A stretch of 64,000 nt of DNA, taken from Nemertoderma westbladi. Its lineage: Eukaryota > Animalia > Xenacoelomorpha. Made by a program: the position numbers and the translations under genes. Positions 1 through 64,000 of this stretch are shown here, in pieces (within the stretch, counting starts at the first letter, position 1; each line of letters opens with the position of its first letter). The stretch lies in contig JAUCBJ010006295.1 of the NCBI GenBank assembly GCA_032718475.1, forward strand, positions 11,370-75,369, read 5' to 3'. The notes beneath the pieces were generated by a model. That model was not told the DNA's origin. It was given only the letters and a program-made list of their open reading frames with translations, and did not search any database.

Positions 1-1
1 T

Positions 2-178
<177 letters not shown>

Positions 179-450
179 CTAAATTGAAGGTAAAGGACTT
201 TTATTATGGCATAGATTGGGTATTTCCCAAATTTTGAAACAAATAATAATTTCGATAAATCCGATTAAAAGATAATTTTCAGAAATATTTTAACGCTGTT
301 TAATTTGTTCATTTTATGTTTTTTACACCTGATTCTGATAAGAGGGAGTGAATGCACATGTGATCCGTTAATGCATTGCAATAGACCCCGTTTACATTTA
401 ATGCTACGGTCTTACCTCAGTTAATAAAGAAAACATTTTTCACAACTTAC

Positions 451-610
451 ATTTACAATATGCTGAAATCCTGCGTCCCCAATGTAATTATAACTTAGAT
501 TTAGAGTTTGAAGATGTGTGTTACTCCTTTTCGGGGTTGCCAAAGCATCTGCGATAGATTGTGCGGCTGTTGCGTCGATCTGATTGTTCCGTAAAGAAAG
601 ACTCGTTAAT
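451..610 (-). CDS. LRRC71: LRRC71 coding exon 5 (LRR)
   Basis: cag|...AAT|gtaagt; LTSLSLRNNQIDATAAQSIADAL...LQTLNLSYNYIGDAGFQHIVN, ribonuclease-inhibitor-type LRRs. Confidence 0.92.
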
Positions 611-746
611 CTGCGAACGGAAATTCAAAAAATACGGCGTAAAGTGTTATTTCCGCCACCCGTCGACAGTATTGGCATCCAACTTGAGGCCCCAGGTTCG
701 ACACCTGGTCGAATCATTCACTATTTGTGAACAGTTCATAAATTAC

Positions 747-3700
747 AGAACACTCCAAGGTTGGTTGGTGATGTTCTTACAGAAAGTCAGGGGGTAGTAG
801 AACACGCCAAGGTTGGTTGGTGCTGTACTTACAGAGAGTCAGGGGGTAGTAGAACACTCCAAGGTTGGTTGGTGCTGTACTTACAAAAGGTCAGGGGGTA
901 GTAGAACACTCCACGTTTGGTTGGTGTTGTACTTACAGAGAGTCAGGGGGTAGTAGAACACTCCAAGGTTGGTTGGTGCTGTACTTACAGAGAGTCAGGG
1001 GGTAGTAGAACACTCCAAGGTTGGTTGGTGCTGTACTTACAAAAGGTCAGGGGGTAGTAGAACACTCCACGTTTGGTTGGTGTTGTACTTACAGAGAGTC
1101 AGGGGGTAGTAGAACACTCCAAGGTTGGTTGGTGCTGTACTTACAGAAAGTCAGGGGGTAGTAGAACACTCCAAGGTTGGTTGGTGCTGTACTTACAGAG
1201 AGTCAGGGGGTAGTAGAACACTCCAAGGTTGGTTGGTGTTGTACTTACAGAGAGTCAGGGGGTAGTAGAACACTCCAAGGTTGGTTGGTGCTGTACTTAC
1301 ATAAAGTCAGGGGGTAGTAGAACACTCCAAGGTTGGTTGGTGCTGTACTTACAGAGAGTCAGGGAGTAGTAGAACACTCCAAGGTTGGTTGGTGCTGTTC
1401 TTACAGAGTCAGGGGGTAGTAGAACACTCCAAGGTTGGTTGGTGCTGTACTTACAGAAAGTCAGGGGGTAGTAGAACACTCCAAGGTTGGTTGGTGCTGT
1501 ACTTACAGAGAGTCAGGGGGTAGTAGAACACTCCAAGGTTGGTTGGTGTTGTACTTACAGAGAGTCAGGGGGTAGTAGAACACTCCAAGGTTGGTTGGTG
1601 CTGTACTTACATAAAGTCAGGGGGTAGTAGAACACTCCAAGTTTGGTTGGTGCTGTACTTACAGAGAGTCAGGGAGTAGTAGAACACTCCAAGATTGGTT
1701 GGTGTTGTACTTACAGAAAGTCAGGGGGTAGTAGAACACTCCAAGGTTGGTTGGTGCTGTACTTACAGAAAGTCAGGGGGTAGTAGAACACTCCAAGGTT
1801 GGTTGGTGCTGTACTTACAGAGAGTCAGGGAGTAGTAGAACACTCCAAGGTTGGTTGGTGTTGTACTTACAGAGAGTCAGGGGGTAGTAGAACACTCCAA
1901 GGTTGGTTGGTGCTGTTCTTACAGAGTCAGGGGGTAGTAGAACACTCCAAGGTTGGTTGGTGCTGTACTTACAGAAAGTCAGGGGGTAGTAGAACACTCC
2001 AAGGTTGGTTGGTGCTGTACTTACAGAGAGTCAGGGAGTAGTAGAACACTCCAAGGTTGGTTGGTGTTGTACTTACAGAGAGTCAGGGGGTAGTAGAACA
2101 CTCCAAGGTTGGTTGGTGCTGTATTTACAGAAAGTCAGGGGGTAGTAGAACACTCCAAGGTTGGTTGGTGCTGTACTTACAGAGAGTCAGGGGGTAGTAG
2201 AACACTCCAAGTTTGGTTGGTGCTGTACTTACAGAGAGTCAGGGGGTAGTAGAACACTCCACGTTTGGTTGGTGTTGTACTTACAGAGAGTCGGGGGGTA
2301 GTAGAACACTCCAAGGTTGGTTGGTGCTGTACTTACAGAAAGTCAGGGGGTAGTAGAACACTCCAAGGTTGGTTGGTGCTGTACTTACAGAGAGTCAGGG
2401 AGTAGTAGAACACTCCAAGGTTGGTTGGTGTTGTACTTACAGAAAGTCAGGGGGTAGTAGAACACTCCAAGGTTGGTTGGTGCTGTACTTACAGAGAGTC
2501 AGGGAGTAGTAGAACACTCCAAGGTTGGTTGGTGTTGTACTTACAGAGAGTCAGGGGGTAGTAGAACACTCCAAGGTTGGTTGGTGCTGTATTTACAGAA
2601 AGTCAGGGAGTAGTAGAACACTCCAAGGTTGGTTGGTGCTGTATTTACAGAAAGTCAGGGGGAAGTAGAACACTCCAAGGTTGGTTGGTGCTGTACTTAC
2701 AGAGAGTCAGGGAGTAGTAGAACACGCCAAGGTTGGTTGGTGCTGTACTTACAGAGAGTCAGGGAGTAGTAGAACACTCCAAGGTTGGTTGGTGCTGTAT
2801 TTACAGAAAGTCAGGGGGTAGTAGAACACTCCAAGGTTGGTTGGTGTTGTACTTACAGAGAGTCAGGGGGTAGTAGAACACTCCAAGGTTGGTTGGTGCT
2901 GTATTTACAGAAAGTCAGGGGGTAGTAGAACACTCCAAGGTTGGTTGGTGCTGTACTTACAGAGAGTCAGGGGGTAGTAGAACACTCCAAGTTTGGTTGG
3001 TGCTGTACTTACAGAGAGTCAGGGGGTAGTAGAACACTCCAAGGTGGTTGGTGCTGTACTTACAGAAAGTCAGGGGGTAGTAGAACACTCCAAGGTTGGT
3101 TGGTGCTGTATTTACAGAAAGTCAGGGGGTAGTAGAACACTCCAAGGTCGGTTGGTGCTGTACTTACAGAGAGTCAGGGGGTAGTAGAACACTCCAAGTT
3201 TGGTTGGTGCTGTACTTACAGAGAGTCAGGGGGTAGTAGAACACTCCAAGGTGGTTGGTGCTGTACTTACAGAAAGTCAGGGGGTAGTAGAACACGCCAA
3301 GGTTGGTTGGTGCTGTACTTACAGAAAGTCAGGGGGTAGTAGAACACGCCAAGGTTGGTTGGTGCTGTACTTACAGAGAGTCAGGGGGTAGTAGAACACT
3401 CCACGTTTGGTTGGTGCTGTACTTACAGAAAGTCAGGGGGTAGTAGAACACTCCAAGGTTGGTTGGTGCTGTACTTACAGAAAGTCAGGGGGTAGTAGAA
3501 CACTCCAAGGTTGGTTGGTGCTGTACTTACAGAGAGTCAGGGAGTAGTAGAACACTCCAAGGTTGGTTGGTGTTGTACTTACAGAAAGTCAGGGGGTAGT
3601 AGAACACTCCAAGGTTGGTTGGTGCTGTACTTACAGAGAGTCAGGGAGTAGTAGAACACTCCAAGGTTGGTTGGTGTTGTACTTACAGAGAGTCAGGGGG

Positions 3701-4140
3701 TAGTAGAACACTCCAAGGTTGGTTGGTGCTGTATTTACAGAAAGTCAGGGAGTAGTAGAACACTCCAAGGTTGGTTGGTGCTGTATTTACAGAAAGTCAG
3801 GGGGTAGTAGAACACTCCAAGGTGGTTGGTGCTGTACTTACAGAAAGTCAGGGGGTAGTAGAACACGCCAAGGTTGGTTGGTGCTGTACTTACAGAGAGT
3901 CAGGGGGTAGTAGAACACTCCAAGTTTGGTTGGTGCTGTACTTACAGAGAGTCAGGGGGTAGTAGAACACTCCAAGGTGGTTGGTGCTGTACTTACAGAA
4001 AGTCAGGGGGTAGTAGAACACGCCAAGGTTGGTTGGTGCTGTACTTACAGAGAGTCAGGGGGTAGTAGAACACTCCAAGGTTGGTTGGTGCTGTACTTAC
4101 AGAGAGTCAGGGGGTAGTAGAACACTCCAAGGTTGGTTGG
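747..4140. repeat. 52-bp minisatellite, about 65 copies; unit = 40 nt of LRRC71 exon 4 end + 12 nt of donor/intron
   Basis: Minus-strand unit CCAACCAACCTTGGAGTGTTCTACTACCCCCTGACTCTCT|GTAAGTACAGCA. Confidence 0.97.
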
Positions 4141-4250
4141 AACCGTCCAGCGGAGAAGCCTCCACTGATAGGTTTCGTAGATTCTCGCACTGACTTAGAA
4201 CGCTGCCCATTAAAGTTAAGGTCTCCTTCGTAAGTCCAACATTCCATAAA
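4101..4250 (-). CDS. LRRC71: LRRC71 coding exon 4 (last 40 nt are the first unit of the 52-bp array)
   Basis: tttcag| acceptor; LWNVGLTKETLTLMGSVLSQCENLRNLSVEASPLDGSNQPWSVLLPPDS; donor CT|gtaagt; phase 2/2 fits both neighbours. Confidence 0.9.
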
Positions 4251-4747
4251 CTGAAAATGAATGGCAACGTGATTAATTAATATTCTTCGTGAAAAATTCG
4301 GAATAATTTTCTTTAGAGAGCGAATAAGAGTTTTTCTGAAAGTTTCTGTGTCGCATCTTCATATTAGCAAAAACGAGCCAATATCAGTTAAATCGTCCCG
4401 GAACTCGGAATATTACATAGGAGTGGACATCGAACAGGCATGCGGTACAGTTAGGCTGGGGTCACAACTTTGAGCTTTCAACTTTTAATTAAAAGATTGA
4501 ACACAGTGTATGGAGAGATGTTCACACATAAACAAAACGGTCAACTTTAGACTTCCAAAACGCAACTTTCAACATTCACCGTTAGTCATATGTTCTATCT
4601 TACTTGAAAGTTGAAAGCTGGCCTTTCTAGCATTATTGACAGAAGTAATGTTTATAAAATTATAGCAGCTACCTGTGAACTGCTACAGTATATAAAATTG
4701 ACGATTTGGTGGGAACGATTTTGTGCTGTTGCTGTAGTGTCGGAATC

Positions 4748-5101
4748 ATGTCTACTGAATATTTAATTTCTTTAGTACAGCAAAGGGAAGTCATAATAAT
4801 ACCGCTTCCACAACGTAGTCTTGCATATGGCGGTATAGACTTGGTATCACTATACAGTAGGCCTACTGTATATACGGTTGATATACCTATAGATGAGAGT
4901 GGTTCATCAAAGAATGAAATTGACATTCTCGTATCATTAAAAAACTTATCTCCATCTTCCCTCAAATCTTGATAAAGTTTTCTTACTGTATAACGCCGTA
5001 CGACAACCTTTTTTGATTTATCGGGTGAACCCAATATCGGTCATCCCACCGTATGTAAGGCATATGCTAGCTAATATTACGTCATCGATTTCGTTATCCA
5101 T
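4748..5101. mobile_element. PIF/Harbinger transposon remnant (internally deleted)
   Basis: Minus strand with frameshifts: RYWVHPINQKR...LYQDLREDGDKFFNDTRMS, typical of the Harbinger transposase N-terminus; convergent plus-strand MSTEYLISLVQQR resembles a MADF-domain start. Confidence 0.65.
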
Positions 5102-6872
5102 ATTAAAAAAAAAACACTTTTATTTGAAAAAGGCTCTTGTTCTCACTAATATTTTTAAAATTGAATCTCTATAATATCTGTAGGCCTATGGATCTTTATG
5201 TTACGTACGGGTAGGTCTTTGCAAGCAAAACCAATAATCTTTGTAAACTACATACTACTCTGGGATAGAATTCCTGGAAGTGTACTGGGACTTCCCAAAA
5301 TACAGTACATTAAATGCACAACCGCCAAACAAGGCCAGGATAATGGCCTCCTGCTGCGAATGAGCGCTACATCGCCGTATGTATTGCCGCCAGCCAGCAG
5401 CTTAAAACCACACTGAGGTGGGCCTGACCAAAATTGATCAAATATGATTGGACATGGACGGACATGGACAAAGGATCAGCTATTTAAATTATTTAATATG
5501 GAGTGCAGCAGATGTACGAATTTAAATGACAGATTAAATACGTAAATCGATAGGCAAGGCACTAAAAATTGTAAAATGTAAAATTTTTGTTTTTCTACTG
5601 CTTTACAAATGAAGTGCGCCCTCTCCCAATACATTCCTTTAAATATGTGGAGACAAGTTGGACGCACTAAAAGAAAAGAGTGACCTCAGCATCTGCAAGA
5701 GATACGGTCTCCATTGATCCTTTGTAAGAAGAATACCAACACCTGAATCTGTGGATGTGTTGTACCTTAAATTTAATTGATTTTTAAAAAATGTTGCAGG
5801 TCACAAAAAGAGGGGGCTTATTTAAAACACGGGGGGGGGGGGGGGTAACGCCTTCGGCACTATCTGGAGGAGCCGTGCCCTGTTGTTTTGGCAACTACAA
5901 TAATAATTGTATGGAAAGTATTTGAATTATTCGTCAAATACTAGAAAAGATTGGATTATTAGAGATTCGAATGTTTGAACGAACGTTCGGAACCCCAATA
6001 AGTTTACGTGTAACAAAATTACCTTCATGAAGAAATATGCTCATTTTTTGGTATGCTGATCACGAATTTGTTCTCAAAAATATCGTGTGCGATTCATTGG
6101 GGCATTTTTGGACATGTGCTACAGTGGCACGAAATATACAAGTCTCACATATTTAATCAATAACAAATCAACCTGAGTTTATGGCCTTATGGGTTTTCCG
6201 TGTAGCTACGTAATTCGTATATGAAACTCAAAAATATCGCTTCTGATTGCTTATGGTATTTTTAATATGTGCTAATGTGGCACAAAATTTAAATTAAATT
6301 TGATAACTACACTACCAGGCTGCCAGGCCTGCAGCCGCCCCGATATGTACCTATATTCCCCACGGGCGCCTGCATCACCAAATATAAATAGTTATTATTA
6401 TTATTATTACCACAAATATTTTTAACAAGTTCTATCCGTGATCAGCGACCTCGACAACCCCAACAGCTTCAGAATTATTCAACCAAATTCAATTTTATTT
6501 GACGGTACGGTGCCGTACGGAATCTGCAGTTTGTTATAGGACCGTACAGTCTATTGCCGTACGGAATACCAAACATACAGTACGCCCGCCTGACGGCTGC
6601 TGAACGGACAAATATCACAATGTCTTACCGTAGGGCCACCCTACGGCCTGACCTACGGCTGACTTACGGCCGAGTATAAATTGGCCTTAAGTCTGATACA
6701 AGTGATTCATTTCAGCATTATTAAATCTGAAGAGTCCCTAGTCATATATTGGTTGAAACACTGTAGTCGCTCCAATTCAACTTAAATTATTATCATTCTT
6801 CAAAGGTAAGGTTTGTTTACCTAAATGGCTTTTACTCAACTCCAACTGCTCAATGGAGACAATTAGGTTTAC

Positions 6873-7090
6873 CTTAAGGTGTGGAGTTTATTCATTGCAG
6901 GCAAGGTTTGGTTAAGAACTTCTCCCATTTTTGTATCAATCTTCCACCCTCGAATAGATACGCATGTAATGATGGTTTTCTTTTCTTCGATTTCCGTTTC
7001 TATTTGCACTCGCGGCAATAAATAGTCGTAAGAATCCTTGAGTACGTATGTTTTAGGAACAGGATCCACAGGCGTTCCATCTTTATTTAA
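6873..7090 (-). CDS. LRRC71: LRRC71 coding exon 3
   Basis: ttttag| acceptor, AG|gtaaac donor; YDYLLPRVQIETE...VSIRGWKID resembles LRRC71 YVFFRPTIQVELE...IYIRGWKVE; phases fit both neighbours. Confidence 0.9.
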
Positions 7091-7671
7091 CTAAAACAAA
7101 CAAATGAACGCCCGTGTACAGTATATATTTACTTCATTTTCAGTAAGACGTACACTCCAGCCAAATAAATGCTGTACAGGTACATCAATAGTAACTATTA
7201 CAGTTGTTAGTACACCATAATACAGTATGTATTTACAGTGCGAATCTGTGATCTGATCTTTGGTTCCAGGACAAAGATTCGTATCGCATGGGCATGGGAC
7301 ATTATTATAACCAAAACAATAAACGAGAGTTTAATATAACAGGTTACAGTTAAATCATTTTACGGGACGATTCGGCGTCACTCAAAGCACTTTCGGACTG
7401 TCTCATTCGAACGTTCGAGCCAATATCAGATCGAACGGGTCCAGAGAGATTTAATTAATTAATTTAATTAATTATTAATGAAATTATTAGTCTTATGAAA
7501 GTTTCTTATATGATGAATACTTAAGTTTGTCACCTTGTGGTTTTTTAATCAAAGCTAAAATTTTTATTATTATTATTTATTACTGTATACTGTACTCATC
7601 ATTACTATGGCTGAATTAAATTTCATTGAGATTGGGAAACTTATATGTCTATACTGTACCTTATACCTTAA

Positions 7672-7797
7672 CCAACCCAAACGGCCCTTTTCAGGGCCAA
7701 CTACTGTACGACCTGACTTCAACCCAAACGGCCCTTTTCAGGGCCATCTACTGTATGACCTGACTTAACCAACCCAAACGGCCCTTTTCAGGGCCAA
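7672..7797. repeat. Short tandem repeat, about 3 copies of 47-51 bp
   Basis: aacccaaacggcccttttcagggcca occurs three times. Confidence 0.85.
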
Positions 7798-8405
7798 CAT
7801 ATGAAATAAACAACCGTATCGCAACAGCGTTATTAGCTTGTAATATTTTTTTACAATAAGATACACCCTCAGTCGGGGTAAATATTAATTATAATATTAG
7901 AAATATGTATGTACGGTAGACTGTAATTAAGATTACGTACGCATAGTAAATCGTAATTAAACTAATAGATTAAGCTAAAATATTACATAATTAAGCTAGT
8001 AAATAATAGTAATAGTAGTAATAATAGTAGTAGTAAGTAATATAGATTAAAATAATACATTCCCTTCAAAGAACTTAATAAATAATACCCATGCAATCCG
8101 CAAGGTGGTGAACAATACTGCTATACCGGTACCGGTACCATTATTTATCTGATTTTAGGCTTGTTTGGCTAGTGTCGTTCAAACGTACTAATACCACCTA
8201 CATGAAGCCTCTATGTAGGCTATACCTCTACGCAAAAGATATACCCGAAATGTTTTTCCCGTTACTTAAAAAATAAAGTAACTGTAACCGTCATTACCTG
8301 ATTACCGAACTGCAGTACTGCAGACGGACCGGTACCGGTAGCTGTAAGAAGATAGTAGTAGTATGTAATGTAGTACCGTCCGTATACACTGATACACGAT
8401 GTGCA

Positions 8406-9192
8406 ATGGGATTACCTCCACTAATATTCTATCTAAAACTCATCATATTCCTTACTATTCATTTATCCCGTTTCATAATAACGACAGAACGAATTGGCAA
8501 CCACCACGAGCACGAACATACCACCGGTACCGGTGACGATTATTTACTGCCGTACCCACGATTTCTCAGATCCACAAACAATTTCGAAAGTGGAGAAAGC
8601 AGGAATGAGCCACGAACTCGAAACATAAGGGACGTAGACCTACCGGTATACAAAAACATCGATAATAATTCATCCATCAATACCCGTAGGCCTATATTCG
8701 ATTGGAATATTACTTACGGTGTTGATGATTTCTACACTTCCGGTACCGGTACCGATAACGGAACTACCGATGATTTCAATTCGACGACCACCCCCGAGGT
8801 CTGCCCAATCGTATCGCTTAACGGTGATTACGAATCGATAATTACAAATATAGGCGAACGTCCCTCTGTCTCCACTCATCATCTTATTTGGGACAATATT
8901 GGTATGCGGGATTATATGCCGCAGACACTATACGGTAGGATAGGCGTGGTTAGCAACCCCTCCCGGACTCTGTCCGTACTCGAGCCGGGCGGTTTGGGTG
9001 GATGCGCCATCCAGCGGCGGGTCCCAGTATCGGACACCGCCCGCGGCTGTTTGTTCGCTATAAACGCGGGTTTCTATAACGTCGACACCGGTGAATGTGT
9101 CGGTAATGTTGTGTCGGAAGGTCGGATAGTTCATAAGTCGTACCATAGTAACCCACACTTCGGAGTTAAAAGTGACGGAACAATATTTATAG
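8406..9192 (+). CDS. NAGPA: NAGPA (uncovering enzyme) exon 1
   Basis: Hydrophobic N-terminus, DDYLLPYP motif, RNIR furin-like site, RTLSVLEPGGLGGC and AINAGFY motifs; donor G|gtaagt. Confidence 0.92.
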
Positions 9193-9459
9193 GTAAGTTA
9201 TAATTATTTATTATCGGAGCGGGACATTGGAAATTGATGCTTTTCCCAGGTTGGAATTCATGCATGTGCGCGCAGGTATGCGTCCGTGTTTTGCAGCATG
9301 AATTCCAACCTGGTAGCTTTTCCAGCTTCGAGGGAATTAGTAAATTTGGTGTTGTGAACTGATGTGGAAATAGAAACATAAAATTAATTAATTATAACTA
9401 AATTATTGTTTGTATTAATTGTCTTAGTTTCGGCGTTTGTAACTATTTTCTCTACGCAG

Positions 9460-10673
9460 GTTATTTGAGCGAAGAAATAATAACCGATACAGTAAATCCG
9501 TTTACTAATCTAGTCGGTGGGGTTGTCTGGCTAGTTAGAAACGGCGCGAGTTACGTGGGCGAGAGTCTGCGAGTCGAGTGTAGGGAGGCGGAGTCCACGG
9601 GCTCGTTGTACGAGTTCGCGAGTGTCCGGAGCGCTCGGACGGCGCTCGGTGTGGACGCCAGGGGGCGCGCGGTAACGGTAACCGTCGAGGGTCGAACCGG
9701 GTTCCGCGGGATCGATCTTTGGGACTTCGCCGAGTTCCTGATCGCTCGCGGAGTCGTAAACGCGATAAACCTCGACGGCGGGGGTTCGGTGACGAGCGTA
9801 GTGAACGGGACGCTGGTTGGTTACCCGAGCGACGCGTGCGGGGAGTTTAACTGCGAGCGTGCGGTCTCTACCGTGGTGTGCGTCCGCAACGCGAGTTGTT
9901 TACACGATTGCTACGGTAACGGGGAGTGCGTGAACGGGGAGTGCGTGTGTTCTACTTACTTTACGGGGGAGTTGTGCAGCCGGTTGGATTGCTCGGCGGC
10001 TGGGCACTGCTCGGGGCGGGGTGTCTGCACCCCCGGGGGGTGTCGGTGCGGTCCGGGGTGGTCCGGGGGCGACTGCGACACCGCGTGCGTCGCCGGTCGC
10101 TACGGCGACGGCTGCGGCCGCGAGTGCGACTGCGGGAGCAGCGGGAAGTGCGACCGGTTCACCGGCGCGTGTAGCTGCGCCGACGGGTGGGAGGGCGCGC
10201 ACTGCGACCGGAGGTGCTCCCCCGGTCGCTACGGGGACCGGTGCAACGCGACGTGCGACTGCGTGGGCGCGTGCGACTGCGACCCGGTCGACGGGAGCTG
10301 CCGGTCCGACACTCCCAGCTACTCCTCCTACTCCCAATGCCGCGTCGAGCAGCTGATAACCCGACGGCATTTAGTCCGATATAAACACGAAGCCCCCGAC
10401 TATTGGCTCCTCCTTACGATTCCTCTCCTCGTGAGTTTGGCGTTTAATTTCGCCGCGTTTCTCGAACTCTTTAACTCTTGTAGGACTAAGTGTTACAGAC
10501 GTAGGAGTCGGTTTAGGTCCGTTCTACTCAGTAAATCTAATAATAAATCCTCCGCCGAAGATAAAAGTTTAATAAATAACGACGGAGACGATGAATCTTC
10601 GGATACCGACATCGAGATTTACTTTAAGGGATACAAACAATCCCAAGAGAATAGAAACGCTTTCCATTTCTAA
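9460..10673 (+). CDS. NAGPA: NAGPA exon 2 (catalytic C-half, EGF-like repeats, TM helix, cytoplasmic tail); 666 aa in total
   Basis: acgcag|GT TAT TTG gives FIGYLSEE; GVVWLVRNG, SARTALG, NAINLDGGGS and YPSD motifs; Cys-rich EGF/laminin-like repeats; TM segment YWLLLTIPLLVSLAFNF; several AATAAA downstream. Confidence 0.95.
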
Positions 10674-11129
10674 TTGAAACTAATTAGTTGGTTTTATTTA
10701 CAAGATATTCCTAAAATAAAGTAGGAAATTAAAGTGATTATTTAGTGAACTTTATATGATAACCACCTGATTTGTCTTCCGATACGCCAGTGACTTTATA
10801 TTATAATAAATCAGCGATATTTTTGAGAATTAAAAATAAATAATATAAAACATGAGTTTGAGTTTGAGACCCCGACACAACAATTTAATTGCGTTTCCTA
10901 TTATTAACTAATTAACTTCGACTAATTATCGCATTCCTCCACATATTTTAGCCTTTAAACTAAAAAAACTTCGCAATTCAATATATTTTTGTGTTTCCGC
11001 TGAATTAATTACAATTTTCATTCCATTTATATTTTTGGTGCAAATAGTATATTTTTGCCATTAGCTAGTTTTTTGGCTTTTAAACCCGGAATCGGATAAA
11101 GTGAGAGTCTAATCTTTTTCTATCCTTTA

Positions 11130-14100
11130 ACTAACTGAGACACAGGTTGGTTCTCTATGACTCCCACCTAATGTGTTACTAACTGAGACACAGGTTGGTT
11201 CTCTATGACTCCCACCTAATGTGTTACTAACTGAGACACAGGTTGGTTCTCTATGACTCCCATCTAATGTGTTACTAACTGAGACACAGGTTGGTTCTCT
11301 ATGACTCCCACCTAATGTGTTACTAACTGAGACACAGGTTGGTACTCTATGACTCCCACCTAATGTGTTACTAACTGAGACACAGGTTGGTTCTCTATGA
11401 CTCACACCTAATGTGTTACTAACTGAGACACAGGTTGGTTCTCTATGACTCACACCTAATGTGTTACTAACTGAGACACAGGTTGGTTCTCTATGACTCC
11501 CACCTAATGTGTTACTAACTGAGACACAGGTTGGTTCTCTATGACTCCCACCTAATGTGTTACTAACTGAGACACAGGTTGGTTCTCTATGACTCACACC
11601 TAATGTGTTACTAACTGAGACACAGGTTGGTTCTCTATGACTCACACCTAATGTGTTACTAACTGAGACACAGGTTGGTTCTCTATGACTCACACCTAAT
11701 GTGTTACTAACTGAGACACAGGTTGGTTCTCTATGACTCCCACCTAATGTGTTACTAACTGAGACACAGGTTGGTTCTCTATGACTCCCACCTAATGTGT
11801 TACTAACTGAGACACAGGTTGGTTCTCTATGACTCACACCTAATGTGTTACTAACTGAGACACAGGTTGGTTCTCTATGACTCCCACCTAATGTGTTACT
11901 AACTGAGACACAGGTTGGTTCTCTATGACTCCCACCTAATGTGTTACTAACTGAGACACAGGTTGGTTCTCTATGACTCCCACCTAATGTGTTACTAACT
12001 GAGACACAGGTTGGTTCTCTATGACTCACACCTAATGTGTTACTAACTGAGACACAGGTTGGTTCTCTATGACTCACACCTAATGTGTTACAAACTGAGA
12101 CACAGGTTGGTTCTCTATGACTCCAACCTAATGTGTTACTAACTGAGACACAGGTTGGTTCTCTATGACTCACACCTAATGTGTTACTAACTGAGACACA
12201 GGTTGGTTCTCTATGACTCCCACCTAATGTGTTACTAACTGAGACACAGGTTGGTTCTCTATGACTCCCACCTAATGTGTTACTAACTGAGACACAGGTT
12301 GGTTCTCTATGACTCACACCTAATGTGTTACTAACTGAGACACAGGTTGGTTCTCTATGACTCACACCTAATGTGTTACTAACTGAGACACAGGTTGGTT
12401 CTCTATGACTCCCACCTAATGTGTTACTAACTGAGACACAGGTTGGTTCTCTATGACTCCCACCTAATGTGTTACTAACTGAGACACAGGTTGGTTCTCT
12501 ATGACTCACACCTAATGTGTTACTAACTGAGACACAGGTTGGTTCTCTATGACTCCCACCTAATGTGTTACTAACTGAGACACAGGTTGGTTCTCTATGA
12601 CTCCCACCTAATGTGTTACTAACTGAGACACAGGTTGGTTCTCTATGACTCCCACCTAATGTGTTACTAACTGAGACACAGGTTGGTTCTCTATGACTCA
12701 CACCTAATGTGTTACTAACTGAGACACAGGTTGGTTCTCTATGACTCACACCTAATGTGTTACTAACTGAGACACAGGTTGGTTCTCTATGACTCACACC
12801 TAATGTGTTACTAACTGAGACACAGGTTGGTTCTCTATGACTCACACCTAATGTGTTACTAACTGAGACACAGGTTGGTTCTCTATGACTCCCACCTAAT
12901 GTGTTACTAACTGAGACACAGGTTGGTTCTCTATGACTCCCACCTAATGTGTTACTAACTGAGACACAGGTTGGTTCTCTATGACTCCCACCTAATGTGT
13001 TACTAACTGAGACACAGGTTGGTTCTCTATGACTCACACCTAATGTGTTACTAACTGAGACACAGGTTGGTTCTCTATGACTCCCACCTAATGTGTTACT
13101 AACTGAGACACAGGTTGGTTCTCTATGACTCCCACCTAATGTGTTACTAACTGAGACACAGGTTGGTTCTCTATGACTCCCACCTAATGTGTTACTAACT
13201 GAGACACAGGTTGGTTCTCTATGACTCACACCTAATGTGTTACTAACTGAGACACAGGTTGGTTCTCTATGACTCCCACCTAATGTGTTACTAACTGAGA
13301 CACAGGTTGGTTCTCTATGACTCCCACCTAATGTGTTACTAACTGAGACACAGGTTGGTTCTCTATGACTCCCACCTAATGTGTTACTAACTGAGACACA
13401 GGTTGGTTCTCTATGACTCACACCTAATGTGTTACTAACTGAGACACAGGTTGGTTCTCTATGACTCACACCTAATGTGTTACTAACTGAGACACAGGTT
13501 GGTTCTCTATGACTCACACCTAATGTGTTACTAACTGAGACACAGGTTGGTTCTCTATGACTCCCACCTAATGTGTTACTAACTGAGACACAGGTTGGTT
13601 CTCTATGACTCCCACCTAATGTGTTACTAACTGAGACACAGGTTGGTTCTCTATGACTCACACCTAATGTGTTACTAACTGAGACACAGGTTGGTTCTCT
13701 ATGACTCACACCTAATGTGTTACTAACTGAGACACAGGTTGGTTCTCTATGACTCCCACCTAATGTGTTACTAACTGAGACACAGGTTGGTTCTCTATGA
13801 CTCACACCTAATGTGTTACTAACTGAGACACAGGTTGGTTCTCTATGACTCCCACCTAATGTGTTACTAACTGAGACACAGGTTGGTTCTCTATGACTCA
13901 CACCTAATGTGTTACTAACTGAGACACAGGTTGGTTCTCTATGACTCCCACCTAATGTGTTACTAACTGAGACACAGGTTGGTTCTCTATGACTCCCACC
14001 TAATGTGTTACTAACTGAGACACAGGTTGGTTCTCTATGACTCCCACCTAATGTGTTACTAACTGAGACACAGGTTGGTTCTCTATGACTCACACCTAAT

Positions 14101-15597
14101 GTGTTACTAACTGAGACACAGGTTGGTTCTCTATGACTCACACCTAATGTGTTACTAACTGAGACACAGGTTGGTTCTCTATGACTCCCACCTAATGTGT
14201 TACTAACTGAGACACAGGTTGGTTCTCTATGACTCACACCTAATGTGTTACTAACTGAGACACAGGTTGGTTCTCTATGACTCCCACCTAATGTGTTACT
14301 AACTGAGACACAGGTTGGTTCTCTATGACTCACACCTAATGTGTTACTAACTGAGACACAGGTTGGTTCTCTATGACTCCCACCTAATGTGTTACTAACT
14401 GAGACACAGGTTGGTTCTCTATGACTCCCACCTAATGTGTTACTAACTGAGACACAGGTTGGTTCTCTATGACTCACACCTAATGTGTTACTAACTGAGA
14501 CACAGGTTGGTTCTCTATGACTCCCACCTAATGTGTTACTAACTGAGACACAGGTTGGTTCTCTATGACTCCCACCTAATGTGTTACTAACTGAGACACA
14601 GGTTGGTTCTCTATGACTCCCACCTAATGTGTTACTAACTGAGACACAGGTTGGTTCTCTATGACTCACACCTAATGTGTTACTAACTGAGACACAGGTT
14701 GGTTCTCTATGACTCACACCTAATGTGTTACTAACTGAGACACAGGTTGGTTCTCTATGACTCCCACCTAATGTGTTACTAACTGAGACACAGGTTGGTT
14801 CTCTATGACTCACACCTAATGTGTTACTAACTGAGACACAGGTTGGTTCTCTATGACTCACACCTAATGTGTTACTAACTGAGACACAGGTTGGTTCTCT
14901 ATGACTCCCACCTAATGTGTTACTAACTGAGACACAGGTTGGTTCTCTATGACTCCCACCTAATGTGTTACTAACTGAGACACAGGTTGGTTCTCTATGA
15001 CTCACACCTAATGTGTTACTAACTGAGACACAGGTTGGTTCTCTATGACTCCCACCTAATGTGTTACTAACTGAGACACAGGTTGGTTCTCTATGACTCA
15101 CACCTAATGTGTTACTAACTGAGACACAGGTTGGTTCTCTATGACTCCCACCTAATGTGTTACTAACTGAGACACAGGTTGGTTCTCTATGACTCCCACC
15201 TAATGTGTTACTAACTGAGACACAGGTTGGTTCTCTATGACTCCCACCTAATGTGTTACTAACTGAGACACAGGTTGGTTCTCTATGACTCCCACCTAAT
15301 GTGTTACTAACTGAGACACAGGTTGGTTCTCTATGACTCACACCTAATGTGTTACTAACTGAGACACAGGTTGGTTCTCTATGACTCACACCTAATGTGT
15401 TACTAACTGAGACACAGGTTGGTTCTCTATGACTCCCACCTAATGTGTTACTAACTGAGACACAGGTTGGTTCTCTATGACTCCCACCTAATGTGTTACT
15501 AACTGAGACACAGGTTGGTTCTCTATGACTCCCACCTAATGTGTTACTAACTGAGACACAGGTTGGTTCTCTATGACTCCCACCTAATGTGTTACTA
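11130..15597. repeat. 48-bp minisatellite, about 93 copies, nearly invariant except one C/A site
   Basis: Unit actaactgagacacaggttggttctctatgactc(c/a)cacctaatgtgtt. Confidence 0.98.
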
Positions 15598-16067
15598 GTT
15601 ATTATTAATTTCTATGTAAATAAATGTATTTGGTGCTTATTAGTGGCGGTCTAGCAGGGTTAAATACGGTCATAATAATTGTTTAAATAGTTCAATATAA
15701 TTTATTATACCTTTACATTACATAAATTACCAATTGCAATATCATATCACAATTATCGCACTACAAACCCTAAATCTCGAAATAAAACTGGGTAATTTTC
15801 TTCAAAAATGGCTAAATGTGACGCGGTCTAAAGTGGCCAAGTGTTTAATGGATTACATACGTGGTAATCATGGTTACATGTCCGTGGGGCCTTCGCGCTG
15901 CACGAGACTGCATACGTACCAAGTTTGGTTTAATTCCATCAATCAATGATTGAGCGACACTTATTTCGGGTTTTATCAAAAGCTCACTTCGTGGCTCGCC
16001 CCACCCCCAAATATTTTCCAGCATTTCAAGAGGCAAATAAGTGTGTAGAAACCATTAAACACATGTC

Positions 16068-17131
16068 AATAGGGTTGGTGCGCGAAAAAATAGTTGGACT
16101 AGAAACAATCGAATAAGGGGGAACAGTAACAAGGTGCCCTGAATCGAGTAGCGGGGTGTGTTTTTGTAAAACACGAGGAAACGGTCGAAATGGCGTGCGA
16201 TCGCTAACTGTGATTGAAAATCGTCTGTGATTGGCTGCTACATATTTGACGTCACTACGCAGTGCTCTGATAATTTCTTATATTGGTTTCTATGGAGGGT
16301 GATTTTAAATTCATTCAAATACATATTTAATCTCAATAATTTCACACGTGGCTTATATCAATTGGAAGCGGAGAGTCGTGCGCGTCTTTTAAACACTACA
16401 ATAACTAAATTCATGGTGTTGAACATTGATAAAATTAATCAATTCACAATTATAAACTCGCAGATTGCCTGATCAGTATGCAAGTGATACTGAACCACTC
16501 AGCCCTATCAACCTATTGCATTGCAGTATCTGAGAATTGCTGTATTGCAGCATCAAAGTTCGTTAAGTTGAAATGTGTACCAGTCAGCAGTAGCGTAAGA
16601 GTGGTACAGGGGTAGGTTTACTCAACTTAATGAACTTCAGCAACAATACAGCAATAGGTTTACTCGGATACTGCAATACAATAGGTGTTAGGGCTGAGTT
16701 AGTGAGTGACTTGCATACAGGGTCAGGCAATCTACCAAGTTTGCAAAATTGCAAACAGTATTTATCAATATTCATGATCATGAATTTAAGTAATTTTAGT
16801 GTTAAAAGACGCACAAGACTCTCCGCTTTCAATTGATATAAGCCACGTGTAAAATGATTGAGATTAAATATGTATTTGAATGAATTTAAAATCACCCTCC
16901 ATAGAAACCAATATAAGAAATTATCTGAGCACTGCGTAGTGACGTCAAAACTGTAGCAGCCAATCACAGCCGATTTTCAGAATTGGCCTCCCGCGCTTAC
17001 TTAAACCCGCCATTTCGACCATTTCCACATGTTTTTACAAAAAACACACCCCGCCACTCGATTCAGGGCACCTTGTTACCCCGTATTCGATTGTTTCTAG
17101 CCCAACTATTTTTCCGCGCACCAACTCTATT
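16068..17131. mobile_element. Foldback/MITE-like element with roughly 500-bp imperfect inverted arms
   Basis: aatagggttggtgcgcg...cgcgcaccaactctatt; the mirror ORFs 16227+ and 16967- reflect the two arms. Confidence 0.85.
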
Positions 17132-18115
17132 ATGCTATACAACCGTTTGAACTTCAACGTTTTGGTGTTCAGTAGTTAAATATACATTTTGTTCGTAAAC
17201 ATAGTTATTAAACTTCCAACAAAATTATATAATTTCAATTACCTTAATTGTATTAAAGGTCAAGTCAAATATCATATTTTGCCACTTTTGAAGGGAATTT
17301 CCCAATTATTTTTCTTTCATCCATAATTCATAATATTAATTAATGTTTAATATGCATCCATAAATATGGGCGTTAACCTTTTATATTAATGTTTGTAAAT
17401 TTATAAATATTGTCTTACCTAAGGAGGGTGTGGGGTAATGGGTTGGGAGACAATGCGGGCTGTCTGTCTTATATGTAATGTATGTCAATAAGGAAGCACA
17501 ACATTCTACAAGATTTTTACAATTGGGATTTTCCTGGTCGCTGATTTCCTATGTCAGTTTTCTCTTTTATATAAATCGATTCTCCCTGTACGTCTGTTTG
17601 TCGCCTCGCTAAACTTTTTGCAATGGGGTTTTCCTGGTCGCTGAATTAATTTTAGTTTTATTAACTTTATTAACTTATAATTACTAAAAATTATAAACTT
17701 TTTTGATAGCTTCTGAACTGTCTGTTTGCTTAAACGGCTGTCGGTTATATTTTGACTGACAGACCGATCCGACAGGAATACAGACAGTTGCGACTCGGAC
17801 AAAATTGAAAACTAATATCGAAAATGGAGTCACCAACCGAGAAAATCCCGACCGTAGGACATTTCTCAGCCAGTTAATGCGCTACCTAATGATTTACGGA
17901 CAAAATGACGGAAAGACCGACTGTCAGAAGTCAGTCAAAGTAAACGAGATCTTGCTAAGCGGTTTTCAGATTTGGAATTCTTATAAAAATATGGTCTAGG
18001 TGAAATGAAAAGATTAAATGTGAAATTATAATTTAATTAAAATAAAAAATTTTAAAAATTCTAGCTTGCAATTTTATTTTATAAATATCACATTCCTAAT
18101 TTAAATTCCAACAAT

Positions 18116-20883
18116 TTTGTACGCTATGTGGTGCAGGGTGTAGCCCGTGATTGAGTTGGTTTGTACGCTATGTGGTGCAAGGTGTAGCACGTGATTGAGT
18201 TGGTTTGTACGCTATGTGGTGCAAGGTGTAGCCCGTGATTGAGTTGGTTTGTACGCTATGTGGTGCAAGGTGTAGCACGTGATTGAGTTGGTTTGTACGC
18301 TATGTGGTGCAAGGTGTAGCACGTGATTGAGTTGGTTTGTACGCTATGTGGTGCAGGGTGTAGCCCGTGATTGATTTGGTTTGTACGCTATGTGGTGCAA
18401 GGTGTAGCACGTGATTGAGTTGGTTTGTACGCTATGTGGTGCAAGGTGTAGCACGTGATTGAGTTGGTTTGTACGCTATATGGTGCAAGGTGTAGCCCGT
18501 GATTGAGTTGGTTTGTACGCTATGTGGTGCAAGGTGTAGCACGTGATTGAGTTGGTTTGTACGCTATGTGGTGCAAGGTGTAGCCCGTGATTGAGTTGGT
18601 TTGTACGCTATGTGGTGCAAGGTGTAGCACGTGATTGAGTTGGTTTGTACGCTATGTGGTGCAGGGTGTAGCCCGTGATTGAGTTGGTTTGTACGCTATG
18701 TGGTGCAAGGTGTAGCACGTGATTGAGTTGGTTTGTACGCTATGTGGTGCAAGGTGTAGCACGTGATTGAGTTGGTTTGTACGCTATGTGGTGCAAGGTG
18801 TAGCCCGTGATTGAGTTGGTTTGTACGCTATGTGGTGCAAGGTGTAGCACGTGATTGAGTTGGTTTGTACGCTATGTGGTGCAAGGTGTAGCACGTGATT
18901 GAGTTGGTTTGTACGCTATGTGGTGCAAGGTGTAGCCCGTGATTGAGTTGGTTTGTACGCTATGTGGTGCAAGGTGTAGCACGTGATTGAGTTGGTTTGT
19001 ACGCTATGTGGTGCAAGGTGTAGCCCGTGATTGAGTTGGTTTGTACGCTATGTGGTGCAAGGTGTAGCACGTGATTGAGTTGGTTTGTACGCTATGTGGT
19101 GCAGGGTGTAGCCCGTGATTGAGTTGGTTTGTACGCTATGTGGTGCAAGGTGTAGCACGTGATTGAGTTGGTTTGTACGCTATGTGGTGCAAGGTGTAGC
19201 ACGTGATTGAGTTGGTTTGTACGCTATGTGGTGCAAGGTGTAGCCCGTGATTGAGTTGGTTTGTACGCTATGTGGTGCAAGGTGTAGCACGTGATTGAGT
19301 TGGTTTGTACGCTATGTGGTGCAGGGTGTAGCCCGTGATTGAGTTGGTTTGTACGCTATGTGGTGCAAGGTGTAGCACGTGATTGAGTTGGTTTGTACGC
19401 TATGTGGTGCAAGGTGTAGCACGTGATTGAGTTGGTTTGTCGCTATGTGGTGCAAGGTGTAGCACGTGATTGAGTTGGTTTGTACGCTATGTGGTGCAAG
19501 GTGTAGCCCGTGATTGAGTTGGTTTGTACGCTATGTGGTGCAAGGTGTAGCACGTGATTGAGTTGGTTTGTACGCTATGTGGTGCAAGGTGTAGCCCGTG
19601 ATTGAGTTGGTTTGTACGCTATGTGGTGCAAGGTGTAGCCCGTGATTGAGTTGGTTTGTACGCTATGTGGTGCAAGGTGTAGCACGTGATTGAGTTGGTT
19701 TGTACGCTATGTGGTGCAAGGTGTAGCCCGTGATTGAGTTGGTTTGTACGCTATGTGGTGCAAGGTGTAGCACGTGATTGAGTTGGTTTGTACGCTATGT
19801 GGTGCAAGGTGTAGCCCGTGATTGAGTTGGTTTGTACGCTATGTGGTGCAAGGTGTAGCCCGTGATTGAGTTGGTTTGTACGCTATGTGGTGCAAGGTGT
19901 AGCACGTGATTGAGTTGGTTTGTACGCTATGTGGTGCAAGGTGTAGCCCGTGATTGAGTTGGTTTGTACGCTATGTGGTGCAAGGTGTAGCACGTGATTG
20001 AGTTGGTTTGTACGCTATGTGGTGCAAGGTGTAGCCCGTGATTGAGTTGGTTTGTACGCTATGTGGTGCAAGGTGTAGCCCGTGATTGAGTTGGTTTGTA
20101 CGCTATGTGGTGCAAGGTGTAGCCCGTGATTGAGTTGGTTTGTACGCTATGTGGTGCAAGGTGCAGCCCGTGATTGAGTTGGTTTGTACACTATGTGGTG
20201 CAAGGTGTAGCCCGTGATTGAGTTGGTTTGTACGCTATGTGGTGCAAGGTGTAGCACGTGATTGAGTTGGTTTGTACGCTATGTGGTGCAAGGTGTAGCC
20301 CGTGATTGAGTTGGTTTGTACGCTATGTGGTGCAAGGTGTAGCCCGTGATTGAGTTGGTTTGTACGCTATGTGGTGCAAGGTGTAGCCCGTGATTGAGTT
20401 GCTTTGTACGCTATGTGGTGCAAGGTGCAGCCCGTGATTGAGTTGGTTTGTACGCTATGTGGTGCAAGGTGTAGCCCGTGATTGAGTTGGTTTGTACGCT
20501 ATGTGGTGCAAGGTGTAGCCCGTGATTGAGTTGGTTTGTACGCTATGTGGTGCAAGGTGTAGCCCGTGATTGAGTTGGTTTGTACGCTATGTGGTGCAAG
20601 GTGTAGCCCGTGATTGAGTTGGTTTGTACGCTACTATGTGGTGCAAGGTGTAGCCCGTGATTGAGTTGGTTTGTACGCTATGTGGTGCAAGGTGTAGCCC
20701 GTGATTGAGTTGGTTTGTACGCTATGTGGTGCAAGGTGTAGCACGTGATTGAGTTGGTTTGTACGCTATGTGGTGCAAGGTGTAGCCCGTGATTGAGTTG
20801 GTTTGTACGCATGTGGTGCAAGGTGTAGCACGTGATTGAGTTGGTTTGTACGCTATGTGGTGCAAGGTGTAGCCCGTGATTGA
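18116..20883. repeat. 44-bp minisatellite, about 63 copies
   Basis: Unit ttgtacgctatgtggtgcaaggtgtagc(c/a)cgtgattgagttggt. Confidence 0.97.
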
Positions 20884-21268
20884 TTTAGCACGTATTTAGT
20901 TAAATGGAATTCTTATGCGCGAAGGTAGATCTTTATTTTACTACCGCGATATATTTTCCTCCAATACACTGTATTTATTGTGTATTATCAAACATAGATA
21001 TCCTTATATATGCGAGATGCCATAGGTGTATGTCATTGTGTTTTATATACATTGCTAATTATGTTTAATTTTTCGTGTTTAGTAATTGAGTCATATCGTT
21101 CAATATTATATGTAAATCTGTAATTTGTGTACAGTTTTCGATTTTGAGTCAAAAGCGAAAGTCAGTCTGAGTTCGATTGAAATGACAAACTATATAAATC
21201 ATTCTGGTGTAACTACACTAGTGTTGCAAGGGGGTCGGGATCGACAATTTTAGGGATTCGCGATTCGC

Positions 21269-21620
21269 GTAGAGGGTCTTGCCACGAGTAATAAAAATAA
21301 AAATATTAATGTTACCGTAACCGCATTTCACCCGTTGCGGGCGTCCTCAGCGGTTCATTATTATAAATATACATTAAAAACAGGAACATAATATATCAAT
21401 TTAAATAAAATGGTAAGACTAACATCTAACATAATGTAAGAACATGTGCACATTAAAGGGTGGTGCTGCAGTAGGGCGGGTTACCTGCAGCTGTTAGGTT
21501 GTTACCGGTGTTACGGTTTTTATTATAATAATGAACCGCTGAGGACGCCCGCAACGGGTGAAATGCGGTTACGGTAACATTAATTTTTTTATTTTTATAA
21601 CTCGTGGCAGGACCCTCTAC
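21269..21620. mobile_element. MITE-like element with roughly 95-bp inverted repeats
   Basis: gtagagggtcttgccacgagt...gcggttcattattata is mirrored by tataataatgaaccgc...ctcgtggcaggaccctctac. Confidence 0.8.
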
Positions 21621-21856
21621 ACCCTAAACAGATTATCCACCCACGGAGTATACCTAAAAGTATAGTAATCATGCTTACGCCACGCTCGACGTCAACCAGA
21701 AATATTAAATATTTGGAATCAACATTATGACAGTGAACCTTGATAGCCCTCAAGAAATGACTGATCGTAAGGCATTGCTTGCTTGAGCATGTGGAGAAGA
21801 TCTTCGGATACGTAAGGGGAAGGCATGGGCAGCGTTAAATAATAATATTTATGGAA

Positions 21857-22135
21857 GCAGTAGTACCAGTACTCTTATATGGGAGTCCATGCTGGGCTCT
21901 AACTGCAGGGAAATCCAAGGCACTTTCACAACAATGCTGCGCCGGGTTCATTGTGTCAAGTACAATGATCACATCTCCATTCAGACTCTATACTATACAC
22001 CGGCCTTGAAGATGCGGATAATCTCATGGGTGATATGGAGTTGTGGTGGCGCAATTTTGTCGACAAGCCGGCAGATCATTGTTAATATTTATGTAATATA
22101 TATATATATATATATAATGCAGTTTCTCATGCCTT
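21857..22135 (+). mobile_element. RTE-clade LINE 3' fragment (internally deleted; same family as 37230-37694)
   Basis: Shares gcagtagt.ccagtactc.tatatgggagtccatgctgggctct and ggcgcaattttgtcgacaagccggca with the 37230 copy. Confidence 0.8.
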
Positions 22136-23229
22136 AGTAGTAGTATGATATGCCGATAGTAGTAGTATGATATGCCGATAGTAGTAGTATGATATACCGA
22201 TAGTAGTAGTATGATACGCCGATAGTAGTAGTATGATATGCCGATAGTAGTAGTATGATATGCCGATAGTAGTAGTATGAAATGCGGATAGTAGTATAAA
22301 TATATGCAGATAATAGTAGTATGATATGCCGATAGTATTAGTATGATATGCCGATAGTAGTAGTATGATATGCCGATAGTAGTTGTATGATATGCCGATA
22401 GTAGTAGTATGATATGCCGATATTAGTTGTATGATATGCCGATAGTATTAGTATGATATGCCGATAGTATTAGTATGATATGCCGATAGTAGTAGTATGA
22501 TATGCCGATAGTAGTAGTATGATATGCCGATAGTAGTAGTATGATATGCCGATAGTAGTAGTATGATATGCCGATAGTAGTAGTATGATATGCCGATAGT
22601 AGTAGTATGATATGCCGATAGTAGTAGTATGAAATGCGGATAGTAGTATAAATATATGCAGATAATAGTAGTATATGATATGCCGATAGTATTAGTATGA
22701 TATGCCGATAGTAGTAGTATGATATGCCGATAGTAGTTGTATGATATGCCGATAGTAGTTGTATGATATGCCGATAGTAGTAGTATGATATGCCGATAAT
22801 AGTAGTATGATATGCCAATAGAAGTAGTATGATATACCGATAGTAGCAGTATGATATGCCGATAGTAGTAGTATGATATGCCGATAGTAGTAGTATGATA
22901 TGCCGATAGTAGTAGTATGATATGCCGATAGTAGTAGTATGATATGCCGATAGTAGTAGTATGATATGCCGATAGTAGTAGTATGATATGCCGATAGTAG
23001 TAGTATGATATGCCAATAGTAGTAGTATGATATGCCGATATTAGTAGTATGATATGCCGATAGCAGTAATATGATATGCCGATAGCAGTAGTATGATATG
23101 CCGATAGTAGTAGTATGATATGCCGATAGTAGTAGTATGATATGCCGATAGTAGTAGTATGATATGCCTATAGTAGTAGTATGATATGCCGATATTAGTA
23201 GTATGATATGCCGATATTAGTAGTATGAT
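22129..23229. repeat. 22-bp minisatellite, about 50 copies, starting at the LINE tail
   Basis: Unit atgccgatagtagtagtatgat. Confidence 0.95.
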
Positions 23230-23468
23230 TATATATAATTAATAGGGGGGTTTGTACATTTCCCTAGGTGGCATTTTCTCCCTACCGAAATAAATATATA
23301 CATAATTAACATATTCGTATAATTTTACACATCTTTCGCATCCTCAAGCCTCAATTATAGACCAAAATCATAAGTCTGGGTTGCCAATATAAGATTATAC
23401 GACAACTACCACTGATCAGATCGATCAGTAAATATAAAGATCAGAAGATCATTATGTATATAACTCAC

Positions 23469-23674
23469 CTCTACAGCCGTTACCATGGGTTGTGACGGCT
23501 CGGTTTTGCCCCCTCGCTTTCTATCCTGCCCCCCTTTCCCCCCCTTCTCGTCTGCGGCGGGGGGACTGCCTGGCGGTTTAGTTCTCAGTACAACGGGGGG
23601 AATCTCGATGTATCCCGCTCTTCTACAAACCTCCGGGAAATCCACCTCCAGGTTACCAGTGCAGATGTATGGTT
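23469..23674 (-). CDS. LRRC71: LRRC71 coding exon 2
   Basis: tag| acceptor, GAG|gtgagt donor; EPYICTGNLEVDFPEVCRRAGYIEIPPVV resembles the recalled human [22 protein letters not shown] motif. Confidence 0.85.
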
Positions 23675-24029
23675 CTACAATGAATGAGTGCGAGGATGAA
23701 AATTAGATTAATTTATTTAAATAAATTATTATTGTGATAACAATTTTTAAATTTCCACTGCTTTTACTTTTACTGTATTTCTATTTTGCATTAACAGCTC
23801 AACTCTAATTCATTTCTTCATTTCTATTAAAAGCATTTGAGCGCCCCAAAACTCATACCCATACGGATTTCGAAAAAAAGAACCTTACTCATTAGTCTAC
23901 TATATATTACCGTTGTGGTAAAGTTATTTTTCAATTACTTATTTTAAAATAAACCGCACTGTTGCTCCAATACACTGCGATATTTTTACTATTAAAAAAG
24001 TAAAAGTAAAGTAAATTTTCTTCGGCCAC

Positions 24030-24272
24030 TAGGCCAGGGATTACGCACAAAGTCTGACGACTTATTTCCAGTGCGGTCCCCCCAGAACTTTACTCCCCAG
24101 AGGAAACTCCAGTACTCATTTAGCTACCACTTAAGGATGCAAGGCAGAGATGCGCCCTGGCTGGTCCCTTTAAAGCTTTCGTGCCGAAACGAAAACTGCC
24201 CCGGCCCATGTGAGGATCGAACCCACGACCTACGGAAGATGTGAATTCAATGCAACCACTACACCAAGGTGG
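24030..24272 (-). mobile_element. tRNA-derived SINE-like element
   Basis: Minus strand has A box TGGTGTAGTGG and B box GGTTCGATCC; the body (ccccagaact..actccccaga...gtactcatttagc) recurs at about 43860-43920. Confidence 0.6.
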
Positions 24273-24395
24273 AACCTATTCTGTGTTTTTATATTGTTTA
24301 GCGCCGGTAGGAACCCGGAACCCCGGTTTTTTTTACAGTTGTGTTGGCCTTATTTATTTAATCAATGCCAGACTCACTATATATACAACACTCAC

Positions 24396-24474
24396 CAGGT
24401 TCCTTGTTTGGATCATCATCGTTTTGTTCCCGATTTTTATCTTTATGGATTTTATCAGTTGGTTTCTTAACCAT
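24396..24474 (-). CDS. LRRC71: LRRC71 coding exon 1 (MVKKPTDKIHKDKNREQNDDDPNKEP)
   Basis: ATG at 24474; donor G|GTGAGT; phase 1 joins the next exon to give ...KEP-E-PYICTG, resembling the LRRC71 N-terminus. Confidence 0.75.
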
Positions 24475-24684
24475 TGTGAAAAGTGGATTTAATAACACTA
24501 GGCCTACTCTATATTAATTAAATATAAGAGATTTGTTTATGTTTAAGTTAACTATAATTTCTACTCTTGGAACTATAATCCAGATTATATAGTAAGTTAA
24601 TTTAATCCTCAGTCTGACAGTTCTAATGTAGTATAGGCAGGTAGAAATGCCATAAGTTATTGCCAGCTGACTTTTGTTTCTTCC

Positions 24685-24697
24685 GTTACTAGGTAAC
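24685..24697. promoter_or_regulatory. Candidate RFX X-box about 210 bp upstream of the LRRC71 ATG
   Basis: GTTACTAGGTAAC imperfect palindrome fits GTTNCY-N-RGYAAC; ciliary gene context. Confidence 0.5.
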
Positions 24698-25012
24698 CAG
24701 CTCTCTCAGCTGATTCGCAGTGTGGGATGGTGTGGAGAATTAATATTCGAGGTAATGTTAATGTACACCATGTCCATTTTTTGGGATAGTAGCCGCAAAG
24801 CCTGTTTCTGAAACTTGTTGCTGGACCTCCTCACACACAGAAACTTATTGCTGAAGAAAATAACAATTATTTCAATATAAATAGCTAGCTAGCATGTAGC
24901 ATGTCCAGTCATTTATATATAATATCAAATCACTCAAAGTATCGAATATTAGCTAGTATACAAATTGCATGTAATAAAAGTTTTAAAAACAGTTGCTGGG
25001 AATAATAACTTT

Positions 25013-26530
25013 CAGCAACTTGTTGCTGGACTCCTCACACACAGAAACAAGTTTCGGAAACAAGTTGCAGCAACTTGTTGCTGGACCCCTCACACACTGA
25101 AACAAGTTCGGAAACAAGTAGCAGCAACTTGTTGCTGGACTCCTCACACACAGAAACAAGTTTCTGAAACAAGTTGCAGCAAGTTGTTGCTGGACCCCTC
25201 ACACACAGAAACAAGTTTCTGAAACAAGTTGCAGCAACTTGTTGCTGGACTCCCTCACACACAGAAACAAGTTTCGGAAACAAGTTGCAGTAACTTGTTG
25301 TTGGACTCCTCACACACAGAAACAAGTTCGGAAACAAGTTGCAGCAACTTGTTGCTGGACTCCTCACACACAGAAACAAGTTTCGGAAACAAGTTGCAGC
25401 AAGTTGTTGCTGGACCCCTCACACACAGAAACAAGTTTCTGAAACAAGTTGCAGCAACTTGTTGCTGGACTCCCTCACACACAGAAACAAGTTTCGGAAA
25501 CAAGTTGCAGTAACTTGTTGTTGGACTCCTCACACACAGAAACAAGTTCGGAAACAAGTTGCAGCAACTTGTTGCTGGACTCCTCACACACAGAAACAAG
25601 TTTCGGAAAGAAGTTGCAGCAACTTGTTGTTGGACTCCTCACACACAGAAACAAGTTGCAGCAACTTGTTGCTGGACTCCTCACACACAGAAACAAGTTC
25701 GGAAACAAGTTGCAGCAACTTGTTGCTGGACTCCTCACACACAGAAATAAGTTTCGGAAACAAATTGCAGCAACTTGTTGCTGGACCCCTCACACACTGA
25801 AACAAGTTTCTGAAACAAGTTGCAGCAACTTGTTGCTGGACCCCTCACACACAGAAACTAGTTTCTGAAACAAGTTGCAGCAACTTGTTGCTGGACTCCC
25901 TCACACACAGAAACAAGTTTCGGAAACAAGTTGCAGTAACTTGTTACTCAACTCCTCACACACAGAAACAAGTTCGGAAACAAGTAGCAGCAACTTGTTG
26001 CTGGACTCCTCACACACAGAAACAAGTTTCTGAAACAAGTTGCAGCAACCTGTTGCTGGACCCCTCACACACAGAAACAAGTTGCAGCAATATGTTGCTG
26101 GACTCACTCACACACAGAAACAAGTTTCGGAAACAAGTTGCAGTAACTTGTTGCTGGACTCCTCACACACAGAAACAAGTTCGGAAACAAGTTGCAGCAA
26201 CTTGTTGCTGGACTCCTCACACACAGAAACAAGTTTCGGAAACAAGTTGCAGCAACTTGTTGTTGGACTCCTCACACACAGAAACAAGTTGCAGCAACTT
26301 GTTGCTGGACTCCTCACACACAGAAACAAGTTCGGAAACAAGTTGCAGCAACTTGTTGCTGGACTCCTCACACACAGAAACAAGTTTCGGAAACAAGTTG
26401 CAGCAACTTGTTGCTGGACTCCTCACACACAGAAACAAGTTTCGGAAACAAGTTGCAGCAACTTGTTGCTGGACTCCTCACACACAGAAACAAGTTTCGG
26501 AAACAAGTTTCGGAAACAAGTTGCAGCAAA
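25013..26530. repeat. About 55-bp palindrome-rich tandem array inside an inverted-repeat element (about 24806-26605)
   Basis: Unit gaaacaagtttcggaaacaagttgcagcaacttgttgctggactcctcacacaca; 24806-24845 is the inverse of 26532-26575. Confidence 0.9.
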
Positions 26531-26960
26531 ACGTTTCTGTGTGTGAGGGGTCCAGCAACAAGTTTCAGAAACAAGTTGTTCCGTGTGAGAGGGACCTTAC
26601 GCGAAGTTTAAAGTCATTACTGCAAGGGAGTTTCCGTGGGGGGGGGGGGGGGGGGGGATTTTTACCATCTTTCCTATGTTCTTCGACAATCTCACATTCA
26701 ATATATTGTATTCTAAATGAAAAAACACAATAATAACATACACAAGACAGTCTGCTTATGTAATGTAGGTATGCTACCGGTTATTTCAAAATTTAATTAA
26801 ATTTCTTCAAAATGCAGTGCAATTATTTATAACGTGATTTTATTTTTTTCTTTAACTACAGTAACACCGGTAGCCTACCTACATTACATAAGCAGAGGGT
26901 ACCGCCGGTACATCCTTAGTTACAGTCACAAGCACAGGTACGGATTACGTTCAGATTTGA

Positions 26961-27083
26961 ATTTACTTTTTTTTTCTCATTTTGTCAGCAAAGTTGAAGG
27001 TCCAGCTGCATTGGGAGGGCCACCCCCTCCCAATGCAGCTGGACCTTCAACTTTGCTGACAAAATGAGAAAAAAAAAGTAAAT
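26961..27083. repeat. Perfect 59-bp-arm inverted repeat with a 5-nt loop
   Basis: atttactttttttttctcattttgtcagcaaagttgaaggtccagctgcattgggaggg / ccacc / exact reverse complement. Confidence 0.95.
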
Positions 27084-27097
27084 GGCATGTTGGTGTA

Positions 27098-28690
27098 CGC
27101 GGCCGAACCATTCCTGTCCAACCCACCACCGAACCACCCCTTCGCGGCCGAGCCATTATTCCTACCCAACCCTCCACCGAACCACCCCTTCGCGGCCGAG
27201 CCATTCCTACCCAACCCACCACCGAACCACCCCTTTGCGGCCGAGCCATTCCTACCCAACCCGCCACCGAACCACCCATTCGCGGCCGAACCATTCCTAC
27301 CCAACCCACCACCGAACCATTCCTATCCAACCCACCACCGAACCACCCCTTCACAGCCGAACCTTTCCTAACCAACCCACCACCGAACCACCCCTTCGCG
27401 GCCGAACCATTCCTACCCAACCCACCACCGAACCACCCCTACGAAGCCGAACCATTCCTACCTAACCCACCACCGAACCATTCCTACCCAACCCACCACC
27501 GAACCACCCCTTCACAGCCGAACCATTCCTACCCAACCCACCAGCGAACCACCCCTTCGCGGCCGAACCATTCCTACCCAACCCACCACCGAACCATTCC
27601 TACCCAACCCACCACCGAACCACCCCTTCACAGCCGAACCATTCCTACCCAACTCACCACCGAACCACCCATTCACGGCCGAACCATTCCTACCCAACTC
27701 GCCACCGAACCACACCTTCGCGGCCGAACCATCCCTACCCAACCCACCACCGAACCATTCCTACCCAACCCGCCACCGAACCACCCCTTCGCGGCCGAAC
27801 CATTCCTACCTAACCCACCACCGAACCACCCCTTCGCGGCCGAACCATTCCTACCCAACCCACCACCGAACCATTCCTACCCAACCCACCACCGAACCAC
27901 CCCTTCACAGCCGAACCATGCCTACCCAACCCACCAGCGAACCACCCCTTCGCGGCCGAACCATTCCTACCCAACTCACCACCGAACCACCCATTCACGG
28001 CCGAACCATTCCTACCCAACTCGCCACCGAACCACACCTTCGCGGCCGAACCATCCCTACCCAACCCACCACCGAACCATTCCTACCCAACTCACCACCG
28101 AACCACCCCTTCGCGGCCGAACCATTCCTACCCAACTCACCACCGAACCACCCCTTCACGGTCGAACCATTCCTACCCAACTCACCACCGAACCACCCCT
28201 TCGCGGCCGAACCATTCCTACCCAACTCACCACCGAACCACCCCTTCACGGTCGAACCATTCCTACCAAACGGACCACCGAACCACCCCTTCACGGCCGA
28301 ACCATTCCTACCCAACCCACCACTGAACCACCCCTTCACGGCCGAACCATTCTTAACCAACCCACCACCGAACCACCCCTTCGCGGCTGAACCATTCCTA
28401 CCCAAACCCACCACCGAACCACCCCTTCACGGCCGAACCATTCCTACCCAACCCACCACAGAACCACCCCTTCACGGCCGAACCATTCCTACCCAACCCA
28501 CCACCGAACCACCCCTTTACGGCCGAACCATTCCTACCCAACCCACCACCGAATCACCCCTTCGCGGCTGAACCATTCCTACCCAACCCACCACCGAACC
28601 ACCCCTACACGGCCGAACCATTCCTACACAACTCACCACCGAACCACCCCTTCGCGGCTGAACCATTCCAACCCACCCCTCCACCGAACC
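27098..28690. repeat. C-rich minisatellite, 45-bp unit with shorter sub-units
   Basis: Unit gccgaaccattcctacccaacccaccaccgaaccaccccttcgcg. Confidence 0.93.
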
Positions 28691-29441
28691 AAATGCCATA
28701 CGCGGGCGATGACTGGCTAATTCAAGAGAAAAACGTTGTCTCCATCGATATTGCACAAGTTAGGCCTACACAGCAGTTATTCTTCAACCTAAGGCCGCGT
28801 TCACACTACCAAGTCAAAGTCAAAAGACAAAATCTAAAATCTAAAACATATGACATGAAATTAATTTTTTCTAGAATACCCTTATGTATTATAATAGGCC
28901 TATCTCGGTATCCCGTTTTTCGCACTATTGCATTTTTTGGCGGGATCCCGGTTTTTGGGAACGGGATCCCGTTTAAACACTAGTCTATTCCCAACCAATT
29001 TTAAACTATTATTTATCAATCATTCCTTTACATGGCTCGGCGGCTTTAAGTTTAACTAGAATCCCACATAATTTCCGTTCCGAAATATCCATTAAAACGA
29101 ACATTTATGGTGAGAAAATTGTTACTTTTTCGGGGTGTTTGCAATTATAATTCCTATTTTCTCGTTTTATAGAACATTTGGTGTTCGGTAAATTTGTAGG
29201 TTGAAATAATTGCATTAAATACATCATAATCCAACCGGCCCAACATGCACTGAACCTCGGCCTGCTAATAAACCCTAATAATGCTAGTATTCTAAGTTTC
29301 GTTCACTTACATGGCTCGCTCCACCATCCACGCCTTTAATATAAGACAAACCTTATGTATCAAATAGTAATCGTTAATGTTACTGGAATTTAATTAGCGT
29401 ATTTGTGCCAGTCAATCGACGGTGAATGTTTGTTCCTTGTG

Positions 29442-29455
29442 GTTACCATGCCAAC
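29442..29455. promoter_or_regulatory. Candidate RFX X-box about 180 bp upstream of the SPATA48-like ATG
   Basis: GTTACCATGCCAAC, one mismatch from GTTNCCATGGNAAC. Confidence 0.5.
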
Positions 29456-29632
29456 ATTCAACACATTGTCTCTAATAATGACAAACTATTATTTCTGCCA
29501 TCTCAGCCAAAAAGTCATATTAATTGCGCATTTTGGGCATTAAAGTTTGGAAATGTAATTTTCTTATTGTATGAATTGATATATTTATTAGTTGTGTATG
29601 ATATTTATTTACATTCCGAGTACAGAACCACC

Positions 29633-29733
29633 ATGGTGCAGTTTGATAATATAGTTTATCAGCCCCGCCAATACAGAGGGTTACAAAATGAGATGCAATG
29701 TCTGCAGAGAAGGCGCCAATTGAGACAATTAAG
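29633..29733 (+). CDS. SPATA48: SPATA48/SPMIP7-like coding exon 1
   Basis: Strong Kozak accaccATGG; MVQFDNIVYQPRQYRGLQNEMQCLQRRRQLRQL; AG|gtgaat; phase 2 fits exon 2. Confidence 0.7.
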
Positions 29734-29954
29734 GTGAATTATAATAAACTATGTCTTTTAATGATTTAGTTAATTGTATTTATTGAATTAAAAAATTGTT
29801 TAATTTACAAATGTACAAATTAAATATTTCATACAAATAGTTTACATTGTCCGTATAATGATATATTTTTTACCGGTAAATTTCTTACATAATATTAAGT
29901 AATTTAAACAGGACTAAAAAGGATGATCAAATTCTGGAGCAAATTGAGCGTTTG

Positions 29955-30025
29955 CCTCCATATTGTAGTGGTCAGCACAACTGAACACTTATCTGGATAC
30001 CCGGGTTCAATCCCAGCTGGTCGCG
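29955..30025 (+). mobile_element. Degenerate tRNA-derived SINE head
   Basis: A-box-like TTGTAGTGG and B-box-like GGTTCAATCC at tRNA spacing; no good cloverleaf. Confidence 0.4.
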
Positions 30026-30127
30026 CATTTATTCGTCTCTCAATTTGCAGTAGAGTTTGATCATCGTACATCCTGTTTATGTTACTAAATAATTTATACA
30101 ATCTGGATGTTTTTCATTATTTTCTAG

Positions 30128-30234
30128 ATTTCCGGTTTTGAGGGGCGACTATGATCAGCCGAAGCGGTTCACAGACCGACAGAGAGGGGCGTTTATACGG
30201 CTACCGTCCAGCGCACCGCATAGAGACGATCCAG
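30128..30234 (+). CDS. SPATA48: SPATA48-like exon 2 (last 15 nt seed the 29-bp array)
   Basis: tttctag|...FPVLRGDYDQPKRF...PHRDDP G|gtaggt; joins exon 3 as RDDPGVIDPVSGYV, resembling recalled SPATA48 RDDVPLVDPCSGFV. Confidence 0.85.
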
Positions 30235-33200
30235 GTAGGTAGCAACCAATATAGACAACCCAGGTATGTAGCAACGAGACGAACCAGGTAGGTAACAACC
30301 AATAGAGACAACCCAGGTGGGTAGCAACCAATAGAGACGATCCAGGTAGGTAGCAACCAATAGAGACAACCCAGGTAGGTAGCAACCTATAGAGACAACC
30401 CAGGTAGGTAGGTACCAATAATAGAGACGATCCTGGTAGGTAGCAACCAATAGAGACGACCCAGGTAGGTAGCAACCAATAGAGACAACCCAGGTAGGTA
30501 GCAACCAATAGAGACGACCCAGGTAGGTAGCAACCAATAGAGACGACCCTGGTAGGTAGCAACCAATAGAGACGACCCTGGTAGGTAGCAACCAATAGAG
30601 ACGACCCTGGTAGGTAGCAACCAATAGAGACGACCCTGGTAGGTAGCAACCAATAGAGACGACCCTGGTAGGTAGCAACCAATAGAGACGACCCTGGTAG
30701 GTAGCAACCAATAGAGACGACCCTGGTAGGTAGCAACCAATAGAGACGACCCTGGTAGGTAGCAACCAATAGAGACGACCCTGGTAGGTAGCAACCAATA
30801 GAGACGACCCTGGTAGGTAGCAACCAATAGAGACGACCCTGGTAGGTAGCAACCAATAGAGACGACCCTGGTAGGTAGCAACCAATAGAGACGACCCTGG
30901 TAGGTAGCAACCAATAGAGACGACCCTGGTAGGTAGCAACCAATAGAGACGACCCTGGTAGGTAGCAACCAATAGAGACGACCCTGGTAGGTAGCAACCA
31001 ATAGAGACGACCCTGGTAGGTAGCAACCAATAGAGACGACCCTGGTAGGTAGCAACCAATAGAGACGACCCTGGTAGGTAGCAACCAATAGAGACGACCC
31101 TGGTAGGTAGCAACCAATAGAGACGACCCTGGTAGGTAGCAACCAATAGAGACGACCCTGGTAGGTAGCAACCAATAGAGACGACCCTGGTAGGTAGCAA
31201 CCAATAGAGACGACCCTGGTAGGTAGCAACCAATAGAGACGACCCAGGTAGGTAGCAACCAATAGAGACGACCCAGGTAGGTAGCAACCAATAGAGACGA
31301 CCCAGGTAGGTAGCAACCAATAGAGACGACCCTGGTAGGTAGCAACCAATAGAGACGACCCTGGTAGGTAGCAACCAATAGAGACGACCCTGGTAGGTAG
31401 CAACCAATAGAGACGACCCTGGTAGGTAGCAACCAATAGAGACGACCCAGGTAGGTAGCAACCAATAGAGACGACCCAGGTAGGTAGCAACCAATAGAGA
31501 CGACCCAGGTAGGTAGCAACCAATAGAGACGACCCTGGTAGGTAGCAACCAATAGAGACGACCCTGGTAGGTAGCAACCAATAGAGACGACCCTGGTAGG
31601 TAGCAACCAATAGAGACGACCCAGGTAGGTAGCAACCAATAGAGACGACCCTGGTAGGTAGCAACCAATAGAGACGACCCTGGTAGGTAGCAACCAATAG
31701 AGACGACCCTGGTAGGTAGCAACCAATAGAGACGACCCTGGTAGGTAGCAACCAATAGAGACGACCCAGGTAGGTAGCAACCAATAGAGACGACCCAGGT
31801 AGGTAGCAACCAATAGAGACGACCCAGGTAGGTAGCAACCAATAGAGACGACCCTGGTAGGTAGCAACCAATAGAGACGACCCTGGTAGGTAGCAACCAA
31901 TAGAGACGACCCTGGTAGGTAGCAACCAATAGAGACGACCCTGGTAGGTAGCAACCAATAGAGACGACCCTGGTAGGTAGCAACCAATAGAGACGACCCT
32001 GGTAGGTAGCAACCAATAGAGACGACCCTGGTAGGTAGCAACCAATAGAGACGACCCTGGTAGGTAGCAACCAATAGAGACGACCCTGGTAGGTAGCAAC
32101 CAATAGAGACGACCCAGGTAGGTAGCAACCAATAGAGACGACCCAGGTAGGTAGCAACCAATAGAGACGACCCTGGTAGGTAGCAACCAATAGAGACGAC
32201 CCAGGTAGGTAGCAACCAATAGAGACGACCCTGGTAGGTAGCAACCAATAGAGACGACCCAGGTAGGTAGCAACCAATAGAGACGACCCAGGTAGGTAGC
32301 AACCAATAGAGACGACCCAGGTAGGTAGCAACCAATAGAGACGACCCAGGTAGGTAGCAACCAATAGAGACGACCCTGGTAGGTAGCAACCAATAGAGAC
32401 GACCCTGGTAGGTAGCAACCAATAGAGACGACCCTGGTAGGTAGCAACCAATAGAGACGACCCTGGTAGGTAGCAACCAATAGAGACGACCCTGGTAGGT
32501 AGCAACCAATAGAGACGACCCAGGTAGGTAGCAACCAATAGAGACGACCCAGGTAGGTAGCAACCAATAGAGACGACCCTGGTAGGTAGCAACCAATAGA
32601 GACGACCCTGGTAGGTAGCAACCAATAGAGACGACCCAGGTAGGTAGCAACCAATAGAGACGACCCTGGTAGGTAGCAACCAATAGAGACGACCCTGGTA
32701 GGTAGCAACCAATAGAGACGACCCAGGTAGGTAGCAACCAATAGAGACGACCCAGGTAGGTAGCAACCAATAGAGACGACCCAGGTAGGTAGCAACCAAT
32801 AGAGACGACCCAGGTAGGTAGCAACCAATAGAGACGACCCTGGTAGGTAGCAACCAATAGAGACGACCCTGGTAGGTAGCAACCAATAGAGACGACCCAG
32901 GTAGGTAGCAACCAATAGAGACGACCCAGGTAGGTAGCAACCAATAGAGACGACCCTGGTAGGTAGCAACCAATAGAGACGACCCTGGTAGGTAGCAACC
33001 AATAGAGACGACCCAGGTAGGTAGCAACCAATAGAGACGACCCAGGTAGGTAGCAACCAATAGAGACGACCCAGGTAGGTAGCAACCAATAGAGACGACC
33101 CTGGTAGGTAGCAACCAATAGAGACGACCCAGGTAGGTAGCAACCAATAGAGACGACCCTGGTAGGTAGCAACCAATAGAGACGACCCAGGTAGGTAGCA

Positions 33201-35272
33201 ACCAATAGAGACGACCCAGGTAGGTAGCAACCAATAGAGACGACCCAGGTAGGTAGCAACCAATAGAGACGACCCAGGTAGGTAGCAACCAATAGAGACG
33301 ACCCTGGTAGGTAGCAACCAATAGAGACGACCCTGGTAGGTAGCAACCAATAGAGACGACCCTGGTAGGTAGCAACCAATAGAGACGACCCTGGTAGGTA
33401 GCAACCAATAGAGACGACCCAGGTAGGTAGCAACCAATAGAGACGACCCTGGTAGGTAGCAACCAATAGAGACGACCCAGGTAGGTAGCAACCAATAGAG
33501 ACGACCCAGGTAGGTAGCAACCAATAGAGACGACCCAGGTAGGTAGCAACCAATAGAGACGACCCAGGTAGGTAGCAACCAATAGAGACGACCCTGGTAG
33601 GTAGCAACCAATAGAGACGACCCAGGTAGGTAGCAACCAATAGAGACGACCCTGGTAGGTAGCAACCAATAGAGACGACCCTGGTAGGTAGCAACCAATA
33701 GAGACGACCCTGGTAGGTAGCAACCAATAGAGACGACCCTGGTAGGTAGCAACCAATAGAGACGACCCAGGTAGGTAGCAACCAATAGAGACGACCCTGG
33801 TAGGTAGCAACCAATAGAGACGACCCTGGTAGGTAGCAACCAATAGAGACGACCCTGGTAGGTAGCAACCAATAGAGACGACCCTGGTAGGTAGCAACCA
33901 ATAGAGACGACCCTGGTAGGTAGCAACCAATAGAGACGACCCTGGTAGGTAGCAACCAATAGAGACGACCCTGGTAGGTAGCAACCAATAGAGACGACCC
34001 TGGTAGGTAGCAACCAATAGAGACAACCCAGGTGGGTAGCAACCTATAGAGACAACCCAGGTAGGTAGGTACCAATAATAGAGACGATCCTGGTAGGTAG
34101 CAACCAATAGAGACGACCCAGGTAGGTAGCAACCAATAGAGACAACCCAGGTAGGTAGCAACCAATAGAGACGACCCAGGTAGGTAGCAACCAATAGAGA
34201 CGACCCTGGTAGGTAGCAACCAATAGAGACGACCCTGGTAGGTAGCAACCAATAGAGACGACCCTGGTAGGTAGCAACCAATAGAGACGACCCTGGTAGG
34301 TAGCAACCAATAGAGACGACCCTGGTAGGTAGCAACCAATAGAGACGACCCTGGTAGGTAGCAACCAATAGAGACGACCCTGGTAGGTAGCAACCAATAG
34401 AGACGACCCAGGTAGGTAGCAACCAATAGAGACGACCCAGGTAGGTAGCAACCAATAGAAACGACCCAGGTAGGTAGCAACCAATAGAGACGACCCAGGT
34501 AGGTAGCAACCAATAGAGACGACCCAGGTAGGTAGCAACCAATAGAGATGATCCAGGTAGGTAGCAACCAATAGAGACGACCCTGGTAGGTAGCAACCAA
34601 TAGAGACGACCCAGGTAGGTAGCAACCAATAGGGACGACCCAGGTAGGTAGCAACCAATAGAGACGACCCAGGTAGGTAGCAAGGAGACGAACCAGGTAG
34701 GTAGCAACGAGACGAACCAGGTAGGTAGCAACCAATAGAGACGACCCAGATAGGTAGCAACCAATAGAGACGACCCAGGTAGGTAGCAACCAATAGAAAC
34801 GACCCAGGTAGGTAGCAACCAATAATAGAGACGATCCTGGTAGGTAGCAACCAATAGAGACGACCCAGGTAGGTAGCAACCAATAGAGACGACCCAGGTA
34901 GGTAGCAACCAATAGAGACGACCCTGGTAGGTAGCAACCAATAGAGACGACCCAGGTAGGTAGCAACCAATAGGGACGACCCAGGTAGGTAGCAACCAAT
35001 AGAGACGACCCAGGTAGGTAGCAAGGAGACGAACCAGGTAGGTAGCAACGAGACGAACCAGGTAGGTAGCAACCAATAGAGACGACCCAGATAGGTAGCA
35101 ACCAATAGAGACGACCCAGGTAGGTAGCAACCAATAGAGACGACCCAGGTAGGTAGCAACCAATAGAGACGACCCAGGTAGGTAGCAACCAATAGAAACG
35201 ACCCAGGTAGGTAGCAACCAATAGAGACGACCCAGGTAGGTAGCAACCAATAGAGACGACCCAGGTAGGTAG
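30220..35272. repeat. 29-bp minisatellite, about 174 copies; unit = 15 nt of exon end + 14 nt of donor/intron
   Basis: Unit ATAGAGACGACCC(A/T)G|GTAGGTAGCAACCA. Confidence 0.97.
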
Positions 35273-35347
35273 AACCACTGTACAACACAGTAATTTAATA
35301 AGAGACTCAGAGCGCTGCAATGACACAATGTCTGTTTATAATTTTAG

Positions 35348-35486
35348 GAGTAATAGACCCTGTATCGGGTTATGTGGCCCCTGCAGGTGAAGTTGAGATG
35401 GAGACTGGAAGAGGTCCGATGGAGTCTTTCAAGTGTTACGATAACACACCCCAGTCAACCACACCACAAACAATGCAAGATTACAG
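35348..35486 (+). CDS. SPATA48: SPATA48-like exon 3
   Basis: ttttag|GA...VIDPVSGYVAPAGEVEMETGRG...QDY AG|gtggga; phases 1/2. Confidence 0.85.
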
Positions 35487-36996
35487 GTGGGAAGGACTCA
35501 TTGCTCTTTGTGAATATGGTAGAACAGAACACCCCATCTGATATTTTCGATTTTCATAGATTTTGGTTGAATGAACATTAAGTAGAGTTCTACAGTATGT
35601 GGTCATTCTTTCCAGCCGTTACAGCAGTTTCGCACAATAAATTAACCCAATTTTTCTTTCATTCCTGTATAGAAATCTCTGATATGATAGAATACCATTT
35701 CTTAATATCGTCTGTAAAAACGCAAAAGGGCATTTATGGATGCGATGGATAATTTGATGGCAAAAGGCAAAAGGGCATTTGATGGTGCCATCAATTTAGT
35801 ACCGGTATAACATAACCCTGTTTTAATCCGCTTAAATCACTTTCGTTCCTCTAGCATCCCGTAGTTTGATATTTCTGAAGGTAATATACAGGTTTTCAAG
35901 GTCGCTGATCACGATGAAACTAATTATCAATATTTATGGTAATACAATCTCAATTTTGGTGCCATTCTGGTGCCCCAAAACGTAAAGTACAATTAGCAAA
36001 AAATTGCAAACTTTTAAATTTCACCTTTGGTTTGCTAATTCTGAAGAGATACTGGTTTTCAAGCGCGCTGATCGCGATACAACTCGTTAAAAATCATTCG
36101 TGTAACGCAACTATCGTTTTTGGTGCTTGTCTGGTGGGACGTAAAAACGTAAAATACAAGTAGCATAAAATTTCAAACGGCAAAAATCGAATTTGGTTGA
36201 TTAATAATATTTTCTAGTGTCATATTCGTGATCAGCGTCCGAGAAAACCCCTAATGTCTTAAAACTAGGTTGATTTGGTAATGGTTTTTATTTTCAAATT
36301 AGTGCTACTTGTATTTTTCGAGCTGCGCATTGACACATATCCAAAAATTCCCTAACCAACAAGGTACGATATATTTCAGTGTCATATTCGTGATCAGTAT
36401 CCCATGAAACCAATTTTATTTACAATAAAATCAATTTGATTTTGTGGTGATTTTTCATTTTCATACACCAAAATATAGTGTCATATTTCAGTGACCCACC
36501 ACCCCCCCCCCCCCCCCCCCCTTATTTTTTACTACAAATCTTAATGAGATTGCATGAAATTTGAAACATAGATAGTTTCACCTCCCGACCATGCAACATT
36601 TGAACGCCCATATCTCAGCTATTTTTCAACGAAATTCAAATTGTGTCATTCGTATAAAATGTAACGTAAAATCATTCGTGTAACGCAACTATCGTTTTTG
36701 GTGCTTGTCTGGTGGGACGAATAATACAAGTAGCATAAAATTTCAAACGGCAAAAATCGAATTTGGTTGGTTTCATCGTATTCTTTTTATCGTAATGTTT
36801 CCCTGTCCACTACAAATTTTTCACATGTTAATATTTTAGCAGTCCTCAATAAAATTGCTGCTAAAAAAAATGAACTCAAGACAACTTACCTAGTATTATT
36901 TTTTCGCGTTTATCTGTCTGCTTGGCTGCCTCACTATCTGTGTTTTTTATGTTTCCTTTAACACACCGACACTTCCTTCAATTTGGCTTTTGGCGA

Positions 36997-38272
36997 TTGT
37001 TGTACCTCTTTATAAAAAAAAAAGGCGATGTTTGCAATCCCTATAATTACCGACCTATCTCACTCACATGTATAGCATGTAAAATCATGGAAATGTGTGT
37101 GAAAAAGGACCTTATAACATATTTACGTGCTCATAATTTGATTTCCAAGGCCCAGCACGGCTTTCTAGAACGTAAATCTACGTGCAGTCAATTACTAGAG
37201 TGTATTAATGATTGGTACAATATATTAGAGTGCAGCAGTAGTTCCAGTACTCCTCTATGGGAGTCCATGCTGGGCTCTTACTGCTGAGGACACCAAATCT
37301 CTGGATGGCACATTCACAAGAATGCTACGCCGGGTTCATTGTGTCAAGTACAATGCACACATCTACAACCAGACAATATATAACATTGGAGGTATCTCAT
37401 TGGTTCCCCCAAGCTTGGCACTAGAACAAAGTCGCCTCCGCTTTGCAGGACATTGCTTTCGCCGTGAGGACCAGCCAGTGCATAATCTTGTACTTTGGCA
37501 GCCTCATGGAGTGAATAAGCATGGTGGACAGCCGATGACTTAATTGAGACGCATCTTAAAGGACACTGGCCTTGAAGATGCGGATGATCTAGCAAATGTC
37601 ATGGGTGATAAGGAGTTTTGGCGGCGCAATTTTGTCGACAAGCCGGCACAGCATTCTTAAAAATGCAGCTGCAATGCAGCATGCCGATCTAGTAGTACAA
37701 TATATTAGATAACCGGGGCAATCTCAACTCTCTAAATCACACTCTAAAATATTATGTAAGCTTTCTGCTTATGGGATATCGGGAGACTTATTAGCTTGGC
37801 TGGGTGCCTTTTTCTCAGATCGAACCCAAAGCGTCCTCGTTGGAAATGAATTCTCTCCTAAGACGAGAGTTATATCTGGCACGGTACAGGGCAGTGTTCT
37901 GAGCCCAACAATATTCTTACTTTTTACAAATGATCTTCCCGATATCCTCGATGCAGTCTCTGTTAAACTTTTCGCAGATGATGTAAAATTGTACTCCAAT
38001 TCTACCGATCTCAATAAACTAACTCACCCTCGCAACACTAAATAATTGGGCCCGCGAGTGGCAGCTTACTATTGCTGCACACAAATGTGCTGTTATCCAC
38101 ATAGGTAATAATATAATATTATGCACTGTTCTTACAAATTAAACGATTCTGTTATCATTAGTGGCAATTCGTGTAGTGAATTAGGACTAATCGTCCAGAA
38201 TGACCTCAAATTTAATCAATTATGCAAAAAACAAACCGCCAAGGCGTATAGAATAATAAATATATGCTTGAT
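36997..38272 (+). mobile_element. Decayed CR1/L2-type LINE reverse transcriptase, interrupted by an RTE insertion
   Basis: KKGD..NPYNYRPISLTCIACKIME, QHGF, SGTVQGSVLSPTIFLLFTNDLP, KLFADDVKLY motifs. Confidence 0.9.
37230..37694 (+). mobile_element. 5'-truncated RTE-clade LINE with a 15-bp target-site duplication
   Basis: VLLYGSPCWALT..LDGTFTRMLRR..RLRFAGHCFR..LVLWQP; flanked by gtacaatatattaga at 37215-37229 and 37695-37709; short TAG-repeat tail. Confidence 0.9.
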
Positions 38273-38340
38273 ACTGATTGAAGTCTTTCATTGCGGTTCG
38301 TTTTACTACTTTTCTAAGTTGGCTAGCGGTTCCGTTACAG

Positions 38341-38489
38341 GCCTACATCCGCCGGGACGGAGACTACACCAGGGGTTGTTCCGGAAAGGATACAACGATC
38401 CAAGACGGACCTCGTTACCAGTCGCGTACTCAGCTGGAAGGACAGATCCCCGACCCAGTCGGTTCTACGCGGAAAAATAATATGTTCAG
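38341..38489 (+). CDS. SPATA48: SPATA48-like exon 4
   Basis: ttacag|G...PTSAGTETTPGVVPERIQRSKT...IICS G|gtgagt; open frame and phases 2/1 fit both neighbours; low sequence conservation. Confidence 0.7.
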
Positions 38490-39047
38490 GTGAGTCGAGT
38501 TCGTCTGTCATAAAATAGTTCTAACTAAACAACCGTATAATTCCTTTAAGTCCTATAATCTAACACTTTATCTATCTAACCAGTCTATCTAACTATATGA
38601 TTTTATTTTAACACGCCTCGACTAGAAATCTCACATAGCTACTTGGGGTGGGAGTATGTATAATTTGAATAGATTAGAAAATTTAAATATTATTTTTTTA
38701 TATGTAAAAAAAAAAAAAACCTTTAACCTATTCTATAGTAGTCACGGGCTCATTATTCGAAAATAAAAGTAAATTTAATAACATCATAAATAGCTTTAAT
38801 CGCTATTAAGTTTACTTTAATTATGTTGTGCTCTACTAGTAGCTCTAATAGTTCATATAAATTGTTGGTTTTAATATTTAGTTTACTACCAGACGGCTAC
38901 TATCGGGGGACTACAACAGTAGTCAGGGCGTGGTGGGCTACACTGTCATAGAAACCGTTCAGATAGTTGATGTTTTGCACAGCATATGGAGGTGGTTTAA
39001 GCCTCATTATCGAATGTTCTACTGTACCATTCTTTTTATTTGTCTAG

Positions 39048-39186
39048 GTTCAGTCGACAAGCGACCAACGTCAGGTAATTCAGAAGGCGAAGTGGCCAAG
39101 GATATAGTGAAGACTCCAGAAGAAGGCTCGATCGCCTGGCGGGATAAAACAGCGTTAAAATATATGTATACCAGTGAGACACAAGC
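39048..39186 (+). CDS. SPATA48: SPATA48-like exon 5 (last 31 nt seed the 46-bp array)
   Basis: tgtctag|GT...WRDKTALKYMYTSETQ GC|gtgagt; the YTSxTQ motif continues into exon 6. Confidence 0.85.
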
Positions 39187-41344
39187 GTGAGTTACTGGAG
39201 CTAAAATATATGTATACTAGTGAGACACAAGCGTGAGTGACTGGAGCTAAAATATATGTATACTAGTGAGACACAAGCGTGAGTTACTAGAGCTAAAATA
39301 TATGTATACCAGTGAGACACAAGCGTGAGTTACTGGAGCTAAAATATATGTATACTAGTGAGACACAAGCGTGAGTGACTGGAGCTAAAATATATGTATA
39401 CCAGTGAGACACAAGCGTGAGTTACTGGAGCTAAAATATATGTATACCAGTGAGACACAAGCGTGAGTTACTGGAGCTAAAATATATGTATACTAGTGAG
39501 ACACAAGCGTGAGTGACTGGAGCTAAAATATATGTATACCAGTGAGACACAGGCGTGAGTGACTGGAGCTAAAATATTGTGTACCAGTGAGACACAAGCG
39601 TGAGTGACTGGAGCTAAAATATATGTATACCAGTGAGACACAAGCGTGAGTTACTGGAGCTAAAATATATGTATACCAGTGAGACACAAGCGTGAGTTAC
39701 TGGAGCTAAAATATATGTATACTAGTGAGACACAAGCGTGAGTGACTGGAGCTAAAATATATGTATACCAGTGAGACACAGGCGTGAGTGACTGGAGCTA
39801 AAATATTGTATACCAGTGAGACACAAGCGTGAGTTACTGGAGCTAAAATATATGTATACCAGTGAGACACAAGCGTGAGTTACTGGAGCTAAAATATATG
39901 TATACCAGTGAGACACAAGCGGGAGTGACTGGAGCTAAAATATTTGTATACCAGTGAGACACAAGCGTGAGTGACTGGAGCTAAAATATTTGTATACCAG
40001 TGAGACACAAGCGTGAGTTACTGGAGCTAAAATATATGTATACCAGTGAGACACAAGCGTGAGTGACTGGAGCTAAAATATATGTATACTAGTGAGACAC
40101 AAGCGTGAGTTACTGGAGCTAAAATATATGTATACTAGTGAGACACAAGCGTGAGTGACTGGAGCTAAAATATATGTATACTAGTGAGACACAGGCGTGA
40201 GTGACTGGAGCTAAAATATATGTATACCAGTGAGACACAAGCGTGAGTTACTGGAGCTAAAATATATGTATACCAGTGAGACACAAGCGTGAGTTACTGG
40301 AGCTAAAATATATGTATACCAGTGAGACACAAGCGTGAGTTACTGGAGCTAAAATATATGTATACCAGTGAGACACAAGCGTGAGTTACTGGAGCTAAAA
40401 TATATGTATACTAGTGAGACACAAGCGTGAGTGACTGGAGCTAAAATATATGTATACCAGTGAGACACAAGCGTGAGTTACTGGAGCTAAAATATATGTA
40501 TACCAGTGAGACACAAGCGTGAGTTACTGGAGCTAAAATATATGTATACCAGTGAGACACAAGCGTGAGTTACTGGAGCTAAAATATATGTATACTAGTG
40601 AGACACAAGCGTGAGTGACTGGAGCTAAAATATATGTATACCAGTGAGACACAAGCGTGAGTTACTGGAGCTAAAATATATGTATACCAGTGAGACACAA
40701 GCGTGAGTTACTGGAGCTAAAATATATGTATACTAGTGAGACACAAGCGTGAGTGACTGGAGCTAAAATATATGTATACTAGTGAGACACAAGCGTGAGT
40801 GACTGGAGCTAAAATATATGTATACTAGTGAGACACAAGCGGGAGTGACTGGAGCTAAAATATTTGTATACCAGTGAGACACAAGCGTGAGTGACTGGAG
40901 CTAAAATATATGTATACCAGTGAGACACAAGCGTAAGTTACTGGAGCTAAAATATATGTATACCAGTGAGACACAAGCGTGAGTGACTGGAGCTAAAATA
41001 TATGTATACCAGTGAGACACAAGCGTGAGTTACTGGAGCTAAAATATATGTATACCAGTGAGACACAAGCGTGAGTGACTGGAGCTAAAATATATGTATA
41101 CTAGTGAGACAGAGGCGTGAGTGACTGGAGCTAAAATATATGTATACTAGTGAGACACAAGCGTGAGTTACTGGAGCTAAAATATATGTATACCAGTGAG
41201 ACACAAGCGTGAGTTACTGGAGCTAAAATATATGTATACTAGTGAGACACAAGCGTGAGTTACTGGAGCTAAAATATATGTATACTAGTGAGACACAAGC
41301 GTGAGTGACTGGAGCTAAAATATATGTATACCAGTGAGACACAA
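39156..41344. repeat. 46-bp minisatellite, about 47 copies; unit = 31 nt of exon end + 15 nt of donor/intron
   Basis: Unit TAAAATATATGTATAC(C/T)AGTGAGACACAAGC|GTGAGT(T/G)ACTGGAGC. Confidence 0.97.
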
Positions 41345-41591
41345 CGGCCACGGCCAAGTACTGTAGGGATGAGCACAGTGGCAGCAGATGATGGTATGAC
41401 AGATGGGTGGCCATGAGGAGGTAAATTGCGGACATGATACAAGGTATCAGATAGTATTTCCATGTCTATCTTTTATCTGGGCCGCTAGCTGAATGGTTAG
41501 AGCGTCATGCTTCCAACCCGGAGGTCACCAGTTCGATCCCACCTGGACGTCATTGCCGTCTTTGCAAAAGCTGTGCCCAACAAAAAGTTAT
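41345..41591 (+). mobile_element. Insertion containing a tRNA-derived SINE-like segment, in the last unit of the 46-bp array
   Basis: A box TAGCTGAATGG and B box GTTCGATCC at about 41486-41540; agtgagacacaa on both sides (41333-41344, 41592-41603), after which the unit resumes. Confidence 0.6.
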
Positions 41592-41661
41592 AGTGAGACA
41601 CAAGTGTGACTGACTGGAGAAAAAATTATTTATCCTTAAATCTTATTATTTACTTATTTAG

Positions 41662-42709
41662 TAGAGCTTACATTATTTATCATTAGAGCTTGCATTATTT
41701 ATCATTAGAGCTTACATTTATTTATCATTAGAGCTTACATTATTTATTGATAGAGCTTACATTATTTATCATTAGAGCTTACATTATTTATCATTAGAGC
41801 TTACATTTATTTATCATTAGAGCTTACATTATTTATCATTGGAGCTTACAATTATTTATCATTTTAGCTTACATTATTTATCATTAGAGCTTACACTATT
41901 TATCTTTAGAGCTTACATTATTTATCATTGGCGCTTACAATTATTTATTGATAGAGCTTACATTTATCATTCGAGTTTACATTATTTATCATTGGAGCTT
42001 ACAATTATTTATCATTTGAGCTTACAAGTATTTATCATTAGAACGTACAATTATTTATCATTAGAGCTTACATTATGTATCATTAGAGCTTATATTTATT
42101 TATCATTATCGAGCTTACAATTATTTATCATTAGAGCTTACATTATTTATTGATAGAGAGATTACATTATTTATTGATAGAGAGATTACATTTATTTATC
42201 ATTAGAGCTTACATTATTTATCATTAGAGCTTACACTATTTATCTTTAGAGCTTACATTATTTATCATTGGCGCTTACAATTATTTATTGATAGAGCTTA
42301 CATTTATCATTCGAGTTTACATTATTTATCATTGGAGCTTACAATTATTTATCATTTGAGCTTACAAGTATTTATCATTAGAACGTACAATTATTTATCA
42401 TTAGAGCTTACATTATGTATCATTAGAGCTTATATTTATTTATCATTATCGAGCTTACAATTATTTATCATTAGAGCTTACATTATTTATTGATAGAGAG
42501 ATTACATTTATTTATCATTAGAGCTTACATTATTTATCATTAGAGCTTACAATTATTTATCTTTAGAGCTTACATTATTTATCATTAGAGCTTACATTTA
42601 TTTATTATTAGAGCTTACATTATTTATCACTAGAGCTTACATTTATTTATTATTAGAGATTACATTATTTATCACTAGAGCTTACATATATTTATTATTA
42701 GAGCTTACA
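41662..42709. repeat. About 22-bp minisatellite, about 46 copies; unit = 3' splice site + first 7 nt of exon 6
   Basis: Unit attatttatcattag|AGCTTAC; the last copy is the acceptor at 42700-42701. Confidence 0.93.
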
Positions 42710-42908
42710 ACCAAGTGGATTGGGACGCCCGTGTACCGCGGCGACCCTTACCGCCAGCAAATAGTATTGAAGCTCAAGCTGATCCAGTTTCCATAACAAC
42801 AACTTATAAACGTTACGAACCAAAGGAGAATGAATGGCAATTGTTTGGAAATTATTGGGACAGAGTTCAACCCCGGAACCCACACATTCCACATAGGGAC
42901 GTTAGCTT
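42702..42908 (+). CDS. SPATA48: SPATA48-like exon 6
   Basis: AYNQVDWDARVPRRP...EAQADPVS...KRYEP...WDRVQPR; TT|gtaagt. Confidence 0.88.
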
Positions 42909-43205
42909 GTAAGTAAAAATAGTTACAATAAATCTATTTACCTCACTTTTGTGCAAAGTATCACTGCACAGTGTGCTGTTTACGATTGGTTTGATATACG
43001 AACGAGCGTAGAGAGTGAAAATAAATCCTCAATAATTATACTTAAATACTATTTTGACGCGTCAGGATTGTAACAAATCCTATTTTAAAATTAGAAAAGT
43101 CCCACCAGTAATAAATTGATTTTTTTTTAACAATAAACGTAGTTTTTTTTCAGTAGCCGATATGATAATAATAAAATAAAATAAATATTACGTAAGTGAT
43201 TATTT

Positions 43206-43364
43206 AAACGGAACAATGGATATGGGGGAGAAAATAGAAATAAACAGTTTGTTTTTGCTATATTTCGGACTCCTTACTTCTGACCATAGTCTTCCGTAAG
43301 GAATCCGACATATAGCAAAAAACAAACTGTTTTTTCTATCCTCTCCCCATCCATTGTTCCGTTT
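43206..43364. mobile_element. Small MITE-like inverted repeat
   Basis: aaacggaacaatggat...cggactccttac is mirrored by gtaaggaatccga...atccattgttccgttt. Confidence 0.7.
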
Positions 43365-43541
43365 AATCACTGGCATATTTATTTATGTCAGACAACTTAT
43401 ATTTACATCCCGTTACTGTGTATAAAGTTGTAATTACTGGTTTGATCCAACTGATGATGCATTGTTACACATACGGAAGTAGTTAGTGACTAAATAAAGC
43501 GACGAAGATAAACGATTTATTGCCTTACATCCTCCCTACAG

Positions 43542-43700
43542 CTGCAGTCCTTGTAAACCCGAGAAAACGGACCAGATACCCAATTACAGCGGACACGTAG
43601 GGGCGCGGTTATTCCCAGACAACCGAGAGGATTTGTCGAGAAGTGTTGATATTATAAATAAAGTGAGAACAACTCAGCCGAAACAGTACGAAACCGGCAG
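43542..43700 (+). CDS. SPATA48: SPATA48-like exon 7
   Basis: ctacag|C...CSPCKPEKTDQIPNYSGHVG...VRTTQPKQYETG AG|gtacgt; IPxYxG microtubule-inner-protein-type motif. Confidence 0.88.
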
Positions 43701-44081
43701 GTACGTGTGTTGGGGAAAGACTGTATAAACTGCATAAACTATAGGCCTACAGAAAAATAAATAAATAATAAAGCCTGTGTACAAAACGTGTTAAATTCCA
43801 AAAAAATTATGTATGAAATTTTCTTACTCGTCCTACACCGTTACACCAGTAAATACACACAAGGTCCCCCCTCAGAACTATACTCCCCAGAGAAAACTGG
43901 TACTCATTTAGCACTCATTTAGGGATGGCTAGCCCCTGTATAGCATCCGTGAAGAATTGAAAATTATCCCGATGTGAATTCAAAGCGAGGGATTATTAAA
44001 CAACAAGATGGTCTATTTGCAAGTGTTTTTAATGAAATCTTAAACTAGGCCTACTGTATATACTGTTTTAATTTAACACAG

Positions 44082-44192
44082 GGATACGAATATACCTGGT
44101 TACACCGGGAAGATATGGTGGCTTAGCTTGGTCCCATCCCACTCATCTACTCCCCAAGATGGAGCACAAGAGACAACTAGGAGTGTACACAG
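44082..44192 (+). CDS. SPATA48: SPATA48-like exon 8
   Basis: acacag|G...NIPGYTGKIWW...RSVH AG|gttagt; resembles SPATA48 NIPGYTGKVHW. Confidence 0.9.
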
Positions 44193-44423
44193 GTTAGTTA
44201 GTGCAGTTGTACCGGTATCAGCAGCTAATTTGTAGCAAATATTATAAATTGTATCCCATAATTAAATAACATTACTAAAGTAGCCCTCTTTAAACTTGCG
44301 TGAGAAAAATTTGGTTTAATTTTTGAGAGGATTCTATATTACACTTAATCGTGCTGTGACTTACTTGTACGTAAATTTAATATATCTTCGCAACCAATAA
44401 AAAGTAAAAAACTGATGTTACAG

Positions 44424-44655
44424 GCGCATTCCTACACCGGCCAACCGTTCCCCCCACAAACACGTGGGGGCGCTGTCCAACATGGTGACGTTGGTTCCGC
44501 CACACAATCCCTTCCGAAACATCGAAGGCGAAAGTTTCGAGGTGCCGCCCCTAGCAACCCCGCCAAGGACGCCCTCCGGTAGCCATAGCAACCACGGTGC
44601 AAAATCCAAGCCAATGACTCCGCAGGAGAAGATAGCTGACTCAAATGAACAATAG
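44424..44655 (+). CDS. SPATA48: SPATA48-like terminal exon 9 (CDS totals 1344 nt, 447 aa)
   Basis: ttacag|G...HKHVGALSNMVTLVPPHNPF...TAG; AATAAA follows. Confidence 0.85.
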
Positions 44656-47600
44656 ACTAAATAAATAGCCTAATGTAGGTTTACTTTTACTTTTATTTAA
44701 ATTTATTATAAAAAATTTCAAACGAATTTCTCAAATACAGCAGTTTATTGGGGAACTGTTGTTTGATTACATGTGTGAATGGATTTATTCCATGTAATAT
44801 AGGATATAATTATAATAAATTTGATTCTAATTAATTAATAATTGTTGTTCTATATTACACCATAAGTCCACGATATTATAGTGTTACAAAATATATGTAA
44901 CTAACTGTCTGCAATATTTTACTATATTATTGGTTCATAGTAACAGCGTGTTAAATCTTTTATCATAATTAATTGAGTCGTAATTATTAATATAAGATTG
45001 TCGTTTTAATCGTTACTTATTGAACTAATTGATTCACTTGGCCAATTCAATTAATTTCACACCACTAGGTGGTGGACTTGGCACTGCTTTTCATTGCAGT
45101 ATAAAAGGCTTTCAGAACTCTTTCCTATTAAGTTTCAAGGAACTGCTTACGCAACCATTGTGTTATATATTCCCGCCAGTGTCATTATTAAATTTTTATA
45201 GAGAAATTCCTGTGTAAAACGGGTATTCAGCGTTTATAACCATTAATATTAATTGATAATTATATTGTTTAATAAATTGTCAAGTAAGGTAAGTAAAAAA
45301 CTTTATCTAAACTAAAACTATAAAGCAACTGGACAGACGGTTGCATGCAATCAGTGAACAGCTGACCGCAGTCAGCTGAACGACGATAGGTTTCGCCTCA
45401 CGAAGGAAGGTATTCTCAGGAAGCCAAGCTAATAGATGACTTGACATTTAGAGTGTGAAGTCCCAAAGTGAAAAGGAACGGGCAATGAAACAAAGAGATA
45501 CCAGTTACTATCCACTGGGAAGCAGCACCACAAACTTGTGCGGATTCTGCTTGTTGATATTGGGCCGGTGAGAGCGAATATAATACATTTCAAACAATGG
45601 GTGTCGTGCAATTACTTTGATTTCTTTAAATAGCTCACGCCAGTCATTCAGTCAACGTGTATTAGGCTCGCTATGGTGTGTCATGATGAGGTTGTATACA
45701 GTTGTCAAACAGGCGTTGGATAGTGTGAAATAGAGTTGTATTAAATAAATAAACATTTATTTCGAAAAGTTTTCTGATACTTCTGTGCTCAATCACAATC
45801 TAGACATTCCGTAAAAATTTCAGATAATTTGGACAAAAATTAAATTTAGATATAGTAGGGTTTTAAAGTTACTTAAGTCGGGAAAAATATATTCTGAGAA
45901 AATTACAATTAAACATATTGTTCTTTCTCAGTTTATAAAAAGTTTCATAACTCGAAAACTAAAAGAGCTACTGCTAAGCCGTTTTCAGATTTGAAATGTC
46001 CGTTAAATTTCACATCATAATCTAATAAAAAAATTAATTTTGCAAAATTTTCCCAAAAATGGTGAACCATCCCGCCCCCAAGGGGGGTTTCCCCTCAGGA
46101 GATTTCTTTTAAACAGCTCTAACTTCGTGTTGTTCACAGTTATGTTGTGTTCAGCCAACGCGGGGAAGGCCAAAGAGCAACAAAAATGGAAATTTTAAAT
46201 ATTTTTGTGTCCCTCTAGCGGCGAGTGGCGGAATTAAATATTTACTAAAAACACTAACTAGTCCCTTAATATTTATCCAAATTTTTTGAAACCAAATTTT
46301 TTAGACTCAGCACCTTTGAATCTACAAAAATTATCCAGCCGATTTTTTAAATTATTAATTTTTAAGTAAATTTATTTAATTAATATTAATAAAATTAATA
46401 AATAAAATTTTCAATAAAATAGAAAAAAAAAATTTCAAAAAAGTGCTGGATAATTTTTCAAGATCTTCAGAAAAACCTTTCAAACGAGAAATAAATTATC
46501 GAATTTGAGTGAAAAACGGCGGAGGAGTAGTATTTTGAAAAATTGAAATATCGTGAAAAGTAATTCCGAGATAATTTGCTTTAAAATTTGAACCTTCCCG
46601 CTCAAACCTGAATGTCTGTAGTCTGTTAATCGGTCAGTAATGTTTGACACTATGGCTTCATACCAACTCACTAAAATAATCAATATGGGGGTTTTCAGGG
46701 TCGGTGATTTGGTGATATCTAATATGTCTGTCTGACAGTTTGTCTGACTGTCTGTCTTCTAAATTTTGACGGACAAACTGATAGACGGAAAGATAGAGAT
46801 AACTCGAGAACTAAAAAAGATCTCGCCAAACTGTTTTAAGATTTGAACTCCCCATTAGATTCTGCATCAGATGAAATAAAAAGCAAAAAATGTGACAATT
46901 TAACCCCAGGAGCCCCCCCCCCCCCCGCCCCCCCCCCCCCCCTAGTTAAAATGTACGATAATTTCTTCCTTAATTATAACGGGTTATTAAATTTAATTTA
47001 CACCAAAGCCATAAACACAAAAATATCGCAACAAAATTAAATAATCTAGAGTAAAATTTCAAAAAGCCAAAAAGACAACAATAATTAGACTTAAAATTCA
47101 TTAAACGATATACTAATAATGTAATAATATACTATAAATAAATACCGGTAATTTTATATATACTCTGTGAAATGAACAAGTGTTGCCAAAAAACAACGCA
47201 GCAAGGGCCAAAATTAAAAAGGTTTGTAACTCCGACAAAACAGAAAATAATAGTAAATAATACAAATCTCTATAAATAAGAGCTAACAGCAAATATTATC
47301 TAATTGGATAGGAAACCTAACTATTTATGTAATGGTGAGTTTTGTGTAAAGTAAAGTGATACTTTATACAACCAGCAAGCGGAGCATGAAAAATAAGATT
47401 TGCCTTGTACGACACATCGCCTTTTACACAACAGCTATGATACATTTGACTCGCAAATTTAAAAAATATCATACGAGTTACTGTATTTATTTTTTTCATT
47501 TTAATATCAACTATATATTAATGTTAAATTATAAATATAAATAAATACCGACTGTAGCCAATAAATAATAGATACTGTAACCATAGTAACTCATTGTGTA

Positions 47601-48600
47601 ACTGATGTGGATAACTACTAATACCGCTGTGAAATTTTCGTTTCAATTTTAAATAAACACTCTAGTTGTATGTAAAAATGGTACAACAGCAACTGGGTAT
47701 ATAGGAAAACAGTAATTTATATTTAGTTTTATAAAGAAAACTAAATATTTATTAAATATACTTTTTACCCCATCATTATCACGCAGCCCTCTACACCCAC
47801 CAGAGGCATTTAATAATCCTTTGTTTAAGAAATCATGGATAAACAAAATTAAAACTTTTCAAAACAGCAAAGAGACCCAGTAAGCTGAAATATACAGCTT
47901 GTAGTTACGGCAGGGAAGGATTCCAAATCAAAGTTAGTTAATTAACTATTCGAGGTAATTGAGATGAGAGGCCAAAATGAGTAACCACCACGGCTCGAAC
48001 CCTTGCCACAGAGATCGCGAAATTCGACTCCTTCCAACAGCCTCATGCCGGGGAATTCTATCCATATCTCAGGTTTCTTTGTCAATGCACATTTGCCGAA
48101 AATGGTTAACAAAATATTCAGTTGGAAACAGTTGGAAATTGTTTTGCAGAAGTTATGAAAAATACTCCAATGAAAAATTAAAATTGCGTAAAATATATGC
48201 CTGATTTGTATTACATTAGGGTGTTTTTGTGTAGCGAATTCGAGAAGGAGGTATAGGGTATATATAGGTGTTTCACGAACATTTAAGGAAGTAAATATCT
48301 TGTGATTCTGGTGCCACATCCGGTGAAAAATAACAGTTAGTCTCATCCGGATGTCATATATATTTTATCTATATGGAATTATAGATTTAACGTTTAAAAA
48401 ATTGAAATGAAATGAAATTGAAAACATGAAATTCCACGACTATACCAGGTTTTCCAGGTGAGTGGCACCCTGATTTTTAGTTGGTTGGCTGCATATTTAA
48501 GCGGTCTTTTGATCCTATAATTAATAAATTAAATCTTAATCTAGTAGGTTATGTGCGTATTTCGCAATAAATATGGTTACATAAAATATCTATATATTAC

Positions 48601-51600
48601 GTACCGGTACTAATTATATGTACTAGTTACTGGTATACCGGTACTAATTATATGTACCAGTTACTGGTATACCGGTACTAATTATATGTACTAGTTACTG
48701 GTATACCGGTACTAATTATATGTACTAGTTACTGGTATACCGGTACTAATTCTATGTACTAGTTACTGGTATAACGGTACTAATTCTATGTACTAGTTAC
48801 TGGTATACCGGTACTAATTATATGTACCAGTTACTGGTATACCGGTACTAATTATATGTACTAGTTACTGGTATAACGGTACTAATTATATGTACTAGTT
48901 ACTGGTATACCGGTACTAATTATATGTACTAGTTACTGGTATACCGGTACTAATTATATGTATCAGTTACTGGTATACCGGTACTAATTATATGTACTAG
49001 TTACTGGTATAACGGTACTAATTCTATGTACTAGTTACTGGTATACCGGTACTAATTATATGTACTAGTTTAGTTACTGGTATACCGGTACTAATTCTAT
49101 GTACTAGTTACTGGTATACCGGTACTAATTATATGTACCAGTTACTGGTATACCGGTACTAATTATATGTACTAGTTACTGGTATAACGGTACTAATTAT
49201 ATGTACTAGTTACTGGTATACCGGTACTAATTATATGTACTAGTTACTGGTATACCGGTACTAATTATATGTACCAGTTACTGGTATACCGGTACTAATT
49301 ATATGTACTAGTTACTGGTATAACGGTACTAATTCTATGTACTAGTTACTGGTATACCGGTACTAATTATATGTACTAGTTTAGTTACTGGTATACCGGT
49401 ACTAATTCTATGTACTAGTTACTGGTATACCGGTACTAATTATATGTACCAGTTACTGGTATACCGGTACTAATTATATGTACTAGTTACTGGTATACCG
49501 GTACTAATTCTATGTACTAGTTACTGGTATACCGGTACTAATTATATGTACTAGTTACTGGTATACCGGTACTAATTATATGTACCAGTTACTGGTATAC
49601 CGGTACTAATTCTATGTACTAGTTACTGGTATACCGGTACTAATTCCATGTACTATGTACTGGTATACGGGTACTAATTATATGTACTAGTTACTGTTAT
49701 ACCGGTACTAATTCCATGTACTAGTTACTGGTATACCGGTACTAATTCTATGTACTAGTTACTGGTATACCGGTACTAATTATATGTACTAGTTACTGGT
49801 ATACCGGTACTAATTATATGTTCTAGTTACTGGTATACCGGTACTAATTATATGTACTAGTTACTGGTATACCGGTACTAATTATATGTACTAGTTACTG
49901 GTATACCGGTACTAATTCCATGTACTAGTTACTGGTATACCGGTACTAATTCTATGTACTAGTTACTGGTATACCGGTACTAATTATATGTACTAGTTAC
50001 TGGTATACCGGTACTAATTCCATGTACTAGTTACTGGTATACCGGTACTAATTCTATGTACTAGTTACTGGTATACCGGTACTAATTATATGTACTAGTT
50101 ACTGGTATGTATACCGGTACTAATTCCATGTACTAGTTACTGGTATACCGGTACTAATTCTATGTATTAGTTACTGGTATACCGGTACTAATTCTATGTA
50201 CTAGTTACTGGTATAACGGTACTAATTCTATGTACTAGTTACTGGTATACCGGTACTAATTATATGTACCAGTTACTGGTATACCGGTACTAATTATATG
50301 TACTAGTTTAGTTACTGGTTACCGGTACTAATTATATGTACTAGTTGGTAGTTACCGGTACTAATTATATGTACTAGTTACTGGTATAACGGTACTAATT
50401 CTATGTACTAGTTACTGGTATACCGGTACTAATTATATGTACTAGTTACTGGTATACCGGTACTAATTCTATGTACTAGTTACTGGTATACCGGTACTAA
50501 TTCTATGTACTAGTTACTGGTATACCGGTACTAATTATATGTACTAGTTACTGTGTATACCGGTACTAATTCCATGTACTAGTTACTGGTATACCGGTAC
50601 TAATTCTATGTACTAGTTACTGGTATACCGGTACTAATTATATGTACTATTTACTGGTATACCGGTACTAATTCTATGTACTAGTTACTGGTATAACGGT
50701 ACTAATTCTATGTACTAGTTACTGGTATACCGGTACTAATTCTATGTACTAGTTACTGGTATACCGGTACTAATTATATGTACTAGTTACTGGTATACCG
50801 GTACTAATTCTATGTACTAGTTACTGGTGTACCGGTACTAATTATATGTACTAGTTACTGGTATACCGGTACTAATTATATGTACTAGTTACTGGTATAC
50901 CGGTACTAATTCTATGTACTAGTTACTGGTATACCGGTACTAATTATATGTACTAGTTACTGGTATACCGGTACTAATTCCATGTACTAGTTACTGGTAT
51001 ACCGGTACTAATTCTATGTACTAGTTACTGGTATACCGGTACTAATTCTATGTACTAGTTACTGGTATACCGGTACTAATTCTATGTACTAGTTACTGGT
51101 ATACCGGTACTAATTATATGTACCAGTTACTGGTATACCGGTACTAATTATATGTACTAGTTACTGGTATACCGGTACTAATTATATGTACTAGTTACTG
51201 GTATAACGGTACTAATTCTATGTACTAGTTACTGGTATACCGGTACTAATTATATGTACTAGTTACTGGTATACCGGTACTAATTCTATGTACTAGTTAC
51301 TGGTATACCGGTACTAATTCTATGTACTAGTTACTGGTATACCGGTACTAATTATATGTACTAGTTACTGGTATGTATACCGGTACTAATTCCATGTACT
51401 AGTTACTGGTATACCGGTACTAATTCTATGTACTAGTTACTGGTATACCGGTACTAATTATATGTACTATTTACTGGTATACCGGTACTAATTCTATGTA
51501 CTAGTTACTGGTATAACGGTACTAATTCTATGTACTAGTTACTGGTATACCGGTACTAATTCTATGTACTAGTTACTGGTATACCGGTACTAATTATATG

Positions 51601-53054
51601 TACTAGTTACTGGTATACCGGTACTAATTCTATGTACTAGTTACTGGTGTACCGGTACTAATTATATGTACTAGTTACTGGTATACCGGTACTAATTATA
51701 TGTACTAGTTACTGGTATACCGGTACTAATTCTATGTACTAGTTACTGGTATACCGGTACTAATTATATGTACTAGTTACTGGTATACCGGTACTAATTA
51801 TATGTACTAGTTACTGGTATACCGGTACTAATTCTATGTACTAGTTACTGGTATACCGGTACTAATTCCATGTACTATTTACTGGTATACCGGTACTAAT
51901 TCTATGTACTAGTTACTGGTATACCGGTACTAATTATATGTACTAGTTACTGGTATACCGGTACTACTAATTATATGTACTAGTTACTGGTATACCGGTA
52001 CTAATTATATGTACTAGTTACTGGTATACCGGTACTAATTCCATGTACTAGTTACTGGTATACCGGTACTAATTCTATGTACTAGTTACTGGTATACCGG
52101 TACTAATTCCATGTACTATTTACTGGTATACCGGTACTAATTATATGTACTAGTTACTGGTATACCGGTACTAATTCCATGTACTAGTTACTGGTATACC
52201 GGTACTAATTCTATGTACTAGTTACTGGTATACCGGTACTAATTATATGTACTAGTTACTGGTATGTATACCGGTACTAATTCCATGTACTAGTTACTGG
52301 TATACCGGTACTAATTCTATGTACTAGTTACTGGTATACCGGTACTATATGTACTAGTTACTGGTATACCGGTACTAATTATATGTACTAGTTACTGGTA
52401 TGTATACCGGTACTAATTCCATGTACTAGTTACTGGTATACCGGTACTAATTCTATGTACTAGTTACTGGTATACCGGTACTAATTCCATGTACTAGTTA
52501 CTGGTATACCGGTACTAATTATATGTACTAGTTACTGGTATACCGGTACTAATTCTATGTACTAGTTACTGGTATACCGGTACTAATTCTATGTACTAGT
52601 TACTGGTATACCGGTACTAATTATATGTACTAGTTACTGGTATACCGGTACTAATTATATGTACTAGTTACTGGTATACCGGTACTAATTATATGTACTA
52701 GTTTAGTTACTGGTATACCGGTACTAATTATATGTACTATGTTACTGGTATACCGGTACTAATTATATGTACTAGTTACTGGTATACCGGTACTAATTCT
52801 ATGTACTAGTTACTGGTATACCGGTACTAATTCTATGTACTAGTTACTGGTATACCGGTACTAATTCTATGTACTAGTTACTGGTATACCGGTACTAATT
52901 CTATGTACTAGTTACTGGTATACCGGTACTAATTATATGTACTAGTTACTGGTATATCGGTACTAATTATATGTACTAGTAACTGGTATATCGGTACTAA
53001 TTGTATGTACTAGTTTAGTTACTGGTATACCGGTACTAATTATATGTACTAGTT
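48601..53054. repeat. 34-bp palindrome-rich minisatellite, about 130 copies
   Basis: Unit taccggtactaatt(a/c)tatgtactagttactggta. Confidence 0.97.
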
Positions 53055-54151
53055 TCAATTTGTGCTGAATGTCCTATGTTTCTAGCCTAATCGAAATACT
53101 ATTAGCACAACACACAAAAAAATCAAACCCAGAATACAAATCTATCCAACGATAGGCCAACTTGGTGTTTGGTATTATTTCAATAACGATGATTTTATAT
53201 TGTTAAATATTAATTAATAATTAGGGGAACATGACAATTCGTAGTGTATACGTATGTTCGGGGGAGAGAGGGAGGGGGCAGGGGGGGGGGGGGGGGGGGG
53301 GTAGCCGAATTTTAACTAAAAATCACAACAATTTCATTATTATTATTGTTTGTTCTGATTGAAAATTTGTAGTGAAATCGATTTTTACTAATCCAATTAA
53401 TAAAGAAGTCAACATTGATCCACACTGTGCATTTTATTTATAAATGAAAATATCCGAAAGTTTGGCATTTCAATCACATAGGAATTGGATTACAATGAAC
53501 CGCAGTTAGGGAGTTATTACCACCAGAGATTCGCTTACGAGTTGGACAGTTGGACACCTGAATCAGTATGATAATTTTCACATATTTGGTCTTAGCAACA
53601 AAATTTGACTACCCCCCCCCCCCCCCCCCCCCCCTAATATATTGTACATTTATATATAATGTAAATATAATATATACAATACAATAACAATAAACGACAC
53701 ATATAAATCAATATATTACACAAATAAATAATACCATTTTATCAACAATAATATACTTCGAGGAGTTAGTATGTCAATTTAAACTCCTATATCGAGAAAT
53801 TAAATTTATCAATAGTTGTTTATAGAGGGTCGTCAAAAAACATAAAAAAACTTACGAATTTTCCTGGTTTAATTACTATATAAACTGATTGTGGTATAGC
53901 TGAATATACCGGTAGCAGTTATTAGGCCTATAAATTCAGTCTTTTAAGAATTTAAACATGGAAAATTCGAGTTTTTTTGGACCACAAATAGCCAACGAAA
54001 AAGTGCAGGTATTTAATCAAATCGGATTAGGCCTAAATTCTATAATTTCCTCTTGAGAGCGAAAAAAATACGTAATAATTATTTGTCAATTCAAATAGAC
54101 CTTCAAACGCGGATAAATTACGTAGAATACAAATACAGCGCTAATATCGTA

Positions 54152-56050
54152 TCACCCAGCAAAGAAGGGGTTAGAAGTTGGGCCATGAGGCGTTGAACTC
54201 GAGCTGTTGGTGAATGGGTTAGCCTTGTTGGATGGGGCAGAGGGCCAGTTAGTGGGTCCGTAACCACCCGGAATCTGGGTGGAGGGGAACCTTGTCTGGG
54301 TGGCGGGGAACCTCGTCTGGGCCTCGGTGGGAAACCCAGTCTGGACAACTGACGTCGCACGCGGTTGGTTGAACCCTGCAGAAACGGTGAGTTTAGAGAA
54401 ATCATTGGTGGGAGGGGCGGAGGAACGAGGGAACGTTCCACCCATCTGCGGGGAATCAAACTGGGCGAAATTACCGAAATCACCACCCTGAGATGGTGGT
54501 GCATTGCTCCATGGTGTGGCTGAGGTACCGCCACTACCAGAGGGCCAAATACCTCCACCACCCTGATGGTATTGTGCAAACGCATTGGGGTGCCCAGTTG
54601 GGAACGCGTTGGGTTGCCCAGTTGGGAACGCGTTGGGTTGCCCAGTTGGGAATGCGTTGGGTTGCCCAGTAGGGAACGAATTGGGTTGCCCAGTTGGGAA
54701 CGCGTTGGGTTGCCCCGTTGGGAACGCGTTAGGTCGCCCAGTTGGGAACGTGTTGGGTTGCCCGGTTGGGAACGCATTGGGTTGCCCAGTTGGGAACGCA
54801 TTGGGTTGCCCCGTTGGGAACGCGTTCGGTTGCCCAGTTGGAAACGCGTTGGGTTGCCCAGTTGGGAACGCGTTGGGTTGTCCAGTTGGGAATGCGTTGG
54901 GTTGTCCAGTTGGGAACGCATTGGGTTGCCCGGTTGGGAACACGTTGTGTGCTGTTGGCCCAAATGAGCCAGGGAACCCACTGCCAAGCTGCTGCGGCAC
55001 TGTGGCGTAGAAACCCGTGTCACCCATCTGTGATCCTCTCATTGATTGCCCCACCCCCGCCACCTGACTGACCCCAAATGGATTTGAACTTCCACCACCA
55101 GGAGTGGCACCGCTGAATGGATTTGACGCCACTGGTGGAGAGGCGGATAACGAAGAACTCCAACCACTTGCCACACTCGCGGCTGACGATGTGACAGCAG
55201 CCCAATTGAGATCGGCCATGAAGGAACCAGACTGCGGCAGATCAGGGGCCCCAGTGGACCCACTACTGCGGTGCTTCACCGCGTCGTCCAGGTTGAGTAG
55301 CGCTGCATACCGGTCTGAAGCCGAATCGGTGTGCGAAGGGGCAAAAACAGTGGCCGCCAAAGGGGTGGGCTTTAGGCCCGGATTGAGCACAGGGTTGCTT
55401 GCAGACATTGGGAGAAAGGGGCTCACATAAGGGGGCGCCGCCGTGTCTTCAGATAGATCGAAGAATAAATCCACAGATGCCGACTTGGCTGGCGGTTGGT
55501 TGGTGGTTGTTGTAGTGACGCCGTTACTGGATGGTTTATTAAACTGAGGGATTGAGGGTATCGTGGGGTTTACTGTTGATTTGGTGATGCTCTGGGTGTT
55601 TACTAAAGTCCGTAAGGGTTTAACTTCCACAGGCTTGATAGTTTTGTTCTCTACCGGTTTGGGATTGTCAGTGTACCACCGTTTACGCTCGTACTTCTGA
55701 ACCATAAAGTCCCGGACTTTCTGTTCGTCCTTGGAGTCTGGAAATGGGCTGTCGGACGCCCCGAAGGTGCCCATCCATTGGTTGAGACAAACCTCATTGC
55801 CCAACTTCTGTAGCGAATCAATTTCGTTGGTGCTGAATGTAGCCATTGAGATACTTTTGACTCGATGCGGGGGGTTCAAACCCCGAAGGATTCCACTGCA
55901 CGATGTGCAGACAAAGGATCCGATAGTCATGTTCACATATGTTGGGCCTCGCTGCCCACAGTCAAAGCATTTCTTATTGTGCGAAATACTCGTCATGCTC
56001 CTTAGGATTTTAAGGTGCTTTTCTTCAAGTTTACGTTTTGACTGAGACAT
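54152..56050 (-). CDS. AGFG1: ArfGAP with FG repeats (AGFG1/Hrb-like), 632 aa, single coding exon
   Basis: ArfGAP zinc finger CFDC-x16-CTSC, GILRGLNPPHRVKSISM, KYERKRWY and four NPF motifs; ATG at 56050. Confidence 0.95.
   Translation of the reverse strand: MSQSKRKLEEKHLKILRSMTSISHNKKCFDCGQRGPTYVNMTIGSFVCTSCSGILRGLNPPHRVKSISMATFSTNEIDSLQKLGNEVCLNQWMGTFGASDSPFPDSKDEQKVRDFMVQKYERKRWYTDNPKPVENKTIKPVEVKPLRTLVNTQSITKSTVNPTIPSIPQFNKPSSNGVTTTTTNQPPAKSASVDLFFDLSEDTAAPPYVSPFLPMSASNPVLNPGLKPTPLAATVFAPSHTDSASDRYAALLNLDDAVKHRSSGSTGAPDLPQSGSFMADLNWAAVTSSAASVASGWSSSLSASPPVASNPFSGATPGGGSSNPFGVSQVAGVGQSMRGSQMGDTGFYATVPQQLGSGFPGSFGPTAHNVFPTGQPNAFPTGQPNAFPTGQPNAFPTGQPNAFPTGQPNAFPTGQPNAFPTGQPNAFPTGQPNTFPTGRPNAFPTGQPNAFPTGQPNSFPTGQPNAFPTGQPNAFPTGQPNAFPTGHPNAFAQYHQGGGGIWPSGSGGTSATPWSNAPPSQGGDFGNFAQFDSPQMGGTFPRSSAPPTNDFSKLTVSAGFNQPRATSVVQTGFPTEAQTRFPATQTRFPSTQIPGGYGPTNWPSAPSNKANPFTNSSSSTPHGPTSNPFFAG
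54581..54940 (-). repeat. Coding 24-bp repeat, 15 x FPTGQPNA, inside AGFG1
   Basis: Visible in both the translation and the DNA. Confidence 0.95.
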
Positions 56051-57390
56051 ATTTATTTTCAATGAACACCTTAGTATCGTTATGAGTGAGTATTTACTGG
56101 GTGCATATATATGTAATTATTATATAGAAATACAGGTTGCACTATACCATCTATGCAATGAATGCATACACCCACACCATATACAGATATAGCCAATGCA
56201 TATATAAATAATATAGGCCTAAATAAGCCTACGACTGGATAGGCCCTAATCCAGTTAGCGTCAACACCCGAATGTGGGCAAACTTTTTAAAAAAGCACCA
56301 AGTTATATACATCATAATTTTAAGGAAAGTATCACGAAGTATAATTAAATGAAAGTTTGATATCTAATCTTCACAATAAGTATTTAACAATTTATTACAG
56401 TATTGTATTTCAGATTTTTGTACATTTTTTTTTTAATTTAAAAAAGTGCCCACTTTAAGGTAAAAAAAACAGTTCTGCAGTTCTACTCAAAAGTGGGCAT
56501 TTTAACAGACTCTTCAATCTGTCTATACAATTTTTAAAACATAAATTAGCTTGGTTTTTGCTTTAACCAGTTAACATACCCCACTGCCTTATGTGGGCAC
56601 CATTGGAAATTTACTATACAAACAGCAGAACAGGGCGAAAAAAGTAGCCAAAAACAATGTATTGGTGAAAAATACAAGCGCTACAAAAAATCTGTAAAAT
56701 TTGATGATTTATTTTTTGGATGCAGTGCCTTTATTGAATGCGAAATTTTGTCAAAATGCTTTGAAAATCAAACAAAATAACAAACTGACTAATACAATAA
56801 CACATAGCAGCATAGGCTAACTACCATGGCATTTGCCAGTGACAGAGTGAGCCGCACTCAGGCACTGATTGATTATATTGTGGATTAACTGATTAACACA
56901 ATCTGACAATAAATAATAATGAAAAAAATATACAGGTGTTGTATTATAAATAAATAAAATAAGCCCCTATCAGCCTACAGCCTACCTACAGGCTACAGAC
57001 CTATCTGCCTATGAAGTAATAAATAAATAAATGATAGAAATAATGTTCAACTGCCCAAAATTACGCTAAATTTCCTATGATTTTACTGTATTATTACAAT
57101 ATTAGGGTAGGGTTGAGTTGATCAGTTGATTGGGTTAAAACATTTTCTTAGGGATGCAGACAGAGCACAGACAGACAGAGCCAACTTAAGGCATACGGTT
57201 GAAGTCAATCACACCCGACGATTTTGTGCACTGGGCACTGGGTGGACTAAACCATACCGTTTCTCTGGCAGTTTGGCTGGGAGCCTTTCTCGCCACTCGC
57301 CACCAGAAACTTTGCTCGAGATTACAAACAGCTGAAAGCCTGCGTACTGGCAGACTGGCGTACGTTCGAGACTCTACCATTCCCATGGCA

Positions 57391-60300
57391 CATGGGGTAA
57401 TTCCATCCAAATTCGACAAATCGCGATGGCATGGGGTCATCGATTTCGTTTATTTTTGGATATATGGTCGGAAATGGTATAAAATGACACCTGATAAAAT
57501 ATTTCTGATGATGGTGTATTGGTTTTCGAGATATTGCAGTTCAAAGTTTGCGATTTATTCGAACATATCCCCAATGAAACCTACAGAAAATCTTTCTGGC
57601 TAGTGGGTGGAGTCTCATTTTATGTTTATTGTACACATAAATAGGTCTCATACATATTAAAACCATGAATAAATACCACCCACTTGTCAGACCAACTTTT
57701 CTATGTGGCCAAAGATTGGTCTTTTCCACAAATTTTGTCTTTCTGAGGCTTGAGTTAGAGTGGTCTGATTAGTGGGTAGCCCAAAACATTTAGTAAATAG
57801 TTAGATAAAACAAAGGTGGGTTCTGTGGTACAATTTTCATGTACTACCAGCAAGTCAGACTTCCATACCATCATCTGGAAAATTGCAACTTTCCAAAATT
57901 GCCATACTTTGGAACATCACTGCAAGCGTCTGATAAAAGATGGGTGCTTGAAATGAATCATGAGTAGTAACATGGATAAGGGAAACATGCATGACAAGTT
58001 TCGGATCCCACCCATGCCTTCTTCAGTATATATTATTCAATTTAAAAGTTAAATTTTCAAAATTAATCGTCAGATTAGATACTTTAGAACCAAGGTCAAC
58101 TTACGAGGTTGCTCTCATAACCTGCACACATTAAGTACCGTATTTAAATGTTTTAGACATAATAAAGGCTGTTTTTTTCACCACCCACTTGTCAGATATT
58201 TTATGTGTAACAAACAAAGGTAAATAACGTTCACATATTATTGACTAATTTCAATAGGCCTACCCAATGAATTATATACCTTACCTTCTGCCTTCCGATA
58301 CTATTAATTATGATATCATAATAGAAAGAAAAGCTGTAGACAGTTTGAAGAGCAAAGCTTTGCCAGGATAATTTGCTCGTAAAGGTGACAATTATAATAT
58401 TTATTTAAATTCATTCAAGTTTAATGGGCCTAAATATTATGTTTTCTTAAATAGGAACCTTTTTAATTATAACTATATTAGTTACAAATAAAACCAAAAT
58501 GTTATATCACCATTTCATTAAATTGATGTTTCTCTAAAACTTCCAATTTCACCATGTATTTGTCATGAACTAGCAAATTAGCAAATATAATGGCCCAATG
58601 TGCAATGGGTGAATAATACACCAACAACAGCTGCATTGGTAACATTCCATTACAAGGCAGAAGAATTACATTAGGTTATATGTTGTAGATGATTGTGACC
58701 AATACTTTTGGCCAATCACGAATCACCAGCCCCTTTGCTTTAGGTGTTACAGTGTTAGGACAAACCTTGAAAAAGAACCCAAAAGAACTTGGAGAAAGGA
58801 ATACTAGTTTCAAATCACATACTAAGTTTCATGTTAGATCACTTTGCAAATTGCGTTTTATGTGCCACTTTGCTTTAAAATTCAGTATTCATGATTATTT
58901 ATATTTCACTATTTTTCTTTTTGTTGCTGTTGATTTATATCCTAATAAGCGAACAGTTTGTCAATCATCTATCTGTCTATTGTAAATCTGTGCTGAAAAG
59001 TCGTGTGGTCGAGATTTAAGAGCTGAAAAGTCGTGCGCATGAGATTTAAGAGCTGAAAAGTCATGAGCACGAGATTTAAGAGCTGAAAAGTAGTGAGAAC
59101 GAGATTTCAGTTTAAAACTGAAATGTCATGCGCATAAAATTTAAGAGCTGAAGAGTCATATGTCTGTATGTACCGGTACCAGATTTCAATTTAACACTGA
59201 ACAGTCGTTCGCATGAAATTTAAGAGCTGAAAAGTCGTGTGGTCGAGATTTAAGAGCTAAAAAGTAAGGCGCACGAGATTAAGAGCTGAGGATGAAAATC
59301 AACAGCAACAAAAAGAGAAATAGTGAAATATAAATAATCATGAAAACTGAATTTTAAAGCAAAGTGAAACATGAAACTTAGTATGTGATTTGAAACTAGT
59401 ATTCCTTTCTCCAAGTTCTTTCCACCAATAAGAAATGGTTTGTCCTAACACTGTAACACCTTTAAAGCAAAGGGGCAGGTGATTCCTGATTGACCAAAAG
59501 TATTGGCCACAATCATCTACAACATATAACCTAATATAATTCTTCTGCCTTGTAATGGAATGTTACCACTTACCAATCTGCCAATGCAGCTGTTGTTGGT
59601 GTATTGTGTATTATTCACCCATCAGCCCATTGGGCCATTATATTTGCTAATTTGCTAGTTCATGACAAATACATGGTGAAATTGGAAGTTCTAGAGAAAC
59701 ATCGACTTAATGAAATGGCAGAATGGTGATATAACATTTTGGTTTTATTTATAACTAATTATTATGAGTTATAATTAAAAAGGTCCTATTTAAGAAAACA
59801 TAATATTTAGGCCCATTAAACTTTAATGAATTTAAATAAATGTAATAATTGTCACATTTACGAGCAAATTATCCTGGCAAAGCTTTGCTCTTCTTTCTAT
59901 TATGATATCATAATTAATAGTATCGCAAGGTATATAATTCATTGGGTATTGAAATTAGTCAATAATATGTGAAAGTTATTTACCTTTGTTTGTTACACAT
60001 AAAATACCGTATCTGACAAGTGGGTGGTGAAAAAAACAGCCTTTATTGTGTCTAACACATTTAAATACTTAATGTGTGCAGGTTATGAGAGCAACCTCGT
60101 AAGGTGACCTTGGTTCTAAAGTACCGGTATCTGGGTTAATTTTGTAAATTTAACTTTAAAATTGAATAATATATACTGAAGAAGGCATGGGTGGGATCCG
60201 AAACTTGTCATGCATGTTTCCCTTATCCCAGTATCCATGTTACTACCGTCAAGTTGGGTTACTTGGGACATTGGGGGTAACTTGGGACAGCAGGAGTGTT

Positions 60301-62117
60301 TGTTCAAAACATGATTTTTTGTTCACTTAAACACATATTGTTTAAAATGTTATAGCTTGTACATCTGGGACACATGTTGTATTTTTGAAATTTTGAAAGT
60401 ATATTAAGGGTGCTCCTAAGATGTTTCTGTAATTTCAATTATTTATTTTTCACAAAATTAATTTTTTTTTCAACACCCGAAAACTTTAGTCTGGCTCACC
60501 CAGAAGGGAGTTAGTTCAGCTATCTTACTTTGGGTACATGATAGGAAATTATATAGACGATCTTACAGCTAGGTGGTAGTTTAAAAAAATTTAACAGCAA
60601 GATAAAAATCATGGTTATTTGCAAAAAATGAGATTTGGGGGGTAACTTGGGACTGTAAATAATGTGTTAAATAGTATGTATTCATATTAAATAATATTGC
60701 CAATGCCAATGTATTACCATATGTAATTGAATATATGCTGTACTGATATGTAATAGGCCTTTTGAATTCAATAAATTCAATTCAATTCAATTATGGTATT
60801 GCTGTATTGGAATATTTATAATGATTAGGCCTATATAATATAGTGTGTGCCAGCCTATCGGTACGTTTGTTTTGATTGTTGTCCACTTACTAACGGGGTC
60901 CTGCAGCAAGGCAAGTCGAGATCTGTTAACATTTTAGGCCCACCCCACCAGCCTATGTATATCGGTCCAGTCTGCCAGTAGGTCTATCTGTCAGCAACAT
61001 ACCGTAGTTTGTGTTTATTATGTACGTGTCAGTACTGGTAACATAGGCTAGTTTGTGAATTGTTTGTATATATTTAACCTTACCGGCAAGAAGAATGGGG
61101 AAGTACCGAAGAAAACCTGGAACAAGACCTTATAAAATTTTAATCCATTTGGTAATGCTATGTGCCCTTATATTGGGTATATAGTATTACCAAATGTTTT
61201 TTAAAAAATGGCCCATGTCCCAAGTTACCCCCTGATGGCCCAACATGAGACGAGAGAGTGATTAATAATCAGATTTGATGACATTTCTTACTAGTGTCCC
61301 AAGTTACCCCCTTTGGTGGGTAACTTGGGACACCTATTAATTAAAAAAAAAATATCAAAAACTTATTTAATATTGAAAACTAATCGAATTTTTAGATCAA
61401 GTAATATCATATATATATTTGTGGTATTAGTATAGTATCACATGCTAAGTAGTTTTTGATGACAATAACATTATTTAAAAAAAGTGTCCCAAGTAACCCT
61501 GCCTGACGGTACTCATGATTAATTTCAAGCACCCATCTTTTATCAGACGCTTGCAGTGATGTTCCGCAGTATGGCAATTTTGGAAAGTTTCAAATTTTCA
61601 GATGATGGTATGGAAGTCTGACTTGCTGGTGGCACATGAAAATTGTACCATCGCAGAACCCCCCTTCAGCCCTTTGGTATACTGGTATATCTAACTATTT
61701 ACTAAATGTTTTGGGCTACCCACTAATCAGATCACTCTAACTCAAGCCTCAAAAAGACAAAATTTGTCGAAAAGTCCAATCTTTGGCCACATAGAAAAGT
61801 TGGTCTGACAAGTGGGTGGTATTTATTCATGGTTTTAACTTTTAATGTGTATGAGACCTATTTATGTGTAGGCCTACAATAAACATAAAATGACACTCCA
61901 CCCACTAGTCAGAAAGATTTTCTGTAGCTTTCATTGGGGATATGTTCAAATAAATCGCAAACTTTGAACTGCAATATCTCAAAAACCAATACACCATCAT
62001 CAGAAATATTTCATATGGTGTCATTTTATACCATTTCCGACCATATATCCCAAAATAAACGAAATCGATGACCCCATGCCACCGCGATTTGTCGAATTTG
62101 GATGGAATTACCCCATG
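57391..62117. mobile_element. Large foldback element with roughly 1.55-kb inverted arms and a central short-repeat spacer
   Basis: catggggtaattccatccaaattcgac... is mirrored by ...gtcgaatttggatggaattaccccatg; the arms align inward to about 58935/59295; centre carries gagatttaagagctgaaaagtc repeats. Confidence 0.9.
60246..61509. mobile_element. Non-autonomous Tc1/mariner-pogo-type element with a TA duplication, inserted in the right arm of the foldback
   Basis: TIRs ccgtcaagttgggttacttgggaca / tgtcccaagtaaccctgcctgacgg, TA on both sides; the left arm retains the empty site (catgagtagtaacatg, about 57959). Confidence 0.92.
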
Positions 62118-63017
62118 CTCAAAGACACACCACCAACTGACCAATGACATACTGACATACGTGACATAGGCCTACTGTGTACTGTCAAAGCCCAAAGTCA
62201 AAGGTAGTCAGCCGGTATTAAATCAACAATCTGAAAATGTAAACCACATTAAATTTAACTTTCGACTGTTCGAATCAACAGACATCCTGCTTTTAACTAT
62301 CAGAGACCATGTCACATACAGTAAGGGAAAATACCCCGAATTGGGGTACAGCTCTATACCCAGAATCGGTGTTATAGTGGAAAATAGTGACACCGATTCG
62401 AGATTTTCAGTAGAAAGCTATACCCCGAATTGGTGTTCTACTAGAAAATCTCCAGGCAGCGGAAAAAATTAGGTATACCCCGAATCGGGGTATAGGAGTT
62501 ATTTAGTTCCCTGTGAAATCTGTCAAGTGGAACCTGTCAATCAATCATATTATGATTGCAATGGCTATTCTTCATTGGCACTGGCTGACTGAGTGCCGAT
62601 TGGCGCTATATTGTGTTTGTGTACATATAATACTGTAATATTATGGCGCAATTCCTGGTGTTGATTTTAACATACGATTCTAATAAATGACTCTTGTCAT
62701 AGGGTGCATTTATAGTCAGATGCCGTCCGATCCGATCCGATCCGATCCGATGCATTTCGGCAATTATTGTAGCTACAACTGTCAGACTGCAGACTGTACA
62801 AGCCTAGCTGCTTAGGCCTACTTCTGTTTTGCCTAACACTGAACGCAGTCTGGCAGTAGGACTATCAACTTTTGGCCTATTGCATTATTGCTGTATTGTA
62901 TATCAGTATATGGCAGTATGCAGGTATGGCAGTAGGCTACTGCAGTAGGCCTACACAGTATGCAGGTATGGGATCGTTCGTAGCTCTGTAGCTGACTGTG
63001 GTGTTCAGAATCAGAAG

Positions 63018-63408
63018 GAAATCGGACGCGCGTTGGATGTCCTGGAATGGAGTCTACCGACCAACTTGCAGGGCAGCAGGGTGAGCTGTCCCTCCTGCAG
63101 TCCTGCCCTCTGCAGCTCTGATCCTGGGCGGTGGAGACTGTGCTGATGGCGGCGGAAACGGGAAGCGGGAAGACCGGGGCATTCTGTATCCCGATACTAC
63201 AGCTGGTCCATGAAACTCTACGGTACAAACTCTGAGATGGAAAACTCGATGGGAAATCGGGGGGAAGAACTAGGCCTACGAAATTTCAGTTGAACCCATT
63301 CGATAGAGCGATAGAGGTGACCAGTTGGCCATCTCCCCGGACGGATTGCTGTGTCATGCGCGTGACCAGAGGAGTTGCAGTTGGCACGGTACCCGGACGA
63401 CTAAAGGA
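63018..63408 (+). pseudogene. DDX1: DDX1 pseudogene fragment (Q motif, motif I, start of SPRY domain)
   Basis: [69 protein letters not shown]; +1 frameshift at about 63139, TGA at 63233, 8-bp duplication cgatagag. Confidence 0.85.
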
Positions 63409-64000
63409 ATTTAAACCTGTATTTGTAAAACAAATTCGAAAAAACTCAAAATACGAATGGATTTGATTTGATGGGATTGATTTGATTGTACCATGACCTT
63501 TTAATTGCACACAAATAAATACAATACAAAGCTAAAATAATGTTGGGACATCTTTAACAATTAACTTTACTACGTGTCTCATGTCCTAGAGTGTCCTCTA
63601 CCGACAGGGGCGGTTGTAGGATTTTGCTTGGGGGGGGGGGGGGGGGGGCAAAATATTTAATTTGCTGAGGCCAATTTTTCGGACTTGTAAATGGCTCCAC
63701 GCAAGCAGTAGAGCCCAATCTGGCCACGTTTATAAACGCCAGCTTTAAATCGTTCAAAAAAAAACATTCCTAACAACAACTTTGTCTAAACCCGTCTATG
63801 TCTAATTATCTAATTATTTAGTTAATGGAAGGGTCGCAGCCGTCAGCTGGTGGTAACCCGTATCGTTCCAAACCAATGGAGATATTTCCAGTGACCATAC
63901 CATGGAGCATGGACTAATCGCAGGAGACATCTACCTTCTCACCTGTGACACCTTCACATGTGCAATGTGGGCAGTGCTTAAAGGCTATGCAACCAATACA

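Follow-up and report, generated by a model that had tools for sequence, protein, structure and literature searches.

Minisatellites spanning splice sites fill introns of two genes in a stretch of the Nemertoderma westbladi genome

Four of the ten tandem arrays of at least 1 kb in a 64,000-nucleotide stretch of the Nemertoderma westbladi genome (contig JAUCBJ010006295.1; hereafter the window) lie across a splice site, three across donors and one across an acceptor. Repeats of this kind are known from lancelets as 'mirages'. On the most probable reading, the four mirages lengthen introns and are neutral; they would have originated as local duplications and grown by unequal exchange, while splicing stayed with the exon-touching copy. 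They are likely harmless repeats because RNA at two of the four arrays keeps to the original signal. The kind of repeat is already known; its copy number and density are extreme here. Because the type is known and likely silent, the four arrays alone change little.

The ten arrays, identified with Tandem Repeats Finder, total 27,593 of the 64,000 bases, which gives a minisatellite share of 43%. All four straddling arrays (Table 1) are built of head-to-tail units, each taking in bases from both sides of a single exon-intron boundary: 40 exon and 12 intron bases in the 52-bp unit (first copy at 4140-4089), 15 and 14 in the 29-bp unit, 31 and 15 in the 46-bp unit, and 14 intron and 8 exon bases in the 22-bp unit. 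The intron part thus measures 12-15 bases in every case. The original prediction, that four of ten arrays cross splice sites of two genes on opposite strands, with unrelated units and with the surplus copies filling the introns, is borne out by Tandem Repeats Finder and the gene models. The copy overlapping the exon is terminal in 4/4 arrays and the surplus copies are intronic; 96%, 99% and 91% of the three introns is occupied by array; and six pairwise shuffle tests indicate that the units are unrelated (smallest p 0.019, uncorrected). That the 22- and 46-bp units share an origin was considered and rejected (p 0.04 on one strand, 0.23 on both strands). The intron between 39186 and 42702 carries an array at each end, the 46-bp donor array and the 22-bp acceptor array, separated by a unique remainder of about 300 bases. 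Part of the insertion that truncates the 46-bp array resembles, as judged by eye, a tRNA-derived SINE, and ARAGORN finds no tRNA gene in it. Within arrays the copies are 94-96% identical and bear ordered variants, multi-unit blocks of 5-14 units recur as exact, non-overlapping repeats, and the 22-bp array has a higher-order block of 340 bp.

Table 1. Arrays, intron remainders and exons of the two host genes in the window.
Feature	Position	Strand	Basis or size
52-bp donor minisatellite	747..4140	-	65.4 copies (Tandem Repeats Finder)
29-bp donor minisatellite	30220..35277	+	175.0 copies (Tandem Repeats Finder)
46-bp donor minisatellite	39156..41344	+	47.6 copies (Tandem Repeats Finder)
22-bp acceptor minisatellite	41662..42709	+	46.5 copies (Tandem Repeats Finder)
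Non-repeat remainder of 52-bp-array intron, with acceptor	611..746	-	136 bases
Non-repeat remainder of 29-bp-array intron, with acceptor	35278..35347	+	70 bases
Insertion truncating distal end of 46-bp array	41345..41590		246 bases
Diverged relic of 46-bp unit	41591..41636	+	83% over 46 bases
LRR exon, predicted first coding	24396-24474	-	open frame, GT..AG only
LRR exon 2, predicted	23469..23674	-	open frame, GT..AG only
LRR exon upstream of array exon	6873..7090	-	spliced joint 4250/6873 in X4 and X5
LRR exon, donor GT 4100-4099 in first 52-bp copy	4101..4250	-	X4 contig, X5 joint
LRR exon after array intron	451..610	-	Pfam LRR_6, E 1.3e-10
Further LRR exon, leaving window edge	1-178	-	predicted
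SPMIP7 predicted first coding exon	29633..29733	+	open frame; homology starts at residue 12-25
SPMIP7 exon, donor GT at 30235 in first 29-bp copy	30128..30234	+	frame, homology
SPMIP7 exon	35348..35486	+	spliced X4 contig
SPMIP7 exon	38341..38489	+	spliced X4 contig
SPMIP7 exon, donor GT at 39187 in first 46-bp copy	39048..39186	+	X4 contig end
SPMIP7 exon, acceptor AG 42700-42701 in last 22-bp copy	42702..42908	+	homology; 33 matches
SPMIP7 last three coding exons	43542-43700, 44082-44192, 44424-44655	+	frame

Both host genes, as reconstructed, have an open frame and GT..AG introns. The host of the 52-bp array is a leucine-rich-repeat (LRR) gene on the minus strand, a candidate LRRC71; its homology matches comprise generic ribonuclease-inhibitor-type LRR proteins only, and other searches gave no match. 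The other three arrays share one plus-strand host, a homologue of SPMIP7/SPATA48, a spermatogenesis-associated family. The match to lancelet SPMIP7-like reaches E 1e-56 over 435 columns, with 32% identity to Branchiostoma, all nine scanned homologues pass PF15073, and the last three exons give weak matches to Pfam SPATA48 (E 0.023, 3.5e-4 and 1.6e-6). In other searches with the window, matches to NAGPA are 37-53% identical and spread over vertebrates, cnidarians and a mollusc, whereas three of its proteins are absent from the collection searched.

Transcript evidence comes from runs X4 and X5, of two studies; no run is listed as RNA, and these two were treated as such because they contain spliced joints, of a kind absent from the DNA runs X1-X3 in a comparison covering the SPMIP7 introns. 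At the 52-bp array a loose end of a spliced X5 contig joins 4101 straight to 610, and at the 46-bp array the match of an X4 contig ends at 39186 within a compared stretch that ran to 39200. The original donor is therefore used in both, and the check proposed with the original prediction, that these exon boundaries occur in transcripts, came out in its favour at these two first donors; because rare forms are lost from contigs, minor splicing at spare sites could go unseen. For the donor of the 29-bp array and the acceptor of the 22-bp array, authenticity is predicted from protein homology, which runs gap-free across the junction in 13/18 and 18/18 homologues, respectively. The spare sites had been put at roughly 45-175 near-identical decoys; dozens there are, and the number of intact ones is corrected here to about 62 (52-bp), 172 (29-bp), 45 (46-bp) and 31 (22-bp acceptor). 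Use of any spare donor would lead to a premature stop, since stops follow the authentic donors at +1, +5 and +1 bases. Each of the 31 spare acceptors would likewise bring in a stop, 13 of them in frame and 18 through a frameshift. Among distinct variants of the exon part, 6/11 are synonymous in the two SPMIP7 donor arrays (expected 0.16-0.24, P 0.004-0.03), 3/11 in the 52-bp array, which shows no bias, and 9/22 in all donor arrays (P 0.03-0.13), a result that is not significant with transition bias. This synonymous bias is a lead only.

Four straddling arrays out of ten compare with 0.31 expected in the window (P for four or more, 1.6e-4), and four of seven with 0.40 expected inside the two genes (P 2.7e-4), both P values being derived from one window, picked for looking odd, and uncorrected for that choice. 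Nor are the four arrays fully independent, because three lie in one gene and two of them bound one intron. Preferential tolerance of junction-spanning duplications, one of the causes first proposed, cannot by itself produce the excess: duplications lying entirely within an intron meet equal tolerance, and the null already discards exon-internal seeds. Copying from spliced mRNA is excluded because the units include intron bases, and nothing in the window points to R-loops or RNA templating. GC-biased seeding was also rejected as the cause, since a GC-weighted expectation is only 0.20-0.38. The excess needs seeds or growth about 5-10 times commoner at exon edges, or a lucky window. It is possible, and a good deal less probable than the neutral reading, that birth or growth is directed to junctions throughout the genome by a process linked to transcription, chromatin or splicing. 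Candidates, acting in germ-line-transcribed genes, are R-loops or a paused polymerase at splice sites and, where nucleosomes are positioned on exons, breaks or duplications of the flap type. This would be compatible with neutrality, as it concerns the site at which arrays originate. With a rate raised tenfold at exon edges, 2.2 straddling arrays are expected and four become ordinary (P 0.15). The narrow range of the intron part argues in the same direction, as do the lengths of the three affected introns, which rank 1, 2 and 6 of 14 once the arrays are collapsed (P 0.019), the membership of one host in a spermatogenesis-associated family, and the suspicion of a general phenomenon voiced by the lancelet authors in the accessible part of their work. 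Against it stand the post hoc choice of a single window with three arrays in one gene, the failure to find a signature of either R-loops or RNA templating in that window, the absence of straddling among its smaller arrays (0/14), and the other 24 junctions, none of which shows a decayed duplication (best score 24 vs 42-60); furthermore, the intron share of published units varies, from 33/37 bases in F7 to 7/31 in CBS, as far as the available text gives it. A genome-wide test of array enrichment at junctions was not found in the openly accessible literature searched. The strongest form of the idea is somewhat more doubtful still: splice junctions would be minisatellite hot spots genome-wide at about 10 times the background, ancestral introns of about 85-150 bases would have grown 25-60-fold as their splice sites were copied into them, and exchange between the exon-touching copy and the array would place intronic arrays under indirect coding constraint.

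Spare sites could be kept as regulatory decoys that divert some of the transcripts to premature-stop forms, array length tuning expression. GT is kept in 63/63 (52-bp), 173/175 (29-bp) and 46/48 (46-bp) copies, always ahead of a stop, and an X5 contig starts exactly at 4140, the first array-shared base, as it would at a graph fork caused by array-containing molecules. However, such retention is expected anyway from the identity of the copies, stops are nothing unusual behind GTAA or GTGA donors, the most frequent variant of the 29-bp unit (CTG|GT, 91/175 copies) weakens the donor, the start at 4140 also adjoins a coverage gap, and the major contigs splice at the authentic sites; a regulatory role is thus improbable. 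Slightly less credible again is intron birth by tandem duplication of the Rogers type, in which the introns would have been made from duplicated exon or soon subdivided. This route was proposed by the lancelet authors, in the part of their work that is accessible, and in 43 units of the 52-bp array there is an AG...GT module of 42 bases that has no stop, preserves the frame and would yield a 14-residue cassette if spliced. Yet X5 joins 4101 directly to 610, every intron retains a unique non-repeat part with its other splice site outside the donor unit, and the intron parts of units do not match the start of the next exon. Moreover, the 39186/42702 intron position is common to other animals: in eight single-exon genomic fragments of other organisms the similarity breaks off there, so that this intron predates its arrays, and because at least one intron (39186/42702, the one tested) is ancient, the arrays represent lengthening rather than intron birth. 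An assembly artefact or a wrong gene model is the least believable option. Copy numbers do come from one assembly, and either DNA sample with the region may itself be the source of the window. On the other hand, DNA contigs from three runs of two samples break at 39185, at the unit boundary, and the bin with the 46-bp unit has a depth of 331-804, up from 16-32, which argues that this array is no artefact; the copies bear ordered variants, and the exons are backed by spliced contigs and homologues. Contig depth was set aside as a measure of copy number, since it varied several-fold between two runs of a single sample.

Under the preferred reading of neutral local duplication, each array probably started as a duplication of 22-52 bases that took in an exon boundary, and its later growth was likely due to unequal exchange of blocks several copies long. 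Wholly exonic seeds would be purged, and seeds with their extra copies in the intron would survive. Splicing would stay at the exon-touching copy, the first donor being chosen by 5'-to-3' oriented selection, by analogy with human F7, and the last acceptor possibly through exon definition; leaky transcripts from spare sites may be cleared by nonsense-mediated decay. Several points count against this account: a random-and-tolerated model predicts far fewer straddling arrays than the four seen, minor splicing at spare sites, such as occurs at human 6-16 and CBS, could escape the contigs, the synonymous bias in the SPMIP7 donor arrays is unexpected under pure neutrality, and no exact microhomology was seen where the 29- and 46-bp units begin and end.

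The original prediction cited single human cases as precedents; clusters, at donors and acceptors, had already been described in lancelets. There, mirage minisatellites occur in Adh3 (Canestro et al. 2002, as cited in PMC3087553 and PMC3902484), the globins BflGb6 and BflGb9, troponin C and PGBD5, with normal mRNA and an origin called unclear in the accessible parts of both papers (PMC3087553, PMC3902484). As here, they are tandem copies of exon-intron boundaries, with units of 10-160 bases and more than one per gene (two in PGBD5). In contrast to the 2-7 copies given for lancelet globin and PGBD5, the present arrays have 47-175 copies and measure 1-5 kb, they fill almost the whole intron, and one intron has an array at each end. 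In human F7 intron 7 the first unit of a 37-bp VNTR likewise spans the donor and is followed by identical pseudo-sites, and first-donor choice was dissected by experiment; the F7, LMNB2 and PDGF repeats use the most upstream donor and splice normally, whereas in 6-16 and CBS intron 13 the two nearest pseudo-sites are also used (PMC1557585, accessible text). The CBS unit of 31 bases includes 7 intron bases (PMC2630376, in part). These human loci are isolated, with 5-25 copies, and those in the accessible list are donor arrays only (PMC1557585). In human duplicated genes, internal tandem repeats at exon-intron boundaries account for 27 intron modifications (PMC2812944, in part); there too minisatellites alter gene structure at such boundaries, but with units of about 30 bases in about 4 copies that are often exonic or intron-making, unlike the silent kilobase arrays in single-copy old genes seen here. 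The Rogers model of intron gain by tandem genomic duplication (cited in PMC3087553; PMC4974935, in part) shares a duplicated segment that includes splice signals, and differs in that the present introns, with unique remainders and at least one of them ancient, were lengthened, not made. Repeats near splice sites in the accessible part of PMC10078293 have a different anatomy.

The origin of splice-site repeats is called unclear, and a genome-wide rate is not given, in the accessible literature cited above. Should the 13-fold local excess hold genome-wide, exon-intron structure would govern where tandem repeats arise or grow, introns and genomes would have a route to fast growth without transposons, and the spliceosome's disregard of perfect decoys would be open to a large natural test. 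If junctions are truly hot spots, the origin of mirages and the choice of first donor or last acceptor among up to 170 decoys could be measured over thousands of loci; at acceptor arrays, one-way scanning from upstream would pick the wrong site. Annotators and users of short-read assemblers should be aware that contigs break at array-bearing exon ends. Elsewhere in the window, one array carries on from the 3' tail of a dispersed element present in high copy, and another has its own unit in inverted orientation at its flanks, which supports a common local process.

Ten tandem arrays of at least 1 kb cover 27,593 of the 64,000 bases of the window, and four of them straddle splice sites, as first described. 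These four minisatellites, designated here by unit length (52, 29 and 46 bp at donors, 22 bp at an acceptor), are real and well supported, and constitute an extreme new case of a known repeat type. In each of the four the copy touching the exon is the terminal one, and the unit sequences are unrelated to one another, which also bears out the first description. The arrays make up 96%, 99% and 91% of three introns (those of the 52-bp array, of the 29-bp array, and of the 46- and 22-bp arrays, which occupy opposite ends of one intron). Collapsing each array to one unit leaves introns of 148, 84 and 345 bases; the 345-base figure counts in an insertion of 246 bases and a relic copy. Two regularities were spotted post hoc: the intron part of the unit measures 12–15 bases in all four arrays, and the collapsed array-bearing introns are short (ranks 1, 2 and 6 of 14, P 0.019). 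Donor-spanning minisatellites are also described, with 5–25 copies, for human F7, 6-16, CBS, LMNB2 and PDGF in PMC1557585 and PMC2630376, and PMC2812944 reports 27 modifications at exon–intron boundaries of duplicated human genes.

Features of the window (window positions)
Feature	Position	Strand	Details
52-bp array	747-4140	-	donor; unit 40 exon + 12 intron bases
LRR (leucine-rich-repeat) gene	24474 to beyond base 1	-	Pfam LRR_6 in exon 451-610
NAGPA gene, two exons	8406-10673	+	one intron of 267 bases; lies antisense within the largest (16.4-kb) LRR-gene intron
Upstream 22-bp array	22135-23229		extends 3' end of truncated copy of very-high-copy element
55-bp array	24803-26600		own unit in inverted copies on flanks
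Near-perfect palindrome, 123 bases	26961-27083		directly before 45-bp C-rich array (27098-28691)
SPMIP7/SPATA48 homologue, nine exons	29633-44655	+
29-bp array	30220-35277	+	donor; unit 15 exon + 14 intron bases
Decayed reverse-transcriptase element	36874-38300		Pfam RVT_1 on two pieces; inside SPMIP7 intron
46-bp array	39156-41344	+	donor; unit 31 exon + 15 intron bases
22-bp array	41662-42709	+	acceptor; unit 14 intron + 8 exon bases
ArfGAP gene, intronless	54152-56047	-	coding 24-bp repeat, ~15 copies, PTGQPNAF-type, Pfam PT
Nested long inverted repeats	57391-57966 with 61510-62117; 57974-58943 with 59289-60228		90% and 84%; around 30-bp repeats

The 52-bp array lies in the LRR gene, possibly LRRC71, and the other three in the SPMIP7 homologue, to which lancelet and sea-urchin proteins are ~32% identical. 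None of the six sequencing runs is recorded as RNA, and run X4 was taken as a transcriptome from its spliced behaviour. For the 52- and 46-bp arrays, contigs of X5 and X4 point to use of the first donor. A single X4 contig of 1,683 bases joins 35346-35480, 38335-38487 and 39046-39186, skipping 2,854 and 558 bases, both GT..AG; these skips are absent from the DNA runs X1–X3. The first 46-bp donor is used, because the match of this contig ends at 39186, where the transcript departs from the genome, though the compared stretch extended to 39200. The other 1,057 bases of the contig match in length the next three exons together with 580 bases of the final one, which is consistent with, though not proof of, a direct join past the intron of the 46- and 22-bp arrays. 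In two samples the DNA contigs break off at 39185, where depth jumps, and the 46-bp repeat is therefore present in the DNA itself. On the minus strand, an X4 contig of 1,779 bases covers 4101-4250 and 6873-7092 and ends at 4101, and in X5, from another study, the first 52-bp donor is spliced straight to the next exon (4101 to 610), the 30 loose letters before 4101 being window 581-610. An X5 contig begins exactly at 4140, the first base common to exon and array; this would fit a graph fork from array-containing molecules, a coverage gap at 4141-4214 being the simpler reading.

For the 29-bp donor and 22-bp acceptor, use is suggested by alignments of homologues (18 of 33, those of at least 300 residues): the 39186/42702 junction is crossed gap-free in 18/18, and the motif at 30234/35348 is kept gap-free in 13/18 (one gapped, one dissimilar, three without the region). 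The 39186/42702 intron is old, because eight single-frame genomic fragments of other organisms, one clustering with smelt SPMIP7, lose similarity right at its position. Such fragments also lose similarity after a 'WQ' motif, which suggests an intron in other animals that is absent from exon 42702-42908 of the window.

Spare splice sites, that is, array copies inside the intron, are numerous. Counting the true site, the 52-bp array holds 63 donor-like sites (all GT, 50 with the authentic 11-mer), the 29-bp array 175 (173 GT, 78 authentic, 91 weakened to CTG|GT) and the 46-bp array 48 (46 GT, 24 authentic). Translation that continues beyond the authentic donor reaches a stop codon 1, 5 and 1 bases further on, respectively, and all 31 spare sites among the 32 YAG acceptors of the 22-bp array lead to a stop. 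No pseudo-exon is defined in the intron of the 46- and 22-bp arrays, because the donor copies precede the acceptor copies. Cassettes of 42 bases without a stop could be formed by 43 units of the 52-bp array, none of which was found in contigs, an assembly form that drops rare variants. The word CTTAC, which resembles a branch point, recurs in each 22-bp unit ~17 bases ahead of the following AG, and the spare acceptors may thus amount to full 3' splice sites.

A chance model that reduces every array to a single unit, takes 28 splice sites into account and leaves out exon-internal seeds predicts 0.31 straddling arrays in ten vs four seen (P for four or more 1.6e-4, in a window singled out for this very pattern from a great number; 2.7e-4 within the two host genes), values to be read with caution as three of the four lie in one gene. 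GC-weighted seeds give 0.20–0.38, and unannotated exons would raise the expectation. A 5-fold rate at exon edges yields 1.3 expected (P 0.03) and a 10-fold rate 2.2 (P 0.15). None of the 14 smaller arrays of the window straddles a splice site, and no duplicate is carried at its other 24 junctions. Preferential tolerance of junction duplications, one of the causes originally proposed, fails to account for the excess, because purely intronic duplications are equally tolerated; copying from spliced mRNA is ruled out because the units include intron bases. The 12–15 intron bases in all four units and the short collapsed introns may be clues to why exon edges are over-represented here, and the window suggests a candidate genome-wide bias of tandem amplification towards splice junctions. 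This bias is the only part of the finding that could be new; no genome-wide test of array enrichment at junctions was found in a search of mainly open-access literature.

Growth by multi-unit blocks, as expected from unequal exchange, is shown by exact non-overlapping internal repeats of 369, 250, 303 and 405 bases and by a 340-bp period. Other local DNA was amplified likewise (the tail of the high-copy dispersed element at 22135; a unit with its own inverted copies at 25013). A short duplication over an exon edge would survive if the extra copy landed in the intron; by analogy with F7, whose pseudo-sites can function but offer the first donor no competition (PMC1557585), the first donor would win, and the last acceptor would win through exon definition, leaked transcripts holding stops and presumably being degraded. 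Variants of the SPMIP7 donor arrays show a synonymous bias (6/11, including the two commonest in each), as might result if the exon copy exchanged sequence with the array; no such bias is seen in the 52-bp array (3/11), and with all donor arrays pooled and transitions weighted the bias is not significant.

Among the other repeats, the upstream 22-bp array appears to be a minisatellite arisen from a retroposon tail; another copy of its element lies at ~37232-37689, with relatives ending in TAG-repeat tails, and the high-copy element splits the reverse-transcriptase element. The 55-bp array is likened to a fold-back element or MITE in which a subterminal repeat has been amplified, and 57391-62117 forms a 4.7-kb fold-back structure. 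The NAGPA gene has only patchy, low-depth X4 contig cover. At 62950-63400 (+) a frame-shifted broken stretch, which we take to resemble a DDX1 processed pseudogene, has a helicase Walker-A-like motif; its pieces had no match in a Pfam search. The ArfGAP gene, presumably AGFG1-like, is possibly a retrogene. In a 48-bp array (11127-15611, minus strand) one frame stays free of stops for 1,494 codons, and the minus strand of the 29-bp array has such frames of >1,700 codons, probably the chance result of stop-free units.
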